Shown here piece after piece: positions 1 through 64,000 of a stretch of DNA of 64,000 bases. The stretch spans positions 93,780 through 157,779 of the forward strand of contig CAWDIM010000005.1 of the NCBI GenBank assembly GCA_963802295.1, in the 5' to 3' direction. Numbering within the stretch: the first letter of the stretch is position 1; the number at the start of each line of letters is the position of its first letter. A model generated the notes under the pieces. The model had not been told where the DNA came from. It made no database searches and saw nothing but the letters and a program-made list of their open reading frames with translations. The position numbers and the translations under genes are program-made. Origin of the DNA: an uncultured Planctomycetota bacterium (GTDB lineage Bacteria; Planctomycetota; Planctomycetia; Pirellulales; Pirellulaceae).

Positions 1-1451
1 GCTGGAAGACGCGCGAAGAAGCCGAGAAGCAGGTGACCATCTATCGGGAGGGCTATCAGGCCCTGCTCGACGATCCCAATGTGGAGGCGGTCATTATTGC
101 CTTGCCGCTGCACCTGCACGCGCCGGTGGCGATCGAAGCGATGCTCAAGGGAAAGCACGTCCTGACCGAGAAACTGATGGGGCACAGCGTGGCCCAATGC
201 AAGGTCATGGGACGTGTCTCGCAGGAAACCGGCAAATTGCTGGCGACCGGCCATCAGCGGCATTATAGCGTGCTGTACGACAATGCCGTAAACCTGATCC
301 GCTGGGGCGTGCTGGGACAGTTGCACTATATTCAGGCCCAGTGGCATCGCGGCAACCTGCCGGGTAACGACAGCTGGACGCAGCCCCTGCCGGGCGGTGA
401 ATTTCCCGTCGGCGGGAGCGCGAAGAATCTGATCGATGAAATCGGCAAGGATCTTGCCGATCTCCGCGACAAATTGAAGAAAGAAAAAGATCCCAAGCGG
501 ATCGAGTTGTACACCAACCAGCTGGCGCAAATGGAAGCGCTCGACTCGGACAAGTCCATTGATCCGAAGCTGTTTGGCTACGATGAGTTTTCGCTCAGCG
601 ACGGCGAGAAAGTGTCGGCGATGGCCGAGCTTGTGCGGTGGCGACTCTGGGCTCGCACCGGCGGCGGCCTGATGGCGGAATTGGGAAGTCACCAGCTGGA
701 CGCGGCCGGCATCTTCGTCAGCGCGCTGCGCAAAGATGGCAAAAAAGCCCATCCGCTGACCGTCCACGCCGTCGGCGGGCGACACCTGTTCCCCATCACC
801 CGGCAGGCGGAAGATCACGTCTACTGCATGTTCGAGTTTCCGGGGCCGGAGTACGATCCCGATTTCCCGGTCGGTTACAGGGACAAAATCAACAATATTC
901 CCGATCCCAAAAAGGGCATCCCCGGTTACAACGAAGATCCGAACAAGAAGATCGTCGTGACCTATTCGTCCATCAACGGGAACGGCTTCGGTGGTTACGG
1001 CGAAACCGTTATGGGGACCAGGGGTACGATGGTGCTGTCGCGGGAGCAGGAAGTCATGCTCTGGGCCGGTTCAGACACCTCCTCGTCCGTCTCGGTCAAG
1101 GAAGGCAAGTCGGGCCCGACCATGGACACCCAGGCCAGCGGCGCAGCCGGGCCCGTATCCAAGGCCGCTGCCAGTGGTCCGGTGAGCCGTGGATATACGG
1201 AAGAAATCGAGCACTGGGCGTGGTGCATCCGCAACCCCGACCCGGCCAATGTCCCCCGCTGCCGCCCGGAAATCGCCCTGGGCGACGCCGTCATCGCGCT
1301 GACCGCCAATACCGCCATCAAAGCGTCCAATGAAGGTAAAGGCGGTTTCATTAAGTTCGAGGATACCTGGTACGATATCAACCACGATGCAACACCCGAT
1401 GGCAGCGTTGTCGCCGACGAATACGCACGGTTGGTAAAGAAATCGACGTAG
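1..1451 (+). CDS. Gfo/Idh/MocA-family NAD(P)-dependent oxidoreductase (5' end outside window)
   Basis: The frame is open from nt 3 (WKTREEAEKQ...) into the listed ORF 33..1451. EAVIIALPLHLHAPVAIEAMLKGKHVLTEK matches the family segment P..H....al.aGKHVl.EK. The Rossmann N-terminus is absent, so the gene starts upstream of the window. Confidence 0.85.
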   Translation, partial: WKTREEAEKQVTIYREGYQALLDDPNVEAVIIALPLHLHAPVAIEAMLKGKHVLTEKLMGHSVAQCKVMGRVSQETGKLLATGHQRHYSVLYDNAVNLIRWGVLGQLHYIQAQWHRGNLPGNDSWTQPLPGGEFPVGGSAKNLIDEIGKDLADLRDKLKKEKDPKRIELYTNQLAQMEALDSDKSIDPKLFGYDEFSLSDGEKVSAMAELVRWRLWARTGGGLMAELGSHQLDAAGIFVSALRKDGKKAHPLTVHAVGGRHLFPITRQAEDHVYCMFEFPGPEYDPDFPVGYRDKINNIPDPKKGIPGYNEDPNKKIVVTYSSINGNGFGGYGETVMGTRGTMVLSREQEVMLWAGSDTSSSVSVKEGKSGPTMDTQASGAAGPVSKAAASGPVSRGYTEEIEHWAWCIRNPDPANVPRCRPEIALGDAVIALTANTAIKASNEGKGGFIKFEDTWYDINHDATPDGSVVADEYARLVKKST

Positions 1452-1561
1452 TCCAAGCCGCCAAGGCGGCGGACGTGTCCATGTGTCGCAGCGTGTGACG
1501 GCGGGACGGCGTTGGTCCTGTTGCATCCCTTCAGGATGCCCCTCCTTGGTCGAACGCGTCC

Positions 1562-1596
1562 CCCAGGGTTCGCCGCGAAGCGCGGCGAACCCTGGG
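1562..1596. other. Perfect 16-bp GC-rich inverted repeat with a 3-nt loop, between convergent genes (possible bidirectional terminator)
   Basis: cccagggttcgccgcg / aag / cgcggcgaaccctggg, read directly. It lies about 110 nt after the oxidoreductase stop and has no U-tract. Confidence 0.6.
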
Positions 1597-1602
1597 CTGT
1601 GG

Positions 1603-1964
1603 AGTGCCATGCCGTTGGCATGAAGAGTACCATGCCGTTGGCATGCAGAGTACCATGCCGTTGGCATGCAGAGTGCCATGCCGTTGGCATGCAGAGTGCC
1701 ATGCCGTTGGCATGCAGAGTGCCGTGCCGTTGGCATGCAGAATGCCATGCCGTTGGCATGCAGAGTGCCATGCCGTTGGCATGCAGAGTGCCATGCCGTT
1801 GGCATGCAGAGTGCCGTGCCGTTGGCATGCAGAGTGCCATGCCGTTGGCATGCAGAGTGCCATGCCGTTGGCATGCAGAGTGCCATGCCGTTGGCATGCA
1901 GAGTGCCGTGCCGTTGGCATGCAGGCCAGCGTTGGCATGCGAGTGCCGTGCCGTTGGCATGCAG
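1603..1964. repeat. Tandem array of about 15.7 copies of a 23-bp unit (gccatgccgttggcatgcagagt), each with a 6-bp hairpin
   Basis: The units are directly visible. Each holds catgcc-gtt-ggcatg, and neighbouring units can also pair (ggcatg-cagagtgc-catgcc). There are no unique spacers. The array fills the gap between convergent genes ending at 1451 and 2013. Confidence 0.95.
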
Positions 1965-2012
1965 GCACCGCGTCTGGCGTGGCGACTCAGATGTCTCGGT
2001 CCAATGGCCAGC

Positions 2013-2855
2013 TCAGCCGATTTTCGCTTTGAGCTGACTGAGCAGATTGATGGCGTGTCCGATCTCCGATTTCTGGCGAGCGGGTTCCTGAGGGATTTCA
2101 CGCTCAATGGTCAACGGCCCGGTGTAGCCGAGGTCGCCGAGCGTGCGGAGGTAATTTTCGATTCCCACGGCACCTTCGCCCAAGGGAACTTCCGCGCCCC
2201 AGTCTTGGCCCGGGTTGGCAGCCCAGGTAGCGTCCTTGCAGTGAACGCTGTGCACGTACTGGCCGACCTTCCGCAACGCTTCGATCGGTTCGCCCGTGCC
2301 GTAAAGAATCATGTTGGCCGGGTCGAAATTCACGAACAGATTATTACGTTCCACATCTTCGATGAACTGGAGCAGGCCGTCGGCCGTTTCCTGTCCCGTT
2401 TCCAGATGAAGATCCTGGCCATTGTGGGCGCAGTGATCACAGATGTCGCGTGTGATCGCAAGCACGTCGCGGTAATCTGACGAAGTCCGATCGTGGGTGA
2501 TGAAGCCGAGGTGGAGGGCCACGACGTCGCAGCCTAACAGGCGTGCGAAATCGGCGATTTCCTTCATCTCCTGGGTACGCGCGGCCCGCGTCGCGAGCGG
2601 CACGAGGCCGACTGTCTGCGAAACGGTCGGAATGTTCGCGTAACTCTCGCCCTCGAAACCACCGAAAACAGCTGTCAGGGCGATATCCAAATCACTCAGC
2701 CGAGCCAGGAACTGATCGGCGTTCTCCTGGGTCCGTGTGGGCTGTGCCGGCGCGTGCAGCTGTATCGTCGGGACTCCCAGTTCGTGTGCGACTTCCAGTT
2801 TCACGCCCAAACCGGCGTCGACACTGGCGAATACTCCGATGGGCCATTTTTCCAC
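2013..2855 (-). CDS. Sugar phosphate isomerase/epimerase (xylose-isomerase-like TIM barrel)
   Basis: 280-aa ORF. Its length and motifs (VPTIQLHAP, VVALHLGF, LHLETGQE, VNFDPANM, HCKD) resemble the AP-endonuclease-2/xylose-isomerase-like family. Confidence 0.75.
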   Translation of the reverse strand: MEKWPIGVFASVDAGLGVKLEVAHELGVPTIQLHAPAQPTRTQENADQFLARLSDLDIALTAVFGGFEGESYANIPTVSQTVGLVPLATRAARTQEMKEIADFARLLGCDVVALHLGFITHDRTSSDYRDVLAITRDICDHCAHNGQDLHLETGQETADGLLQFIEDVERNNLFVNFDPANMILYGTGEPIEALRKVGQYVHSVHCKDATWAANPGQDWGAEVPLGEGAVGIENYLRTLGDLGYTGPLTIEREIPQEPARQKSEIGHAINLLSQLKAKIG

Positions 2856-3093
2856 GGCTCGTTCTCCTTAGCTGGTCGGTCTGTTCGTTGTCTGCGGATG
2901 CGAGTTTGACACAGTCCTGTCTGGGGGGCACATCGCATGATCCGAATTAGACCACGTAGCGCAGCCAATTTCAAAGCCCCCTACGTAGAACGGAATTTAT
3001 TCCGTTCCTGCAGCACCCCCGACTCACCATTCCCGTCGACCCGAAACCGTGGTTCCCTTCCACTTTCTAACGCGACCGAACGCCACAAGCGTA

Positions 3094-3338
3094 CAGGAAA
3101 TCCGAAATTCGAAATTCGAAAACCTAAACAAATTCGAAATTCAAAAACTAGAAATCCAAAACCTCCACCGCCGGCAAAACGGCTATCATGGCCCGCAGCC
3201 AGATTCTCACCACGGGAGCATGCCACCGCGTCCTCCATCTTCCCTTTCTCCCTTTCTCCCTTTCTCCCTTTCTCCGTTATTCCCTTTCTCCCATTTTTCC
3301 GTCATTCGAATTTGTTTCGGATTTCGTGTATTTTCCTG
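3094..3338. repeat. MITE-like composite intergenic repeat, copy A (arm + core + (CCCTTTCT)n + inverted arm)
   Basis: It contains the arm ggaaatccgaaattcgaaattcgaaaacctaaacaaattcgaaat, the core ccgccggcaaaacggctatcatggcccgcagccagattctcaccacgggagcatgcc, a pyrimidine microsatellite, and the inverted arm cattcgaatttgtttcggatttcg. It is homologous to copies B-F. Confidence 0.8.
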
Positions 3339-3356
3339 CGTTCGCCGTGCGCCATG

Positions 3357-3785
3357 TCATGGACTAACGCTCTGCTTCCGCCGGTTCTTTTTCGGGGGCG
3401 GTTTGATCAGCCAGCCGAAGAACTGCAGAATGGCCAGGAGCAACAGGATGGGCCCCAGGACGACGATAGTGCGCGGGCGCACGACGACCACGGCGGCGAT
3501 TGTACCGACGACCGCCAGGACCGCCGGGGAGACATGTTCGGTGAGTCGCATCAGTTGCGGAAAGGCCAACCAGACGGCTCCCAGCACCAACCCGATTCGC
3601 CAGCATGAGCTCCAGAAGAACCCCGAATCATCGGCGTTCAGTCCGTATCGCGCGAACCCGTAACCGGCGGTTGCCAATAAGAGGAAGGCGAGAATGCCGG
3701 CCGCGTGTCGACGCATGAAATCACTCACATCGTTGAAGCAGTATCTCGCACGGTCGCTCAGATCCGGTCCAGCGTATCGATCCAA
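3357..3785 (-). CDS. Small integral membrane protein (last gene of the protease operon)
   Basis: The 142-aa ORF has 3-4 hydrophobic helices (GILAFLLLATAGYGF, IGLVLGAVWLAF, AVLAVVGTIAAVVVV, VVLGPILLLLAILQFFGWL). An alternative start (MRRHAAG) at 3716 would remove the 28-nt overlap with the upstream gene. Confidence 0.55.
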   Translation of the reverse strand: MDRYAGPDLSDRARYCFNDVSDFMRRHAAGILAFLLLATAGYGFARYGLNADDSGFFWSSCWRIGLVLGAVWLAFPQLMRLTEHVSPAVLAVVGTIAAVVVVRPRTIVVLGPILLLLAILQFFGWLIKPPPKKNRRKQSVSP

Positions 3786-5815
3786 CGTACCAGCCTGGTC
3801 AGTTCTTCGGCATTCATATAGCGTTCAGGACCTGGGACGGTGACGACAATGATCGGGAAGGCCTGCTTTTGCAGTCGCTCTTCCCCGGCCTTGATCGGCT
3901 GGGCGATTTGCGACCCTTCGGAGGCAAAGCTATACACCGCCAGCGGCTGAACGGGGTCCGTGGTGGGCGATCCAACTCGTGTCGGCAGCGGAGCTCCGAC
4001 GACGGCCACCGCGCGGCAGAGTTCGCGATTTCCCAACGCCACATGGTAAGCCATCGCGCCGCCCGCCAGATAGCCGTGCACGACAACTCGCGCCGGATCG
4101 ACGGCATAGCGGCTGATAACATCGTCCATGGTCTTGCGGACAAATTCGATTTCGGTGGCGGTCCATCGTTTGACGTCAGCCGATTGCGGAGCCAATAGGA
4201 TCAAATCGTGCTGATCACAGAACGGTTTCCAGAGTTTGACGAGTTCATCCTTGTCGAAGCTGCCGGGCGCGTGCAACCAGACGAGCAGGCCATAGCGTGC
4301 GGCGGGGTGGTAGTTATCCGGGACATAGGCCATGCACTTATTGGCGGCTTCGGGGATCTGTATGTCGATCGTGCCCACGGGGGGCAATGGCCCCTGCCCT
4401 GCTGCCAGCGGCTCATGTGCTGGCGGCAGCTCGTCGGGGATCGCTGTGCCGGCGGGAGCCAGTTTCAGGGTGAGGGCGGCGGTTTGTCCGCCGCGAGAGT
4501 ATTTGACGGTCACCTGGGTGCCAGGATCGAAGGCGATGATCGCATCGCGCAACGAACTGGAATCAGCCACGGCGGCATCATTGATGCCGGTGATGCGGTC
4601 CCCTGCCTGCAGGCCGGCAGTGGCGGCGGCGCTGCCAGGCCAGACGTACCGGACGATGACACCGGCCTGATCCGGTGCCGCCGGATCTGCGCTGGCCGCA
4701 CCTCGGGCGGGGAGAATTCCCAGCTCGGGCCGCACATATGGTTCCAGTTCGGCAACCAGCTGTACCGCGGCTACGATCCGCTCTTTGCTCTCCCCGCGCT
4801 CGGCGACGATCTGTATTGTGTCCCCGGCGACGTGCGGCCCCAGTGCGTGTCGCAGCTGTGCCTGCCGTTGGATCTTCACGCCATCCACTTCCACAATCGT
4901 ATCGCCCACCTGCAGTCCCGCCTGACGAGCTGGCGACTTGGCGCCGCAGACGGCGATGGTGGCCGGCAGGCCATACATGTCGTTTCCTTTGAGCGAGACG
5001 CCCAGGATGCCGGGCAGCAGGTCCTGGCCAGCCTTCATGGTTTCCAGTTGTGGCATCACGTCGGCCAGCGGAACGGCAAAGCCGATGCCCGAGTCATACC
5101 ATTCGGCGCCGGCCATCTCACCTTCCTGCTGCGGCGAAAGGGGGACCAGAATCCCAATCACGCGGCCGCGAATATCGATCAACGGGCCTCCGTAGTTGCT
5201 CGGCGACACCTTGGCATCCGTCTGCACCGCTTTTCCCCAGATGCGGTTCACGGCACTGAGGATGCCGACCGAAATATTGGGTAGCGAGCCGGGGTAGGTG
5301 CGCCCGATGGCCAGCGTCCATTGTCCCACTGCCAGTTGCTGTCGGGGGACGATCTCGGGAACGGTCAGCTGCTCGTCCGTGCCGGCCTTGAGCAACACGA
5401 GCATGCGGTTGTTGTCGCGCGCCACGATGGTGGCGGATGTGCGTTTGCCGGAAGGGAGCGTGACCAGAATCGACGATGGCTTGCCGGCAAAACCGAAGGC
5501 ACTCGACAGAATATAGCCATCTTCCGAAATGACCACGCCGCTCGTGGCGCCGGTCGAGAGAAGTTGGCCTTCAACTTGCTCCACGCCTCCCACATTTTCG
5601 ATCCGCACAACACTTCCCGCCACGCGTTGCATGGCGGCCTGCATCGCCTGTTCTTCCAGGGCGGCGAGATCGTCTTGCTGCGCCAGGGCAGAGCATTTCA
5701 CGGTCGCGAAAGTATCCGCCGACCAACCGGGTTGCGACGGCACAAGATACTCGGCAGCCGACGGATGGACGTTGCTGCCCTCGTGCCCCGCCACCGTGAC
5801 GGGAGCGACGAGCAC
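3758..5815 (-). CDS. S1C(HtrA)-like protease paralog with two PDZ domains fused to a C-terminal esterase-like alpha/beta-hydrolase domain; catalytic residues appear substituted
   Basis: 685-aa ORF with TSGVVISEDGYILSS, VQTDAKVSPSNYGGPLIDIRGRVIGI, the PDZ-like segments GLQVGDTIVEVDG and GLQAGDRITGIND, and the esterase-like YGLLVWLHAPG...VVVHGYLAGGAMAYHVAL. A signal-peptide-like ORF (MIGPSRRLSLHWLLTTATMAGTLS, ATG at 5888) lies just upstream in another frame, so the true start may be 5888 with a frame break near 5815. Confidence 0.8.
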   Translation of the reverse strand: MLVAPVTVAGHEGSNVHPSAAEYLVPSQPGWSADTFATVKCSALAQQDDLAALEEQAMQAAMQRVAGSVVRIENVGGVEQVEGQLLSTGATSGVVISEDGYILSSAFGFAGKPSSILVTLPSGKRTSATIVARDNNRMLVLLKAGTDEQLTVPEIVPRQQLAVGQWTLAIGRTYPGSLPNISVGILSAVNRIWGKAVQTDAKVSPSNYGGPLIDIRGRVIGILVPLSPQQEGEMAGAEWYDSGIGFAVPLADVMPQLETMKAGQDLLPGILGVSLKGNDMYGLPATIAVCGAKSPARQAGLQVGDTIVEVDGVKIQRQAQLRHALGPHVAGDTIQIVAERGESKERIVAAVQLVAELEPYVRPELGILPARGAASADPAAPDQAGVIVRYVWPGSAAATAGLQAGDRITGINDAAVADSSSLRDAIIAFDPGTQVTVKYSRGGQTAALTLKLAPAGTAIPDELPPAHEPLAAGQGPLPPVGTIDIQIPEAANKCMAYVPDNYHPAARYGLLVWLHAPGSFDKDELVKLWKPFCDQHDLILLAPQSADVKRWTATEIEFVRKTMDDVISRYAVDPARVVVHGYLAGGAMAYHVALGNRELCRAVAVVGAPLPTRVGSPTTDPVQPLAVYSFASEGSQIAQPIKAGEERLQKQAFPIIVVTVPGPERYMNAEELTRLVRWIDTLDRI

Positions 5816-5925
5816 GGCTCAGCGTGCCGGCCATGGTCGCCGTGGTCAGCAGCCAGTGGAGTGAAAGACGACGCGACGGGCCAATCATTATGAGTTCTTT
5901 CAGTAGGTTCAGTTCGCGAGGCAGA

Positions 5926-6990
5926 TTACTGGGGTTGCAGTTCAACATCAACGAGTTCCTGGCCGCGCTGGACCGTCAGCCGCACCGGGTCAATGTGGTC
6001 GACGAAAGACAGCTCTTCCGCGAGTTCCCGGCAGGACGAGACCATGCGATCGTTCACAAACAGGATCAGATCATCGGGACGCAATCCGGCCTTGGCGGCC
6101 ACGGAGTCGACCAGGAGGCGATCCACGAACGGCGGGGTCTTGGCCAGAATGTCGGGGACCAACACGATTCCCAGAGCTGGCAAAGTATGCGGGTTGGGCG
6201 GTCGTTTGGCATTCTCATCAACGCGACGCGGCGGACTACGTCCGGCCATCATGTCGTGGATCGAAGTCCTCAATTCGGAGATCGGAATGGCATAGTTGAG
6301 CCACGTGTTGTCCAAGGCATTGCGCAATTCCTTTCCCAACACCCCTGCCAATTGCCCCTGGCGGTCGGTCAAAGCGCCCCCGCGGCACCGGGATTATTGG
6401 CCATGGCATCGACAACGTAGACCGGGCCACGGTAAATCGTCTGGAACGCCCCGCGGCGCACCGCCAGTTGACTGATGGCCGCCACCGTGCCGTGCAGCAC
6501 ACTGGTTGGTTCCGCCCCGACGGCGATGCCGAACAAGTTGCTGAAGGCCAGTACGCGAGCACCCGGCTGTAACTCGACCACTTCGTCCAGATTGAAATAG
6601 GGAAGTCCTTTGGCTTCGATCTTCAGTATGGCGATTTCCAGCCGGGGATCATGACCGACCAGCGTGGCGCCATAACGGGTACCATCGTCCAGCACCACAT
6701 TGATGAACTCTTCGGCATCCAGCACATAGCTCCACGCCGTCAGGACGTGCCCTTCGGCCGAGATCAACATCCCGCTCTGATAAGCTTCCAGCCCTTGCAG
6801 GCCTCCCGAGCCGTAGATTTTCACGATACGCGGCTGCACAGCGGCAATGACGTCGGCAAACGACCCGCTGTCGGCGCGGACCGGCAGGGCGATCGCGTAG
6901 CAGGAACAGCAGTGCAGCTGCAGCAGACCGTCGGTGGTAACGCGGTGAATGGCGGAACACGGCGAATGTTATCCTCACAGGCTCAGTCAT
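5926..6990 (-). pseudogene. S1C-like pseudoprotease with C-terminal PDZ domain, split by frame breaks (ORFs 6369..6839 and 5926..6372)
   Basis: ORF 6369..6839 ends ...DAMANNPGAAGAL*. ORF 5926..6372 continues TDRQGQLAGVLGKE. One extra C in the C5 run 6377-6381 would give NPGAAGGALTDRQGQLAGVLG, which fits NPGNSGGPLxDxxGxLxGI. An ATG at 6990 overlaps the upstream stop (ATGA) but lies in a third frame, which implies a second break near 6880-6950. Confidence 0.7.
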
Positions 6991-8779
6991 TTCAGTTCGT
7001 AACTCTCGATCTGCAGTTCCGCGAAAACAGTGTCTCCGTGCCGCACGATCACGCGGTGCGGCAGCAGGTAGTCACCTGCCTGGCGATAGTCTTTGAAATA
7101 GACCTCGCAGGGATCAACATTCATGGCGGGGAACATTTCCAGGGCGACCAGTAGGCCACTGTCGGGCTCAAACGCGTAGCGAACTTCGACGACGTTGTGC
7201 GTGCCGACCAGCACGTCGAACAGGCCATCGCGATCGATCAACGGAACGGTGCCGAGGTAATAGATTTCGCCGAACTGCTGCGGGCCCTCCCGCAACAGAC
7301 GCTGCCACAGGGAGAGCGTGGGCAACAGTCCGCCGCTGCCGGCGGGGAGCAGCTGCTGGTCGTAGTCGACTCGCAAATCCACTTTGTCCCGGCTGGCGGG
7401 GAACTGGCCGGACGCCTCACCAGGCCCGAGTTCAATTTGGAAAGGTCCGCCACCGGTCACCTTGCCCGCCAGGATCCAAGTGGGTGGCGAGGAGGTGAAA
7501 TCGGAGTTTCCGATGAACTGGGACCACACTCGCTGCTGGTTTGCTTCGTTGAAGAAAAAGTTCGCGTAGCCGGGCTTCTCCTTGATCAGCTGCGCCACCT
7601 GCTCAGGGGGCGGCTGAGGCTGGCCGGGATGGCCGGGTGGCATGGGGAGTCGGGGCCGCGGTTGGGGCGAGTCGCCATCCTCTTTCTTGGGCGGTTCATC
7701 ACCGGGCCGCTTCTCCGGTGCGGGGGGCTGTCCCGGCGGTGTCAGCGGTGCCTGCTGGACCTTGGCGAGCAGTTCTTCGCGCGAATGCACGCCTGACAGC
7801 CGGACGAACACATCACGCCGCTCGTCTTCATGCCGATACGTCATCGGTACTCGCCAATCGCGGGGGAAGATCCCGAGCACATTCTTGAAACCGTTGACGC
7901 TGGTAATCTCGCGGCCGCCAAACGACAGCAATTGGTCGCCGTACCGCAAGCCGCGACGGTACGCGTCCGAGGACTCCAGGATGTTGGCCACGACCACGCG
8001 TCCCTGTTCGTCGCTCGTCACCGTTGCGCCCAACGTGGCGTGATCGACAATCCGGCCACTGTGCAGGTAGCCGAGGAATTTCTTGATCTGGTTGATCGAA
8101 ATGGCGTAGCCGACGCCGACATTCACTCGCCCACGCTTTTCGAACGAACCGCGGCCATTGATGCCGACCAACTGGCCTTGAGCATTGAAGAGCGGTCCCC
8201 CGGAATTGCCCGGATTGATGGCCGCATCGGTTTGGATGCAGTCGGTGTATTCCAGCAGGGTCCCGGCCGGCGGTTGGTATCGATGCACTCCCGACACGAT
8301 TCCGTACGAAATCGTCGGCTGGAAATCGGTCGCCAACAGGAATGGATTCCCCACCGCGAAACACCAGTCACCCGTGCGCAGCTGATCGCTGTCGCCCAGT
8401 TCGGCGGTCGGGAAATCGTCCCGGCCCAGCAACTTGATCAGCGACACGTCGCCGGTCGGATCGAGGCCGACGAGTACGGCGTCGTACAGTTGGCCGTCGG
8501 CCATGCCGCACTGCATGTAGCTGCCCGTCGGTCTCACAACATGGAAATTCGATAAGGCAAAGCCGTCGGGACTGATCACCACCCCCGAACCTCCGCCGCC
8601 CCCCCCGGCGCAAACACCGCCACCGCCGATTGCATGGCGCGGGCCATCGCCGCCATCCGCTGCTGCTCGGCCTGCAACACCGGGGCGGGCGGTTCTTGCG
8701 CGACGAGCGGCAGTGCCGGGATGGCCAACAGCAGCACCGAGACACGGATCATCCAGTTGTGCCGTGAGCAAATGGTCAT
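6987..8779 (-). CDS. Trypsin-like S1C serine protease with PDZ domain (triad intact); signal peptide displaced by a homopolymer frame break
   Basis: The motifs GSGVVISPDGFALSNFHVV, DPTGDVSLIKL and IQTDAAINPGNSGGPLFNAQGQLVGING are present. The listed ORF is 6987..8795. ORF 8576..8779 (MTICSRHNWMIRVSVLLLAIPALPLVAQ...) starts with an ATG that overlaps the upstream stop (ATGA). It would join the protease frame if the C8 run 8599-8606 were C9. Confidence 0.85.
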
Positions 8780-9981
8780 TTGATGATCCTTGCATTGCAG
8801 AGGTTCAGATGGTCGGCCACGTCCAGCGTCTCACCAAAGTCGACCAGGATCCTGAGTCGCCGCACGCCCTCGATATTCAAGTCCAAGGGAAAGGGAGGAT
8901 CTGTTCCGGCAATGCTCCGGCGAAACAACTCGCGGTCGTCCCCGAATATCACCAGGACCAGATTCCCGCGTCCCTGCAGTCGGCTGTCGATGCCAACCAC
9001 GGCGGTGAGCGTGCGAAATGGTTCGGCCAGTCGATAGACCAGCTCGCTGCGACTGTGGATCGCCAACCCGCGGTCGTACTGCTGTATTTCGCTCCCAGCC
9101 GCCAACCATAACCCGCTTCCCTCGAAACCGTTGTCGCGGCGCGGGGCATTGAGCTGCATCATCCGTTTGGGCGATACGAGCGAGGCGATATAGGGAGTGC
9201 ATTGCGTCAGATCGAATGGCAAATCACTCAGATACACTACATTGCCGGCCGAGAAATCGAGCCGTCTGAGAGCAGCCCAGGGGACCGCGCATTGCGCCCC
9301 TCCCACGGTGACCAGCCGGAGATGCCCCTCCTGCCACTCGATCGACTTGACTCGCCAAGCCGTGCCATTCGCCTCTTGCACCGTACACACCGCCGGCGGC
9401 AGTTCACGGACCACACCCTGGTGGTAAATGATCCCCTCGAGTTTCGTCCGTTTCACGGGGATCTGCTGATCGTCATATTCGAAATCGACCACATCCGCCG
9501 TCACGTCCTGAAAGACCCCGGTAAGTTGATCGAGCGACGTGCGGCTGCGACGCAGCACGAGCACATCTCCCGTCCCTTTGCCGGCTAACATCTCCTGCCA
9601 TTGAGCATCCAAACCTTCGGAAGGAGGCTGGAACCGTACGGATCGTACGTTCCTCGTCTCGATCGTTACACTGCGATCCGTCCACTGAATCTCCGCTGTC
9701 CGATTCTTCACAAGGTACTCGGTCGCGAGAATCCGAGAGCCGTCAATCAGGTCGATCCACACTTTTGGTGCCGTCGCCACCGTCGACTCTTCGCCATGCT
9801 GCATCACCACAGTCAATAAGTCGCGCATGTCATACGATTGCTGCTTGCCGTCCACCTCGATCGCAATGTGCCGGCTATCCAGTTCCACCAGCGCACCCGT
9901 TTGTTTCGAGCCGCTCAAGGGCTCGACGGCAACGTCTAAAGCCATCGGCGTGTGAAGAAGCACTAAAGCCACGATGTACAT
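8776..9981 (-). CDS. Secreted/anchored protein with C-terminal NPCBM/NEW2-like carbohydrate-binding module
   Basis: 401-aa ORF with a hydrophobic N-terminus. The C-terminal GLAIHSRSELVYRLAEPFRTLTAVVGIDSRLQGRGNLVLVIFGDD...LDVADHLNLCNARII fits the NPCBM pattern (GL..H..SeivY.L...f..F.a.vGvD...V.F.V..D...DhadWadA). Confidence 0.75.
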   Translation of the reverse strand: MYIVALVLLHTPMALDVAVEPLSGSKQTGALVELDSRHIAIEVDGKQQSYDMRDLLTVVMQHGEESTVATAPKVWIDLIDGSRILATEYLVKNRTAEIQWTDRSVTIETRNVRSVRFQPPSEGLDAQWQEMLAGKGTGDVLVLRRSRTSLDQLTGVFQDVTADVVDFEYDDQQIPVKRTKLEGIIYHQGVVRELPPAVCTVQEANGTAWRVKSIEWQEGHLRLVTVGGAQCAVPWAALRRLDFSAGNVVYLSDLPFDLTQCTPYIASLVSPKRMMQLNAPRRDNGFEGSGLWLAAGSEIQQYDRGLAIHSRSELVYRLAEPFRTLTAVVGIDSRLQGRGNLVLVIFGDDRELFRRSIAGTDPPFPLDLNIEGVRRLRILVDFGETLDVADHLNLCNARIIK

Positions 9982-10010
9982 GAGTGTTCCAACCCTCCGT
10001 CACTGCCTAA

Positions 10011-10404
10011 TCATAATCTTAATCTTATTCTTACTCTTACTCCGACCGCGGCCGCTGGCCACAATCAATCAGGAAATCCGAAATCCGAATATCGAAATCC
10101 TAAACAAATCCAAAATTCAAAATCCAAAATTCATAAACCGAAACTCCAACTCCAATACTCCAAAACCGCAAAACACCTCCGCTGGCGGCAGAACCACAGT
10201 CACGGACCGCAAGCAGCTTCTCATCACGGGGCATGCTACCGGATGTGCCGTTCGCCGTTCCTCCCGTTTCTGTCATTAGTATTTCTGTCATTCGAATTTG
10301 TTTAGGATTTCGATATTCGGATTTCGAATTTCCGGCCTGGTTGCGGCCGGGGGGCGCGGTCGGAGTAAGAGTACGAGTAAGAGTAAGAGTACGAGTACGA
10401 GTAA
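10011..10404. mobile_element. MITE-like composite repeat, copy B (most complete: about 110-bp imperfect terminal inverted repeats around the core)
   Basis: The left end is (CTTACT)n-ccgaccgcggccgc-...caggaaatccgaaatccgaatatcgaaatcctaaacaaat. The right end is its reverse complement: atttgtttaggatttcgatattcggatttcgaatttcc...gcggccgg..gcgcggtcgg-(AGTAAG)n. The core ccgctggcggcagaacc...cagcttctcatcacggggcatgctaccgg lies between them. Confidence 0.65.
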
Positions 10405-10418
10405 AACTGTATAAATGG

Positions 10419-11480
10419 TCAGTTACCGGACCCGCCTTCGCGGGCCAATTTGCGAAAGTATTCTTCAATGACTTCCCGATAGTGAGCGGGCAGGTCCTTG
10501 CCGATCTGTTGGAGCGCCTCTTGACGCTCTTTGGGGGGCAGGTTTCCCCAACCGCTGTTGGTTCCGATCGATTTGGGATCGATGTTACCCGGTGCGAGAC
10601 CGCCCATCGGTCTACTGTCCTGGGCGGGGGAACTAGGTGCCAGATTTGCCGCGCTGGACGCCGACTGCTGCTGTTCCTCCAGCTGTTTGATCAACTTATC
10701 CAGTTTGGCAATCACTTCTTCCTCTTGTTCTCGCACGCGTGTTCCCGCTCGCTTCAGATCGAGGCGGCGTTGGACTTCGTCCATCAGCCGCGAGATTTCA
10801 TCGAGCGAGTCGGTCTTGAGTGGTTCGAGATCCGCTTGCATCAGGTGGGCGATCGTGGCGAATCGGCGCGGGATCTGCTTCTCGTTTTCCAGCAGACGGG
10901 CGGCCAACGGCAGGCATTGTTTCTTGTCGAGCATGCGGTGGTAACCCGTGCTCTGATAGAAGAGCAACGCTGCCGGATCAATGACATCTGCGGGCAACAG
11001 GCCGTCGAGCTGTTGCAGTGATTCATCGTAATAACGGTTTTGGGCCAGCCATTGCCCATACAGCAACCGGAGGTTGTTCCGAACAAAGGGAGGTTGTTGT
11101 TCGTCGGTCAGAACGGCGAAGTCCTTCAGCGTAGGGACCAGCGTCTGAGTGTGACAGAATTCCACGACCTCCCGCGCGCCGTCGCTCAGCAGCGCCAGCG
11201 TTTCGGCGGTTTTGGCGAGCAGTTGCGAGGGTTCCCGCAGCGATTCCTCTGGAGCCCAGATCGCCGTGATCTTGTTTCGTGTTGCTTCGTCCGGCTCGTG
11301 CAATTGGAGTACCGCATCCAGCTGCTGGCGGACCTGCTCGGGGGTAGGCAGCGACCAGGTGGCTCTGCCCGCCAGTTCGTCATCGCCCGCTGCGCAGGGG
11401 CAGAACAGAGGGCTCAACAGAGCGGCCCACACGGCGACCACCATGACTCGCGTATTCCACGCTCGGCCAGCAGTCTGCAT
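10419..11480 (-). CDS. Secreted hypothetical protein (distal gene of the MoxR/VWA operon)
   Basis: The ORF runs 10419..11603. The likely start is the ATG at 11480 (MQTAGRAWNTRVMVVAVWAALLSPLFCPCAAG, signal-peptide-like). No family was recognised. Confidence 0.6.
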   Translation of the reverse strand: MQTAGRAWNTRVMVVAVWAALLSPLFCPCAAGDDELAGRATWSLPTPEQVRQQLDAVLQLHEPDEATRNKITAIWAPEESLREPSQLLAKTAETLALLSDGAREVVEFCHTQTLVPTLKDFAVLTDEQQPPFVRNNLRLLYGQWLAQNRYYDESLQQLDGLLPADVIDPAALLFYQSTGYHRMLDKKQCLPLAARLLENEKQIPRRFATIAHLMQADLEPLKTDSLDEISRLMDEVQRRLDLKRAGTRVREQEEEVIAKLDKLIKQLEEQQQSASSAANLAPSSPAQDSRPMGGLAPGNIDPKSIGTNSGWGNLPPKERQEALQQIGKDLPAHYREVIEEYFRKLAREGGSGN

Positions 11481-11617
11481 TGCGATAACTCCTTCTTGAG
11501 CCGGACGTTGCCCGTCACCAGTCAGTGGTCCCCGGGGTTCGGACGTGGCAGTTCGTATTGATTCAGGCCGTGAAAACCACAAATGAAAAATGAAAAATGA
11601 CAAGGGACTTTTTACCG

Positions 11618-13515
11618 CTACTTATTCTTTCCCAACACGATGTCGCGAGTGATGCGCTGGATGCGAGATTCCAATTCGCTTAACTTGCCGATCGCACTGC
11701 GCAGATCTTCCTGTACCGCCTGGCCGACGGGATCTTCGGGATTGTCCAACAGTCTGGCATAGCGATTGGTGCGCAGGTTGACTCGCTGCTGCAGCGACCG
11801 AATCATCTTCAATTCGGCCAGGATGTCCACCAGCGGCGGTTCGTCTCCCGCTCCCGGCTCGCCCGGCTCACTCGGCTGACCCTTCTCCATGTCCTGCTGC
11901 GCTTTCTGCAGCGCGGCGATCAGTTCTTCGAGGGTGCCGATAATCTCTTCTTCCAGTCCTTGTGTGATCCGTTCCACCTTGGCTTGATCGAGCCTGGCAC
12001 TGACTTCCTCCATATCGTCGCGCAGTTGTTCGACGATTTCGGGGAAGGCGATGGACGAACCTTCTTCCAGCAGCAAGGTCAGGCAGCGGTCGGCTTCACC
12101 GGCGATCTTGCGCTGGTCGAAAGCGAGTTTGCTGGCTCGAATATCGACAGCCCTGTTCCGTTTATCTTCCGGGATCTTGTCGATTCGCAGCGTGCCTTCG
12201 TAGACCTTCATTTCCATTTCCAGCATTTTGCGGAAGCGTCCCTCGAGCAGTGCCAGCACGCGCTGCATTTCCTCTTCCCGCAACTGGCGCAGGACTTCTT
12301 CGAGTTCCGCAATTGCCTCTTGCAGTTTTTCGAGCGCCTCGGTCTGCTTTTCGACCGACTCGGCTCGTTTGGCTTCTTCGAGTTTCTGCTGAGCCTCGCG
12401 CATTTTCTGTTCGGCCTCGCGGACGCGCTGCTTGGCCGGATTTTCTTCCTGGCTGTCTTGTGGAGGCGTCTGCTCGCCGGACTCCGCTGGTTCTCCCTCC
12501 CCTGGAGGTGGTTGATCGGCGGGTTGATCTGACGGTTGGTTCTGGGGCTGGCCCTGCTGGCCGGGCTGACTTTTGGCCTGCTCCGGCTGACTGTCTGACG
12601 GTTGTCCTTCGGCAGGTTGTCCCGGTTGCGGCTGCTGGGCACCCGGTTGGCCCGGTTCCTGTTTCTTCTGCGCGTCCTGCTGCTGACCTGTTTTGGCTTC
12701 TCCGGCTGGCCCGGTTGTTTTTCCTCAGCCGATGGTTCGTCTGTCTTGGGCTGCTCGTCGGGGTCCTTTTCCTGGTCGCCCTGCTGAGCGTCGTCACCCG
12801 GTTGCCCCTGACCCTGCGGGTCGTTCGCGTCGCCGCCGCTGCTCTGTCCCGATTTGGCATCGGCTGCTTCCAGCTGTTTGGCGAGGTCACCCGTTCGATC
12901 GGCCACTTTGCTCTGGTCCTTGGCCAATTCGCGCGGGTCCTTGGCCCCCTCGGTCTGACCACGGACTCCGCGCTGAATGCGTTCGATGCGTTTCAATTCC
13001 TTGATGTACTCTTTGTACTGTTCAGTTTCCGTCTTGAGACGATCGGGACGGTCTTCACTCAGCAGCAACTGCAGCAGTTCCTGCAGGTCCTTGCGCACCG
13101 ATTCCTGTCCATCCAACGCCAGTTGAAATTTCTGGTCGCCCAGCAGTTTCACGACACTGTTCAGCTGTGATTGGGTCAGTCGGTCTTTGGACTGCTTGTA
13201 GGCTTGCTTGAGCAGCGAGGACCGCCGCGGGTTGGAAGTGGCCTCGAAATCGGCCATTTTGAAGATCAGATCTTCCAGTCGGCGGTACTTGTCAGCCAGG
13301 CGGCTTTGATCATCCGCCAGCGTATTGGCGGCCGGCAGCGGCTCGTCTTGTGCGGTCTTGGGTTGAAGGTCTCCCGGGGCCGCCTGTTCGGGTTCCCCGC
13401 CTTCCTGTGCCGGCAACGGCGCCGTGGCGAGCGGTGACAGTGCCAGCAGGAGCAGTCCGCACACCAGGGTGCTCCATGAGCACCCGGTCCGGCACGCCTG
13501 TGTTGGATGGAACAT
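11618..13515 (-). pseudogene. Secreted coiled-coil/low-complexity protein, split by one frame break (ORFs 12208..13515 and 11618..12403)
   Basis: The N-terminal ORF has a signal peptide (LVCGLLLLALSPLATAPLPAQ) and turns into R/S-rich nonsense after ...QPGQPEKPKQ. The frame of ORF 11618..12403 reads sensibly upstream (GQQQDAQKKQEPGQPGAQQPQPGQPAEGQP...REAEQKMREAQQKLEEAK), back to a TGA at 12724-12726. The break therefore lies in 12688-12723, which includes the T5 run 12717-12721. Confidence 0.65.
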
Positions 13516-13652
13516 GATTACCTCCCGCCCTGGTGCGGCTGCACACTGCGAGTCTGTTCTTGGTCACTGGTCATTTGTCACGGGTCATTCGTTGGTTCGG
13601 TATCGTCGCTGGTCGGTATTGTCGGCGATGGGTGTTGTCGGCGATGGGGGCA

Positions 13653-16013
13653 TTATCGCAACAGGTCGAGAGCCCCCTTCTTCTGCTCTTCCTTGGTTTT
13701 TTCGATGATCTCCTGCTGATCTTCGATCAGGGAGCGGACAATATTCATCAGCTCGTTGAACGACTCCAGCTCCAGCATCTTTTGTAGCACTTTATCCAGT
13801 TCCAGCAAAACGGCATCCGCCATCTCGACTGCCAGGTCAACAGCCTGGTCGCTGGCGGCGGGATCGTCGAGTTGCTGTTGCAGGCTCTTGAGTTGCACGT
13901 TTAGAGCGGGGAACATGGTTTCGCCGATTCGCCGCAGCGGGTCGGCAATCTGGTCTTTGAGTCGCGATTCGCGGTCCTTCGAGTCGACTCGATTATTGAT
14001 CAGTTCATGGCGGATATCATCAAAGGAGGCGGCGACACCGAGGACTTCCTGAGCGGATTTATCGCTCTGGACCAGCGACCGCTGAGTGCGCAATTGGCGC
14101 AGGGAGCGCGCCCGCTCTTCGGCCGTATCTCCCAGCGCAGGATCGGCGGCGTCCTCGCCGCCGTTGTCTGATTCGGTTCGAGCGTCTTCGGGGGCCGTCC
14201 CCTGCGGATCGGCGGCCGCTCGCTTGGTGCGGCTGAGCGAATCGCGCATCTCACTCAACTCGTCAATGATCTGTTCCAGACGACGGCGCAGTCCGAGTTC
14301 CTTCCGTTCGAGCATAGCCAGCAGCTCTTGGGGCGTGACGACATCGAGCTGGTAGCGATCGCCGTTGCCGATATTCGGGGTCGCGGCCAGATCGCATTTG
14401 TCGGACGCGATAAGGGTCACGGCAAGTTTGTCTTGCGGTTTGAGTTGGATGCCCCCTTCGCTCGCCCGCTCGTCACGGAAGTCGAGTTCGGCTGTGACAC
14501 GACCGAGGTCGCCGAGCGGGAACGGATATTCACGCGGGGCCCCGTCGTTCACGGTGACTTCAAACCAGCTCTTGTCCACCTCATAGTCGTCGGTGATTTC
14601 ACCGGTGGCGGGGATCACTACGTCCGGCGTGACGGCCGTGCCGATACCGCGGAGCGTCGTCTTGACGACCGGTGCCGCGTCTGCGATGCCGGTGATGTGC
14701 AGCCGAATTGGTGGATCGCTCACCACTGAGTCGGTATCGCGGAGCGAGACGTCGAGCGACAGAGTGCCGTCGAGTCGTTGGACTTCATACTCGAATTGGC
14801 GCATCCCATCGCTCGTGGGGCGAATATCCAACGCCGTTACCTCATCCGTCTGCACATTGCGGATCTCGACGCGGCTCAGATCCTTATTGGTCTGCGCGCG
14901 AATCATGATATGCGTGCCGACGGGCAATTGCGTGCCGCTGGCCAGGTCCAGCGTGCGTGGCAGCCAGAGCGAAAGCTGCTCGTTGACCATGTACTGCGGG
15001 AATGTGCAGTCGAGTTGCGTGTTCACGATGATCGGGCTGGGGACAACGGTCAGGCGGTAGTCCCGCACACGATGATCAAGACCGCGGACGTCGAAGCGGA
15101 TGGTGGACAGGATACCTCGAAAAGGCTTGCTGTCGCAGACGTAGGTCTGGAGATTGTCCCGAATGCGACCCAGCTTCTGCATGTTGACCGTCGCGTGGTC
15201 ACCTTCCTCCGTCTGATAGTAGATGGTGCAGTATTCGGGGATGACCTTGGTGGCGTCGGCCCGGACGTTCAGCAGTACACTGGTTCCCTTGGCCACCTTG
15301 ATCTCGCGGTTGTCATCGAAAGGGATCAGTTCCGTCAGTGAGACGGCATTGTCGGTGGCGGTCGTCCGCTGGATCTGGATGCCGGCCACCCCGATCTGCG
15401 TGTTGCGTGGCCACGGCTGGTCGCGGAGCAAATAGAGCCGGTTGACCCACGTCTGGACCGCTGGGGCATTCACCACGTAAAACAGTCCGATCGGAGCGAT
15501 GACCGCCGCGGCCAACGCGATCTTGCCAATCAAGGGTGTCAGGCGAAACACTTCGCGGACGCGCACATCGACCGTCCGCGCTGCCGCCTCTTGCCTCGTC
15601 AACGTCAGCATCTCTTGATTGAACTGCTCGGCGTGATCCGGATGCTCGTCCATTTCTACGGCCGTGACCAGCGCGTCGTGGAACTGGCCAAAGCGGCGTT
15701 CCAACAATACGGCCATGCTGTGATCGGGCATTCGCGCAAACACGCGGCGAAAGATCCAGCGATACATGACGTACGCCAGCATCACGGCAATTACGGCCAG
15801 CAGAATGGCCCGCGCGCCGCGGGGCATCTCGCTCGCCCCCACCAACACCGGGAGGTAATCGATCGCCAGCCCGACCCAGAATGTGGCGCCAAGCCAGAGG
15901 AGCGCCAACGCCAGGCCCTCGATCCAGACATACGCCTTGATCCGGCGGCGCAGCCGAGTCAATACCGCGCGAATGTCGGTCCCCAGTGGCGGATTGTCCG
16001 TGTGTAATCCCAT
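13653..16013 (-). CDS. Large membrane protein with N-terminal TM helices and C-terminal coiled coil (MoxR/VWA operon member)
   Basis: Intact 786-aa ORF. The TM segments are YVWIEGLALALLWLGATFWVGLAIDYLPVLV and AILLAVIAVMLAYVMY. No catalytic motif was recognised. Confidence 0.75.
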   Translation of the reverse strand: MGLHTDNPPLGTDIRAVLTRLRRRIKAYVWIEGLALALLWLGATFWVGLAIDYLPVLVGASEMPRGARAILLAVIAVMLAYVMYRWIFRRVFARMPDHSMAVLLERRFGQFHDALVTAVEMDEHPDHAEQFNQEMLTLTRQEAAARTVDVRVREVFRLTPLIGKIALAAAVIAPIGLFYVVNAPAVQTWVNRLYLLRDQPWPRNTQIGVAGIQIQRTTATDNAVSLTELIPFDDNREIKVAKGTSVLLNVRADATKVIPEYCTIYYQTEEGDHATVNMQKLGRIRDNLQTYVCDSKPFRGILSTIRFDVRGLDHRVRDYRLTVVPSPIIVNTQLDCTFPQYMVNEQLSLWLPRTLDLASGTQLPVGTHIMIRAQTNKDLSRVEIRNVQTDEVTALDIRPTSDGMRQFEYEVQRLDGTLSLDVSLRDTDSVVSDPPIRLHITGIADAAPVVKTTLRGIGTAVTPDVVIPATGEITDDYEVDKSWFEVTVNDGAPREYPFPLGDLGRVTAELDFRDERASEGGIQLKPQDKLAVTLIASDKCDLAATPNIGNGDRYQLDVVTPQELLAMLERKELGLRRRLEQIIDELSEMRDSLSRTKRAAADPQGTAPEDARTESDNGGEDAADPALGDTAEERARSLRQLRTQRSLVQSDKSAQEVLGVAASFDDIRHELINNRVDSKDRESRLKDQIADPLRRIGETMFPALNVQLKSLQQQLDDPAASDQAVDLAVEMADAVLLELDKVLQKMLELESFNELMNIVRSLIEDQQEIIEKTKEEQKKGALDLLR

Positions 16014-16026
16014 GGTGATTTACTGC

Positions 16027-16300
16027 TAACTCTTACTCTTACTCTTACTCTTACTCGTACTCGTTACTCTTGACGCGGCCTGCGGCCGCCACCAAACAAA
16101 AAATCCGAAATCCCAATATCGAAATCCTAAACAAATCCAAAATACAAAACCCAAAAACCCGAAACCCGAAAAACCCTCTGCCGCTGGCAAAACTGCGTTC
16201 ATGATCCGCCCACAGCTTCCCACCACGCAGCCTGCTAGTCGATGTCCCCTTCCTCCCTTCCTCCCTTCCTCCCTTCCTCCGTTTCTCCGTTTCTCCGCTT
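16027..16300. repeat. MITE-like composite repeat, copy C ((ACTCTT)n + GC palindrome + arm + core + (CCTTCCTC)n)
   Basis: It reads ctcttactcttactcttactc...gacgcggcctgcggccgcc...aaaatccgaaatcccaatatcgaaatcctaaacaaatccaaaat...ccgctggcaaaac...cagcttcccaccacgcagcctgct...ccttcctcccttcctcccttcctcccttcctcc. It abuts the stop of the gene ending at 16303. Confidence 0.8.
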
Positions 16301-16302
16301 CG

Positions 16303-19143
16303 TCAGGCCAGCTTACTCAAGCGCCGGATGAGCCATTCGAGGGACAGGACGCCGACGATCAGGGCGATGAGCCAGCCCATCAGGTGTTGGTCGAATTGGG
16401 AATCCACCGATTCGGGCAAGTAGATGGTCTGGTCATTTGGCTGGATGACTGAGGCGAGTGTGGCGCGGCCTGCTCCGCCGCGGTTCATCGCCGCATTGAA
16501 GCCAATGTAGTATTCTCCGCCGGTCTTGTCGGTCAGTTCTTTGAGCAGTGCGTCGTTGCGTTGGGGGTGTTCGATTTCGAGTGCGGGAACGCGGACTCGC
16601 ACGTCGGCGGTCAGCAGTTCGTCATCTTTACCTTCGGCGGGCGTGACTTCGATCCGGTAATCTCCCGCCTGTGTGGCGGTGAACTGTGCTTCGTACATGC
16701 CTTCGCGGGCCGAGTCTTGCACTTTGCGTAAGACGATCGGGACTCGCTGCGAATCGGGTTGCAGCAGGATGGCGGGGACGTTGTCGAGTTTAAGTGGCTG
16801 GTGCTGTATGTCGCTCAACACGGCTCGGATCGTCACCTGATCACCGAGGAGGCAGCGGTCCTTGTCGACCAGCAGTACCCCGCGGCTGGAATCGCGCATC
16901 AGCCGGCCTTGCGAGACCCATCGAATCAGTTTGGTGTAGAAGGTTTCAAAATAGCGTGGATCGACGGCTCGCAGCCGCCATATTTCACCACTGGCCTGGA
17001 AGAAGACCCGCCCCGCGCCATAGAAATGGGCTGCCGCATAGATCGGCAGTTCGCCATCGATGGACGTTTCGGGGTTCGAAAATCGGGCGTAGACGCGCGC
17101 GCCCGGCTTGGGGTCTTTCACGGCGTAGTAGCCGTAGACTCCTTCGAACGACTGCCAGGCCGCTTCGCTGTCCAGCGGATCGTCTTCGAGCCAGAGGAAT
17201 TCGGCGCTGGCGCCGTCCCGAGTGAAACTCAAGGGCCAGGCGGCTTCGCCCCCGAAGCGGCCCAGTCCCAGGCTGGGGACTCCCTGGCTGTAGAAGATGA
17301 CGGGATAGAGCGACTTGATGGTGTCGACCCGCGGGTCACGACCGCGGCGCTGCCCGGCCCAGGATGGCGTATAGACGGGACCGGCGACCACAATCAAGCC
17401 ACCTGCCTGTTCGGCGACGAACCGGTCCAGCAATTCGACTTGCAGCTCGTTGAACTTCAGCCAATCGGGATCGAAGGCGACAATGCAATCGTATTGGAAC
17501 AGTTCGTCGGCGACTTCGGGGAATTCGTACAGGATGTCGTCGGCTTCCTGGGACATGCCGGTCGTACCCGACTGGAGCATCACGTCGACGGTCGTGTCGC
17601 GGTCGCGAAAGAGCTGGTTGCGGAGGAAGCGGAATTCGCGGGAGGGACCGCCGGCGATGAGCAACACCTTGGATTTTCGTTCGACCACCGTGACGCGTGC
17701 CGTCTTCACGTTGTCTCGTTTCTCGATATCCTGCTCCGGTGGGACGACTCGGAGGAAATACTGACGAGCGCCGGCCTCGCTGGGTGTGACCTCGAATCGG
17801 ACCGTGACGATTTCCCCATCGTTGGCCAGTCGGATCGAGCGTTCCTCTACGAACGTGGCTTTGTCGCCCGGTTCTCCGCGATCCTCACCCGGAGGTGTCC
17901 CGTCGTCGGCGACGGCGGACGAGAGTTCGACGCTCACCTGGCGTCCCTCGAGTCCATAGGCCTGGATGTAGCCGGTGAGACTGAATTTGTCGCCTGGGTA
18001 GACTCGTTTCGGCGCTTCCAGATCCACGACCCTCACGTTCACGCTCTGGCGATCGCTGCCGAGTCCGATGGCGTAGATGGGAATGCCCGCCACGGTCGCC
18101 GCCTTGGTGGCCATGCCGGCGTCCAAACCCGCGTTGTTGCCCCCGTCGGACATCACCACGATGCCGGCGATCGGACCACCCCGCTCCTTGTTGACGATCG
18201 AGCGGACGGCATCGCCGATTCTCGTTTCGGTGCCGCGCGGCACCAAGGTCTGCTGCCACGGTATGTCACCCGGTTCGCGTGGCTTTGTTTCCGCTTCGTC
18301 GGGGTCGTCGGCGGGGCGGAGCGTGGCGAGTTCCGCCGCCACCTCTTGGGCGATATCCGGCTGCTCCCAGCCGACGACGGCACGCAGCGAGAGGCCTGGC
18401 GCGCGCAAGTTGGCGACGGCGCAGATCACGAAGGCGGCGACCAGGGTCACCATCGTCACGAGCAGGGCGTAGGACATGGATTCACGCCGCCGTACACCTC
18501 GTCCGAGAACGAGATAGAACAGTAAGGAAACGACGGCCAGCCCCGCCAGGGAGGCGGCGACGAGCATGGTGCGGCGAGCCACTCGCAGATCATGTTCCTT
18601 TTGGGCGACGGCGCGCTCTGTCGCATCCCCTCCCGACGACGTGGTGGCGAGTCGCGGGAAGTAGTCGATCTCTCTGGGCTCGGCCTGCTCGTCAAACTGG
18701 TAGACGGCCACGTCGTGTCGGCCGCGAAGCTGCGTCAGCAATTCCCCCTGGCGCAGTTCCTGGACCACTTGCTCGATGCGACTCAACGCTGACGCATCCG
18801 TAGCGCCCAGGGTGTCCTGCAGCCCCATGCTCTGGCTGGTGTCGATCAGCAGCGTGGCGCGGGACGGCTTGATTTCCCGTTCTTCCGTCCGTTTCTCCAG
18901 ATCGAGAAAGAAAAACAGAATGCCGGCGAAGGCCATCAACCGCAGCAGGACGAGCGACCAGCGGATACCACGACTCAATTCCACACTGTCGAACCAATAC
19001 ATGCCGACGACATAGCCGAAGATCGCCGCGCAGAGGGCGATCATCAGCAACCAATGCCACCATTCGGACATGATTTGCAGCCGGGCGAACTGGTAAATCG
19101 TGTGGCTGGCGGTCTCGGCCAGCAAGCACCATGCAGGTGTCAA
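16303..19143 (-). CDS. Membrane-anchored von Willebrand factor A (VWA) domain protein
   Basis: The ORF runs 16303..19215. A TTG at 19143 overlaps the upstream stop (TTGA); an alternative ATG lies at 19071 (MSEWWHWLLMIAL). There are N-terminal TM helices followed by the MIDAS-like ATLLIDTSQSMG. The 946-970 aa frame is intact. Confidence 0.8.
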   Translation of the reverse strand: MTPAWCLLAETASHTIYQFARLQIMSEWWHWLLMIALCAAIFGYVVGMYWFDSVELSRGIRWSLVLLRLMAFAGILFFFLDLEKRTEEREIKPSRATLLIDTSQSMGLQDTLGATDASALSRIEQVVQELRQGELLTQLRGRHDVAVYQFDEQAEPREIDYFPRLATTSSGGDATERAVAQKEHDLRVARRTMLVAASLAGLAVVSLLFYLVLGRGVRRRESMSYALLVTMVTLVAAFVICAVANLRAPGLSLRAVVGWEQPDIAQEVAAELATLRPADDPDEAETKPREPGDIPWQQTLVPRGTETRIGDAVRSIVNKERGGPIAGIVVMSDGGNNAGLDAGMATKAATVAGIPIYAIGLGSDRQSVNVRVVDLEAPKRVYPGDKFSLTGYIQAYGLEGRQVSVELSSAVADDGTPPGEDRGEPGDKATFVEERSIRLANDGEIVTVRFEVTPSEAGARQYFLRVVPPEQDIEKRDNVKTARVTVVERKSKVLLIAGGPSREFRFLRNQLFRDRDTTVDVMLQSGTTGMSQEADDILYEFPEVADELFQYDCIVAFDPDWLKFNELQVELLDRFVAEQAGGLIVVAGPVYTPSWAGQRRGRDPRVDTIKSLYPVIFYSQGVPSLGLGRFGGEAAWPLSFTRDGASAEFLWLEDDPLDSEAAWQSFEGVYGYYAVKDPKPGARVYARFSNPETSIDGELPIYAAAHFYGAGRVFFQASGEIWRLRAVDPRYFETFYTKLIRWVSQGRLMRDSSRGVLLVDKDRCLLGDQVTIRAVLSDIQHQPLKLDNVPAILLQPDSQRVPIVLRKVQDSAREGMYEAQFTATQAGDYRIEVTPAEGKDDELLTADVRVRVPALEIEHPQRNDALLKELTDKTGGEYYIGFNAAMNRGGAGRATLASVIQPNDQTIYLPESVDSQFDQHLMGWLIALIVGVLSLEWLIRRLSKLA

Positions 19144-21617
19144 CGTCGTACTCCTCCCGCCGTGGTTGTCGTGGGTGAGGCTGGTCCGGCGGCATCTCCG
19201 GGGCTGCTGGTCCATGTCTGGCGCCCGGCCGAGGCAGAAGGCCAGAGCGCTTCGTCATCGTTGCGGAACCGGGCCACGCTCCCCGATATCCCTCGCCCCG
19301 CGTCCGTCGCGGTCGTGGCGCGCCGAGCGGGATGAAAGCTGGTGAAATAGGCCAGGATCTGTTCCCCCACCAGGAGCGCAATCAGCAGGCACATCAGCAA
19401 CAGGCTCTGGTTGAAGCCCGCCTGTTGGATGGCGGCTGTTTCGTATTGGTCCGCATAGCCGATATCGACGGCCACCGGATCCAGTTTGGCGACGATCTCG
19501 CTGGTGGGAGTCTGTGCGAGATTCCCCTCTTGGGCGTCGACGTTCACGGCGAAGCGATCCGCCTCGATCGTGCCGTCCACGCGACTCAGCCACATCTCGT
19601 ACAAGCCGCTCCGATCGGTTTCGCGGGGAGCGATCGAGGCCAGCATGAATCGGGTATCGCCCGCTTCCTTCTCGGCCGGACGTTCGATCACAATCGGTTC
19701 GTTGGCGTCCTCGCTCGGGACGAAGATGCGGACATCCTGCCGGTATTTTTCCCGATCCAAACGCACGTCAATGGCACTCGCCACCGTCTGTTGGACCGTC
19801 ACGCGGCGAGAAAAGCCGAGATACGATTGGAGCCGCAGCGCGATGATCACCCCCGGCCCCAGCGCGATATCGTTCCAGTAGGGGGCATAGGTGGTGGCGA
19901 AGGCGATCACGCGTCCCTTTCCGAGTTGCTTTTCGACCGCCAGCGGCGCTCGATTTCGCAGCCGCGCCAACACCTTCACCGTACTTCCCGCTGCCGGTCC
20001 CCAGTCAGTGGGCGGCCGCAGAAATCGCTCGACGTGCATCAGGCGAATGATCGGATTCTGCCCTTGTACCAGTTCGTGAAAGACGGGATGGTCGGTCACC
20101 TCCACTTCCACGTCGGGTGTGTTGTCGATCGGATCGGCATCCAACAGGTCGTCGCGGTCGAGAGGCAACGGAAGGAGACCGTTGCCATCGCGGTAAAGCT
20201 GCTCATTATAAAAGCTGATGTTCACCTGCGGACCGACGAAGATCGCCAGTCCCCCACCCTCGCGCACGTAGTTCTCCAAGCTCGTCAACGCTCGGTCATC
20301 CAAGCGATCGACATCGAACAAATAGACGGCGCTGTAGCGACGCAGCGTCTCGACCGTCGTGTCGCGGAGGAAGGCCGGGGTCTGTATGTCGGGGTGAATA
20401 CCCGTGCGCGCGCGCTGCCCCGGCTCGAAAATCGCCTGGATGTAGAACGCATTACGCTGGTTCGGATCACCGTCAACCACCAAGACCGATTCCTGGTCGG
20501 GGAATTCCACGACACACCACCGCCGGTTGTCGTCCGCCACGCTGTCTTCCGGCAAGATGGCTTCCACCACATGCTTGCCCGCTTCGGGGAAGTAGACCTG
20601 CACCCGTTCGGTCACGGTCTCGCCCGGTTCGATCCGTTGGATCTGCAGCGTGGGAGTCTCGTCGACGCGACTGACCGGCCGTTGGCCCTCCTGGCGGGGA
20701 CCTGCGTCGGACGAGTAGAAGCCGGTGCGGACCTTCAGCTGCACATTCTCGGCGGCCGTGGGACTGTAGTTCGTTACGTCGACGTTCATGAACAGCGGTA
20801 CGCCGGAAGCGCGTGTTTCGTCGGTCGGTTTCAGGTCCGTGATCGCCAGATTGCCACGCTCTGTTCGCACGCAATTGACCAGATGGATCTGCGCATTCTC
20901 CTTCTCCACGTCGCTCAGTAACTGACGCACTTCGCTCGGATTGTCCCAGTCCCGGGCGCGGAAATCGGAGACCAGATAAACGATCCGGTTCTCCTCGCCA
21001 TTCTGCTGCATCAAGCGCCGGACGATCGTCAATGCCGCTTGCGGGCCGACGGCAAGTTGCGTCGGCTGAACGCCGGCACGGAACTCTTCCAGTCTGAGCG
21101 TGAATTTCGAATCGACATCCTCGCCGTTGATGTCGGCGATCCGCGGCACGGTCTCGGCCGCGGGATCCGCCGCCGCCGCGGCGGCCGCCGTCGAGAACCG
21201 GATCAGCGTGAAACGCTGGTGAAACTCCTGCTTGGCCGCCTCCGCGCCCAGCTGCCGAGCGAACTTCAACGCACGCTCGAAGGCGTCCGTCCCCCCCTCC
21301 CGATCGGTCATCGACATGCTGTCGTCGATCAGCACGTAGTGATGGGTCCGTGTGCTGCCAAACAGCCCCTCATAACGCCGCTGCGTGACTAACTGGGCGA
21401 GCATCGCGACAATCAACGCCACAGCCGCCATGCGGGCCAGCAACAGCAGGAGCTGTTTGAGCCAGACCCACTTGCGGTGCTTCTTGTAGCTCCGTAGCAG
21501 AAACTCCATGGCCGCCCACTTCACGCGACGATGTCGCATCATGTTGATCAAATGGATCAACAGCGGCAACAGGGCCAGGAAGAAGCCGACCGTTAGTGCT
21601 GGATAAAGGAATTGCAT
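19140..21617 (-). CDS. BatA-N (aerotolerance regulator N-terminal) domain + VWA domain membrane protein
   Basis: 825-aa ORF. MQFLYPALTVGFFLALLPLLIHLINMMRHRRVKWAAMEFL fits the BatA N-terminal domain. HYVLIDDSMSMTD is VWA/MIDAS-like. There is a C-terminal TM helix (SLLLMCLLIALLVGEQILAY). Confidence 0.85.
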   Translation of the reverse strand: MQFLYPALTVGFFLALLPLLIHLINMMRHRRVKWAAMEFLLRSYKKHRKWVWLKQLLLLLARMAAVALIVAMLAQLVTQRRYEGLFGSTRTHHYVLIDDSMSMTDREGGTDAFERALKFARQLGAEAAKQEFHQRFTLIRFSTAAAAAAADPAAETVPRIADINGEDVDSKFTLRLEEFRAGVQPTQLAVGPQAALTIVRRLMQQNGEENRIVYLVSDFRARDWDNPSEVRQLLSDVEKENAQIHLVNCVRTERGNLAITDLKPTDETRASGVPLFMNVDVTNYSPTAAENVQLKVRTGFYSSDAGPRQEGQRPVSRVDETPTLQIQRIEPGETVTERVQVYFPEAGKHVVEAILPEDSVADDNRRWCVVEFPDQESVLVVDGDPNQRNAFYIQAIFEPGQRARTGIHPDIQTPAFLRDTTVETLRRYSAVYLFDVDRLDDRALTSLENYVREGGGLAIFVGPQVNISFYNEQLYRDGNGLLPLPLDRDDLLDADPIDNTPDVEVEVTDHPVFHELVQGQNPIIRLMHVERFLRPPTDWGPAAGSTVKVLARLRNRAPLAVEKQLGKGRVIAFATTYAPYWNDIALGPGVIIALRLQSYLGFSRRVTVQQTVASAIDVRLDREKYRQDVRIFVPSEDANEPIVIERPAEKEAGDTRFMLASIAPRETDRSGLYEMWLSRVDGTIEADRFAVNVDAQEGNLAQTPTSEIVAKLDPVAVDIGYADQYETAAIQQAGFNQSLLLMCLLIALLVGEQILAYFTSFHPARRATTATDAGRGISGSVARFRNDDEALWPSASAGRQTWTSSPGDAAGPASPTTTTAGGVRR

Positions 21618-21717
21618 GAATGCGGTTCGCTAGTCGTGGGTCAATTTTCGCCGGTCGTGTGTCACGGATCTCGTTAGTTCCATCCCTCGGTTGAGCAATT
21701 AACTGGCTGATGATTCG

Positions 21718-22629
21718 TCATCCTGCTGAGCCGCGGCGGTGGGTGCCGAGTCGCGTACTCAAGAAAGTCGCCAGTGCGGCGTCCAGCGGCTGGCTGGTCC
21801 GAATCAACGCGTAGTCGATGGAGTTGCGGGCACACTCGCGCCGCATTTCATCTAGGAACGCGTTCACGGCTTCCAGGTAGCCGTCGCGCAATGCGCGGGG
21901 ATTACAGTTGAGATAATCGATTGTCTCCAGCCCTTCGAAGCGGGTCGGCCCGGAAAACGGGAAGTCCAGCTCGTCGTCATCCATCACGTGCAGCACCAGC
22001 ACGTCGTGGCCGCGCTGGCGGAGCAAACGCAACCCGCGGATAATCCCGGCCGGGTCGGCCAGCAAGTCGGAAACGAGCACCATCATGCCACGGCGCGGCG
22101 TGCTCTCCGCCACGCCTCGGAGAATGCCGTACATGTCGGTCTTGTCGCGCGGCCGGCTGATCTCCAGCGATTCAATGACCGACTGCAAATGGTTCCGTTT
22201 GCTGCGGGTCGGAACCTGCATGCGAATCCGCTCGTCAAACGAAATGCACCCGACCGCATCGTTCTGCTTCAGAACCAGGTAGGCCAGACTGGCAGCCACG
22301 GTGCACGCGTATTCGTACTTGTTCATCCCACCACCGCCGTACTGCATGCTGTTCGAGACGTCGACCAGCATGGTGCAGCGCAGATTGGTGTCCTCTTCGA
22401 ACTGCTTGACGTACAGGCGGTCCTGCCGAGCCCAGACTTTCCAGTCCACGTGGCGCAGGTCATCACCGGGCACGTATTCGCGGTGCTGCAGGAACTCGAC
22501 CGACTGGCCGAAATACGGGCTGCGGTGCATCCCCGAAAGAAACCCTTCGACGATGTGCCGGGCCCGCAACTCCAGCCGTGCGATCCGCTTGATGGCTTCA
22601 GGATGCAAAAATCTTTTTGAATCGGGCAT
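21718..22629 (-). CDS. DUF58 family protein (VWA-like, MoxR partner)
   Basis: 303-aa [54 protein letters not shown] is the canonical DUF58 signature. The gene lies immediately downstream of MoxR. Confidence 0.9.
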
Positions 22630-23659
22630 CGCTCGTCAGTTCGTCTTCCTTGGTGGGGGTAATCGCCACGAGACGCTGTACGATCTCGTCGGCCGTAATG
22701 CCTTCACTCTCGGCGGCAAAGTTGACGACCATGCGGTGCCGCAGCACCGGCTTGGCCAGCGCCTGGATGTCGTCGGTCGATACGTGCGTGCGTCCGGTGA
22801 GCAGAGCGCGGGCCTTGCCCCCCAGAATCAGGAACTGGACCGCGCGAGGTCCGGCACCCCACGAAACCATGTCCTGCACGAAGTCGGGCGTGCCGGGACG
22901 CCCCACACGAGTCTGACGGACCAGCGACAGAGCGTAGCGGATGACGTGGTCGGTCACCGGCACTTCCCGCACCGTCCGCTGCAAATCCAAAATCTCCTCC
23001 GCCGTCAACACCGGCTGAATATTGTCCGACGGCAACGTGGTCGTGCGCCGAGCGATGTCGAACTCCTCGTCGAAATTGGGATAGTCCACGTAGACCTTGA
23101 ACATGAAACGGTCCTGCTGCGCTTCCGGAAGCGGATACGTCCCTTCCTGCTCGATCGGGTTCTGCGTGGCCAGTACGAAAAAGGGATCGGACAGCGGATG
23201 ACGCACGCGCCCCACCGTCACCTGACGCTCCTGCATCGCCTCGAGCAACGCCGCCTGCGTCTTGGGCGGAGTCCGGTTGATTTCGTCCGCCAGAATGGTG
23301 TGGGAAAACAACGGCCCCTCCAGAAAACGCCGTTCGCGGGCCCCCGTGGTCCGGTTCTCCTCGATGATCTCCGTCCCCGTGATGTCCGCCGGCATCAAGT
23401 CGGGCGTGAATTGTATGCGGCTGAAGGACAGGTTCAGCGTGCGGGACAGCGTGCTGATCATCAAGGTCTTGGCCAGCCCCGGCACACCCTCCAAGAGGCA
23501 ATGCCCGCGACTGAACAAGCAGATCAATAGCTCGTCGATCACCTGATGCTGTCCGACAATCACTTGCGACAACTGGCCCAGGATCTTCTCGCGGGCTTCT
23601 CCCAATTTGCGAATGGCGGCAGAGTCCGTGTGGCCGCCGTGCGATGCGTGGCTCGACAT
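22598..23659 (-). CDS. MoxR-family AAA+ ATPase
   Basis: 353-aa ORF with Walker [29 protein letters not shown], Walker [28 protein letters not shown], and [24 protein letters not shown]. Confidence 0.93.
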
Positions 23660-23751
23660 GCAAGGTTCCTCGTGGTGATCGGGGCGGATGTTATGTGCTT
23701 TGTACTAGCGTGTTCGTCGGTAACCTGCGCGCACGGTGCACGCATGCTTGG

Positions 23752-23990
23752 GAAAAAAATCCGAAATTCGAAGCACGAAATGCCAAAAATCCCACACAAA
23801 TTCTCATGACGGAAAAAGGGGAGAACGGGAATAAGGGAGCAAGGGAAAACGGAGGACGCGGTAGCATGCTCCCGTGGTGAGAATCTGCTTGCGGATCATG
23901 ATAGTCGTTCTGCCGGCAGCGGAAGTTTCTGTGCTTGAGTTTTGGATTTCGAATTCGTCTAGGTCTTCGATCTTGCGATTTCGGAGTTCC
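23752..23990. repeat. MITE-like composite repeat, copy D (reverse orientation)
   Basis: It contains the arm aaaatccgaaattcgaagcacgaaatgcc, a purine tract aaaggggagaacgggaataagggagcaagggaaaacggagg, the reverse core gcatgctcccgtggtgagaatctgcttgcggatcatgatagtcgttctgccggcagcggaag, and the arm ttggatttcgaattcgtctaggtcttcgatcttgcgatttcgg. Confidence 0.8.
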
Positions 23991-24506
23991 TCTTAGGTTG
24001 GGGATCGCTGGGATCTCAGCGGGGGGGCCGCACTGGCTTGGCCGCTGAGTTCTTTCTCTCTACGGTAATCAAAGATAGGTTTGCCGATGGACATTCGCTC
24101 CGTTTTCACCGGGACTTCGTTCTCCGCCGATTTGCTTCGATCGCCTGGTCGCCCCAAGGAACGCTTCCATCAGCATGTCCGACAGCCCGATTGTCGGGTC
24201 GTCTGGTTCCGGTTGCCCTCCTCATGGCGAGGTTTGAGCCCCACAATATCAACTAGTTACGGTTGTGCCGGCACACGACAAATGGCTGCATCCACCTGTC
24301 AGTGGGGAGTTGATCTTGAGGGTTCTACCAGACGACCGGCTGGGTGGTCCACTGAACCTGCTCAGTACTCCGGTGACCGATTCGTACGCCATACTGGCGG
24401 CGCGTCAAATAGTGCAGGGAATTGTATCACGCTGTCACGATTGGACGACCTGCGGCAGCGGATGGCAGGTCTCGAGCCGTCCGACTTGGCGTCCGCCTCC
24501 GATCCG

Positions 24507-27500
24507 TTACTTCTTTTCCTTATCTACCGGCTGCGTGGCGGGCTGGGTTGACTGTTTGGGAGGCTGCTCTTGTGGGGGTTGCTGTTGGGCGGGATTGCCG
24601 TCATTTTGAGCGGGCGTATCGGCTCCCGCCGGTGCTGCAGGTTCTTTGGCCGGTTCGCTTTTCTTTTTCTCGGTGATCGCCTCCAAAATGGCACTGGCGA
24701 TCTTTCCGACGTTCTTCATAGCGTTGTTGCCACTGGTCTGGGGCGCTGGCATCTGGACGGGCGTGGCGGCGTCCACTTTTTGATCGGTGAACTTCAGCAG
24801 GAAGTTCTTTGAGTTCGTCTTGATCGATACCGTCTGGTTATCGGGGTTCGCTTCGACCCCATAGCTGCGGATCATGGCCAGGCCGTCGTTGGCCAGCAGT
24901 CCGCGTCCATCGCGTTTATCGATACAGAGGACAGCGGCCTGGAACGTGGTGCGCGGCGAATCGGCGGAGGCTTGCGTCTGGGTGTGTCGGAAGAAGACCA
25001 AGGTGGGGGCTTCCGCCGCTTGGTCCAACGGCAGATTGTATTCGCGGATTTCGGCGGGCATGGGCCAGAGTGGCTGGCCGGACTGCCGATCGATGGCATA
25101 GATGTGGCCGTTGATTTCGGGGCACTGCTCCGTGCCGATGGAGCCGTAGAGTCGCAGTCGCGAGGAGCTGCTGTCGGGATTCTTACTGCTGGCGATGACC
25201 ATATAGAGAGCTTGTGAAGCCAGCACGTAGAGCCGATCGAGGTTGGGAGCCGGTCCCAGCTGGGCGGCCACGCGATCCTTCCCATCGGGGACATGAATCA
25301 CGACAAAATTCCCCTGCGGCTCGAAAATCGCGATCTCGTCCCGGGCCGGCTGCCAGGCCTGTGCGTCGCTGCTGAATTGGCGCGCCCACACTTCGGTCTG
25401 ACTCCAGGCGTCGAACCACCGGACGTGGAGGGATTGGCCATCGAGGCGGCAGGCGAGCACATGGCGGCCCGCGGTGAACCAACGTTCGGCTCGGGAGGCC
25501 ACTTCGCGTCGCCCCAGTTCACTGCCGTCGGCCGCGCTCACCACCAGGGCCTCGGTCGAATTAGGGCCGACGACGAACAGGTACTCGTCATCGCCGAAAA
25601 TGTCGCAGCCTGGTTCGATGCCGCCGCGTACCCAGATCGTTTCGCCGGTCAGCGGGTCGGCGCAGGTCAATTCCTGCATCTTCTGGAACACGACTCCATG
25701 CGGCGTGACAGGACCGACGGTGCCGATCAATCCCAAGCGTCCTTCGGACGGGATATAGCGCGGTGGTCCCCACTTGCGATTGATCGTATTGGACATCAAC
25801 TGGCGAGTGCGTCCGGCGGCGAGGACGAGCGAATTGGACAGATCATTGCGCCACAGCACGACATCGCCTTGCTGATCACCCCCGCGCAGTGTATCGATGG
25901 CCATGACCTCGAATCCGACGTTGAGCACGACGAGATGTCCGCGTGCCACCGCTCGGCCCGCGGTGGCGTTGGTGGTGACGAAGCGATTAGCGTCGCCGAG
26001 CAGGACGTTTTGCACGACGTTTCCATACGCATCGCTGAGCATGACGCAGTTTTGATTCGGGTTGTGGACCAGTGTATAGTCGGCCGGGAACGGGCCAGTG
26101 ATCTCAGTAAGTTCGATGGGAAACAGGCGCAGATAGGTCGGAAACGAGCCTTTGGGTTCCTCGGAGACCTCGCATTTACCGTGCAGCCAGGGAGTCGGTT
26201 TGCCGAAGTACCGGCGCAGTTTGTCTTGTTGCTGGGCGGCTTCGGCCAATTGTCTGCCGGTGGGCCCCTCCAAGGTCGCCACGTCGGCCCATTGGACCGC
26301 CAACTGGCGGTAACAGCTGGCCGCTTCCGGCAGCTTCTCCTGTTCCAGCAGCATGGAGGCCAGCAGGGCGGTGGCCGAGGCGGCGATCGTCGGTTCGGAG
26401 GCCGTTTGCAGCGCGATCAATTCGCCTTCGGCGGCGAGCAGATGGCCGCGTTCCAACAACGAGCGGGCCAGGTCCAGGCGGGCCGCCAAGCCGATGGGGT
26501 GGCCGCCGAAATGCTCGACGAACTGCTGCAGTCGACTCGTCATCTTGCTCTGGGACACTTCCTCGTAGTGGGCACGAACCAACGTGTCGAGTTGTTCGCG
26601 AACGGGGGCATCGGCCTCGGCAAGTACTTGCTGGATCTGGCTGCGCAGCCAGCGGTCGCGCCGCACTCGCAGCTGGCCATCCAGCCGTATCATGCTGGCC
26701 TCTTGGGCATCGGAGCTGAATCCGGACGCCGTTTCCATGGCGGCCAAGCGGATGAAATAGCCGATGGCTCGCGGCAGGTCGTTCTGCTTCTTCAATCCGA
26801 CAGCCATCCACCGGCAGAACTCGGCCTGCTCGGCGGGCTGTTGAATCAAGCCCTCCAGTTCGACCGCGAACTTCTGATTGCCGGCGAAATCGTCGCGCAG
26901 TGCCGCCAGCAGGGACCGGACGAGCGACGCGCGGATCGAATCGTCGTCGGGATTCAGCTGGTAAGCCCGCTGGAATACTGCCAGGGCCTCGCCGTGTCGG
27001 CCGTCGTGCAACAGCAGTTCGGCTTGCCGCGTCAGGGCCCAGCCGTCGCCGGGATTCGTGGCCAGGCGGTCACTCACGATTTTTCGCAGCGGCTGCGTCT
27101 GATAGTAGGTCGCCAGCCAGTCGACGTTCAGCGAAATGATCTGGTCCTTGTAGGCGACCATGTTGCCGAGCGTCACGTCGGTTTCGATATCCTCGATGAT
27201 GTCGCCCGTGGTCGTATCGATTTTGAGGAGCCGATTCGCGGAGGTCGGTAGATAATACTGGTGGCCGCTGAGCATGCCCCGGCCACTCGGGACGCCGGCC
27301 GTGAGTTCCCGCGTCCAGGCGACGTGACCATCGTCAATCGCGATCGCTTTCACGTTCTTCTTACCCACCATGATCGCAAAGCCATCCACCACGCAGCCGG
27401 TGAACAGCATGTCTTCGCGCGCTTTCGGCTCCCAGACCGGCTCGCCCGTAATGAGGTCGAGGCAAAAGAGATGATCCGACTCGACCGGCGTCACCAGGAC

Positions 27501-29402
27501 CCGACCATCGGCAATGGTGACGGTGGCATCGGCCCACCGATCGCCAATCTCTTTGGGGCTGTACCGAAATCCGGTCATGTTGACGCGCGTCGGCGTGTCG
27601 GCCGTCGGATATTGGTAGCCCCAGAGTAATGACCGCGTGGAGATATCGACCGCCACCACCGCGCCGCTCGAGGTCGGGCAGAGCAGGACGCCGTCGGAGA
27701 AGGAGGGGGAAGCGCCGGCAGAACGCCGCTGCGGGTCGCTGCCGATGTCCCGTGCATCGACGTGAGCCAGTTGTTGGGACCACTGCAAATGCCCCGTGTC
27801 GCCATCCAGAACAACCAGCCGAATCTCGCCGTTCATTTCCGCCAACACATACAGCTGGCCCATCAGGGGCAAGGGCGGACCGAGAAAGAAGGCGCCGGCC
27901 AACTTCGGCTCGTCCGTCCCGTCTTCGTCCCCGACGATCCACCGCAGTTTGCCTTCCGCCTTGATCTCCAGCGAAACCAGCTTGTTGGATTCCAGCGATC
28001 CGGCTTCGTTGGGACGCTGGATCCCGAACTGCTGGATGATGACCGACGGCTGCGAGCTTCCCGCCGCCATCCCCCACAGCACGAAGACCTGCCGCCCATC
28101 CGAACTGATCTGACCGTACGGCGCATCGTCCCACATCCGCTGACTCAGCTCCAACGCTTGGGGAGTCAACGCCTGGGCATGGGGGCGGATCCGGTCATCT
28201 TGCAGATTCTCCTCGTCGGGCGCTTCGTACCACGGGAACTCCCAGATGCGCTTGCCGGTCTCAAAGTCGACCCCCAGCAAGCGGCGCGGGGTGCGCATCA
28301 CGACGACGTCCGAGACGGCCAATGGATTGATCGCCGGGAGCGCCGGCACGCCGCGTTCCTGAAACTGCTTTTTCCCCTGCCGGATGAACTCCTCGTCCGT
28401 CGGATGATTGGCCGTCTGCACCCGCCAGCGGGCACTCAAGAGCGGGGTTCCCGCGGCACTTTCGGCGTTCCGCGCCGGATCGCCGCGATACATGACCCAC
28501 TGGGTGGCTTCCTGTGAGCCCGCGGCGAACTCGGGGCCGATAATCTGTGCGAGCCAGGTGAGGACCCTGTCCGCCACCTCCTTCGGCCCGGATTCGGCAT
28601 CGCCGGCCGGGAGTGCCAACGCCATGAGCGTCTCGTCCGCATCGTCGAAAAGTGACACTGTCTTGTCACCAATCCGCAACTTCGCAGCGGGCGCCCGTGA
28701 CTTCAGTTGCACGAGCGCCTCGCGGGCTCGGTTGGGCATGTCGGCCCAGAGCCAGCAGGTGGCCAGCAATACCGACAATTCGGGATCGTACTGCGCCACC
28801 GCCCCGTCGCACGACTCCAGCCGCTGAAAACAGAGTGCGGCAGCCAGCGGACGACCCTGGTCCAGATAGTGACGCCCAATCAGCATCGTCGCCTCGTAGC
28901 CGGCTTGCGTGTGAAAGTAGCGCCGAGTCACTTCGATCAACTGCTGGATATCGCGCGTCTCCAAGGCGGTGTCGAGCAATTGCCGCGCGTCGGCGCCGAA
29001 TTTCAATTCGTACAGATCCCTCCCCTTGTCCGGCATGCCGCCCAGCAGCCGCTGCGCTTCGGTCTTCAGGCTGATCCGGGGGCCGGGCTCGGACGAACTC
29101 CCCATGAAATAATCCTGCTCGCCGACGCCGTTCTGCGCGTCCGCACCCACTTCGGGCGACGCCAACAACTGGCCCAGTAAATCCACCGCCTCACCGTACT
29201 GCTCTTCCTCCAAAGCCTGCCGAGCACGAGTGAGCTGCTGACGCAGACCGCGCGGAGCCGGCAAGAAAATGTTGGTCACGTCCTCGTCGTCCTTGTCCGT
29301 GTCGGCTGCCCACAGCGAGCCCACCGTCGACCCCAGGCCAGCGACTAGGAAAATACCCACTAGGAGGGATAGGAAAAGCTGCCGTGGCAACAAATGCTTC
29401 AT
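24507..29402 (-). CDS. Giant secreted PQQ-like beta-propeller repeat protein with TPR-like helical regions
   Basis: The ORF runs 24507..29801. The likely start is the ATG at 29402 (MKHLLPRQLFLSLLVGIFLVAGLGSTVGSLWA, signal/anchor). There are multiple PQQ/BamB-like blades (VVMRTPRRLLGVDFETGKRIWEF, LFCLDLITGEPVWE, IYAIDRQSGQPLWP) and helical repeat stretches. The C-terminus is a Q/P/K-rich tail. Confidence 0.8.
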   Translation of the reverse strand: MKHLLPRQLFLSLLVGIFLVAGLGSTVGSLWAADTDKDDEDVTNIFLPAPRGLRQQLTRARQALEEEQYGEAVDLLGQLLASPEVGADAQNGVGEQDYFMGSSSEPGPRISLKTEAQRLLGGMPDKGRDLYELKFGADARQLLDTALETRDIQQLIEVTRRYFHTQAGYEATMLIGRHYLDQGRPLAAALCFQRLESCDGAVAQYDPELSVLLATCWLWADMPNRAREALVQLKSRAPAAKLRIGDKTVSLFDDADETLMALALPAGDAESGPKEVADRVLTWLAQIIGPEFAAGSQEATQWVMYRGDPARNAESAAGTPLLSARWRVQTANHPTDEEFIRQGKKQFQERGVPALPAINPLAVSDVVVMRTPRRLLGVDFETGKRIWEFPWYEAPDEENLQDDRIRPHAQALTPQALELSQRMWDDAPYGQISSDGRQVFVLWGMAAGSSQPSVIIQQFGIQRPNEAGSLESNKLVSLEIKAEGKLRWIVGDEDGTDEPKLAGAFFLGPPLPLMGQLYVLAEMNGEIRLVVLDGDTGHLQWSQQLAHVDARDIGSDPQRRSAGASPSFSDGVLLCPTSSGAVVAVDISTRSLLWGYQYPTADTPTRVNMTGFRYSPKEIGDRWADATVTIADGRVLVTPVESDHLFCLDLITGEPVWEPKAREDMLFTGCVVDGFAIMVGKKNVKAIAIDDGHVAWTRELTAGVPSGRGMLSGHQYYLPTSANRLLKIDTTTGDIIEDIETDVTLGNMVAYKDQIISLNVDWLATYYQTQPLRKIVSDRLATNPGDGWALTRQAELLLHDGRHGEALAVFQRAYQLNPDDDSIRASLVRSLLAALRDDFAGNQKFAVELEGLIQQPAEQAEFCRWMAVGLKKQNDLPRAIGYFIRLAAMETASGFSSDAQEASMIRLDGQLRVRRDRWLRSQIQQVLAEADAPVREQLDTLVRAHYEEVSQSKMTSRLQQFVEHFGGHPIGLAARLDLARSLLERGHLLAAEGELIALQTASEPTIAASATALLASMLLEQEKLPEAASCYRQLAVQWADVATLEGPTGRQLAEAAQQQDKLRRYFGKPTPWLHGKCEVSEEPKGSFPTYLRLFPIELTEITGPFPADYTLVHNPNQNCVMLSDAYGNVVQNVLLGDANRFVTTNATAGRAVARGHLVVLNVGFEVMAIDTLRGGDQQGDVVLWRNDLSNSLVLAAGRTRQLMSNTINRKWGPPRYIPSEGRLGLIGTVGPVTPHGVVFQKMQELTCADPLTGETIWVRGGIEPGCDIFGDDEYLFVVGPNSTEALVVSAADGSELGRREVASRAERWFTAGRHVLACRLDGQSLHVRWFDAWSQTEVWARQFSSDAQAWQPARDEIAIFEPQGNFVVIHVPDGKDRVAAQLGPAPNLDRLYVLASQALYMVIASSKNPDSSSSRLRLYGSIGTEQCPEINGHIYAIDRQSGQPLWPMPAEIREYNLPLDQAAEAPTLVFFRHTQTQASADSPRTTFQAAVLCIDKRDGRGLLANDGLAMIRSYGVEANPDNQTVSIKTNSKNFLLKFTDQKVDAATPVQMPAPQTSGNNAMKNVGKIASAILEAITEKKKSEPAKEPAAPAGADTPAQNDGNPAQQQPPQEQPPKQSTQPATQPVDKEKK

Positions 29403-30075
29403 GTGTCCGACTCGCAACGAGACGAAAAGTACCACCGAACCGATCCAAAAACTCGACGGGCGGCGCCAAAATCCAGCGCCGAACAGAGTCCAGCTCAAAT
29501 AGCGTAACTCCAAATTTGTAAATATCTTACAGGGCGCCCAAGGGATCGGCAACTTAATCCCCTCGCCGTGACTTGTCGCAGCGGCTTTGACGAGCGTGCC
29601 GGACGAGTATTTGCCGCGCCGTCGGTGGGCCCAAATTCGCTCCATGTCAGGACTTGATCGCCCCCAGGGCGACCGCACCGCGCCCTCCTCCCGATCGCGT
29701 CTCGGTGGTCCGCCGAGCACGCCTGGAAACCTGGTCAATGGCCCGCTTCGATATCGTCGGCGCTCACCAACCCACCACCACACCACCACACCGCCCACCA
29801 CACCGCCTCGCCACCTGCCTGCCTCACTGCCTGCGAAACGTCACTTGCCGCAACCGTCACTAGCGCCACTGCGGACGAGTCGAAACAGGGGAAAATCGGG
29901 GCTCATTGCGATTTGAGGCAGTAAAATAAGGGTTCAACGGACGAAATTGGCAAAATTATGCGGTTTTTGCGGGGTTTTCCGGCTAATCAGGGTTGTATTT
30001 CTTCGCCGACAGTATCTAATCATCGCGTTCCGCTTCGCGGACGGACGTAGTAAGTTGGTTATCGGGTTACCTCAC

Positions 30076-30083
30076 AAGGAGGG
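30076..30083 (+). promoter_or_regulatory. Shine-Dalgarno-like site for the HU gene
   Basis: aaggaggg lies 9 nt upstream of the ATG at 30093. Confidence 0.55.
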
Positions 30084-30092
30084 TATTGAACC

Positions 30093-30413
30093 ATGGCGAA
30101 AGCCGCAGCAAAGCCACCGACAAAGACCGAGATTATTACCAGCATCGCCGAAGCCGTGGACCTGTCCAAGAAACAGGTCGCGGCCGTGTTCGAAGCCCTG
30201 GCGGGCGAGATCCAGAAATCGATCGCCAAGCGCGGTGGTCCGGGTCAGTTCACTGTTCCCGGTCTGTGCAAGATCACGGTCCTGCGCAAACCGGCAACGA
30301 AAGAGCGCAAGGGAATCAACCCCTTCACGAAAGAAGAAACCGTTTTCGCCGCCAAGCCAGCGCGAAACGTCGTGAAGATTCGCCCGCTCAAGGGCCTCAA
30401 GGATATGGTTTAA
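30093..30413 (+). CDS. HU/IHF-family nucleoid-associated DNA-binding protein
   Basis: 106-aa ORF. TKTEIITSIAEAVDLSKKQVAAVFEAL...FTVPGLCKITVLRKPATKERKGINPFTKEETVFAAKPARNVVKIRPLKGLKD has the bacterial histone-like fold pattern, including the beta-arm R.G.NP.T. Confidence 0.9.
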   Translation: MAKAAAKPPTKTEIITSIAEAVDLSKKQVAAVFEALAGEIQKSIAKRGGPGQFTVPGLCKITVLRKPATKERKGINPFTKEETVFAAKPARNVVKIRPLKGLKDMV

Positions 30414-30464
30414 GGCAGTCCGCTGCCCCCATTCCTTTGGGTGCTTCCAGTACCGGAAACACGC

Positions 30465-30512
30465 CACTCACCCGTCACGCCTGACATGTCATGTGCGTTG
30501 GACGGGTGAGTG
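30465..30512 (+). terminator. 12-bp perfect stem hairpin downstream of HU (candidate terminator; weak U-tract)
   Basis: cactcacccgtc (30465-30476) pairs with gacgggtgagtg (30501-30512). The 24-nt loop is itself partly self-complementary (acgc...gcgt), and tcgttt follows. Confidence 0.35.
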
Positions 30513-30744
30513 TCGTTTATGACCGGTCCCTGGTCGCGGGTTCTGGTTGCGGACGGGCCCTTGTCTCGGACGGGGCTGATCGGCCTGATCAGCGCTTGAG
30601 TGCGAGTCACACTTGACTGGCGATTTCACCGAGGCGCGCGGACTGGGCGTCGCCGGCCCTGCAGCAGTCTGGCTGGGGCCTGACCATCGCGTCTGGAATG
30701 TCCACAATGGCGCATCCGGGATGTGGCGCTCGCGAGTTCCTGAC

Positions 30745-30774
30745 TGCGGATTGCCGCAATTGTGGCTTTTTTTT
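30745..30774 (+). terminator. Short GC hairpin followed by T8 (intrinsic-terminator-like)
   Basis: Either tgcgg-attg-ccgca or gccgc-aatt-gtggc can form the stem, followed by tttttttt (30767-30774). It lies about 350 nt after the HU stop, on the same strand. Confidence 0.4.
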
Positions 30775-31024
30775 CGACTTTGATATTGTCTGACGCGTGC
30801 AGATCGAGATGATTGCGTGTGGGCTTAGGCCGCCGCTGGTGGTCAGGGCCTGAAGGCTGGATTCGCAAGGCAAGATGCCATCCATTTCGCAAGGATTGTG
30901 AAAGCGGGGCAGGGAATCCAGCCTATTTTTTTTGCGCGGCGGGCGGCCGCATCTCGGACAGGACCTGGGAGTCAGCCAATGGCTTCCTCCCATGATGTCC
31001 TGGCATCTCGTTCGTCCCGTCTAC

Positions 31025-32296
31025 TCAGGTCTTCTGATCAAGGGCGACTGGCTGCGGTGCTCGCAGTAAACTGGCGACCACGGCTGCCAAGACCAGCAAG
31101 CCGGCTGCCAGATAGCACGATACCGTGAAAGACTTGTAGACGTCGAAGAGCTTGCCGGCCAACAGCGAGAGAGCGAAACCGCCGATTCCCCAGGCGGTGA
31201 ATACCAGGCCGTAGTTAACGCCAAAATTCTTCAGGCCGTAATAATCTTTGGTGACGGATGGATAGAGTGCCAGGTTGGCCCCGTAGTTGGCTCCGATCAG
31301 CGCGGAAATGGCTGCCAGCACGCCAACCGATGCCAAGGCCGATCCCTTGACCGAAAACGTCAGCAGTATCATCAGCAGCGCCTGAAACAGCAGGCAGCCC
31401 ACGATGGTGGGCTTGCGTCCCAGTCGGTCCGAGACCATACCGGCGATGATCCGTCCGGCACCGTTGCCGATGGCCAAGGAAGCGACCAGGACAAACCCCA
31501 GCTTGACGCCAGCCTGAGTGTCGGCAATGGCCGCCAGTTTGGCAATGATCATCAGGCCGGCGCCGGCGCCGCAGGCGTACATGAACCACAGCAGGTAGAA
31601 CTGGTTGGTACGCAACATCTCGGTGGGTGAAAAGTCCTCTTTCCTGGGCGCCGCCTTGCTCGCGGCGGGCAGGGTTCCCGCTGGAACGTAACCGGCCGGC
31701 GGAATGCGCAACACCTGAGCGAGTCCGACGACGACGATGAGGAAGGCTGTGCCGAGGATCCACATCGCGCCGGGGACACCCCCCTCTTGCTTGACGAGCC
31801 AATTGGTTAACGGCGCGGCATAGACCGATGCCAGACCGAAGCCGGAGACCACGATGCCGGCAATCATTCCGGTCCGCGCGGCGGGGAACCACTTGACTGC
31901 CGGTGGGGTGGCCGACGCGTACCCGAATCCGATTCCGGTGCCGGTGAGCACGCCGAAGCCGAGCATGTAGTAGAGACAGTCGGTGCCGCGACTGGCCAGG
32001 ATCATGCCCAATCCGGTGAGGATTCCGCCGAGCGTGGCCACCAGGCGAGGGCTGAATTTGTCTTGCAGGCGACCGGCGGGAACCATCATCAATGAAAAGA
32101 CCAAACAGCAGATCGAATAAGGCAAGGACTTCTCTTGTTCCGTCCAACCCCAATCCGCCGGTATCGCTTTGCTGATCACACTCCATGTGTACAAAATACC
32201 CAGCGCGAGATTGATCCCCAAACTGGCCAGTACCACCGTCCATCCGCGACTCATTAATCGTCTCCTCGTGCTGTGTGCTGCAAAAGACATCCGCAC
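31025..32296 (-). CDS. MFS transporter, oxalate/formate antiporter (OFA)-like
   Basis: The 423-aa ORF has about 12 hydrophobic helices. The N-terminus RGWTVVLASLGINLALGILYTWSVI and the overall pattern resemble the OFA subfamily. An alternative start lies at 32254 (MSRGW). Confidence 0.8.
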   Translation of the reverse strand: MRMSFAAHSTRRRLMSRGWTVVLASLGINLALGILYTWSVISKAIPADWGWTEQEKSLPYSICCLVFSLMMVPAGRLQDKFSPRLVATLGGILTGLGMILASRGTDCLYYMLGFGVLTGTGIGFGYASATPPAVKWFPAARTGMIAGIVVSGFGLASVYAAPLTNWLVKQEGGVPGAMWILGTAFLIVVVGLAQVLRIPPAGYVPAGTLPAASKAAPRKEDFSPTEMLRTNQFYLLWFMYACGAGAGLMIIAKLAAIADTQAGVKLGFVLVASLAIGNGAGRIIAGMVSDRLGRKPTIVGCLLFQALLMILLTFSVKGSALASVGVLAAISALIGANYGANLALYPSVTKDYYGLKNFGVNYGLVFTAWGIGGFALSLLAGKLFDVYKSFTVSCYLAAGLLVLAAVVASLLRAPQPVALDQKT

Positions 32297-32548
32297 CGAA
32301 ATTGGTCCAACAACGCACCTTTCTGCGCCCGGTTAGGAGCCGACTCCGGACTTGATGATATCGCCCTGCACGCCGCGGCGAAATCAGGGAAAACGAAATA
32401 TGCCCGGAAAGTGGGCCTCGAGGGACTCGCGGTCCGGCGAAGTGGGGTCGAGACAAGCGGGAGGCAAATTCGTAGCCGAGCTCGCCAGACTTCAAGCAGC
32501 GCCCGAATTCCAGCCGAAGTCGGCTCCGGAAATGCGTTACAGCGTTGG

Positions 32549-35500
32549 TTAGAGCGGTTCGCGGCGCGGTTCGCCTGAGCGGGCCCCCAGATTGCCGTAG
32601 CGGTGGTAATCGACACAAACGCTTTGTTCGCGGACGTACCAGAGCAGTTCCACTCGCCCGTTCATGAGCACCGGTGCATCCGCGATATACAGACAATGGT
32701 CGTTGGCCGCTGCGCGAATCGACGTCGGAACGCGCTCCGCAGCGGCGTAGCGGAGGCGGTCGGTGTGTTGGAGCCGCACGACCTCGGCCACCGCATCGTC
32801 CGACTCCTCCACGAACTCAATCGAGCCCGCCCAGTTGCCGGTTCGCTGCTCGAGCCGATCCAGGAGTGTCGATTCGAAACGCAACGGGCGACTCACGGTC
32901 ACGCGGCAACCGGCGGTCCGAGCCGCACAGATGCGCGCCAGGATTTCGAAACAGGTGTCTTGGGGATGCACGCGAATGCGCAGTTCCTTAACCGGCAGGT
33001 ACCGGCGGAAGTTGTCCTGGCCGATCAACTGGAAGTCGTCGTGCTGACAGCCGAATTCGTTGTCCATCGCCCGTTGGTAACTGTGCATGGCAGCCACGAT
33101 CCGTTGGCGTTGATCGGCGCCGCAGACCGTTTCGGACTGGGTCAACTCAGGCAAGTGAGCGACCAGATCGGCCAGCTGCGGAGCGAGTTGACAATCCCGC
33201 TGGCCCGAAATCTCGCTGTCACGAATCTCACTGTCGCGGAAATGCATCAGCTGGGCCACGTAATTCGGGCCCCCCGCCTTGATGCCCGGGCCAAACGCCG
33301 ATTTGCCCATGCCGCCGAATGGCTGACGCAGCACGATGGCGCCGGTGGTGGAACGGTTCACATACAGATTGCCGGCCTGGATCGAGTCGATCCACAAGCG
33401 CTGCTCGCGATCGTCGAGGCTTTCAATACCCGACGTGAGGCCGAATCCGGTTTGATTCACCAGGCGAATGGCCTCCTCCAGATTCTTGGCTTTCATGACG
33501 GCGAGCAGCGGACCGAAGAACTCGGTCATGTGCGTGAAGCTGCCCGGTTGCACGCCCCACTTCACGGCGGGGGTGACCAGGTGGGGATTGTCGTCCCGGA
33601 AATGTGGCATCACCGCCCAGGACTCGCCCTCTTCGAGTTCCTTGAGTCCTGTTTCGAGCACGCCCGCGGCGGGGCGGATCAGGGGGCCCATTTTCGTGCG
33701 CAGGTCCCAGGCCGACCCGACCGGGATGCTCTGCACGGCATCGCACAGCGTGTGGCGAAAATTCTCGTCGTTGTAGATCTCCTCTTCCAGGATCAGCAGC
33801 GACGTGGCGGAGCATTTCTGACCGCTGTGGCTCAGTGCCGAGTGCAGGATGTTCTTGATCGCTTGATCGCGATCCGAGAGCATGGTGACGATGGTGGCGT
33901 TCTTGCCGCCGGTTTCGGCCAGCAGTCGAAGCTGCGGCTTCTGGCGGAGCATTTGGAGAGCGGTTTCGGTGCCGCCGGTCAAGATGACCACGTCGACGTC
34001 GTCGTGGGCCACCAGCTGCTGGCCTTCCCGCGCCGGAACAGGGAATCAGTTGGAGAGTCTTGCGGGACACGCCGGTGCGCCAGAAACACTCGCACAGCAT
34101 GTGAGCGGTCAGCACGGTGTCCGAGGCGGGCTTGAGAATGACGGTGTTGCCGGCTGAGAGTGCCGCGGCTACGCCGCCGCACGGGATCGCGATCGGGAAG
34201 TTCCACGGGGATACGACGACCACCACGCCCCGGGGTGCGACGGCCAGGCCGGGGAGCGATCGAAAGTCGTCGGCCGTGCGCAGGTAAAACTCGACGAAAT
34301 CCACCGCTTCGGACACTTCCGGATCCGATTCAGCCAGTGTCTTACCCCCTTCGGCCAACGCGATTCCCATCAGGTCGCCGCGCGCGCTGCGCAGCTGCTG
34401 GGCCGCCTCGCGCAGAATGGCCGACCGCCGCGCGCGATCCATGGTCCGCCACCCGTCTTCGTCGGCTTTCGCGCAAGCCACCGCTCGTTCGATGTCTTCC
34501 CCATTGGCCTGACGATAGCGACCGATCACGACGCCGGGACGCGACGGATCGGTCGATTCCACGACCCGCCGTTGCTGTGAAATCGTCTCGCCGGCGATCT
34601 GCAGGGGGAGATCGGTCGGTTGCTCGAGCGTCTGACGCTGCCAACGCTGCACCAAATCCTGGGCCCAGCGGGCATTCTGTGTCAGCGCCCAATCGGTATC
34701 GGGTTCGTTCTGGAACTGCTGCCACGGTGTGTCGGGGGCCATGAGAGGGCCCGACGGCTGATGCCGATCTTGCGTGCGACGCGGAGCGTCGGAGACGGTC
34801 TTTACCAGTTCATACGACTCGACGAATTTCTCCTCCAAGCGCTGCCAGTCCGGACTTCCCACTTCCAGTTTAAAGGCGTGACGCAGGAAATTGTCTTCGC
34901 CCGTGTTCTCGTCCAGACGCCGCACGAGGTAGCCGATGGCGTGAATGAAATCTTCCCGCGTGCAGGCCGGCGCGTAGAGCAGCAGGCTGTTGCAGACCTC
35001 CAGCAACGCGCGCCGTTGGTGATTGGCCATCCCTTCAAGCATTTCGAATTGAAGGTAGGGGAAGAGGTGGTGTTCCACGGCCTGGACCAGGGCGAAGGAG
35101 ACTTCAAACAGATTATGCGAGGCGATCCCCAACCGCACCGCCTGCAGGTTCTCGAGCTTGAGTCCTTCGAGGAGCATGCGTTTGAAGTTGGCATCCGTTT
35201 CCAGTTTGGATTTGTAGGGAGCCTGCGGCCAGCCGCGGAGCGACGCTTCGACCCGCTCCATCTCCAGATTCGCACCCTTCACCAGGCGGATCACGATCGG
35301 CTGGCCACCGTGCGCGACGCGCTCCTGCGCCCACTGATTCAACTGAAGCTGGGTCCGGTACGAGTCGGGGATATACGACTGCAGCGCGATGCCGGCCGCC
35401 GCCTGCTGCATGCCGGGCCGGTCGAGCGATTTCATGAACGCTTCCGCCGTGATGCTCATGTCCCGGTACTCTTCCATGTCCAGGTACACGAACTTGGGGA

Positions 35501-36263
35501 CTTCCCGGCCGTCGGCGTGGCGGAATCGTGATTTCAGGGCGGCACGATACAGCAGTTCGAAGCGGTCGGCCAGCACGTCGATCGAATGTTGCCGGGCCAG
35601 CGGCCAGATTTGCGAAAAGATCGTCGAGATTTTCACCGATATGACTTCGATCTCCGGACGCTGCAGCGAATCGAGGTACCGCTTCAGCCGCTGTTCCGCT
35701 TCGCCCTCGCCCAGCAGCGCTTCACCCAGGATGTTGACGTTCATCCGCACGCCCTCTTCCGTGCGTCGCGTCAGATGCTTGGCCAGCAAATCCCGCTCGG
35801 CCGGCAAGATCACGTTGGCCGTTTCGCGGTGCATGTACTCCTTGACCATCGGCACGGCTACGCCGGGCAGGTAGCTGCCGAACGATTGAAAACCTTTCAG
35901 GGCGGCACGCTCCAGGGGCGAGAAGAATCGGGGCACGCCCTGGATGTCGAGCACGTGAGTCAGTTGATCGGCAACTCGATAGGGCGCTCGAGCGCGGAAG
36001 GCCTGATCGGTGATTTGCATCAAGGTCGACTTGTCCTCGGGACGCTGCATCATGCGATCCAGTTCCGCCTGCTGCCGCCGCTCCTGGGGCGTCTGCAGCT
36101 CGGTGGCCCGCTGCTGCAGCACTCCGGTCAGATAGACCGTCTTCTGGACCGCCAAGGGCAACTGGCTGTTGAGGTCCCTCTGGAACTGGTTCAGCACGGC
36201 TTCGAGGCCCGCTTGCAGGGCCTGGGCAAGTTTGTCTGGCATGGGAGTATCGTCTTCGCTCAA
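32549..36263 (-). pseudogene. putA: Bifunctional proline dehydrogenase / L-glutamate-gamma-semialdehyde dehydrogenase (PutA), one frame break
   Basis: ORF 33423..36263 carries the PRODH barrel (VRMNVNILGEALLGE, YLDMEEYRD, VIRLVKGAN) and the start of the ALDH domain (VVVVSPWNFPIAIP...TLQLIPCSG), then turns to nonsense. ORF 32549..34012 resumes with AHDDVDVVILTGGTETA...ETGGKNATIV...GQKCSA. Removing one C from the ccc run at 34027-34029 would give CSGAEGQQLVAHDDVD. Confidence 0.85.
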
Positions 36264-36551
36264 AGGGACACGGCAATCACGCGACAGGGCGACATCGGAT
36301 CGCGATTATAGGTGATGGACTGTCGGGGCGAAAGAAATGAAACGAATAGCCCTTTTCGCGGGCTAGGGGCAGGCTGGTGCGGCTGTGCCGGCTCCATGAA
36401 ACGCACCGCTTACAGGGCGAGTTGGTCATTTCTGATTTGATTCGCGGCACCAGGCGCACCGGGCGACGGCGGAAATGAAATGACCGGTCAAGAAACAGCG
36501 AAGCCGCTTGTCGTCGCGTGACGTCGATCGACACGCACGGCGACAAACGGC

Positions 36552-36626
36552 CGGCAGTGGTCAGGGGCGGGGTCGAACCGCCGACACTCGGATTTTCAGT
36601 CCGATGCTCTACCAACTGAGCTACCT
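36552..36626. repeat. Left 75-bp direct repeat (attL-like) of the tRNA-Phe island
   Basis: The sequence is identical to 50361..50435 (cggcagtggtcaggggcggggtcgaaccgccgacactcggattttcagtccgatgctctaccaactgagctacct). Confidence 0.9.
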
Positions 36627-36630
36627 TCAC
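36558..36630 (-). other. Displaced tRNA-Phe copy with a disrupted acceptor stem (non-functional remnant)
   Basis: The 3' 69 nt are identical to the tRNA at 50367..50439. The 5' end reads GTGAAGG instead of GGTCAGG, which gives 3 mismatches against the 3' strand CCTGACC. Confidence 0.8.
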
Positions 36631-37280
36631 TGAACAAACCGCGAAATCCTCGGGGAATACGACGATTTCTGCTTGTGCGGGGGCAAATGCGGGGGCAATT
36701 GAAACGAAAACTGGCAGCCCGGACCCCGACCTGCGGGCCATCATCGACGCATGGCCGGCCCTGCCCGAAGCGATCAAGGCCGGCATCCTGGCGATGGTCA
36801 AGGCGGCACGGTAGCGGTGGTGAGGGATGACCATGACCACAGACGCGACTCGGCCGGAAAACGATCCGGATGGGGGCGGTCATGGGGCCCCCCACGCGAG
36901 GTATGTACGTTCGACCAGACCCCCAAATGGGCGTCACAATGGGTAAGCGGCTCGGCCGGGCGCTGGGGCGCGTGTTCGTGGACGTGGACGGCGACAACAA
37001 GCCATCGACCAGGATGCCCACCGCGCCGGCTACTGGCTGCAGGGGACGGGTACGGCCCCTTCCCGAACAGGGGAACTGGACGCCTCACGCGCGTGCGCGC
37101 GCGAGGTGCTTGCGGAATGGCCGAATTGCGTTTTTCGACTTCGCATCAAGTTGCGATCAGCAACCGGCCGGGCACAAATCCCACGGTTTTGGCATTCTTC
37201 CTGGGCGCAAGGCCGCGAAAAATTACAATGCAGGCAGGTGGGCGAGGGGGTATCTATTTCCTCGGGGAGAGAGCGGAAAC

Positions 37281-37810
37281 ATGGCGAGTAATATGGGACC
37301 GAGTGAGGGAGTAGGGCAACCGGAATCAGGGGCTTTGGCCGACACTGCCGAAATCCTGGCCGGTCTGTGTCAGCGGGTGGCGGATTTGGAGCGCCGCTTG
37401 GTAAAGAAGCGACCGGATACCAACGCCCGCCGCATGACGCGACTTGACCGTTGCCCGTTCGGCTGGCGGCCCCACCCGAAAAACCCGGCGGTGTTGATCG
37501 AGGATCCGATGGAGCAACGGACAATCTTCCGTTTGACCGAGCTGGCTCAAGACCCCAAAGCTTCGTATCGGGAAATCTGCCGCCGGCTCGATTTGGTCGG
37601 ATGCAAACGGCGTGGCGGGAAGAAATGGGCCGGGCGCACGGGCTGGTGCGCTCGATCTTGCGACGGGAGGGTATCCTAACCCCGGAGGATGCGAGGGCTG
37701 CCGTTCAGCGGCGGATTGCGGAGGCGAAGCGCAGGGCCGGAAACAAGTATATCTCCCTGAGACCCTCAGCGACGATGAGGCACGGGCGCGGGCAAGGGGC
37801 GAACGGCTAG
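37281..37810 (+). pseudogene. Recombinase-domain-only protein (serine-recombinase 'Recombinase' domain without the resolvase catalytic domain), one frame break
   Basis: From the ATG at 37281 it reads ...CPFGWRPHPKNPAVLIEDPMEQRTIFRLTELAQDPKASYREICRRLDLVGCKRRGGKKW, then shifts frame. ORF 37451..37810 continues AHGLVRSILRREGILTPEDARAAVQRRIAEAKRR. The break lies near 37621-37640. Confidence 0.5.
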
Positions 37811-37988
37811 AGTGTGGCCGCTAGGTGACCCGCTTGCTGGGCCGGGCCGCCCACCAACACGCCGCAGCACGTTGAAGATTCAGCCCCCTCTGGCGTATTA
37901 GTTTGATTGCTTCTGGTATCCGGCAGGAGTAGGGTGGTGCTGGCTGGGTTGGTGCGACAGCGGTGCGAGGGTCCACTAGCTGGAAGAG

Positions 37989-38768
37989 GTGAGCTATGAG
38001 CGCGTTGTTCTTGGAATGGCTACAGTGCTGCTGGTTCTCGCTGCTACTGCTGAAGTCGGCCGTGCTAGTGTGCTATGGCACAACGGAGATTTCGACAACA
38101 ATACGGGACTAATAAACGTTAGATACTCCAATGATCTTAATGACCCTAATAGAGGCGAAGCTGATGGGGTTTTCGATGACTTTGTAGTCTTTGGTGGTGG
38201 TTGGAATATTACGGACGTGTACGTGGATGTGATTGTGCCTAGAAGCCCAATGAATTTCATGGGTGCAGATTTCGAAATCCGTTCTGGAGTAACTGAGGGG
38301 GATGGTGGTACGTTGGTTCAGTCTGGAATGGGGCTTACCGCCACTTATACGGCAACTGGCGAATGGCAGGACTACGTTGGCAATGATTATGATCGATACA
38401 ACATTCTCATTTCTGATCTAGACTTCTCGCTCGCCGATGGAACATATTGGCTGATGGTACGCCCGGTGAGAATTGACCCAGCGGGAAACGCTGTCTTTGC
38501 TTTTGCATCAACGACAAGCGGCGCGAATGCAATTGGCATTCCAGCCGGCAACAATGGGAATTCGTTCTTATACGCTTACGGCGGGTGGTATAATTTCAGC
38601 GCTGAGTATTCCTACCTCGATTTTTCGATGGGGATCAGCGGCACGCCATCCTCGGTCGTCCCCGCCCCCAGCACTCTCACCTGCTTGCTCGGCGTTGGCG
38701 TGATGGTGTTCGGGATGGAGTGGTGGAAGAAACGTCGGCTCGAACGCCGAACGAGGGCCGCGGCGTGA
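37989..38768 (+). CDS. Secreted protein with PEP-CTERM-like C-terminal sorting signal
   Basis: 259-aa ORF with a signal peptide (MATVLLVLAATAEVGRA). The C-terminal VPAPSTLTCLLGVGVMVFGMEWWKKRR has the PEP-CTERM architecture (motif, TM helix, basic tail). The gene is more AT-rich than the flanks. Confidence 0.7.
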   Translation: MSYERVVLGMATVLLVLAATAEVGRASVLWHNGDFDNNTGLINVRYSNDLNDPNRGEADGVFDDFVVFGGGWNITDVYVDVIVPRSPMNFMGADFEIRSGVTEGDGGTLVQSGMGLTATYTATGEWQDYVGNDYDRYNILISDLDFSLADGTYWLMVRPVRIDPAGNAVFAFASTTSGANAIGIPAGNNGNSFLYAYGGWYNFSAEYSYLDFSMGISGTPSSVVPAPSTLTCLLGVGVMVFGMEWWKKRRLERRTRAAA

Positions 38769-39202
38769 GGTTTTGCAATCCCTCGCCGTCTGGTCAATCC
38801 TCTGCAGTGCCGGTTTTCTGATCGTCAGGCGGAGAAGACGACACGCCTGAAGAATCATCCGCCCACCAACACGCCGCAGCGGCCGCCACGAGTCGCCAAA
38901 AACTGCCGCAACTCATCTGGATCGGCGGCGCAGCACCGCTGCCATGATGGCGGCGCAGGCCTGTTGAACCTGGGGATCGGTCACGTCGATGGGGTGTTGT
39001 TTGGTGTCCATACAAGGTAATCACCAAACAGGCCCGAAAACCCTCACGAAGTTTGTCAAATTTTCCGGATTTCCCCCACCGTACCGGACACCTTCCGGGG
39101 ATCGCTAGTTGAATTGCCCTTCTGCGGCTAGTAAGGTGGCCTGCAACAATCGTTGCATAGTCCACTTTCGGTGCTGGATGTGTAACTGCGAGGGTTAATA
39201 AA

Positions 39203-39649
39203 ATGTCCTACGGCACAGGACGAACCGAGCCGCCTCCGGAACCGCCACCATTCATCATTGACACACCACCCCCTCGTTCTCGCCGGCGGTACAAGAAACG
39301 CAGACGGCAACCTAACAAACTCATTCTGATAGTGCTTCCGGTGTTCGCCATCTTTCTGTTACTTGTTGTCGCCAGTGCTCTTATTCAGGCGAGCAAGAGC
39401 CCTGCAGAGAAATTCCTTGACGAAGCTCGAGTGCATGCACGTATGGCTGTGCTTGAACGACTGAAACACCCCGACGATGCTGAATTTGTCGAGGTTGTGG
39501 CCAAGTACTCGGACAATAACCCGGACATTGTTCTAGTTGGCGGCAGAGTGCGTGCGGTGAATTCTTTTCGGGCACATTCGCAATTGCCGTTTCTGGTCCG
39601 CATCTCCAGAAGTAAGCGAACCATTCTCAGTGTTCAACTCGAGGAATAG
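39203..39649 (+). CDS. Hypothetical membrane-anchored protein
   Basis: 148-aa ORF. It has a proline/arginine-rich N-terminus, one TM helix (LILIVLPVFAIFLLLVVASALI), and a globular C-terminal part. No family was recognised. Confidence 0.45.
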   Translation: MSYGTGRTEPPPEPPPFIIDTPPPRSRRRYKKRRRQPNKLILIVLPVFAIFLLLVVASALIQASKSPAEKFLDEARVHARMAVLERLKHPDDAEFVEVVAKYSDNNPDIVLVGGRVRAVNSFRAHSQLPFLVRISRSKRTILSVQLEE

Positions 39650-40017
39650 TGGCTCACCATTTCATTCCTGCCCCGCAATCGCTTCGGGGAACCGAATTGC
39701 AGCACCGCACAAAACCCAGCCAGTCGGCACGCTGGCCTGTGAATGACGACAATCGGGGTGTTCGCCCAAGTGCTCATGCTGGCTGCCTTACCTCCCTGTG
39801 TCAGGACGGACGGACTGTGGCTGGGAAGCGCGAACATGGGGTGGGAAACCGCAGGACGTCCGATTTAAGAAGGCTCAAAAATGGGGGGTTAGGGGTATCG
39901 CTCGGGTGCCACCGTCTGCCGGGCTCCTAACCTCCAGACTCGAACCCTCATATCTCAAAACTCGCGCAATCAAACAGGCGTGCTGCGAATCGGTATACCA
40001 ACCAGATCCCTGGAACA

Positions 40018-40591
40018 TTACCGCCCACTGCCCGTCCGCTCAGCCAGCTCGGCCGCTCGCTGCCGATACGCTCTCTGACGGCACGCTGACGAGCAATATC
40101 TCGAATCGCTGCGAAAGGTGCTCGAATTGCTCGCCGCAGCAATCGCACGTCGCCTGCGGTGCCGTTCGTTCAGCACGTCGCCTTTCGCGTTTCCGCCTCT
40201 CGGTATCCTTTCGACGCACCGCAGCACAGTAGCAGCAGAATCGACACTCTGGCCCCTTCCAATGCGACCAGATAGGCCGCCCACTGCTGGCATTCGCGGA
40301 ACCTCGGCCGGCAGAACTCAAGCTTCTCAGTCTCGAAGTCGCGTAGAAGCGGTCTTTCTCCGAACGACTGTTGATCCAGAACCCCAGAAAAACGAGCAAT
40401 CCGCTCAATATAATCGCGGCGGAAAGAACCAGTGTCGGCAAGGGTAACCGTCCCCAAATGGATTTCCCTGCGTTCGCGGCAATCGGTGGTGGTGAGTGAT
40501 CCATTCTGCAATGCCCTCGTGATCTGGCGTCGTTTAACCCTCGCTCAAACCCGGCGGCTGCGGCTGGTCGTACTGTTGGGCTGTATGGCAC
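40018..40591 (-). pseudogene. Decayed hypothetical gene ending in a CxxC...YCSxxCRQRAYRQR zinc-ribbon-like tail
   Basis: Frame A reads ...CRFCCYCAAV...TCDCCGEQFE. Frame B continues TFRSDSRYCSSACRQRAYRQRAAELAERTGSGR*. The break lies near 40113-40125. The upstream part is ambiguous between two frames. Confidence 0.3.
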
Positions 40592-41641
40592 AACTGATCG
40601 GCGAACTTGTAGATGTCATCAAGCGAATCGAGGGGATGCCGCGTACAGTTCTTCTCGGCATCAAAGAGCCCGATGCACTTTTGCCCCTGGTTGAAAAACA
40701 GTCTGCAGATCGGTTTCCGGTTGTTGTCGTCGAGCAGAACACCGCAGTAGGTCTGCGTGTCTCGCATGACGACGCGGCCGGATGCGACCACCGACCGGAC
40801 TATCGACTTGACGATGTGGAAACCCTCCAGTTCTTCCAGCGTCGTCTCGACTAGCTTACCCTTGTCTTCGACAGTTCCTGCCGCGGCCTGCTCGGTGACT
40901 TCGGAAGTCGCTGTCGGAGCAGGCTCTCGGTCGAGCGCCGACTGCAGCCTCATCTTTACGCGATCATTCAGAAACTCGGCGCACGCCTTCTTCACCAATT
41001 CACCGAACTGATCACGCACAGCCTGCGTCATGCGACCTGAATAGACTCGCATGGTCAGCATGCGAACGAATTCCTCAGACGGGTTGACCCACTCGTCGGC
41101 CAGTACTCCTTTGATCCCCTTTGTGTACTTCAATTCACTGGCAGTCGACAGGATGTTGTCGAGGTCGAACGTCTCCTTGGCGAATTTCTTCAGCTCATCG
41201 ACAATGCCGTCCGTCAGTGACGCGCATGTCGACTTCGAGAAACGGTCGAGCATCCATCTTGTTCGGCGATTCGAGATCCGAGAAGAAGCGATAGTGGATG
41301 CCGTTGGTGAGCACGCCGAAACGCGCGTCGGTCACGGAGAAGTAGCGATACAGTTGGGAGCAATGAGCGGTGTCTAGGTTACAGGTTGCCGTCTTTGCTT
41401 CGATGAGGATGACAGGTTTACCTTCTCGCATGATGACGTAGTCGACCTTTTCTCCCTTCTTTGTGCCGACATCCGCTGTGAATTCCGGGATGACTTCGGT
41501 GGGGTCGAACACGTTGTAGCCCAGCGCGCTGATGAATGGCATGACCAGGGCGTGTTTCGTTGCCTCCTCCGTCTGCAAGTGATCCACGATCTTGGTCATT
41601 CGCGTCGACAGTTCCCTCAGTCGGTCGATCAGGTCCATCAT
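40534..41641 (-). pseudogene. Stand-alone type I restriction enzyme HsdR N-terminal (PD-(D/E)XK-like) domain protein, one frame break
   Basis: ORF 41195..41740 (likely start MMDLIDRL at 41641) carries TEEATKHALVMPFISALGYNVFDPTEVIPEFTADVGTKKGEKVDYVIMREGKPVILIEAK...QLYRYFSVTDARFGVLTNGIHYRFFSDL...PFLEVDM. ORF 40534..41253 continues SLTDGIVDELKKFAKETFDLDNIL.... The break lies near 41215-41235. Confidence 0.7.
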
Positions 41642-41954
41642 CTCTCTCCTGCCTGTGCACTGTATTGGGACGGAAATAGACCGATCCAGTCTCGCAAAAG
41701 TGGTTTCATAGGACAACACGCCGCGACACATTTTCGACATGAGCAGCCAACTGCCGGCGAGGTGGAATCCGGTCGAGCCTGCCCGCTCCCAAGACTACCA
41801 AGTCTTGCCGCAGTGTCATCTCCCACTCTCCCGTGCCTTCACACTCGTGCATCTCTCGGGGGGTGATGATTGCTTTCGGTATTGGGCGGGGCGCATGATG
41901 GTGGTCGGCTAGGTTGGTGTGACGCGGTGCGGTCCACTAGCTGAGAGGTGAGCC

Positions 41955-43070
41955 ATGAGACGGTTGCTTGTTGGGTTGGCGGCGGTTGTTCTGTTGGTCT
42001 TTGGAGTGGGTCAGGCGGTTGGGGCTTACACGTACACCTTCACCGACCTAGGAAACTTCGGCGGCCTGAGCCGTGACGCATACGGGATCAATGCCAGTGG
42101 GCAGGTTGTGGGTGCTGCATCTGACTCGTCGGGAGCCGCGCCGTGCTTTCCTCTACAGCGATGGGGTGATGACCGATTTGGGCGTGCTTCCCGGCCAGTT
42201 GTACAATTCGGCACGCGGGATCAATGCAAGTGGACAGGTCGTGGGACACTCCTACTCAAACAGCGGCGGCCACGCCTTCCTCTACAGCAACGGGGGGATG
42301 TTAGACTTGGGTACGCTGCCCGGCAGTCCGGACAACTCGCAGAGTTCGGCATACGACATAAACGACAGCGGGCAGGTGGTTGGGGTTAGTACGAAAGACG
42401 ACAGCGACAGCCACGCTTTCCTCTACAGCAACGGGGCGATGGCTGACTTGGGCGTGCTTCCCGGCGGTCGGGATAGTGCGGCGAACGGTATCAACGCCAG
42501 CGGACAGGTGGTGGGTGCTCCGGCACAAACAGCGGCAGCCACGCTTTCCTCTACAGCAACGGGGCGATGGCTGACTTGGGCGTGCTTCTCGGCGGTCGGA
42601 GTAGTGAGGCGTACGACATCAATGACGGCGGGCAGGTGGTCGGGTACTCCTTCGTAGCAAGCAGCGACTACGTCCACGCCTTTCTCTTTAATAATGGAGC
42701 AATGGCTGACTTGGGTACACTTCCTGGCGGCCTGAGCAGTGAGGCATTCGGCATCAACGCTGGCGGACAGGTTGTGGGGTACTCGCGAGTAGCAAGCGGC
42801 GACGAGCACGCCTTCCTCTACAGCAATGGGGAGATGGTGGACCTGAACAACCTGATTGATCCTGCACTCGGGGTCACGCTGGTACAAGCAAGGGACATCA
42901 ACGATTCCGGGCAAATTGTTGGATCTGGCAAGTACGCGAATGGGCTAGAAGTCGCCTTTCTCCTCACCCCCACCGTCGTCCCCGAACCCGGTTCTGTCGC
43001 TGTCTGGTCAATCCTCACTATCGTCGGCATCGCAATGATTCGCAGGCGACGGCGGACACAGGCAGCTTAG
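41955..43070 (+). pseudogene. HAF-repeat extracellular protein with PEP-CTERM anchor, two frame breaks
   Basis: ORFs 41955.., 42073.. and 42567..43070 together give a signal peptide (MRRLLVGLAAVVLLVFGVGQA), about 7 repeats of GINASGQVVG...HAFLYSNGxMxDLGxLPGG, and the C-terminal PTVVPEPGSVAVWSILTIVGIAMIRRRRR. The breaks lie near 42131-42145 and 42511-42525. Confidence 0.75.
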
Positions 43071-43351
43071 CCAACCAATACAATGACACCAAGAGCCACT
43101 CATTGCGGGTGGCCATTTTTGTTGGCGGACCGCATAGCTTCGCGGGCTAACACGGTGCGACTCCAGGTTGTCAAAGATCGAATCACGTTGCGCCAGTTGG
43201 CTCGATCTGTTCGGAGGCGGTACACTAACGGTATCGGGACGGCTGACCGGGTTGCAAACCGACGGCCAAGCGGTCCCTGGCGCGAATGCTGCGTCTCGCC
43301 TTTTCGCATCGTCGCGCTGGGGATCGGCCCGACCTACGAAAAGGCGAAATC

Positions 43352-43930
43352 ATGAGCGATGCCCGCAAACACGACTCTTCGCAACGTCAAGAGTTGGCTT
43401 GGCTGCTGGACGAGGCCGACTTGGCCGTTCAATCTTGGTGGCAGGGCGAGGCTGTGCTATGGCCGGACGTATTGACCAAGCTCGTTTCGAGGCTCCGGCT
43501 GTGCGGCTTCGACCTGGAAGCTGAGGGCATCGCGAGCGACGTTCAGGCTACGCCGAAAATTGGACGGCGGGGTTGCCGGAACCACAGCGACCTGATGCAG
43601 CTTCGACGGGCAGTTGTGGATCGGGTGCGGAAGCGGATTGTCGCTATTCGGAACGTGACGGAGAAGCCACGCAAACGAAAACGGCAGGCGATGAAAGCGA
43701 GCCCCCTCACGGCAAAGCAGACCGAAGCGGTGCAGGTGGTGGGCGAGTGTAAGGGCAGCTTCGCGGAAGCTGGGCGGCGGTTGGGGGTGGACCGAAAAAC
43801 GGTCCAGCAGCACTACCAAGCGGCAATGAAGAAGCTGGGAAAGTCGGCCGTCAAGCACGCAACCCAATCTCTGCCGAGCGACCGACGGGGGCAGGCGGAC
43901 CTTTCTGCCGACGATGACCGGCGACGATGA
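43352..43930 (+). CDS. Island regulator with C-terminal LuxR/sigma-70 region-4-type HTH
   Basis: The ATG is at 43352 (MSDARKH). The HTH segment is LTAKQTEAVQVVGECKGSFAEAGRRLGVDRKTVQQHYQAAMKKLG. Confidence 0.6.
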   Translation: MSDARKHDSSQRQELAWLLDEADLAVQSWWQGEAVLWPDVLTKLVSRLRLCGFDLEAEGIASDVQATPKIGRRGCRNHSDLMQLRRAVVDRVRKRIVAIRNVTEKPRKRKRQAMKASPLTAKQTEAVQVVGECKGSFAEAGRRLGVDRKTVQQHYQAAMKKLGKSAVKHATQSLPSDRRGQADLSADDDRRR

Positions 43931-44264
43931 CCGCGGGGTATCTCAGGGGTATGTTTCGGGGTAGTTTTGCAGTTTTCTTGGATTCTCGTTTGACCCCGTA
44001 ATTTCCCGAGTGCTTTCCACTTCTCAGGGGTATCGTTGCGCGGAAGATACCCCGATTCCCGGTTTGGTTGCGGCGTGTTTCGCAACCAACACCGGAGATC
44101 GAATCATGGCAAAGCACAAGTTGACGCGCGAGACGAGGAGCGGGCCTATGCCGATCTGGCACGGGCGGCCCGGCGACTGAGGGCGGTCCAGGCCACGGCG
44201 ACCAAGCGGCCGGCCAAGAAACCCAAGACCTCCAAGCGGCCGGCAAGCCGGAAGGGGGTGGCCG

Positions 44265-44531
44265 ATGGCGTCTAGCACCCCCACGACATCGCCCCAGGAC
44301 TTGCCCACGGCCGATGGCATCCAGGCTGAGCTGTTGACCTGCAAGGAAGCTGCCCAGTTGGCCGGAGTTGGCGAAAGAACCTGGTGGTCTTGGACCCGAA
44401 GCGGACTTGCCCCAAAGCCTATTTTCATTGGGCACGGCACGCGGCCAGCCTGCAGATACAGGCGGTCGGAAATCATGTCTTGGATTCAAGACGGTTGCCC
44501 CAGAGTAGACAAGGGGGACAACCAGCGATGA
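44265..44531 (+). CDS. AlpA/excisionase-family HTH DNA-binding protein
   Basis: 88-aa ORF. LLTCKEAAQLAGVGERTWWSWTRSGLAPKPIFIG...RYRRSEIMSWIQDG fits the excisionase/HTH_17 pattern. Its stop overlaps the next start (ATGA at 44528). Confidence 0.7.
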   Translation: MASSTPTTSPQDLPTADGIQAELLTCKEAAQLAGVGERTWWSWTRSGLAPKPIFIGHGTRPACRYRRSEIMSWIQDGCPRVDKGDNQR

Positions 44532-47338
44532 CACGACACGTGACGGAACGCAACGGATGGCAGGAAGTGACGGCGGCCGAACCCTGCCCGATATGCGCGA
44601 AGCCCGATTGGTGCCGACGTTCTCCGGATGGAACGAAGATAGCCTGCAGGCGAGAGGCACGCGGGGCGGTCAAGACCAAGCGATACAGGGACGGCAGCGA
44701 AGCGTACATACACGACCTGCAGCCTGACCGGCCCCAGGACGCCAACGGCAAGCCCAAGGCGAAGCGACAGCGAAAGACAAGCGGGGCGACGCCCACGGCA
44801 TCGGATGGCCCGATGCTGCGGGACTCGGCCACACCCTCGGACAGCGGCCAAGATACGATGGCCAAACGCGACGCGGGTTATCGTTGTCTGCTGGCCAAAC
44901 TGATCCTGTCCCCTGACCATCGCGACAACCTGAAGCATCGCGGGTTGTCCGATACGGACATCGACGGCGGCGGATACAGAACGTTGCCAGCCGCGGGACG
45001 GGCAACGTTCGTTAAGCGGGTGGCGGCGGAGCTGGGGCAGGACTTTGCAACGGTGCCCGGTTTCGTGATGGGGGAACGCGGCCCACGTATCGCAGCCCCT
45101 CCGGGGTTGCTTGTCCCGGTCCGTGACTTGGCGGGGCAGATTGTGGCGTTGAAGCTGCGGGCGGACAATCCGAGCGGTGACCACGGAAAATATCTTTATC
45201 TGAGTTCTGCCAAGTATGGTGGCCCAAGCCCCGGAAGCCCTGCCCATGTTCCGGCGGGTGTCTGTGGTCCGGCTGACTTAGCACGTATCACCGAAGGCGA
45301 ATTAAAGGCCGACGTGGCCTATCGGTTGTCCGGTGTGCCAACGTTGTCTTTCCCCGGTGTTGCATCCTGGCGGGTTGTGTTGCCCGTGTTGCAGGCCCTG
45401 CAGGCCAAAACGATTCGCGTTGCATTCGATGCGGACGCGGGGACAAACAAGCACGTTGCCAAGGCCCTACGCGATTGCTGCCAAGACCTGCAGGCGGCCG
45501 GTTTCGGTGTCGAGTTGGAACGGTGGCCCCAGGACGCCGGCAAAGGTGTTGACGACGTTTTGCAGGTGGGGCGGGCGGCGGACATCGAAATCTTGGCGGG
45601 CCCGGCGGCCCTGGCAGCGGCCGAAGAAATCGCCAAGGCGGCCGGTGTCAGTGATGACGACGGCGACGCGGACGAAGAAAAGGCCGAACGCAAGAGCCAA
45701 TCGACGCTGCTTGTCGAGTTGGCGGCGGTGGCTGAGTTGTGGCACACATCGGGGCAGGGCGACGCCTACGCGACGCTACCCGTTGCGAACCATCGGGAAC
45801 ACTGGCCCATTCGCAGCCGGACGTTCCGGCGGTGGCTTGGCCGGCAGTTTTTCGAGCAACACGGCAAGGCCCCCGGTTCGCAGGCCCTGCAGGATGCTAT
45901 GACCGTTCTCGAAGGGCAGGCGATTTTCGACGGCCCCGAATTCCCCGTTTTCGTCCGTGTTGCTGGCGATGGCGACAAGCTGTATCTGGACCTGGCTAAC
46001 GAGACGTGGCAGGTGGTGGAAATCGACGCGGACGGCTGGCGGATTCTGGACGCGGCCCCGGTTCGGTTTCGACGTGCCAGGGCCATGATGCCCCTGCCTA
46101 CGCCCACGGCCGGCGGCGACATTGGGGAACTGCAGCGGTTTGTCAACGTGACGCCCGACGATTGGCCCCTACTGCTTGGCTGGCTGGTGGCTGCATTCCG
46201 AGCGACCGGCCCCTATCCGGTTCTCGCCTTGCACGGTGAACAGGGTTCGGCCAAGAGCACCACGGCCCGGACGCTGCGAAACATCTTGGACCCGAACGCG
46301 GCCCCGTTGCGCTGCGAACCGCGGGAACCACGGGACTTAATGATTGCGGCCAACAATGGTTGGGTTATCGCCCTCGACAACCTCTCTTTTGTACCTGTCT
46401 GGTTGTCCGACGCCTTGTGTCGGTTGGCCACAGGCGGCGGCTTCGCCACGCGAACGCTGTACGAGAACGACGAAGAGACCATTTTCGATTCGATGCGGCC
46501 GGCAATCTTGACCGGCATTGAAGAGCTGGCCAACCGTTCCGACCTGCTTGACCGTTCCCTGATTCTGCAGTTGCCCAGGATACCCGACGCCAACCGACGA
46601 ACTGAGGCGGAACACTGGCGAGAGTTCCGGCAGGCCCACGGGCGGATACTCGGGGCGGTGCTTGACGCGGTATCGGCAGCGGTTCGCAGCCTGCCCACAA
46701 CGCATATCGAGCGACTGCCACGCATGGCGGACTTCGCGCTGTGGGCGACGGCGGCCGAAGCCGGACTTGGCTTGCAGCCCGACGAGTTTCTGACGGCCTA
46801 TCGTGGCAACCGTGACACGGCCAACGAAGCGGCCCTGGAATCAAGCCCGGTGGCCAAGCACATCTTGCAGGTGGCCGATGCTGGCGAGTGGCACGGCACG
46901 GCCGGCGAACTGCTGGAACACATCGAGTCGATGGCCAGCGACGGCGAGAAGCGGCTGAAAGCATGGCCCAAGAGCCCAGGGTCGTTATCGGGCATCCTGA
47001 AACGGCTTGCCCCGAACTTCCGGGCGGCCGGTGTCGAAATCGAGTTTGGCCACGAAGGACGCGGCCGGCAAAAGCGGCGGAACGTGACCATTAGAAAGAG
47101 TACGGATTCTTGCGTCCCCTGCGTCCCCAGCGTCCCCACCCCGGAAAAAGCCGTGTTTTGCGGGGACGGTGGGGACGCAAGTGGCCCGAGTGGGGACGCA
47201 AGACAGCCCGGCGGGGACGCTGCGGGGACGCAAACCACGGGTGACGTAAACCCAAGCGGGGCAACGGTGGGGACGCAAGGGGACGGTGGGGACGCAAAAT
47301 TGCATCCACATTCTGAAAGGGTGCGGGTGACGATATGA
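44528..47338 (+). CDS. Replication protein: N-terminal Cys-cluster, Toprim-like (DUF3854-type) primase domain and C-terminal P-loop NTPase
   Basis: The ORF runs 44384..47338; the ATG at 44528 (MTRHVTERNGW) is coupled to the excisionase stop. It has CPICAKPDWC, a Toprim-like E (RITEGELKADV) and DxD (RVAFDADAG), and the Walker-A-like LHGEQGSAKSTTAR followed by VIALDNLS. The 936-aa frame is intact. Confidence 0.8.
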   Translation: MTRHVTERNGWQEVTAAEPCPICAKPDWCRRSPDGTKIACRREARGAVKTKRYRDGSEAYIHDLQPDRPQDANGKPKAKRQRKTSGATPTASDGPMLRDSATPSDSGQDTMAKRDAGYRCLLAKLILSPDHRDNLKHRGLSDTDIDGGGYRTLPAAGRATFVKRVAAELGQDFATVPGFVMGERGPRIAAPPGLLVPVRDLAGQIVALKLRADNPSGDHGKYLYLSSAKYGGPSPGSPAHVPAGVCGPADLARITEGELKADVAYRLSGVPTLSFPGVASWRVVLPVLQALQAKTIRVAFDADAGTNKHVAKALRDCCQDLQAAGFGVELERWPQDAGKGVDDVLQVGRAADIEILAGPAALAAAEEIAKAAGVSDDDGDADEEKAERKSQSTLLVELAAVAELWHTSGQGDAYATLPVANHREHWPIRSRTFRRWLGRQFFEQHGKAPGSQALQDAMTVLEGQAIFDGPEFPVFVRVAGDGDKLYLDLANETWQVVEIDADGWRILDAAPVRFRRARAMMPLPTPTAGGDIGELQRFVNVTPDDWPLLLGWLVAAFRATGPYPVLALHGEQGSAKSTTARTLRNILDPNAAPLRCEPREPRDLMIAANNGWVIALDNLSFVPVWLSDALCRLATGGGFATRTLYENDEETIFDSMRPAILTGIEELANRSDLLDRSLILQLPRIPDANRRTEAEHWREFRQAHGRILGAVLDAVSAAVRSLPTTHIERLPRMADFALWATAAEAGLGLQPDEFLTAYRGNRDTANEAALESSPVAKHILQVADAGEWHGTAGELLEHIESMASDGEKRLKAWPKSPGSLSGILKRLAPNFRAAGVEIEFGHEGRGRQKRRNVTIRKSTDSCVPCVPSVPTPEKAVFCGDGGDASGPSGDARQPGGDAAGTQTTGDVNPSGATVGTQGDGGDAKLHPHSERVRVTI

Positions 47339-47947
47339 CAGCGGTCGAACTGCTGGCGGAATGCCAAGCCCGACAAATCGACCTGCTGGCCCACGGAGGG
47401 CAGTTGGACATCGACGCCCCGGCCGGTGCCCTGACGCCTGACCTATTGGACCGGCTGAAGGCCCACAAAGCCGACCTGCTGGCGATCCTGCGGGGCGATG
47501 CCGAGGCTCTGCAAGCCCAGCATGAAGCCGCAGCCGAGCGCGACGCGATAGTGTGGTGCGAGAGCGGGCCGGCGCACGAAGTGGATGCCGCGCTGTGGGC
47601 GGCGATTGACGGTTTCGGGGGGGCTCGAGCCGGTGGAGGTGGACGCCCACGGCGGCGCGGGGCAGGATCTGGCAGCGGCTGCAGCCCCACGCCCCCGGTC
47701 TGCGGTTCCCGTTGCGGTCGAGTGGCCCGGAGAGGCTGCGGACTTCTGCCTGTTGCTGACGGCCGATGACCTGCCCGAGGTGCCATTCCGGTTGAATGCT
47801 TGGACGGAGGTATGCGACGCGGCCAAGATGCTGCGGTGGCTGCAAGCGGACATCCGGCGCGGCCCCAGCGGACCACGGGCGTTCTACGCTGCCCTGCAAG
47901 CTGACCTACTGGCCCTGCAGCGGTTCGCCCTGCAGGTCCACGACTGA
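47335..47947 (+). pseudogene. Hypothetical island protein with TubC-N-like N-terminal docking motif, frame break in a G7 run
   Basis: The N-terminus is MTAVELLAECQARQIDLLAHGGQLDIDAPAGALTPDLLDRLKAHKADLLAIL. After ...AAIDGFGG the sensible continuation (LEPVEVDAHGGAGQDL...LQADIRRGPSGPRAFY) lies in ORF 47585..47947. The G7 run is at 47617-47623. The start is ATGA-coupled to the upstream stop. Confidence 0.55.
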
Positions 47948-48018
47948 GACAACTTTCGCCCACGGCAGCGGCCGGATGCTGCGGGCGGTTTACTTCCTTC
48001 CGGCCGATAGGTGATGAA

Positions 48019-48409
48019 ATGAACAAGACCAACACGCCGATTTTCGATGCGGTTTTATCGCATCTACGGGCGACGGGCGAACTGCCGAACTTTGGCGGCC
48101 CGGTTGAAGCACGGCTTAGCCTGATGCTGCATTCCGGCGGCGGGGTCGCGAGCCCGGACGTTTTCGAGCTGTCTTGGGCGAATGAATCGCTGTCGATTAT
48201 CGGCATCGACCCGGCGATTGCTGACGTCTTGGCGCGTACAGACCACGCCGGAAGACGCGCCCCAGGTGGAAGAAACCATCTACCAAGAAGGTGCGGTGGT
48301 CGAGTTTCTGCTGCTGCTGACGGCACACTGGCACGCAGAATCGACGCAGACGGGGCAACGCGACCACAACGTATCGAACTCCGGCCCGGTGCGTCAGAAC
48401 GCATCCTAG
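48019..48409 (+). pseudogene. Hypothetical island gene, probably frame-broken
   Basis: ORF 48019.. reads plausibly to ...IADVLARTDH. ORF 48182..48409 gives the plausible tail PEDAPQVEETIYQEGAVVEFLLLLTAHWHAE.... No family was recognised. Confidence 0.3.
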
Positions 48410-48557
48410 GCGATGTTCCGCGAAACAGCGGGAAAAGGCGAGAACTGGCGACGGTCCCCACGGGGAAGAATAACGAGAATAGGATGCTTGACCGCTAGCC
48501 CAGTATCCGATAGACTTACACTAGGTTAGCAGACAAGTAAAGCAATGGGGCCAGACA

Positions 48558-48783
48558 ATGGCGAGAAAACGCAGAGAACCGAAGTTGCTGAGCGATCAGT
48601 TGCGGGAGATCCTGGACAGCGGCCCGATGACTCGATACCGGCTGTCCATAAGAGGCGGGAGTAGACCAAGGGCAGCTAAGCCGGTTTGTTCTCGGCAAAG
48701 GGCAGATGACATTCAACACGCTGGATCGCATCGGGCAGGTACTCAAGTTGCGGCTGGTTGTGGAGTCGGACCGGGACGCATGA
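48558..48783 (+). pseudogene. Small HTH (XRE-like) regulator, one frame break
   Basis: MARKRREPKLLSDQLREILDSGPMTRYRLSI is followed, in another frame, by EAGVDQGQLSRFVLGKGQMTFNTLDRIGQVLKLRLVVESDRDA*. The break lies at ataagag, 48645-48655. Confidence 0.5.
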
Positions 48784-48835
48784 TTGTCAGTTGACCACGG
48801 GCGGGCAGGCCCTCGGAAGAAAGGCAGGCGAGACG

Positions 48836-50428
48836 ATGGCAACGGTTTACAAACGGCGAGAACTGCGGCCGATTCCTGACGGGGCGGAGACCATCGGCAC
48901 GTATCGCGGCAAGCCCTACGCGACCTGGACGGACGCCAAGGGCAAGGCCCAGCGGGCGCCCTGAGCGCGGACGGCAAGCATATCATCCAGTTGGCGACGT
49001 GCTACACGGCCCAGTATTTCGATGAGACCGGGAAGCGACGCAAGGCCCCCACGGGATGCCAAGACAAGGCCGAAGCTCTGCGATACGCGAACCATCTGGA
49101 AAACCAAGCCCGGAAACGGCGGACGGGCGAAATCGACGTGAAGGCCGAACGCTACGGGAAGGAAGCCCGGCGGCCCCTGTTGGAGCACGTTGCGGACTTC
49201 AAGCAGTATCTTGCGGACAAGGGCAACACCGCACAACACGTTTCCCAGACAACCCGACAGATACAGGCAATCATCGACCAGACCAACGCGGAACATGTCG
49301 CGGACTTGGACGGGGCAACAGTGATGCGGGCGATCGGCACACTGCGGGAACGCAAGGACAACCCGGCAAGTCTGCGGACCTGCAATTCCTACATGCGATC
49401 CGTCAAGACGTTTACCCGGTGGCTGCGGGTAGAGAAGCGGACTGCCGAAGATGCCTTGGCGGGGTTGTCGCAATTCAACGAAGCAACCGACCGGCGGCAT
49501 ACGCGGCGAGAACTGACGCCCGAGGAATTGACCTACCTGCTGCAGCACGTCGAAAACGCTGTCGGTGAGAACTACCGGCTATCCGGACCCGTGCGGGCTA
49601 TGGCCTATCGCGTGGCCCTCGGGACGGGATTTCGGGCTAAGGAACTTCGGTCGTTGACCCCGGCATCATTCAACCTGGACGGCGATCCGCCCACGGTGAC
49701 AGTGGCCGCGGCCTACTCGAAGCGGCGGCGGCTGGACGCGCAGCCGATCCGACCCGACTTGGCCGAGGTGTTGCGGCCCTGGCTGCCGGAGTTCCCGCGG
49801 GACGAACAAGTATTTCGGCTGCCCCACAACACGTCGAAGATGTTTCAACGCGATTTGGCAGCGGCCCGAGCGGCCTGGATCGACGAAGCAACGATCGGAC
49901 GAGGAACGCCAGCGCCGGGAGAAATCTGACTTCCTGCGTTACCGGAACGCGGCGGGTGACGTGGCGGACTTCCACTGCCAGCGGCATACCTACATTTCCG
50001 GCATCGTGGCAGGCGGGGCGAGTGTCAAGACGGCCCAAGAGCTGGCCCGGCATTCCACGCCGGTTCTAACCATCGGCCGATACTCCCACGCCCGGTTACA
50101 CGACCTGCAAGGTGCCTTGGATGCCCTGCCTGACCTGCAGCCCCAGGACCCGACGCCCCAAACGACGGCCTACGCGATGGCGACGGGGACCGACGGTGAA
50201 ACGGCCGAAGTTTCGCGGGGGCAGATGCGGGGGCAGTACGGACGCAAAACGCTGCAAGAAGTTGCGAATTGTGGCGAACGGCCCGAAGATTGCGAGGGCG
50301 ACGGCGACACGCCACAAGTCTTGTCTATGGCAAGACTTCGCGATACGTCGCGAGACACTGCGGCAGTGGTCAGGGGCGGGGTCGAACCGCCGACACTCGG
50401 ATTTTCAGTCCGATGCTCTACCAACTGA
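48836..50428 (+). pseudogene. Tyrosine recombinase/integrase of the island, two frame breaks
   Basis: The gene is read as three pieces. The first is the ATG at 48836 (MATVYKRRELRPIPDG...AQRAP). The second is ORF 48991..49929 (LATCYTAQYFDETGKRR...GTGFRAKELRSL...). The third is ORF 49961..50428 (DFHCQRHTYISGIVAGG...LTIGRYSHARL). The breaks lie at the ccc run 48959-48961 and near 49881-49895. The 3' end runs into the tRNA. Confidence 0.85.
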
Positions 50429-50435
50429 GCTACCT
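50361..50435. repeat. Right 75-bp direct repeat (attR-like) of the tRNA-Phe island
   Basis: The sequence is identical to 36552..36626. Confidence 0.9.
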
Positions 50436-50439
50436 GACC
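50367..50439 (-). tRNA. tRNA-Phe (anticodon GAA)
   Basis: The reverse complement is GGTCAGGTAGCTCAGTTGGTAGAGCATCGGACTGAAAATCCGAGTGTCGGCGGTTCGACCCCGCCCCTGACCA. The 7-bp acceptor, D, anticodon (loop CTGAAAA) and T arms (GGTTCGA) all pair. It is 73 nt long and no CCA is encoded. Confidence 0.93.
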
Positions 50440-51025
50440 TAATTCGTTCTGTGCAATGGACTTACGGAGCGGCTCTGGCTGCGGCAAGACGTCCGTTGAC
50501 AACCGTTAGGCAATGTGGCCAACGGGCTTCGAGCGTCCCGGATCTCCCGCGAAACGAGTCCCCAGCTCTCGTCGGCTCGTACTCAACCCGAGCCAGACAC
50601 CCCCTTCCCGAATTTTCCAGTCTAGCAAAAAAGCATTGGTCAGCAACCCCGCCCAGCCCGCATTGAAAAGCAAAAAAAAGGTCAGTACTGCGGCGCGATG
50701 GAGACCATCAACGATCTGCAGCAAGAGATCAGTCCAACGCTTCTGTTCCGCTCGCTCGTGCAGCGTCCGCGGACTGAGGACTGGCCAGCTGCTGCGCGTG
50801 AGACGCGACGTGTGCCCGCCGAACCCGACGTGGGGAGAATAAAACGGCGACTTGCCCAGGCCGATACGGGCTGCGAGTTGATTCGGTCGCGACGGCCCGC
50901 CGGTCTGTTGGTACACCCGAGGACGCGACCGAAGGAGATATTAACGCTCCTGGACGTTCAAGAGTTCTCGAACTGATCCATCCTCGAGTCGAGCTTCCGC
51001 AGGCCAAACGTGTTTCCCAGATCAT

Positions 51026-51471
51026 GGGAAATCGGGAAATCGGGAAATCGGAACAGGGAACGCGGAACGCGGAATGGGGAATGGTGAATGGTGAATGGGG
51101 AATGGTGAATGGGGAATGGTGAATGGTGAATGGTGAATGGTGAATGGTGAATGGTGAATGGTGAATGGTGAATGGTGAATGGGGAATGGGGAATGGGGAA
51201 TGGGGAATGGTGAATGGGGAATGGGGAATGGGGAATGGGGAATGGGGAATGGGGAATGGGGAATGGGGAATGGGAATGGGGAATGGGGAATGGGAATGGG
51301 GAATGGGAATGGGGAATGGGGAATGGGGAATGGGGAATGCGGAATGGGGAATGCGGAATGGGGAATGCGGAATGGGGAATGCGGAATGGGAATGCGGAAT
51401 GCGGAATGCGGAATGCGGAATGCGGAATGAAGGGAATGCGGAATGCGGAATGCGGAATGCGGAATGCGGAA
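51026..51471. repeat. Heptanucleotide microsatellite (about 60 units; blocks of GGGGAAT, GGTGAAT and GCGGAAT, led by three GGGAAATC units)
   Basis: The repeat is directly visible. The unit variants are arranged in blocks rather than mixed at random. Confidence 0.95.
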
Positions 51472-51591
51472 CGAGCAGGGAGGCGACGCTCAGGAGGATC
51501 GCTCGCATCTCGAGTCTTCGGCCTGGGAGAGAGAGCGGTCTGGAGGAGATTTCCTTGTCACACGCCGATTGTCAGTGACTTACTTCCTGAG

Positions 51592-51737
51592 CCGCCCCGA
51601 AGCGTCCACCTCGACTTCCGCATTCCGCATTCCGCATTCCCTATTGCGCACCTCGCACCCGCTTCCCACCCGCATCCGGACGCTTCCCCACGTCAGTACA
51701 GAGTGTTCTGGGCCATATGCGTGTCAGCCGCTACAGC
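51592..51737. repeat. About 140-bp direct repeat, copy 1 (starts with inverted CATTCCG heptamers)
   Basis: gccgccccgaagcgtccacctc...ccgcattccgcattccgcattccctattgcgcacctcgcacccgcttcccacccgcatccggacgcttccccacgtcagtacagagtg.tctgggccatatg...gccgctaca. It is near-identical to 51778..51915. Confidence 0.9.
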
Positions 51738-51777
51738 TTCCATGGTGACATTGACATCGGAAGCACGCGTGAATAAA

Positions 51778-51915
51778 CCGCCCCGAAGCGTCCACCTCAC
51801 ATTTCGCATTCCGCATTCCCTATTGCGCACCTCGCACCCGCTTCCCACCCGCATCCGGACGCTTCCCCACGTCAGTACAGAGTGCTCTGGGCCATATGAG
51901 TGCAAGCCGCTACAA
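51778..51915. repeat. About 140-bp direct repeat, copy 2, abutting the 53-bp array
   Basis: It has the same sequence as 51592..51737, apart from one fewer heptamer and a few substitutions. It runs directly into unit 1 of the 53-bp array. Confidence 0.9.
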
Positions 51916-52657
51916 GGTAGCTGGCCAGTTGTGGCCCCACCGGAATAAATCCGGTGGAAGCCTGGCAGGGTAGCTGGCCAGTTGTGGCCCCACCGGAGTA
52001 AATCCGGTGGAAGCCTGGCAGGGTAGCTGGCCAGTTGTGGCTCCACCGGAGTAAATCCGGTGGAAGCCGGGCACGGTAGCTGGCCAGTTGTGGCTCCACC
52101 GGAATAAATCCGGTGGAAGCCGGGCACGGTAGCTGGCCAGTTGTGGCTCCACCGGAGTAAATCCGGTGGAAGCCTGGCAGGGTAGCTGGCCAGTTGTGGC
52201 TCCACCGGAGTAAATCCGGTGGAAGCCTGGCAGGGTAGCTGGCCAGTTGTGGCTCCACCGGAGTAAATCCGGTGGAAGCCTGGCACGGTAGCTGGCCAGT
52301 TGTGGCTCCACCGGAGTAAATCCGGTGGAAGCCTGGCACGGTAGCTGGCCAGTTGTGGCTCCACCGGAATAAATCCGGTGGAAGCCGGGCACGGTAGCTG
52401 GCCAGTTGTGGCTCCACCGGAATAAATCCGGTGGAAGCCGGGCACGGTAGCTGGCCAGTTGTGGCTCCACCGGAATAAATCCGGTGGAAGCCTGGCAGGG
52501 TAGCTGGCCAGTTGTGGCTCCACCGGAATAAATCCGGTGGAAGCCGGGCACGGTAGCTGGCCAGTTGTGGCTCCACCGGAATAGATCCGGTGGAAGCCTG
52601 GCACGGTAGCTGACCAGTTGTGGCTCCACCGGAGTAAATCCGGTGGAAGCCGGGCAA
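51916..52657. repeat. Tandem array of 14 x 53-bp units, each with an 8-bp perfect inverted repeat (CCACCGGA-ntaaa-TCCGGTGG) and a CTGGCCAG palindrome
   Basis: The unit is ggtagctggccagttgtggc[c/t]ccaccgga[a/g]taaatccggtggaagcc[t/g]ggca[g/c]. The phase is exactly 53 bp for 14 units. Variation is confined to about 4 positions, and there are no spacers. Confidence 0.95.
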
Positions 52658-52732
52658 GGTTAATCGCGGCATGCTCTCTGATATTGAGGTGTTAGTTGAT
52701 AACACTCGCGCAGGGTGATCGCATGTTTGGAG

Positions 52733-52956
52733 AAGAATCCGAAATTCGAATCACAGAAACACCAACGACAAAGACGGGGAAGGCTGGCAGACGCGGCAGC
52801 CAGTAGCCTGCGCAGTGGTGAGAATCTGCTTGTGGCCCGTTACCCCAGTTTTGCCGGCAGCGGAGGTTTTGGATTTTGAGTTTTGGATTTCGAATTTGTT
52901 TAGGTTTTCGATATTCGGATTTCGGATTTCCTGATTGGTTGCGGCCGCAGGCCGCG
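52733..52956. repeat. MITE-like composite repeat, copy E (reverse orientation)
   Basis: It contains gaatccgaaattcgaatcac, a short purine tract, the reverse core cagtggtgagaatctgcttgtggcccgttaccccagttttgccggcagcggagg, and the arm ttggattttgagttttggatttcgaatttgtttaggttttcgatattcggatttcggatttcctgattggttgcggccgcaggccgcg. Confidence 0.8.
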
Positions 52957-53073
52957 TGAAGTAAATCCGGTGGAAGGCCGGCGAAGCAGATCGCGGCAGG
53001 CTCCCTGGCGCGATGCGATATGGCATTGCTGGCGCCTATTGCGCTGCGCAGAAGCAGCAGAGGCGTTTGCTCT

Positions 53074-53520
53074 TTATTCTGGAGCGGCCGTCGTTAATTC
53101 AATCCGGCCCATATCGGCGGGTTTCCCCTTCTCGACCTTGATCTTGAAGGTCGATGTTTTGGGGTCGCTGTATTTGTCTTTTAGCTTGTCGGGTCCGCCG
53201 TATTGCATACTGAAGAGGTTCAGTTCGCCCCACACAAACGTCACGACGTAGTCGCCTTCCGGGACGCCATCACCCAGTTCGTACGTCGAGATCGAGAATT
53301 TGCCATTTTCCTCGGTCATCGCAGAGGAATAGGTCGGCAACTCCTGATCCATGCCTTTCGTGTCGGTCAGCGTTACTTGCACCGCGGCGGCCGGTTTGCC
53401 ATCGACGATAAGTTCGCCGGTGACGGGAAAAGTCTCTTTTCGTGGAGGGCCTTTCGGTCCGCAGGATGTGAGCAAGCAAACTACCGACAACAGCGCCACA
53501 AAGTGCAACCGAGTGATCAT
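53074..53520 (-). CDS. Small lipoprotein (beta-sandwich-like), partner gene of the DUF1559 protein
   Basis: The ORF runs 53074..53613. The likely start at 53520 (MITRLHFVALLSVVCLLTSCGP) has a lipobox LTSC. VTGELIVDGKPAAAVQVTLTD is carboxypeptidase-regulatory-domain-like. Confidence 0.6.
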   Translation of the reverse strand: MITRLHFVALLSVVCLLTSCGPKGPPRKETFPVTGELIVDGKPAAAVQVTLTDTKGMDQELPTYSSAMTEENGKFSISTYELGDGVPEGDYVVTFVWGELNLFSMQYGGPDKLKDKYSDPKTSTFKIKVEKGKPADMGRIELTTAAPE

Positions 53521-53616
53521 AGGGGGATCCTCCCGCGAGACGGAAACTGGAACTAGGTTACTTGCCGGGCCTTGGTCCTGCGAACGAACACCATGCGAAC
53601 AGCTCTGCTGCACGAA

Positions 53617-54688
53617 TCAGTCCGCCGGTAGGATCTCGCCCTTCTCGCGCGTGATCCGACCTGCGACCGCCAGTGGATCGACCGACGCCGAGATGAACTG
53701 GGTCGAGCCGTCGGCCATTACGAAATGGCAGCCGGCATCGTGAAAGCTGTGGAAGCCGTAACCGCGGAGGTTGGTGCAGTTGATGCCGCAAGGTCCCTCG
53801 AGGGGTGGAAAAGGCAATCCACTCGACAGGGTCCCCGACAGCCAGTGCTCGCCATTCAAAGGATCGCCCCACCCGCCGCCGTTCGCGGCGATCAGTTGCT
53901 GTCGGATCGGATCAGGTGCCAGAGTCCACTCGGTGCGGAGGCTGTATATCTGATTGCCGCCCGTACGCTCGCCGATCAAGAACGTATTCGACGTACCGTC
54001 TTTGACGTCTCCCATCCGCGCGGAACGATTGGATCCCTGACCGAACCCTACAACCGTGATGTGATCCTGCAGCAGGCCATGTCGCGACCCTCCGCTGGCG
54101 CCGCGATAGGCGAGGTTGGAATAGGCACCGCGCACCCCGGTCGGAACACAGTAGTCGGACGGAGCCGCTCGCCAAGTTAAGGTCGGCAGCAAGGGTACCG
54201 CACCAGCCGGGATAGCACCATTGTAAATCCGATCCCGTGCGTTACCGGGTGCGGAGGGGCACATAAAGGCGGCCAGAGGCGTCTCGATAATGGCGACATT
54301 GGCCGCGCCCGCGGCCCCGAATTCGAAAGCGGCCGGTACCCGGTCGTTGAACTTGTCGAACAGAGCTTGTTGTTCCACGTATGGGAGCAGACTGATTCCC
54401 CAGTTCCCGATGTTGATGTTACTCAATCGCCGGGTCGATGTAGACGAAGTAGGCCATGGGGAAAGTCTGGTGCGAATCGTGGTAGTTGTGCAGCCCCAAT
54501 CCGATTTGCTTGAGGTTGTTGCTGCACTGCATACGGCGTGCAGCCTCTCGCGCGGCCTGGACGGCTGGCAGTAACAGCGCCACCAGAATACCAATGATGG
54601 CGATCACCACCAGCAACTCCACGAGCGTGAAGCCTCGGCGGTCCCTGCCAATTCGAAGTGATTGTGCCATAGAAACGGCCTCTCTCAA
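53617..54688 (-). pseudogene. DUF1559 protein with prepilin-type N-terminal cleavage/methylation motif, one frame break
   Basis: ORF 54419..54688 reads [54 protein letters not shown]...YIDPAIE*. ORF 53617..54594 continues [25 protein letters not shown]...FHSFHDAGCHFVMADGSTQFIS. The break lies at 54421-54432. An alternative start lies at 54670. Confidence 0.8.
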
Positions 54689-55494
54689 AAAGGTGGATGA
54701 TGGGACGGGCAGTATGATCGAAACCCAATCATATTTCTAATCCTCCACGAAATGAAATACAAGCTTACTGCTGCTTGTCCCCGGTTTTTCTCTACCTTCT
54801 TTCCGCTGACATGTGCCGGCGGTCCCAAAGATCTAAGTGCGCGTCGGCACTCCCGTAAACTTGCGCCCCACTGGCACTTTTAACCACCAGCAAAAAGATG
54901 AACAGCATAGATTTCGGAGAGAGAGTCAGGGCCAGAGGGTCGGCACGGTCCCAATCGTCAATCCCGGAAAGGCTGTCCGCAAGCCGCGGCACCCAACCCT
55001 TCTCGCCTATTTTGTCGCCGAGAGAGTCATGGACATTGGCCAGCCCAGACTGCGGCGACGAACTTAAGGTGGAAGGGGCACATGAGGCGGGCTCTGTGAG
55101 CGGTCGATAGGGATATGTGAACGGCGTGTGGCCTATGGCGGATCTCTATGAACCGATTTGCCATTCTCGATGGAAGCAAGACTTCTCGAAAACACATAAT
55201 CCCTGGCCGGGTCAGGCTCGCCGATTCCTAAGTTCGGCTTACGCACTTCACGCCGCCTGAATAACCGAAAACGGCCTTTCTGCGCCGCTAACTCAGAATT
55301 AGATGGCCCCTGCTCATTTACGCCGGAAATGGAATCTGATCGCCAAAAAAAAGGGGCCTCAGCGGCACCGGTATTGGTCACTTGGACCACTACCGATACA
55401 GCCGAGTCCCTCTGTCTCAATTGAGTCGTTGGCACGCGTCCTGAAACCACAACCATGAATCCGAATGGATCAAGTCGGTGGTGCCGTAACATTT

Positions 55495-56152
55495 CTATTT
55501 TCGGCGCCGTCGCCAGAAGGCCAACCCCATCAGTCCGCCGATACCTAGCAAGGCCAGGGAGCCTGGCTCCGGTACTGCGTTGATTCCGGTTTGGAATGTA
55601 GCTCGAAAACCAAAAATTTGATTGCCTGAGTATGAGCCGAACACCGCTTCCGTCAACGATGTATTCAGGCGGTACTGGCTCGTATTAGCATCCCAAACGA
55701 CACCATGATCGAGATCAACCGATAGAGTATCGGTCTGCGCACCTCTTCGTGAATAATGGGAAAACCCAGCGAAGTCGCACTTCCTTCTACGTAGAGATCC
55801 TGCGGGTTGCCGAACATCGCGGTTAGGTCGAGCCAGAATGCCGGCCCTGGCCGAAAGCCGCCTCCACTTTCGTGATTGCCGATCGGTATTCGTAACTCGA
55901 CATTCCGTCAGGGACCGGCGGGTCATACCAGTGAGTCACGCTGTTTGGGTTATCCGTGACTGTGATCACCGCCTCATACTTCACCCATTCAGACCCAAGA
56001 TCTTCAAACCAAGTTGGAGTCCATTCTGCCCGGACTACAGTTGGCAAGACCAACACCGAACATAGCCCCAAAACAACTCCTGCCACTGGCAGCCAGCGCT
56101 TACCATTAACCACGTTGCACCTCACTTTCTGGCTATCACGTACCTCGTCCAT
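55495..56152 (-). pseudogene. PEP-CTERM protein, apparently two frame breaks
   Basis: The N-terminal ORF 55823..56152 has a signal peptide (WLPVAGVVLGLCSVLVLPTVVRA). A middle piece in a third frame reads LDLTAMFGNPQDLYVEGSATSLGFPIIHEE. The C-terminal ORF 55495..55926 ends with VPEPGSLALLGIGGLMGLAFWRRRRK. Confidence 0.5.
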
Positions 56153-57426
56153 AAACGACCGAACAACGTACTAGAACACAACGCAAACGCAGCCTCGTAG
56201 CAGCGCCGATTCACCAGTCTGCGCCAAACGAAACTTGCTATTTACTTCCACGTGGTTGCCGCCCCGTATTGCTCCCAAAGACATAAGCCGATCCCATTAA
56301 GTCAGAGGCTTTTCGGCCCCTCGCGGAATTGGCTCTGACACATGCCCCACCGAATCACCCGGCCAAGTCGAAGCGATTTAACAGGCGCCGAGGCCATTGG
56401 TTTAGTCGCTGTCGGCAATTCGTCACTGCCCTTGCAGACCTGTGGAAATGTCGATCAGGCTCAGAGTGGAACACAACACAATCCATATGCGCGTTAGTCT
56501 GGGCTCAAACGTGTCTAAAATCAATAGCCTGGTTCGGGAAAGTTTAAAGATTATTCCGATTATTCTGATTGTCCACCCGTGGACTGGGTTTCTTGGGGGG
56601 TAAGGCTGGGCTGTGAGAAACAAACAAGACATTTCTCACTACCGGCGAGTTTGCCCAAAAATTCGGGCATTCTAAACCCAGGGCCTGCGGTCGTGCGACC
56701 GGGGTAGGCGCGATCGATCCGGCGCCAGACATAATACGCTCTGCCACCGACAATCCCGGCAAGGCCAGGGTAGACAGAACGCATGGAAAACTGTGAATTG
56801 ATGTTGCACGTCCGTGGTGAGTTTTGGAGAACGCCTTGTTCATCCGAAATTCTCGCAGGAATGCCGTTAGCCGCAGCGACATGCCCCGTTTTGCCGGGCA
56901 AGCCACAGCCAAGCCCTACTGGTGAGGTCACGATTTTTCCAGATTAACATCCACCCGAGTTTGGCGAATGGTCGCTTCGCGTTAGATCATCTTCTCCATA
57001 GCTTGTTGCGTATGGAAGCTCGCTTCTTTCGACCCCGGCCCCCCGCATTCTCTGCGGTGGCAGCCCACTCAGTTTGTAAACGGGATCGGGATCCGTGCGG
57101 AGCCGGCGAGTTGACATTCTTTTGCAATAGGTATCCGGAACGTCGTTGGTTGACTACTGGCGCGAATGGACGGACTCATCTGTCCGTCCCGCAATTCAAC
57201 TCCTCCGGTGTCAACGACTTGCAGGTTGTGGTTGCTTGACAACCCAATTTAACAGGGGTAGGATCACAACTTGTCTAGTGGGAACAGATGGGACTCAGTC
57301 GAGTGTCGCGCTTGCGCGCGTTTCTGTGGCGATGAGGCGTCTTTAGGTAACCGTAGCGGGCGTCGGGAGACCGGCGTTCCAGGGCGCTCGCTTTGCGCGA
57401 TCCGGTTCGAAGGCGGGAGCACCCTT

Positions 57427-59127
57427 ATGATGGCGATCAGGGGGATGGGAGCCGTGCACATCCGATTACGGCAGCGAATCTGCTGGCTCATGATACTGGC
57501 GGCTGCCTTCTCGACGGCACTGCTGCAGCCTGGCCAATCGCGGGCCTACACGCCCAGCAGTCCTGAAGTGCGTGAGATGCTCGCGCGCGCGATGGCCTAC
57601 CTCAACAAATGCGTCCGGACCGGCGAGGCTCAGCAATTGGGTGGCCAGAGCTTGATGGGGCTGGCCGAATACAAATACAACGCGCGTTTCGGCGATCGCA
57701 ATGTGGTGCCGCCGATTACCGTGGCGGCAGTGCAGCGAGCCCGGGGCATGGCCACCGAACTGCTGGGGATCGACAACTACAGCGTGGGGCTTGCGACCAT
57801 CCTGTTGTGCGAAGTCCATCCGGAAGAGAACACGCAGTACATCGCCGCCTACGTGGACGAGATTCTCAAGCGGCAGAAGCCGCATGGCGGCTGGGGTTAC
57901 GAAGTAAATAAGACGGGTGACCTGTCGCAGTTGCAGTATTCCGTGTTGGGTCTGTGGGCGGCCAAAAACGCCGGTTTTCAAATCGAAAACAAGGTGATGG
58001 TGGACGTCGTGAACTATGTGCTGCGCGTGCAGGACCCCAGCGGCGCATGGGGATACCAGGGCGTCGATCCGGGCACCTTCACGCGGGTTCCCCAATCGCA
58101 AGTGCGGCCGTCCTTGGCCGCGGCCGGGCTGGGGGCGATCTACGTGGGAACTGATTTTCTGGGCATGTCCAAGACGGGCAAGCCGCGCACGATCTCGGCC
58201 GCCGCGGCGAAGCTGCCTCCCGCGCTGATCCCGGTGGCCGCGCCCGAAGAGCCGCGTGGGGACCGAGCCTCCGCGGCGTCGGTCAATGCCGAATACCTGC
58301 GGGCGGCCATGAACGACGGGAACGAGTGGTTTCGCAAGCTCCCGACGCTCGAGACGTCGATGTACCAGCTGTACTTTCTCTACGGATTGGAGCGTTATCA
58401 GAGTTTCCGCGAGAAGGTGGAGGGGACGATCGAAGAGGAGCCCAAGTGGTACAACGATGGCGTGCGCCTGCTGCGCGAGAAGCAGCACGAAACCGGTTAT
58501 TGGGGGCTGGTGACGGCCCAGGGGTTGAGTCCTAACGGCTGCGAGCCACCCGTTGCCACGTCGTTTGGAATGCTGTTTCTGTTGCGCAGTACGCAGGAGA
58601 CGATCGCCAAGGTGATTGAACGTGACGGGATTCTGCGCGGCGGCTATGGGCTGCCGAACGACCTGACCGAAGTCCGCATGCGGGACAATAAGATCGTGGC
58701 GCCGGCCATCACCGGGGAAGTGGAAGATCTGATCGGGATGTTGGAAGATGAAGAGGGCGAGAAGATCGAGAACCTGCTGGAGAATCCCGACTCGCTATCG
58801 CTCGCCGGACTCACCGGCGCGGGAAAAGACTACACCGATCGACTGGTCCGAATTCTGCGCACCGGTTCGTTCAAAGCGCGGATTGTGGCGGCACGGGCCT
58901 TGGGGCGGCAGGGGAGTCTGGACAATGTCCCCATCCTGATCTACGCCCTGACCGATCCCGACCCGCGGGTCGGGAAGGAGGCGCAGGACGGACTCCGCTT
59001 GACCAGCCGCAAGTTTGATGATTTCGGACTGTCCGACAAACCTACTCCCAGTGAGGTGGGGGCGGTCGTCAATCAGTGGAAAGCGTGGTACAAATCGGTG
59101 CGGCCCGATGCGGTGTTTCTCCAGTGA
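57427..59127 (+). CDS. Secreted prenyltransferase/squalene-cyclase-like alpha-alpha-toroid repeat protein with C-terminal HEAT-like repeats
   Basis: The ORF runs 57271..59127; the likely ATG is at 57427 (MMAIRGMGAVHIRLRQRICWLMILAAAF). The repeats are KPHGGWGYEVNKTGDLSQLQYSVLGLWAA, QDPSGAWGYQG and ETGYWGL. The HEAT-like segment is RIVAARALGRQGSLDNVPILIYALTDPDPRVGKEA. Confidence 0.7.
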   Translation: MMAIRGMGAVHIRLRQRICWLMILAAAFSTALLQPGQSRAYTPSSPEVREMLARAMAYLNKCVRTGEAQQLGGQSLMGLAEYKYNARFGDRNVVPPITVAAVQRARGMATELLGIDNYSVGLATILLCEVHPEENTQYIAAYVDEILKRQKPHGGWGYEVNKTGDLSQLQYSVLGLWAAKNAGFQIENKVMVDVVNYVLRVQDPSGAWGYQGVDPGTFTRVPQSQVRPSLAAAGLGAIYVGTDFLGMSKTGKPRTISAAAAKLPPALIPVAAPEEPRGDRASAASVNAEYLRAAMNDGNEWFRKLPTLETSMYQLYFLYGLERYQSFREKVEGTIEEEPKWYNDGVRLLREKQHETGYWGLVTAQGLSPNGCEPPVATSFGMLFLLRSTQETIAKVIERDGILRGGYGLPNDLTEVRMRDNKIVAPAITGEVEDLIGMLEDEEGEKIENLLENPDSLSLAGLTGAGKDYTDRLVRILRTGSFKARIVAARALGRQGSLDNVPILIYALTDPDPRVGKEAQDGLRLTSRKFDDFGLSDKPTPSEVGAVVNQWKAWYKSVRPDAVFLQ

Positions 59128-59140
59128 TGGTTGAGGGACG

Positions 59141-60019
59141 ATGGCGACGGACATCAAAAAGATTCGGATCGAGGTTTCGGCGTACGATCGCGTGGCCAGT
59201 TGGGTCGTGTCGCTGAATATTCTCGTCGGCCTGGCCGTGGCCTTGCTGTTTCTGTTCTGGCTCAGCCATGTGATTGTGTTTCGGGGCGAGCAGAGCGAGG
59301 TGCTGCTGGTCGAGAGTATCGCTGGTCGCGGGGATCATGCGGCCGGTTTCGCCCGCGATGTGGAAGCTCCGGGGATCGAAGAACTGGAAGAGGAGACCGA
59401 GCCCAAGGTCGAGCAGCTGTTGGAAGCGGTCACCGAGGTTGTCTCGACGCAGGCCGCGTCGTTGGACAATGTGCAGACGACGATGTTCAGCAGCAATACG
59501 GGTTCCGGGTTAGGGGATAGTCGCCCACCCGGTCCGTTGGGTGAAGGAGACGATATTATCCCGCCGGGCGAGCGATGGGAAATCCAATACAACTCGAACA
59601 GCCTGCAGGCCTACGCGCAGCAGCTGGACTACTTCCAGATCGAGTTGGGGGCGGTCGGGGGCGGCGAGAAGCAGGTCGACTATGCCTACAATCTCCAGAA
59701 ATCGCGTCCCGATACGCGGCGGGGGCCCGGCGGTGAGAGTGAGAAACGACTGTATATGCTGTGGGCTTCCGGAGCGCTCAAGCGATTCGACCAGCAGTTC
59801 TTGCGGGCGGCGGGCGTGAAGACCGCGGGCCGGATTGTGATGCAATTCTACCCGAAGCTGGTGGAAGACCAACTGATCCGCACCGAAATGGCCCATGCCA
59901 ATCGTAACGGCAAGACGAGCCTCAAGCAGATCAAGAAGACGGTATTTGGCGTTCGCCGCCAAGGAAACGGTTTTGAGTTCTTTGTTGTCAGTCAAGTCTA
60001 TCGAGCCGTGCCAACTTGA
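59141..60019 (+). CDS. Membrane-anchored hypothetical protein upstream of ExbB
   Basis: 292-aa intact ORF with one TM helix (VVSLNILVGLAVALLFLFWLSHVIVF). No family was recognised. Confidence 0.6.
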   Translation: MATDIKKIRIEVSAYDRVASWVVSLNILVGLAVALLFLFWLSHVIVFRGEQSEVLLVESIAGRGDHAAGFARDVEAPGIEELEEETEPKVEQLLEAVTEVVSTQAASLDNVQTTMFSSNTGSGLGDSRPPGPLGEGDDIIPPGERWEIQYNSNSLQAYAQQLDYFQIELGAVGGGEKQVDYAYNLQKSRPDTRRGPGGESEKRLYMLWASGALKRFDQQFLRAAGVKTAGRIVMQFYPKLVEDQLIRTEMAHANRNGKTSLKQIKKTVFGVRRQGNGFEFFVVSQVYRAVPT

Positions 60020-60169
60020 TGCGTCAGCAGTGAAGTGGTCGGCACCCGGTAAGGTGGTGAAGGAGTGGTTCTGCAATACTCCCCTTCCCCGCCCCCGCCG
60101 TGCTCGCATCAACTTGGCCTTCAACAAACTAACCACCATGTAACCTCTGTTTTCGTCGAGTGGTAAAGC

Positions 60170-60832
60170 ATGTTAGTTGCCGAATTAAATGTGTTCGCGG
60201 TCCTCGGGAATCTCATGTACGTGGCACTCGGCGTGATCGCCGTGTGGGGCGCTTTTTGCGTGGTGATGGTGTGGAACCGCGTGCGTGAGAAACGTTTTCG
60301 TAACGAAGATCAACAGGCGGAGTTTCTCGAAGCGCTGGATGATCCGATCCTGCGGGGCGATTTCGAAGCGGCCGAGAACCTGCTGGCGATGGACAAACGC
60401 GCAATGTCGCAGCTGGCGCTGTTGGCCATCATGAATCGAGATATCGGCTTTGCCAAGGTGCGCCAGCTGCTGGTCGATCGCTTCCAGCGGGACGTCCTGG
60501 CCGATCTCGAATATCGGCTCAGCTGGGTCAATACGGTCATCAAGAGCGCGCCGATGATCGGGCTGCTGGGTACGGTGATGGGGATGATGGGCGCCTTCAA
60601 GACGTTGGCCAGCCAGGAGACGGTCAAACCGGCTCAGCTGGCCGGCGATATCAGCTTCGCTTTGATTACCACCGCGATCGGGCTGACCATTGCCATTCCG
60701 CTGCTGTTGGCCACCGCGAGCATCAATGTGCGGATCCGCAAAATGGAGGACCTGGTGGCGTCCGGATTGACCCGTTTCCTGGACACTTTTCGCGCTGGAA
60801 TCGATCCTTCCGAGACGTTGCGGCACAAGTAG
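60170..60832 (+). CDS. MotA/TolQ/ExbB proton-channel family protein
   Basis: 220-aa ORF. APMIGLLGTVMGMMGAFKTL...LAGDISFALITTAIGLTIAIPLLLA is the family signature. Confidence 0.9.
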   Translation: MLVAELNVFAVLGNLMYVALGVIAVWGAFCVVMVWNRVREKRFRNEDQQAEFLEALDDPILRGDFEAAENLLAMDKRAMSQLALLAIMNRDIGFAKVRQLLVDRFQRDVLADLEYRLSWVNTVIKSAPMIGLLGTVMGMMGAFKTLASQETVKPAQLAGDISFALITTAIGLTIAIPLLLATASINVRIRKMEDLVASGLTRFLDTFRAGIDPSETLRHK

Positions 60833-61058
60833 GACGGGAGGACGGAGGAAGGGAGGAAGGGAGGACGGAGGAAGGGAGGAAGGGAGGAACGGAGGAAGGG
60901 AGGAAGGGAGGAAGGGAGCATTCCGGAGCATGCGCTGTGGTGAGAAGCTGCTGGCGGCCCGTGACTGTGCTTTTGCCGGCAGCGAAGGTTTTTCTTGAGT
61001 TTTGGATTTTGAGTTTGTTTGGGATTTCGAATTTCCTGTCTGGTGGAAGCCGGCCGCG
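60833..61058. repeat. MITE-like composite repeat, copy F ((GGAAGGGA)n + reverse core + arm), between exbB and exbD
   Basis: It starts 1 nt after the exbB stop. It contains ggacgggaggacggaggaagggaggaagggagg..., the core gcatgcgctgtggtgagaagctgctggcggcccgtgactgtgcttttgccggcagcgaagg, and the arm ttgagttttggattttgagtttgtttgggatttcgaatttcc...gccggccgcg. Confidence 0.8.
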
Positions 61059-61139
61059 TCAGGTCCAGGAAGTCCCTGCTGCCATCCGCGGAAGTGTTAC
61101 GCGAGCACAATTGACAAACGCCCATGAGAAATTCAGCCG

Positions 61140-61634
61140 ATGGTTAACGGATCTGAACCGCTAGAAGAAGAGATGGAGCCGGTAGTGCTCCACCCCCGGC
61201 GATCGATGGGGGATTCCGAGATCGACATCACTCCGATGATCGACATCGTATTCCTGTTGCTCATTTTCTTCCTGGTGGCTTCGAAGATGGACGAAGCGGC
61301 GACGGTGAAACTGCCCCCCGCGCGACGCGGCATCGATGTGGCGCGGGAGAATGCGATTGTGGTGATTGTCAAGAAGAACGAATCGGGCGACCTGGTGGTC
61401 GCTCGCCGCGACGGCAGTGTGTTCTCGGCCGATCTGGCGCAGCAGGAAATCGAGATTGGCGAGTACATCGACGCGGGCCTCACCGGCTCGGCCCCCTTCG
61501 ACCGGCCGATGGAGGAGATCATCGTCAAGGCCCAGGGTGATGTACGGGAAGGGGACGTCGCGCGTGTGGCCGAGGCCATCGGAAAAGTGACCGATACGCC
61601 CTTGTTGAATTACGCGGTCACGGAGGTTCAATAG
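61140..61634 (+). CDS. ExbD/TolR biopolymer transport protein
   Basis: 164-aa ORF with the signature EIDITPMIDIVFLLLIFFLVAS. Confidence 0.9.
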   Translation: MVNGSEPLEEEMEPVVLHPRRSMGDSEIDITPMIDIVFLLLIFFLVASKMDEAATVKLPPARRGIDVARENAIVVIVKKNESGDLVVARRDGSVFSADLAQQEIEIGEYIDAGLTGSAPFDRPMEEIIVKAQGDVREGDVARVAEAIGKVTDTPLLNYAVTEVQ

Positions 61635-61690
61635 CCCGGTCATTTTCGAAATCCGAAGTGCAAAGCCGGATAATACCGCACGAATTTGCC

Positions 61691-61807
61691 GGAAGGGGAG
61701 GAAGGGAGGAAGGGAGGAAGGGAGGAAGGGAGGAAGGGAGGAAGGGAGGAACGGGAGGAAGGGAGGAAGGGAGGAACGGGAGGAAGGGAGGAAGGGAGGA
61801 AGGGAGG
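61691..61807. repeat. (GGAAGGGA)n polypurine microsatellite (partial copy G of the composite repeat), between the two exbD genes
   Basis: About 14 units of ggaaggga/ggaacggga are directly visible. It lies about 55 nt after the exbD stop and about 50 nt before the next start. Confidence 0.9.
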
Positions 61808-61854
61808 CCTGTGGGTGATGTTGAGTTTGGTTCGGATGTTGCTTTGGCGGGTGG

Positions 61855-62529
61855 ATGTGTAGCGAGAAACGCATGAGTCACAAGCGGGACAAGCCGGACA
61901 GCAGTCAATCGCCGCTGGGCCCACCGGGGTCGTCCGCTGCGCCGAGCAAGCCGCGGCGTCCCCGTTTCAAAGGGGGTCCGGACGACATTACGGTCGAGAG
62001 TCTGATCATCGACGGGTCCGAACTCGATACGGCCTATCATCACGTGGAGGAACTGGGCGAGGCGCCGGATCGGGTGACGTTCCGCGGCTCGTTTCGCGAC
62101 TCGAACGAGATGGACATGACCCCCATGGTCGACGTGACGTTCCTGCTGCTGATCTTCTTCATGGTCACGGCCGCTTTCAGTCTGCAGCGTTCGTTGCCGG
62201 TGCCGACCCCGCATCCGGACGAACCGAGCAGCAACGTCCAGCAGCGTGATCCGTCGGAAGATCCGGACACGGTCACCGTTCATGTGGACGAGAACAACAC
62301 GTTTCGCGTGGTGACGACCCAGTGGGACGTGGAAGCGCCGAGCAAGCACGAGCTGTTGATCAAATTGCGCGAGGCCTGCGAAGGGGGCAGTCAGGGACAA
62401 CGGCCGTCGAAACTGCTGGTGATGGCCAACGTGGATGCCATGCATGAATCGGTGATTGCCGCCATGGACGCCGGCAGCCAGGTCGAGATGCAGCAGATCC
62501 AACTGATGATGGTTGAAGAAAACGAGTAG
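61855..62529 (+). CDS. ExbD/TolR biopolymer transport protein (second copy, extended N-terminus)
   Basis: 224-aa ORF with EMDMTPMVDVTFLLLIFFMVTAAFS. An alternative ATG lies at 61873 (MSHKRDK). Confidence 0.85.
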   Translation: MCSEKRMSHKRDKPDSSQSPLGPPGSSAAPSKPRRPRFKGGPDDITVESLIIDGSELDTAYHHVEELGEAPDRVTFRGSFRDSNEMDMTPMVDVTFLLLIFFMVTAAFSLQRSLPVPTPHPDEPSSNVQQRDPSEDPDTVTVHVDENNTFRVVTTQWDVEAPSKHELLIKLREACEGGSQGQRPSKLLVMANVDAMHESVIAAMDAGSQVEMQQIQLMMVEENE

Positions 62530-62547
62530 CGGCGAGGGAATTTGCGC

Positions 62548-64000
62548 ATGATGATCGAACAGTTCATCGATCGCTTGGAACAGCAGGGTCTGCTCGACAA
62601 AGAGGTCATCGAAGACCTGCGCGGCAAGGTCGTGCGCGAAAGGGAAGAAGATCACTCCCGAAGCGGTCGCGAAATATCTGGTGGACAAAGGACATCTCAC
62701 CCGTTTCCAGGCGACCAAACTCGTCAACGACCTCATCTCGTTACCAGATGCCGGCGCCCTGGCGGGCACCGCCAAGAAGCGGTCCGATCCCGACGAACTG
62801 ACGCTGGTGCCGGACGACGATGATTTGACGAAGGTGCGCAATCAGAGTGCGCAGGCCAAGAGCCCGCCGGCCAAGAAGCCGGCGGTCCCCGTGAACCAGG
62901 AACTCGAGGCGCTCACGGCCATTCACGAAGACTTGTTCGACGACATGCAGGCGAGCGAGAAGCGGGCCGAGAAACTCGCGGCTGAGCGGCAGGCGGCGGA
63001 GAAATTGGCAGCGGAGCGGCAAGCCGCGGCCAAGGCGGCGGCCGAGAAAGCCGCCGCCGACAAACGGGCGGCCGAAAAGGCGGCGGCCGACAAACGGGCG
63101 GCCGACAAAGCGGCGGCTGAAAAGGCGGCGGCTGACAAGGCGGCCGCCGAAATGCGGGCGACAGCCGGACGCTCCGCGGCCCCCGCCCAGGGTCCGGCCA
63201 CCCAGCACAAAAAGGACAAACAGGACAAACGCCGTCCGGAGAAAACCGCGCAGCGGCAGGAGCCGGGGACTTCCCAGCCCCCTGCCCCTCCGCCACCCCA
63301 ACCGCCGGTCGAGCCCGTGGTCGTGCGGGGCGCCGCGGTGATGGACGATTTGGTCGCCGATATGGAGGCGAGCAGTGCCTTGGCGCCGGGAGGACGTGAG
63401 TCGCGGGGAGCCGGCGGATGGTTCGGCGGACGCGGCGGACAGCCGGTCGTGCAACGCAAGCTGCAGAAGTCGAGCGAATGGGATTCGATGCTGCTGCTCG
63501 TCGGCGGTGCGTCCCTGGGAGTGCTGTTGATTATCGGCGGATTCCTCTACTTCTCGCTCACACGCGGCGCCGCCGAGGATATGTTCGGGGCGGCGGAAAC
63601 CGCCTACGGCAACGAATCCTACGCCCAGGCCATCAAGCTCTACGACAAGTACCTCGAGGTCCACCCCAAACACGAGAAGGCGGGGCTGGCACGCGTCAAG
63701 CGGGAAGTCGCGCGCCTACGCCAAGTCTTCAAGAACCCGGACCAGGGCTTGCCTGTCGCTGAGGAAGTCTTGCCGGTGATCGAAAATGAAGAGGATTTCC
63801 CGCAGGTCCGCGACGAACTGGCCAGTATGTTGCCCCAGATTGCTCGCGGCTTCGTGGATCGAGCGCTCCTGACCGCCGATTCGGCCGCCAAGGGTGCCTT
63901 GCTGGTCCAAACGGCCGGCGCGATGAAGCTGGTGAATAATCCCGTTTACATCCCCACCACGCTGCGCAAGTCGCAGCAGACCACCATCGCGGCGATCGAG
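62548..64000 (+). pseudogene. Membrane protein with K/A-rich coiled region and TPR-like C-terminal part; one frame break; 3' end outside window
   Basis: From the ATG at 62548 it reads MMIEQFIDRLEQQGLLDKEVIEDLRGKVVRE. After a break at gaaaggg (62638-62646) an open frame runs to the window end: GKKITPEAVAKYLVDKGHLTRFQATKLV...(AAEKAAADK)n...TM LLLVGGASLGVLLIIGGFLYF...YAQAIKLYDKYLEVHP.... Confidence 0.7.

Follow-up and report, generated by a model that had tools for sequence, protein, structure and literature searches.

The Rickettsia palindromic elements (RPEs) are selfish palindromic repeats of ~100-150 bp, which are inserted in-frame in protein genes or inside RNA genes without destroying the host gene; to our knowledge they occur in a single genus, and no coding partner is known for them. 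The BOX elements of pneumococci and the BIMEs of enterobacteria are built from modules, one of which is variable in copy number, and individual copies may lack modules. In Coxiella, the intervening sequence (IVS) is a selfish element of 428 nt, the terminal inverted repeats of which form a stem around a loop with an S23p ORF; tandem heptamers precede the ORF in strain-variable number and RNase III excises the element (PMC4990558). Intergenic heptamer arrays have been described as TAACTGA in Beggiatoaceae, Cyanobacteria and Bacteroidetes, as GGGAATC/GGGGAYT in Xanthomonas and Nostoc, and as the cyanobacterial STRR (PMC4679880, PMC4692102). The stretch analysed here (the window) comprises 64 kb from a Pirellulaceae MAG and contains a family of dispersed repeats, which are old and ORF-less and probably derive from a palindromic selfish cassette of the 23S rRNA IVS type.

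Repeat copies in the window and its relatives

An earlier, sequence-only reading had listed six core-bearing copies (A-F) and a partial copy (G). All six were recovered at their positions (Table 1): the motif TTCTCACCAC, at no more than one mismatch, matched A-F and two unrelated sites, the module order was identical in A-F in a MAFFT alignment of ~300 columns, and self-BLAST linked every copy to the others at 68-88% identity (E 1e-8 to 1e-40). G, on the other hand, is an octamer array with arm-like scraps and not a demonstrable family copy, as it was undetected by the arm profile (described below) in the 64-kb window, while its spacer is alignable with those of relatives at the ends only. While the order of the proposed modules was conserved, not every copy has all of them: (CTTACT)n is restricted to C and to B, where it occurs at both ends in inverted orientation. 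A clean GCGGCC-N3-GGCCGC palindrome was found in C and E only, with degenerate versions in B and F and no palindrome in A or D. Long octamer arrays are a feature of A, C, F and G, and that of D is degenerate. The inverted repeats of about 110 bp ascribed to copy B were measured as arms of 107 nt with 84% complementarity (10008-10114 / 10291-10397), with a folding energy of -166 to -186 kcal/mol for the unit as a whole. The inverted repeats of A, D and E have arms of 22-25 nt (74-91% complementary); none was found in C and F, both of which are cut off at the polypyrimidine end. D and E share an extra ~45 bp past the short arm (23710-23776 vs 52689-52754, 79%).

Gene positions agree with the earlier description of the copies as intergenic and partly within operons: all of A-F lie in spacers, with C in a MoxR/DUF58/BatA/VWA gene string, B flanked by two further same-strand genes, and F, like G, in exbB-exbD-exbD. 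The copies are lodged both between and within operons, and all are gene-less and decayed. The absence of a transposase also held, as neither a transposase nor a RAYT or reverse transcriptase was found among 40 Pfam-scanned window ORFs, which together with the MoxR operon genes account for most of the likely genes of the window.

Table 1. Repeat copies in the window, with their modules and matches to the arm profile
Copy	Position	Strand	Modules and context	Arm profile matches
A	3091..3338	+	left arm 3091-3165; centre 3166-3240; (TCCCTTTC)n 3241-3307; short right arm 3299-3338	3091-3165, E 2e-15; 3328-3299, E 6e-5
B	10008..10404	+	most complete copy; (CTTACT-like)n 10008-10042; GC-rich palindrome about 10043-10061; left arm 10068-10170; centre 10171-10267; right arm 10268-10337; GC-rich 10338-10362; (GAGTAA)n 10363-10404	E 3e-16, 4e-16
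C	16020..16301	+	(TTACTC)n 16020-16071; GCGGCCTGCGGCCGC 16075-16089; left arm 16100-16176; centre 16177-16246; (CCCTTCCT)n 16247-16301, adjoining stop codon of upstream VWA gene; without right arm	E 7e-13
D	23700..23994	-	upstream of MoxR; shared extension 23700-23744; right arm 23745-23812; degenerate octamers 23809-23858; centre 23859-23934; left arm 23935-23994	E 2e-4, 9e-4
E	52689..52956	-	shared extension 52689-52732; right-arm remnant 52733-52760; centre about 52761-52864; left arm 52865-52935; GCGGCCGCAGGCCGC 52941-52955	E 9e-15
F	60831..61058	-	between exbB and exbD; (AGGAAGGG)n 60831-60918, begins at exbB stop codon; centre 60919-60993; left arm 60994-61035; GC-rich remnant 61040-61058	E 1e-4
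G	61640..61850	+	between exbD and exbD; (GGAAGGGA)14 at 61691-61807; heptamer scraps on either side	

Array length varies between strains, and copies are present or absent at one and the same site between species, which bears out the presence/absence polymorphism envisaged for a mobile family. Among the sister species, copies C and D are missing in L001-L004 (for C, as seen in the corresponding spacers of L001 and L003), and copy F is missing in L008 and L009, which have other sequence in the orthologous exbB-exbD spacers (in L008 heptamer arrays of a different kind). Conversely, L009 carries elements at two sites which are empty in the window (8950-9147 and about 19357-19510), and no arms were found in 74 kb of L001, L002, L003 and L008. 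L005 is a MAG of the same species as the window (97.9% identity over 4248 bp) and carries copy D with changes in the centre and a 16-bp (two-unit) indel in the octamer array, the two modules in which differences between the window and L005 cluster.

Arms, centres and gene-bearing cassettes

Among the matches listed in GTDB representative genomes, the 22-nt arm pattern CGAAANCCTAAACAAATYCRAA occurred at >110 loci, with ~1 expected by chance. The hosts of these listed matches are MAGs of about 20 phyla, including Planctomycetota, Verrucomicrobiota, Omnitrophota, several CPR groups, WOR-3, Desulfobacterota, Chloroflexota, Bacteroidota, Nitrospirota, Latescibacterota, Halobacteria and Methanosarcinales, and the GC content of the arms stays within 22-42% vs 32% to 71% in the hosts. 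A profile made from 108 arms of cross-phylum loci, none of them taken from the window, found nine arms in the window (E 3e-16 to 9e-4) and no other match in the 64 kb; judged by this profile, the window arms are homologous to the arms of gene-bearing cassettes and are not lineage-specific. As the arms are low-complexity heptamer arrays, their similarity could be partly convergent, but this is countered by the exact 22-mer and by the E-values of the profile. Similarly, the cross-phylum matches are all from MAGs and some taxonomic labels may therefore be binning errors, although wholesale contamination is unlikely given the 23S rRNA and LepA contexts described below and the spread in GC content.

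The full cassette consists of an AT-rich arm of degenerate heptamers, a gene for a ~120-aa four-helix-bundle protein (PF05635/TIGR02436, the S23p/Avd-like 23S rRNA-IVS protein) and an inverted arm, with the start codon of the gene falling within the inner heptamers of the first arm. The same arms bracket this gene in L082, L088 and L108, and both arms were found at 3/3 PF05635 genes picked purely by protein similarity (L120, L126 and L132, E 1e-9 to 9e-14), all located in operon spacers. More distant PF05635 genes are flanked by inverted arrays of other short units (on plasmids of Nostoc and of an enriched Chlorohelix culture), or have repeats on both sides in direct orientation (Bernardetia). 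An autonomous partner with the same arms had been named as something to look for, and a longer form does exist in other genomes, but it encodes the PF05635 protein and not a recognisable transposase. There is also a hairpin-only form: in L082 a full-length and a hairpin-only copy are found together within 2.2 kb, a Saccharibacteria 23S rRNA gene (L017) contains four complete hairpins, and LepA of L040 (629 aa, otherwise intact) has a ~30-aa in-frame insert of this kind.

The ~70-bp core had been regarded as the conserved heart of the repeat, but is lineage-specific filling, whereas the arms are the ancient part common to phyla. The centre is common to the copies within one genome and different between genomes (the window copies, five Lacipirellulaceae copies with one centre, and L009); the units are copied whole, and such whole-unit copies are dispersed through the window.

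Origin of the repeats and rival explanations

No PF05635 ORF or recognisable remnant was found in the window or in the centres of the copies, so that arm homology is the one link to the gene-bearing cassette. In this Pirellulaceae lineage, one variant would have lost the gene and would carry the ~70-bp GC-rich filling and the octamer array, together with an outer GC palindrome and hexamer array in some copies; its spread to six or more intergenic spacers would have been as a whole unit, with later decay through arm loss and array expansion or contraction. With an identity of only 68-84% between copies, a recent burst did not take place. In operon transcripts, the arms may pair as a long AU-rich stem, by analogy with rRNA IVSs a putative RNase III substrate, and cleavage could then uncouple upstream from downstream cistrons. 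The repeats would be kept as selfish or neutral DNA and not for host function, although the T-rich arm is on the operon-sense strand in 4/6 copies and the centre contains a weak but conserved hairpin of terminator type (in B and C it lies on the operon-sense strand and has a T run), so some host-level function could exist.

The proposal of a MITE-like mobile family holds for a dispersed, non-coding inverted-repeat family with a conserved module order and insertion polymorphism, but target-site duplications, a partner with a transposase and a recent burst found no support, and the best reading is that "MITE-like" suits the behaviour of the repeats while a classical DDE-type MITE does not. Classical MITEs would have arisen by deletion from an insertion sequence with a DDE transposase and would be moved in trans by cut-and-paste, with the transposase gene elsewhere in the genome. 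The terminal inverted repeats, the small, non-coding and intergenic copies and the insertion polymorphism between species are all in keeping with this, and our view of the genome spans 64 kb only. We nevertheless consider it unlikely, as the search for target-site duplications was negative at the complete window copies (with ends read from single copies) and at about 50 complete family copies in other genomes, the sole coding partners found with these arms are the 120-aa four-helix-bundle genes, and 0/40 scanned window ORFs is a transposase. Furthermore, the arms are heptamer arrays of 50-100 nt and not a defined terminal binding site, and near-identical arms over about 20 phyla are atypical of IS ends; the copying does not look like cut-and-paste DDE transposition. 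A spread driven by the GC palindrome as in REP/BIME-type mosaics, with a RAYT (Y1 transposase) acting on it and the other modules as passengers, seems very doubtful: while GCGGCC-N3-GGCCGC adjoins the arm in C and E, related palindromes adjoin arms in another Pirellulales MAG (L028, L092 and L097) and the module make-up is mosaic, the palindrome is lacking or degenerate in the other four copies and never alone in the window, no RAYT is present in the window, and the part common to genomes is the arms.

The AT-rich arms and short-unit arrays might instead bind a nucleoid protein or a transcriptional or translational regulator and be retained for tuning the flanking genes, as with the Beggiatoaceae TAACTGA arrays upstream of start codons. 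The hexamer arrays stop 6 nt (C) and 26 nt (B) ahead of start codons, the sister species L008 has its different heptamer arrays in the same exbB-exbD spacer, intergenic heptamer arrays including some inverted pairs are known from Xanthomonas, Nostoc and Beggiatoaceae (PMC4692102, PMC4679880), and the hairpin and T run of B and C would also fit. Such a platform is quite improbable, however, since orientation to the flanking genes is inconstant (4/6 vs 2/6), neighbouring genes are functionally unrelated, close relatives lack copies at the same sites, family members are inserted in rRNA and coding sequence, terminator-like sites are not above those in shuffles (18 vs 13.3 +/- 4.1), and no copy contains a promoter-like site. 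It is harder still to credit the core as a small-RNA gene, as had been suggested, or a cis-regulatory RNA with the arms as mere vehicle. While about 45 columns of the centre are invariant across the six copies, the core has no match in Rfam, neither of its strands folds with a better energy than shuffles (z -1.7 to +1.4) and the copies have no fold in common, the centre differs by indels from that of the 98%-identical strain, and 185,579 species genomes and the JGI metagenomes gave no match to the core pattern, bar two chance coding matches.

Relation to known repeat systems

Bacterial MITEs (Correia, ERIC/IRU, Nezha, etc.) are likewise short, non-coding and bounded by inverted repeats, dispersed in intergenic spacers including those within operons, and present or absent between relatives; unlike these, the window repeats lack target-site duplications and a DDE-transposase parent was not found, their arms are heptamer arrays, and the copies are old. 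The likeness to BOX/BIME mosaics lies in modularity with variable or missing modules, but those have unrelated sequences, a narrow host range and no coding partner of the PF05635 type. With the intergenic heptamer arrays, the repeats have in common tandem 6-8-nt units in spacers, often shortly before start or after stop codons, some convergent pairs with stem-loop potential, and variable length among close relatives (PMC4679880, PMC4692102). While TAACTGA, GGGAATC and STRR are single-unit arrays without a unique centre, the window arrays are modules of a larger copied unit, and neither of these two papers links heptamer arrays to PF05635 cassettes. Likened by description, the insertions in the LepA of L040 and the 23S rRNA of L017 are RPE-like, but the present arms occur in many phyla and have a PF05635-bearing form.

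The 23S rRNA IVSs with an S23p/IVP ORF (Leptospira, Coxiella and CPR rRNA insertions) differ in that the window copies are a multi-copy dispersed family in mRNA spacers, outside rRNA, and are ORF-less with lineage-specific filling and hexamer and octamer arrays; the heptamer also differs from the GACAGAT of Coxiella. What they have in common are the long-stem terminal inverted repeats, the tandem heptamers by the ORF start in strain-variable number, which are also found in the present arm family, and the PF05635 four-helix-bundle ORF in the loop, as in full-length members of that family (PMC4990558, PMC11270868), while in L017 members of the arm family are themselves located within a 23S rRNA gene.

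Modules, position and centre of the window copies

At all seven places listed by the sequence-only reading we found the modules it had described, and the repeat family is real: a scan of the window with the core motif TTCTCACCAC (at most one mismatch) marks copies A-F exactly, together with two unrelated sites, self-BLAST links every pair of copies (68-88% identity, E down to 2e-40), and an alignment of the six copies keeps one register over ~300 columns. Written on the strand with the A-rich arm first, the modules are (CTTACT)n, a GC palindrome GCGGCC-N3-GGCCGC, the A-rich arm (GGAAATCCGAAAT...CCTAAACAAAT...CAAAAC), a GC-rich centre of ~70 bp, an octamer array (TCCCTTCC)n and the inverted arm, followed in copy B only by a GC-rich segment and (GAGTAA)n repeated in inverted order. 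This inverted return of the outer modules gives copy B its inverted-repeat arms of 107 nt, which are 84% complementary, while copies A, D and E retain arms of 22-25 nt, and C and F are truncated and end in the octamer array. The shared architecture proposed earlier holds for the order of the modules, but not for their presence in every copy: hexamers are limited to B and C, and the palindrome is clean in C and E alone. Element G had been counted as a partial copy, which is not demonstrable: it consists of an octamer array with heptamer scraps, it is undetected by the arm profile described below, and alignment of its spacer with relatives was uninformative.

All copies are intergenic, as had been reported, and all lie between protein genes, with no rRNA gene found in the window by an Rfam scan. 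The placement of several inside operons was likewise confirmed, with copy C located within a MoxR-DUF58-BatA-VWA gene string, copy B further along the same strand, and F and G in exbB-exbD-exbD. On the gene strand, (AGTAAG)n ends 6 nt (C) or 26 nt (B) upstream of a start codon. The predicted fold of the whole of copy B has a free energy of −166 to −186 kcal/mol, with A, D and E less stable.

The centre is private to this lineage, as the core pattern gave no match in 185,579 species genomes and only two in the JGI metagenomes, both of them chance matches in coding sequence. A role of the centre as a structured small RNA is not supported, since Rfam identified only tRNAs in the window and, at relaxed thresholds, no family for the centre, and neither strand of the core folded better than shuffled sequences (z-scores ~0). 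Other Rfam matches, at gathering or relaxed thresholds, were a 23S rRNA (in L017, see below) and plant miRNA hairpins, the latter spurious. Copies B and C contain a weak terminator-like hairpin on the minus strand, which is the operon-sense strand. Its sequence (GTTTTGCCGGCAGCGGAGG followed by a T run) is the most conserved part of the centre and is also present in the other copies. Overall, the number of terminator-like sites did not exceed that in shuffled sequences, and no promoter-like site was predicted within any copy. Within the 64 kb of the host genome covered here, the family accounts for a conspicuous class of spacer sequence at seven sites, and annotators should be aware that these repeats are neither genes nor small RNAs.

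The window contains further repetitive sequence. Copy E lies next to a satellite of 14 units of 53 bp (96% identity, internal hairpin), of which ~50-60 bp from the end recur beyond copy E (81%). The surrounding 2.6 kb is almost all satellites without a convincing gene, and includes a ~180-bp duplication and (GGGAAATC)3 with ~60 heptamers of the GGGAATG/GGTGAATG/GCGGAATG type. Between two convergent genes there is a tandem satellite of 16 units of 23 bp (GAGTGCCATGCCGTTGGCATGCA, 93% matches, internal palindrome). Finally, an integrated island of 13.8 kb is bounded by two copies of tRNA-Phe(GAA) sharing a 75-bp direct repeat (100% identical), with lower GC at 38-42 kb; no repeat copies were found inside it.

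Positions of repeat copies, related elements and other features, with E-values of the arms found in the window by the arm profile
Feature	Sequence	Position	Arm profile E
Copy A	window	3091-3338	2e-15 (left); 6e-5 (right)
Copy B	window	10008-10404	3e-16 (left); 4e-16 (right)
Copy C	window	16020-16301	7e-13 (left)
Copy D	window	23700-23994	2e-4 and 9e-4 (two arms)
Copy E	window	52689-52956	9e-15 (left)
Copy F	window	60831-61058	1e-4 (left)
Octamer array G, between exbD and exbD	window	61691-61807	
Terminator-like hairpin, copy B, minus strand	window	10177-10193	
Terminator-like hairpin, copy C, minus strand	window	16176-16192	
ATCGGCAAACCTATCTTTGAT-like box	window	24080-24100	
ATCGGCAAACCTATCTTTGAT-like box	L001	9660-9690	
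ATCGGCAAACCTATCTTTGAT-like box	L002	6640-6665	
ATCGGCAAACCTATCTTTGAT-like box	L003	9825-9845	
Arrays replacing copy F	L008	9731-9982	
Paired TAGGACGGGATCCTATCCCGTCC palindromes	L008	7770-7840	
23S rRNA gene	L017	3425-6545	
Arm-family hairpins in 23S rRNA gene	L017	3594-3750, 3898-4088, 4450-4606, 6181-6364	
LepA gene with in-frame hairpin	L040	4420-6309	
Satellite, 23 bp x16	window	1602-1964	
Island between tRNA-Phe(GAA) copies	window	36557-50439	
HSDR_N fragment, island	window	41195-41740	
DUF3854 ORF, 984 aa, island	window	44384-47338	
Weak phage-integrase ORF, island	window	48991-49929	
Satellite region	window	50450-53073	
(GGGAAATC)3 and heptamers	window	51026-51471	
Duplication, ~180 bp	window	around 51590-51900	
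Satellite, 53 bp x14	window	51916-52660	
Recurring end of 53-bp satellite	window	52633-52680 vs 52960-53007	

An arm family across phyla and its PF05635 genes

Of wider interest than the window repeats themselves is a family of arms that spans bacteria and archaea and is tied to PF05635 genes. With 19 fixed and 2 two-fold positions, the arm pattern CGAAANCCTAAACAAATYCRAA would by our estimate match about once by chance in 1.2e12 positions at uniform base composition; it was found at >110 loci among the matches listed for species genomes. Hosts among these matches, named from record titles and with all cross-phylum evidence coming from MAGs, are Pirellulales, Lacipirellulaceae, Thermoguttaceae, Planctomycetaceae, Phycisphaerae, Limisphaerales, Lentisphaeria, Omnitrophota, Saccharibacteria, WWE3, Uhr-, Roizman-, Woese- and Doudnabacteria, WOR-3, Desulfobacterota, Dehalococcoidia, Chloroflexia, Latescibacterota, Bacteroidota, Ignavibacteriales, Nitrospirota, Aminicenantia, Sumerlaeia, Gammaproteobacteria, one Methanosarcinales MAG and one Halobacteria MAG. 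A typical complete copy in these genomes is an imperfect palindrome of 90-180 bp with the ends 5'-AAATCC...GGATTT-3', arms of degenerate heptamers (GAAATCC, TAAATCC, TAAGCAC, GAATGAC and others) and a short, variable centre. The GC content is 22-42% in the arms and 32-71% in the hosts outside the element, and similarity between arms should be read with the caveat that they are low-complexity sequence. When the 64-kb window was searched with a profile built from 108 arms of other genomes and none from the window, nine arms were recovered and nothing elsewhere. Phages are not an obvious vehicle, because only three loci in viral contigs carry the arm pattern. Hairpin stability did not differ significantly between the strands of 30 complete copies (p = 0.29), for which orientation is ambiguous anyway, and one locus considered as a composite or autonomous element (L070) was rejected, its arms being 6 kb apart and belonging to two separate copies.

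At loci from Chloroflexi (L088), Limisphaerales (L108) and WOR-3 (L082), both arms bracket an ORF of ~120 aa whose ATG lies within the inner arm heptamers (...CAAATTCAAATGACCAAA...). The ORFs belong to TIGR02436 ("four helix bundle protein") and PF05635 ("23S rRNA-intervening sequence protein"), a family considered homologous to the Avd protein of diversity-generating retroelements (PMC10053308). As these loci had been found via their arms, an independent test was run starting from a PF05635 protein search, with three homologues (P0256, P0275 and P0195) picked by similarity and contig number only. Arms were present on both sides of all three genes (five with E 1e-9 to 9e-14, the sixth with 3e-5), which are located in tight same-strand operon spacers (hdr-like/flpD, leuA/leuC and yjgF/alanine-racemase-like). 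In all, arm profile matches flank six PF05635 genes, and the WOR-3 locus has a hairpin-only copy 2.2 kb from the gene-bearing copy. Other short units form the inverted arrays, (AATTCAAA)4/(TTTGAATT)4 and (GAAGGAT)n with its inverse, that flank more distant PF05635 genes from plasmids of Nostoc and of an enriched Chlorohelix culture, while the repeats around a Bernardetia gene seem to be in direct and not in inverted orientation. The overall layout is thus one of nested inverted arrays of 6-8-nt units around a PF05635 gene, and the hexamer, heptamer and octamer modules of the window fit it. PADLOC gave no match for the PF05635 proteins. A six-frame jackhmmer search found no PF05635 ORF in the window, and no remnant was detected in the window centres, the latter being a weaker test with a search profile that contained two mis-framed sequences.

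Members of the family are also found inside genes. In a Saccharibacteria MAG (L017), four complete arm-family hairpins lie within a 23S rRNA gene which matches the full-length Rfam model at only 1318 bits, with a further arm just upstream. The otherwise intact 629-aa LepA of a Roizmanbacteria MAG (L040) carries an in-frame arm-family hairpin of ~90 nt, encoding ~30 residues (KNQKPENRNPKQIQNTKSKNQNNFEFRASNFEFSNSE) in a loop just before the conserved NLIDTPGHVDF; a stop-free reading frame exists in both arms, and the reading frames of this element are without stop codons. In a further genome (L027), an arm is in-frame within a UvrD-like ORF. In the literature, of which our coverage was incomplete, we found nothing specific on the arm sequence or on planctomycete MITEs or repeats, and no account of the cross-phylum spread of the arms or of how they connect PF05635 cassettes with dispersed families of ORF-less hairpins.

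Related genomes and the nature of the elements

Homologues of its MoxR protein assign the window to a Pirellulaceae MAG. Comparison of orthologous sites in relatives, as suggested in the sequence-only reading, bore out presence/absence polymorphism at the species level. In the sole same-species comparison (L005, GCA_041736845.1; 97.9% identity over 4248 bp), copy D is present in both genomes, and the centre and octamer array account for one third of all differences, among them an indel of 16 bp (two units). Four sister-species loci (L001-L004, MoxR 92-95%) keep the landmarks of the MoxR leader, with unrelated sequence at the site of copy D and short unrelated spacers at the site of copy C. Sister species fill the exbB-exbD spacer with different short-unit arrays, as in L008 (ExbD 91%), where (GTCATTA)7 and (GACCACT)20 replace copy F; in L009 (ExbD 88%) this spacer is plain (102 bp), and two same-arm elements with a different centre are present at sites without a copy in the window. 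No arms were found within 74 kb in L001, L002, L003 and L008. Given these absences and the other sites occupied in sister species, the family is patchy and its sites are not inherited together. The copies are old (68-84% identity) and eroding, with arms lost in C and F and shortened in A, D and E, and with array lengths differing between strains. L008 also contains paired TAGGACGGGATCCTATCCCGTCC palindromes. A ATCGGCAAACCTATCTTTGAT-like box is conserved in the MoxR leader of all relatives and could serve the MoxR operon as a promoter or leader element; the variable stretch occupied by copy D in the window lies downstream of it.

The species-level polymorphism would fit classical MITEs, which are derivatives of a DDE transposon, but this reading is less likely and fails two defining tests. 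Target-site duplications, proposed as a check, were not seen: the flanks of A, B and D are without a direct repeat, and none is evident at ~50 complete copies elsewhere. Coding partners with the same arms, sought as autonomous elements, do exist in other genomes, but they encode only the 120-aa four-helix-bundle PF05635 protein and not a transposase, and an ORF scan of the window, in which the earlier reading had recognised no transposase, also found none. With neither target duplications nor a transposase partner found in the sequences searched, the evidence is against DDE cut-and-paste. There are some hints of a host regulatory platform, as arrays adjoin start codons, the T-rich arm is on the operon-sense strand in 4/6 copies and B and C share the conserved weak terminator-like hairpin; against this, copy orientation varies, relatives lack copies at the same sites, and rRNA and coding sequences are also invaded by members of the family. 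The case for REP/BIME elements with a RAYT, in which a short GC-rich palindrome would be the common repeated unit, is weak: no module is less constant than the palindrome, which is clean only in C and E, and a RAYT gene is absent from the window.

The observation is thus confirmed and its first interpretation partly supported: the family probably consists of palindromic selfish elements of the type of 23S rRNA intervening sequences (IVSs), with MITE-like behaviour. The window repeats would be derivatives of an arm-PF05635-arm cassette, ORF-less at best because no PF05635 ORF or remnant is present in the window or its centres. One variant, with its private ~70-bp centre, the octamer array and in part the outer GC palindrome and hexamer array, would have been copied whole into several spacers of this lineage, and copying of the whole unit is suggested by a centre that is common to dispersed copies within a genome and different between genomes. 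By analogy with rRNA IVSs, transcripts through copy B would fold into a long stem and be cut by RNase III, and this predicted cut would separate cistrons; long double-stranded RNA stems are predicted inside MoxR-type and exbBD operons. Avd recruits a reverse transcriptase in diversity-generating retroelements, and the Avd-like cargo makes a route via RNA and reverse transcription, or one driven by hairpins at replication, worth testing. It is conceivable, albeit in our view unlikely, that heptamer-array arms and an Avd-like gene together represent a distinct cross-domain class of mobile element, which spreads without a recognisable transposase and spawns ORF-less hairpin families. Spread might proceed by way of an RNA hairpin, which RNase III would excise and a reverse transcriptase recruited by the Avd-like protein would copy back; alternatively, hairpins might drive template switching at replication forks. 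If so, rRNA IVSs, in-frame protein hairpins and intergenic heptamer arrays would be one phenomenon.

Relation to rRNA intervening sequences and heptamer arrays

IVSs and the S23p ORFs that they carry (PF05635) have been known since the early 1990s, and we know of no established mechanism of their spread or function for the S23p protein. Three findings on the arms make this puzzle tractable by comparative and experimental means, namely that the same AT-rich arms of ~70 nt occur at PF05635 genes and at hairpin-only copies in bacterial and archaeal genomes of 32-71% GC, that they are found in rRNA, in-frame in protein genes and in operon spacers, and that lineage-specific multi-copy families arise from them. 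[quoted passage not shown] Insertions in CPR rRNA genes include 23S_rRNA_IVP ORFs (PMC11270868). Like the IVS cassettes, the window copies except for the truncated C and F are bounded by inverted repeats that can pair into a long stem, and their arms are homologous to those flanking PF05635 genes, whereas they have no PF05635/S23p ORF in the loop and are located outside 23S rRNA, in which other family members (L017) do reside. Intergenic heptamer arrays have been described in Xanthomonas, Nostoc and Beggiatoaceae, some as convergent pairs and some just upstream of start codons (PMC4692102, PMC4679880), and some of the excess of such arrays that has been reported for bacteria may consist of remnants or modules of these cassettes. 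Copies B and C resemble TAACTGA-type arrays in having direct tandem short units near a start codon, but unlike the latter, the arrays in the window are modules of a larger copied unit.

Follow-up and report, generated by a model that had tools for sequence, protein, structure and literature searches.

The 64-kb window considered here (the whole stretch of DNA analysed) comes from a Pirellulaceae bacterium (Planctomycetota) and carries tRNA-Phe twice, and the question is what the DNA between the two copies is. It is very probably an integrative island, site-specific and equipped with a replication module of its own, lying in the 3′ part of tRNA-Phe(GAA). A repeat search and direct reading of both copies show that 36552-36626 and 50361-50435 are a direct repeat of 75 nt with 100% identity at a spacing of 13,809, with 13,734 bp between them; by our own rough estimate, about 1e-36 perfect 75-mer pairs are expected by chance in 64 kb. 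The repeat is made up of 69 nt of tRNA-Phe (50367-50435) and 6 nt of trailer (50361-50366), and its two copies constitute the unstranded 75-bp cores of attL (36552..36626) and attR (50361..50435). ARAGORN finds tRNA-Phe(GAA) at 36557-36631 and again at 50366-50439, both times on the minus strand. The right one is intact and combines the host 5′ end (GGTC) with the 3′ 69 nt of the core, its 5′ GGTCAGG pairing perfectly with CCTGACC, while the left one is a displaced pseudo-copy with GTGA in place of GGTC, and its 5′ GTGAAGG gives three acceptor-stem mismatches. The Rfam scores (73.8 bits for the right copy at 50367-50439, 54.2 bits for the left at 36558-36630) and the folding MFE (-31.2 and -20.8 kcal/mol, respectively) differ in the same sense. 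Because the attachment site holds 69 nt of the tRNA plus the trailer, integration yields a whole tRNA at attR along with a 5′-defective displaced copy at attL, beside putA. Just downstream of the displaced copy, at about 36470-36551, lies the original host hairpin/terminator.

Direct repeats derived from the 3′ part of a tRNA, with one tRNA copy intact and the other partial, are found in tRNA islands, and an unoccupied site is present in a related genome. In L005, a syntenic relative of a different Pirellulaceae species with a PutA of 86% amino acid identity, putA is followed by about 620 bp, one tRNA-Phe, about 280 bp and a homologue of 57262-59127, and the 13.7-kb insert is absent. In another genome, L008, ordinary genes and no integrase are situated between tRNA-Phe and putA. 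In addition, a hot-spring metagenome (X22) contains both host flanks (pieces 36302-36540 and 50453-50668) and almost none of the island interior, so it appears to represent a host relative without the island. Neither an excised circle nor an empty site of the same species came to light, and none of the public sequencing runs contains this strain. An ordinary duplication of the tRNA-Phe gene, with unrelated chromosomal DNA in between, would also give two tRNA-Phe-like sequences in direct orientation, but the identity ends exactly 4 nt before the tRNA 5′ end and includes the 6-nt trailer, the acceptor stem of the left copy is spoiled, the integrase reads into the right copy, and the L005 locus has a single tRNA-Phe; on these grounds duplication was ruled out, its probability being next to nil. 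The preliminary description had reported the identical repeat, its exact composition and the contrast between an intact right tRNA and a left one with three acceptor mismatches, all of which hold, and had taken them for an integration that rebuilds the tRNA. That interpretation is now supported by the empty site in L005, where the putA flank is near the far flank (in a different species), and by relatives residing in tRNA-Phe with repeats of their own, such as L086.

The enzyme responsible for such integration would be a tyrosine integrase of about 532 aa whose N-terminal domain is of the arm-binding kind (48836..50428, plus strand), delimited by read-through and homologue alignment. Its stop codon is inside the att core, and the gene overlaps the intact tRNA-Phe. 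The read-through protein aligns over its full length with intact homologues of 523-546 aa, and the catalytic residues R, K, HxxR, H and Y, invariant among the homologues, are all kept. Thus, a tyrosine integrase with its catalytic residues adjoins the att site, yet its ORF is interrupted by two frameshifts, near 48958 and 49890, due to either decay or assembly error. The earlier statement that the integrase abuts the intact tRNA is correct and even falls short of the overlap, but the gene is broken, at which that description had hinted only with the words "after frame correction". A full-length integrase could not be made from this copy as sequenced, and the present mobility of the copy is unproven because of the two frameshifts.

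Candidate arm-type sites for this integrase were found by motif search just inside both island ends, as pairs of the 9-mer GCGGGGGCA spaced 12 bp apart (36677..36697 and 50215..50235, both plus strand), the first pair 51 bp inward from attL and the second 146 bp inward from attR. The 9-mer occurs four times in the window, all in these two pairs. The number of matches alone is unremarkable (4 observed against 1.85 expected, and at least 4 in 10 of 100 shuffles), so the argument depends on placement and on covariation with the integrase. In relatives L085 and L088, whose Int is 75-76% identical, the motif is unchanged and lies equally far in, and in L086 (Int about 60% identical) a different 9-mer pair occupies these two positions. 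In L146, GCGGGGGCA is kept along with an Int N-terminus of 88% identity, while the catalytic domain is 37-41% identical and the target is tRNA-Met. The arm-repeat geometry is thus common to the relatives, with a repeat sequence that changes along with the integrase, and the N-terminal domain of Int may bind the 9-mer pairs as arm-type sites. The left end and arm motifs gave no exact match in IMG/VR.

Breaks like those of the integrase occur over the whole island: at least eight 1-nt indels are present in 13.7 kb, two in Int and at least six elsewhere in island genes, namely those for the XRE-type HTH, the TubC_N protein, the HAF protein (two), the endonuclease and the zinc-ribbon protein. The island may accordingly be an inactive, decaying remnant which integrated recently, judging from the perfect repeats, has since been deprived of a working integrase and persists as fixed cargo DNA, a reading that is possible but that we are inclined to doubt. 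The frequency of frameshifts favors it, as there is a single one in the roughly 15 kb of host genes for which L005 and L008 allow a comparison, and wastewater contigs (X1) about 97% identical to the island, which match only its 45.2-50.4 kb part, have an intact frame at 48649 and 48957-48966. However, all lesions are 1-2-nt indels, nonsense codons are absent where genes were read through, one of the shifts is within a G7 run, and neither the catalytic residues of Int nor the identity of the 75-bp repeats has been lost. Moreover, host genes show like breaks: putA has a 2-bp deletion, an HtrA-like protease is in two pieces, and the N-terminus is missing from a DUF1559 gene. This pattern suits consensus errors of the assembly at least equally well and, because putA and the htrA-like gene of the host are similarly interrupted, assembly error and decay cannot be told apart for the island indels from the sequence.

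The replication module of the putative island is an operon whose genes overlap start to stop at ATGA junctions. It is headed by alpA, which is not beside int and codes for an AlpA-like HTH_17 protein (44265..44531, plus strand; profile match to phrog_66) that may act as an excisionase and/or activator. The alpA stop codon overlaps (ATGA) the start of the gene for a replication protein of 936 aa with an intact reading frame (P0001; 44528..47338, plus strand). This protein, studied with Pfam, a structure model and fold matches, consists of a zinc ribbon, a DnaG-type Toprim primase (Pfam DUF3854), an SF3 D5-like helicase and a C-terminal domain, with conserved CxxC..C..C and Walker A motifs. Its AlphaFold model (mean pLDDT 79.5) matches the folds of DnaG primases and SF3 helicases with a probability of 1.0, the latter including the SaPI5 primase-helicase (7ola, C-terminal half) and poxvirus D5, and phage primase-helicases are also matched; it has no match among the PHROGs or to the NCBIfam "P4 family primase". 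The protein is a fusion of a DnaG-type primase and an SF3 helicase, having the N-terminal zinc ribbon and Toprim and the C-terminal SF3 P-loop of the class that includes P4 alpha, SaPI Pri-Rep and D5. The third gene, for a TubC_N-domain partner protein (47335..47944, plus strand; profile match, read through), starts over the primase stop and has a frameshift at the G7 run 47617-47623. After excision, the circle would be replicated by the primase-helicase with the TubC_N partner. Two regulators were found by profile match on the plus strand: a small XRE-type HTH protein (48558..48783; 74 aa when read through one extra base at 48649; phrog_4268 repressor), which may keep the element silent, and a sigma-70 region-4/LuxR-like HTH regulator of 214 aa (43286..43930). 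An ORF of 159 aa (48019..48498, plus strand) had no match in profile searches.

The left part of the island begins with a small ORF of 51 aa ending in PDLRAIIDAWPALPEAIKAGILAMVKAA (36675..36830, plus strand), kept at the left end of L086 and L146, followed by a region of overlapping ORFs without a profile match (36870..37679, plus strand) in the position occupied by TerS/TerL in L146. Beyond these, the cargo includes two secreted proteins with PEP-CTERM anchors, a PD-(D/E)XK endonuclease and the sigma-like regulator. The first secreted protein (259 aa, 37989..38768, plus strand), whose signal peptide and PEP-CTERM-like anchor at the C-terminus were recognized by reading the translation, had no match in profile searches; the second (41955..43070, plus strand) is a HAF-repeat protein (TIGR02913, E 3e-91) with internal repeats D3-D5 and two frameshifts at about 42143 and 42530. 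The PD-(D/E)XK/HSDR_N endonuclease (40534..41740, minus strand; profile match) has one frameshift near 41215, and its 368-aa read-through matches phrog_4225 end to end (E 1.4e-124). A small membrane-anchored cargo protein of 148 aa (39203..39649, plus strand) matches phrog_13160/2320, of function not known, and a small protein whose C-terminus bears a zinc-ribbon motif (RYCSSACRQRAYRQR; 40018..40591, minus strand), recognized from its translation only, has an apparent frameshift near 40118.

All 81 stop-to-stop ORFs of the six frames of the island were compared with PHROGs and Pfam. No capsid, tail, lysis or terminase genes were found among them, no Pfam match to relaxase, coupling protein or T4SS genes, and neither the PICI packaging/interference genes terS, ppi, cpm and rpp nor the P4 genes psu, sid and delta; TerS and TerL of relatives, as tblastn queries, found nothing in the 64-kb window. 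Consequently, in the six-frame scan and tblastn, the island has no packaging or helper-interference gene, none of the genes that mark a prophage (capsid, tail, terminase, lysis) and none of those that mark an ICE or IME (relaxase with or without coupling protein, T4SS). The preliminary description, which had proposed a profile search of the island ORFs, agrees with its outcome in the lack of capsid, tail, lysis and conjugation genes and in the AlpA-like excisionase, the Toprim/P-loop replication protein and the HTH regulators, all found by profile searches. A prophage or ICE remnant, whose structural or transfer genes were lost, would likewise have an integrase, an excisionase-like gene, a repressor-like HTH and replication genes by a tRNA, as in a prophage early region; nevertheless, such an origin is very improbable, since structural or T4SS fragments occur in no frame and the relatives with defined ends (L086, L002 and L146) are all about 10 kb and have both the backbone and the left-end ORF in common. 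The compactness of these relatives suggests that small size is the normal state of the family, not truncation.

Across the relatives the backbone (left-end ORF, overlapping alpA/primase-helicase/TubC_N operon, XRE-type repressor and tyrosine integrase into a tRNA) is conserved and the cargo is variable, and of the island only the 45.2-50.4 kb part is covered by the X1 wastewater contigs. L085 and L088 are same-family islands at tRNA-Phe, as are L086 (10.1 kb) and L087, which have their own perfect 48-bp direct repeat. The island is an ordinary kind of element, and the closest relatives of its family carry phage DNA-packaging genes: L146 and L002, about 10 kb and in other tRNAs, have TerS and TerL without capsid genes. 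Because of these relatives the family looks satellite-like, and this island would be a cargo version without the packaging module. The earlier suggestion of a replicative but non-autonomous island, satellite-like or mobilisable, is therefore supported, and its satellite option gains indirect support. Tentatively, and with a likelihood slightly below even, the family spreads in helper-phage capsids, and this copy lost or never had the packaging module and carries cargo instead. Without that module the island would either rely on a helper for packaging recognition as well or have lost its mobility. We know of no helper phage for it, and no description of the family was found in the literature searched.

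Alternatively, the island may be an integrative plasmid-like or mobilisable element independent of phages, which would replicate as a plasmid after excision and be transferred through conjugative mobilisation, in vesicles or by transformation. The absence of a packaging gene from this copy is in line with this, tRNA-integrating replicative cargo elements without phage genes are known (tycheposons), and the cyanobacterial plasmid Rep proteins CyRepA1/2 have the same DUF3854-helicase architecture. On the other hand, no relaxase, coupling protein or T4SS gene is present in six frames, TerS/TerL of the closest backbone relatives have no role in plasmid transfer, and the helicase domain is frequent in IMG/VR contigs, so we consider phage-independent transfer unlikely.

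Among known elements, PICIs (SaPIs and the Gram-negative PICIs with alpA) share with the island a size of 10-15 kb, site-specific integration, flanking direct repeats, int, a regulator (alpA or stl/str), a primase-helicase and the absence of structural and lysis genes; the fold match of SaPI5 7ola to the C-terminal half of P0001 and the TerS of the relatives are further likenesses. The island differs in the lack of terS, ppi, cpm and rpp and in a replication protein with a DnaG-type primase and no PHROG match. The window has no capsid, head-tail adaptor/connector or TerL of the cfPICI kind, and neither the PICI nor the cfPICI definition (PMC10085698) fits L146 and L002, with TerL and TerS only. 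Satellite P4 also has a tRNA target, a tyrosine integrase, an AlpA-like HTH and a single large protein with Toprim-type primase, SF3 helicase and C-terminal domain, but of its core set (psu, delta, sid, alpA, alpha, integrase) the island, in a planctomycete host, shows just three counterparts, namely the integrase, a gene like alpA and an architecture like that of alpha, without the "P4 family primase" match. Prochlorococcus tycheposons (bioRxiv 10.1101/2020.12.28.424599), compared here by description, share a tRNA-targeting tyrosine recombinase, an excisionase and a primase/helicase, and they are one family with cargo members and packaging-gene members, like the family of this island. What defines them, however, is an integrase lineage and a set of hallmark profiles of their own, and their integrase is described as inward-facing, whereas that of the island reads outward into the tRNA. 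DUF3854-helicase proteins are, by experiment, plasmid Rep proteins in cyanobacteria, where CyRepA1 and CyRepA2 were shown to drive autonomous replication (PMC10079941). Like P0001 they have an N-terminal DUF3854 (Toprim-like) and a C-terminal helicase in one protein, but theirs is of the DEXDc type and on plasmids, while that of the integrated island has SF3 (D5-like) helicase folds.

The island occupies 13.7 kb between two identical copies of a 75-nt direct repeat, attL (36552-36626, on the putA side) and attR (50361-50435), which were found by a repeat search and read directly. The window carries two tRNA-Phe(GAA) genes, both on the minus strand (36557-36631 and 50366-50439), which Rfam places at 36558-36630 (54.2 bits) and at 50367-50439 (73.8 bits), and from these boundaries it follows that each repeat consists of 69 nt of tRNA and 6 nt of trailer. 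The right tRNA-Phe begins with GGTCAGG and has a perfect acceptor stem; the left one begins with GTGAAGG, has three acceptor mismatches and gives a fold 10 kcal/mol less stable than the right copy. In every detail, then, repeat search, direct reading, Rfam and folding agree with the preliminary description of the repeat and the tRNA copies.

The PutA fragment adjoining attL has its best matches in metagenome-assembled genomes of Pirellulaceae and Pirellulales, and the closest host relative is L005 (PutA 86% identical in amino acids). In L005, putA is separated by about 620 bp from a single tRNA-Phe, and about 280 bp lie between this tRNA and a homologue of the window gene at 57262-59127, past which the synteny with the window goes on to 63 kb. 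Missing from L005 are the 13.7 kb that the repeats enclose in the window, which is what the comparison with an empty site, suggested at the outset, had sought. In another host relative, L008, tRNA-Phe and putA are 4.5 kb apart, with ordinary genes and no integrase in between. In addition, contigs of a close host relative in a hot-spring metagenome cover both flanks (36302-36540 and 50453-50668) and leave the island interior almost uncovered; this is weak evidence for a host relative without the island, because of the low depth and because contigs can demonstrate that a sequence is present but not that it is absent. The public sequencing runs searched for the window strain did not contain it (best word shares: island 0.17, host 0.40). 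The anatomy of the repeat and the tRNA, together with L005 without the insert, supports the earlier interpretation: this is an integrative island with sharp limits, of a known kind, which carries a replication module of its own. The predicted attP junction reads ..GCGAGACACTG + 75-bp core + TCACTGAACAAACC.. and the predicted attB junction ..GGCGACAAACGGC + core + GACCTAATTCG... The joints given by the comparison with metagenomes were set aside, as their sides are very short and lie within a tRNA common to many organisms. Directly downstream of the unoccupied tRNA-Phe, L005 has a 108-nt tandem repeat in about four copies (6344-6769).

The genes of the island lie on the plus strand except for two. 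From the left they are a 51-aa left-end ORF (36675-36830), a region without profile match (36.9-37.8 kb), a secreted PEP-CTERM protein (37989-38768), a small membrane protein (39203-39649), a zinc-ribbon protein (minus strand, about 40.0-40.6 kb), a PD-(D/E)XK/HSDR_N endonuclease (minus strand, 40534-41740), which when read through matches phrog_4225 end to end (E 1.4e-124), a HAF-repeat PEP-CTERM protein (41955-43070; TIGR02913, E 3e-91), a sigma-70 region-4-like regulator (43286-43930), an AlpA-like HTH_17 protein (44265-44531), a 936-aa DUF3854 protein (44528-47338), a TubC_N-domain protein (47335-47944), an ORF without assigned function (48019-48498), a 74-aa XRE-type HTH protein (48558-48783) and a tyrosine integrase (48836-50428), whose stop codon lies within the att core. 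The stop of alpA overlaps the start of the primase gene, and the stop of the latter the start of the TubC_N gene, with ATGA at both junctions. A six-frame scan of the island, in which 81 stop-to-stop ORFs of at least 75 aa were compared with PHROGs and Pfam, matched the endonuclease, the integrase, the excisionase, regulators and one weak DNA-methyltransferase; capsid, tail, lysis, terminase, relaxase and T4SS genes were not among them, so that the reported lack of capsid, tail, lysis and conjugation genes holds. Terminase remnants were sought at 36.8-38.0 kb and none were found, and PADLOC recognised no known defence system in the cargo.

Several of these genes are broken by small indels. When intact integrase homologues (523-546 aa) are aligned to the window, the match falls into three pieces, in frames 2, 1 and 2, and the frame changes near 48958 and near 49890; the XRE gene has one extra base at 48649, the TubC_N gene a shift at a G7 run at 47617 and the HAF gene two shifts (about 42143 and 42530), and the endonuclease (near 41215) and the zinc-ribbon gene are shifted as well. 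Two wastewater runs gave Illumina contigs with about 97% identity to the island in which the base inserted at 48649 is missing and the frame at 48957-48966 is restored, and therefore intact versions exist. Recent decay of this copy would explain the shifts and agrees with their density, at least eight in the 13.7 kb of the island and one in the approximately 15 kb of host genes for which L005 and L008 allow a comparison. However, host genes are affected too: putA lacks a CG dinucleotide after 34028 in comparison with a metagenome contig of 98% identity, the gene of an HtrA-like protease is broken into two near 6380 (6369-6968 and 5926-6393), and a DUF1559 gene lacks its N-terminus in frame (54450-54600). 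All lesions are small indels, no nonsense codons were seen in the read-through genes, the integrase retains all catalytic residues and the att repeats are identical. We consider decay possible, though somewhat less likely than not. Assembly error is the other explanation, and the small indels in host genes suggest that it affects the window.

The preliminary description was also right in recognising a Toprim/P-loop replication protein. The 936-aa product has a conserved N-terminal CxxC..C..C motif, a Toprim-like DUF3854 domain and a Walker A motif, and in its AlphaFold model (mean pLDDT 79.5) the N-terminal half matches the zinc-binding and RNA-polymerase domains of bacterial DnaG primases, while the C-terminal half matches SF3 helicases, namely NrS-1, poxvirus D5/E5, ASFV PrimPol and the SaPI5 primase-helicase. 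Among viral models, the fold matches are full-length phage primase-helicases, and P4 alpha and SaPI Pri-Rep have the same layout. Proteins combining DUF3854 with a helicase have been shown experimentally to act as plasmid Rep proteins in cyanobacteria (PMC10079941). Look-ups of the exact protein were empty, and searches of PHROGs, NCBIfam, PADLOC and PDB sequences gave nothing useful, the informative results being those of Pfam DUF3854 and the fold search only. Scans of viral and metagenomic sequences with the primase-helicase alignment mostly gave distant relatives that have only the helicase domain in common. Some more distant helicase relatives (L090, L100, L215 and L223) likewise have a TubC_N-domain gene directly downstream, and therefore the two genes seem to form a conserved module. 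Repeats in the end of the primase gene and in the TubC_N gene were considered as possible origin iterons, but they follow repeated peptide motifs.

Planctomycete metagenomes contain many primase-helicase homologues, and the neighbourhoods of these keep the order alpA, primase-helicase, TubC_N gene, small HTH gene, integrase and then a tRNA. The tRNA used differs, being tRNA-Ser in L001 and L003, tRNA-Asn in L002, tRNA-Phe in L085, L086/L087 and L088, and tRNA-Met in L146. The cargo varies among the members, for example an SNF2/NOV_C/protein-kinase set in L001, and in the related wastewater contigs no more of the island is covered than its core at 45-50 kb. L086 is 10.1 kb long and has its own perfect 48-bp repeat at both bounds. 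The left end of the window island is homologous to those of L086 and L146, with GAACAAACCGCGAAATCCTCGG, a 9-mer pair and a small ORF, and therefore the island boundary is exact. IMG/VR gave no exact match to the left-end motif or the arm motif, and literature searches for islands or satellites of planctomycetes brought up no relevant paper; in the literature searched, this island family in Planctomycetota is without description. Few mobile elements of this phylum have been characterised. In L086, 91 nt of host flank by attL (1365-1455) are 81% identical to the inner right end of the island (11470-11560), and thus the homology between the element and the region downstream of the tRNA reaches beyond the perfect 48-bp core; an older occupant or a captured tRNA trailer could account for it. 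L146 was rejected as a circular contig, as its 16-nt end overlap, with both ends in the att core, is equally expected of an integrated copy.

The 64 kb contain four copies of the 9-mer GCGGGGGCA, grouped in two pairs whose members are 12 bp apart, one pair (36677/36689) 51 bp inside attL and the other (50215/50227) 146 bp inside attR; the count alone is unremarkable, four being reached in 10 of 100 shuffles. In L085 and L088, whose integrases are 75-76% identical, this motif recurs at an equal distance, and L086, with an integrase about 60% identical, has a different, GCCAGCA-type 9-mer pair at both equivalent positions. From this placement and covariation with the integrase, we infer that the pairs are arm-type sites read by the integrase N-terminal domain. 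L146 keeps the GCGGGGGCA repeats at a tRNA-Met(CAT) target, and its integrase (8427-9980) is 88% identical to that of the window (48836-50428) over the first 41 aa and 37-41% identical over the rest. The arm-binding module and the catalytic/core module thus appear, on these comparisons, to be swapped independently, and the family may offer a clean example of module exchange, in which the backbone keeps its arm-binding domain and arm sites, and a different target tRNA goes with a different catalytic domain and core site. The last 20 or so integrase codons are antisense to tRNA-Phe inside the att core (50361-50428; attL copy 36554-36616); this tail is conserved in homologues, and residues 519-539 of one of them, P0122, match the attL copy too (95% identity).

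L146 is the closest backbone relative (primase 87% identical), and in it (364-2866) as well as in L002 (5264-7770) a small-terminase homologue precedes a large terminase of the lambda GpA type (phrog_57, phrog_15); in L086 there is a weak TerS-like match (2300-2878). None of the three has capsid genes within its roughly 10 kb. Packaging genes are absent from the window copy. Because a terminase without a capsid makes sense only with the capsids of another phage, the family is read as satellite-like and the window copy as a cargo-carrying derivative, a reading to which we give a little less than an even chance. Of the two possibilities first offered, satellite-like or mobilisable, the former gains from these capsid-less relatives, and the latter found no relaxase or T4SS match in six frames. 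Tycheposons, in which cargo and packaging types share one backbone, are a parallel. PICIs and cfPICIs differ, for TerS with TerL and no capsid, or a weak TerS-like match only, fits neither definition; in the SatelliteFinder paper (PMC10085698) TerL is a hallmark of capsid-forming PICIs only, and Planctomycetota are never mentioned in two satellite surveys (PMC10085698, PMC9618062). It is conceivable, though we hold it somewhat doubtful, that the backbone defines a phage-satellite lineage in Planctomycetota that is undescribed in the literature searched. This backbone comprises the left-end ORF, the operon of alpA, DnaG-SF3 primase-helicase and TubC_N genes, the XRE HTH gene and a tyrosine integrase that binds arm sites and whose catalytic domain and tRNA target can be exchanged. 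Complete members of the lineage would use their own TerS and TerL to redirect packaging and would borrow capsids, and the window copy would be a derivative in which the packaging module was swapped for cargo. If the relatives with TerS and TerL are satellites, they would be of a type that brings the whole terminase but no capsid.

By itself the window gives an ordinary result, a genomic island of known kind with clear limits; more interesting are the arm-site/integrase modularity of the family and its terminase-only relatives. With defined ends, candidate arm sites, a candidate replicon and an integrase of known tRNA target, the island and its relatives give access to the mobile elements of planctomycetes, and integration vectors and plasmids for Pirellulales could be developed from their parts.

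A second stretch absent from L005 lies on the 5' side of tRNA-Phe (50444-57208). It is rich in tandem repeats, namely (GGGAATG)x60 at 51056-51471, 179-nt repeats at 51621 and 51800, and a 53-nt unit that carries a hairpin and is repeated 14 times at 51916-52660, and it also holds the DUF1559 gene and a split PEP-CTERM gene. Its repeat regions reach very high depth in several unrelated metagenomes.
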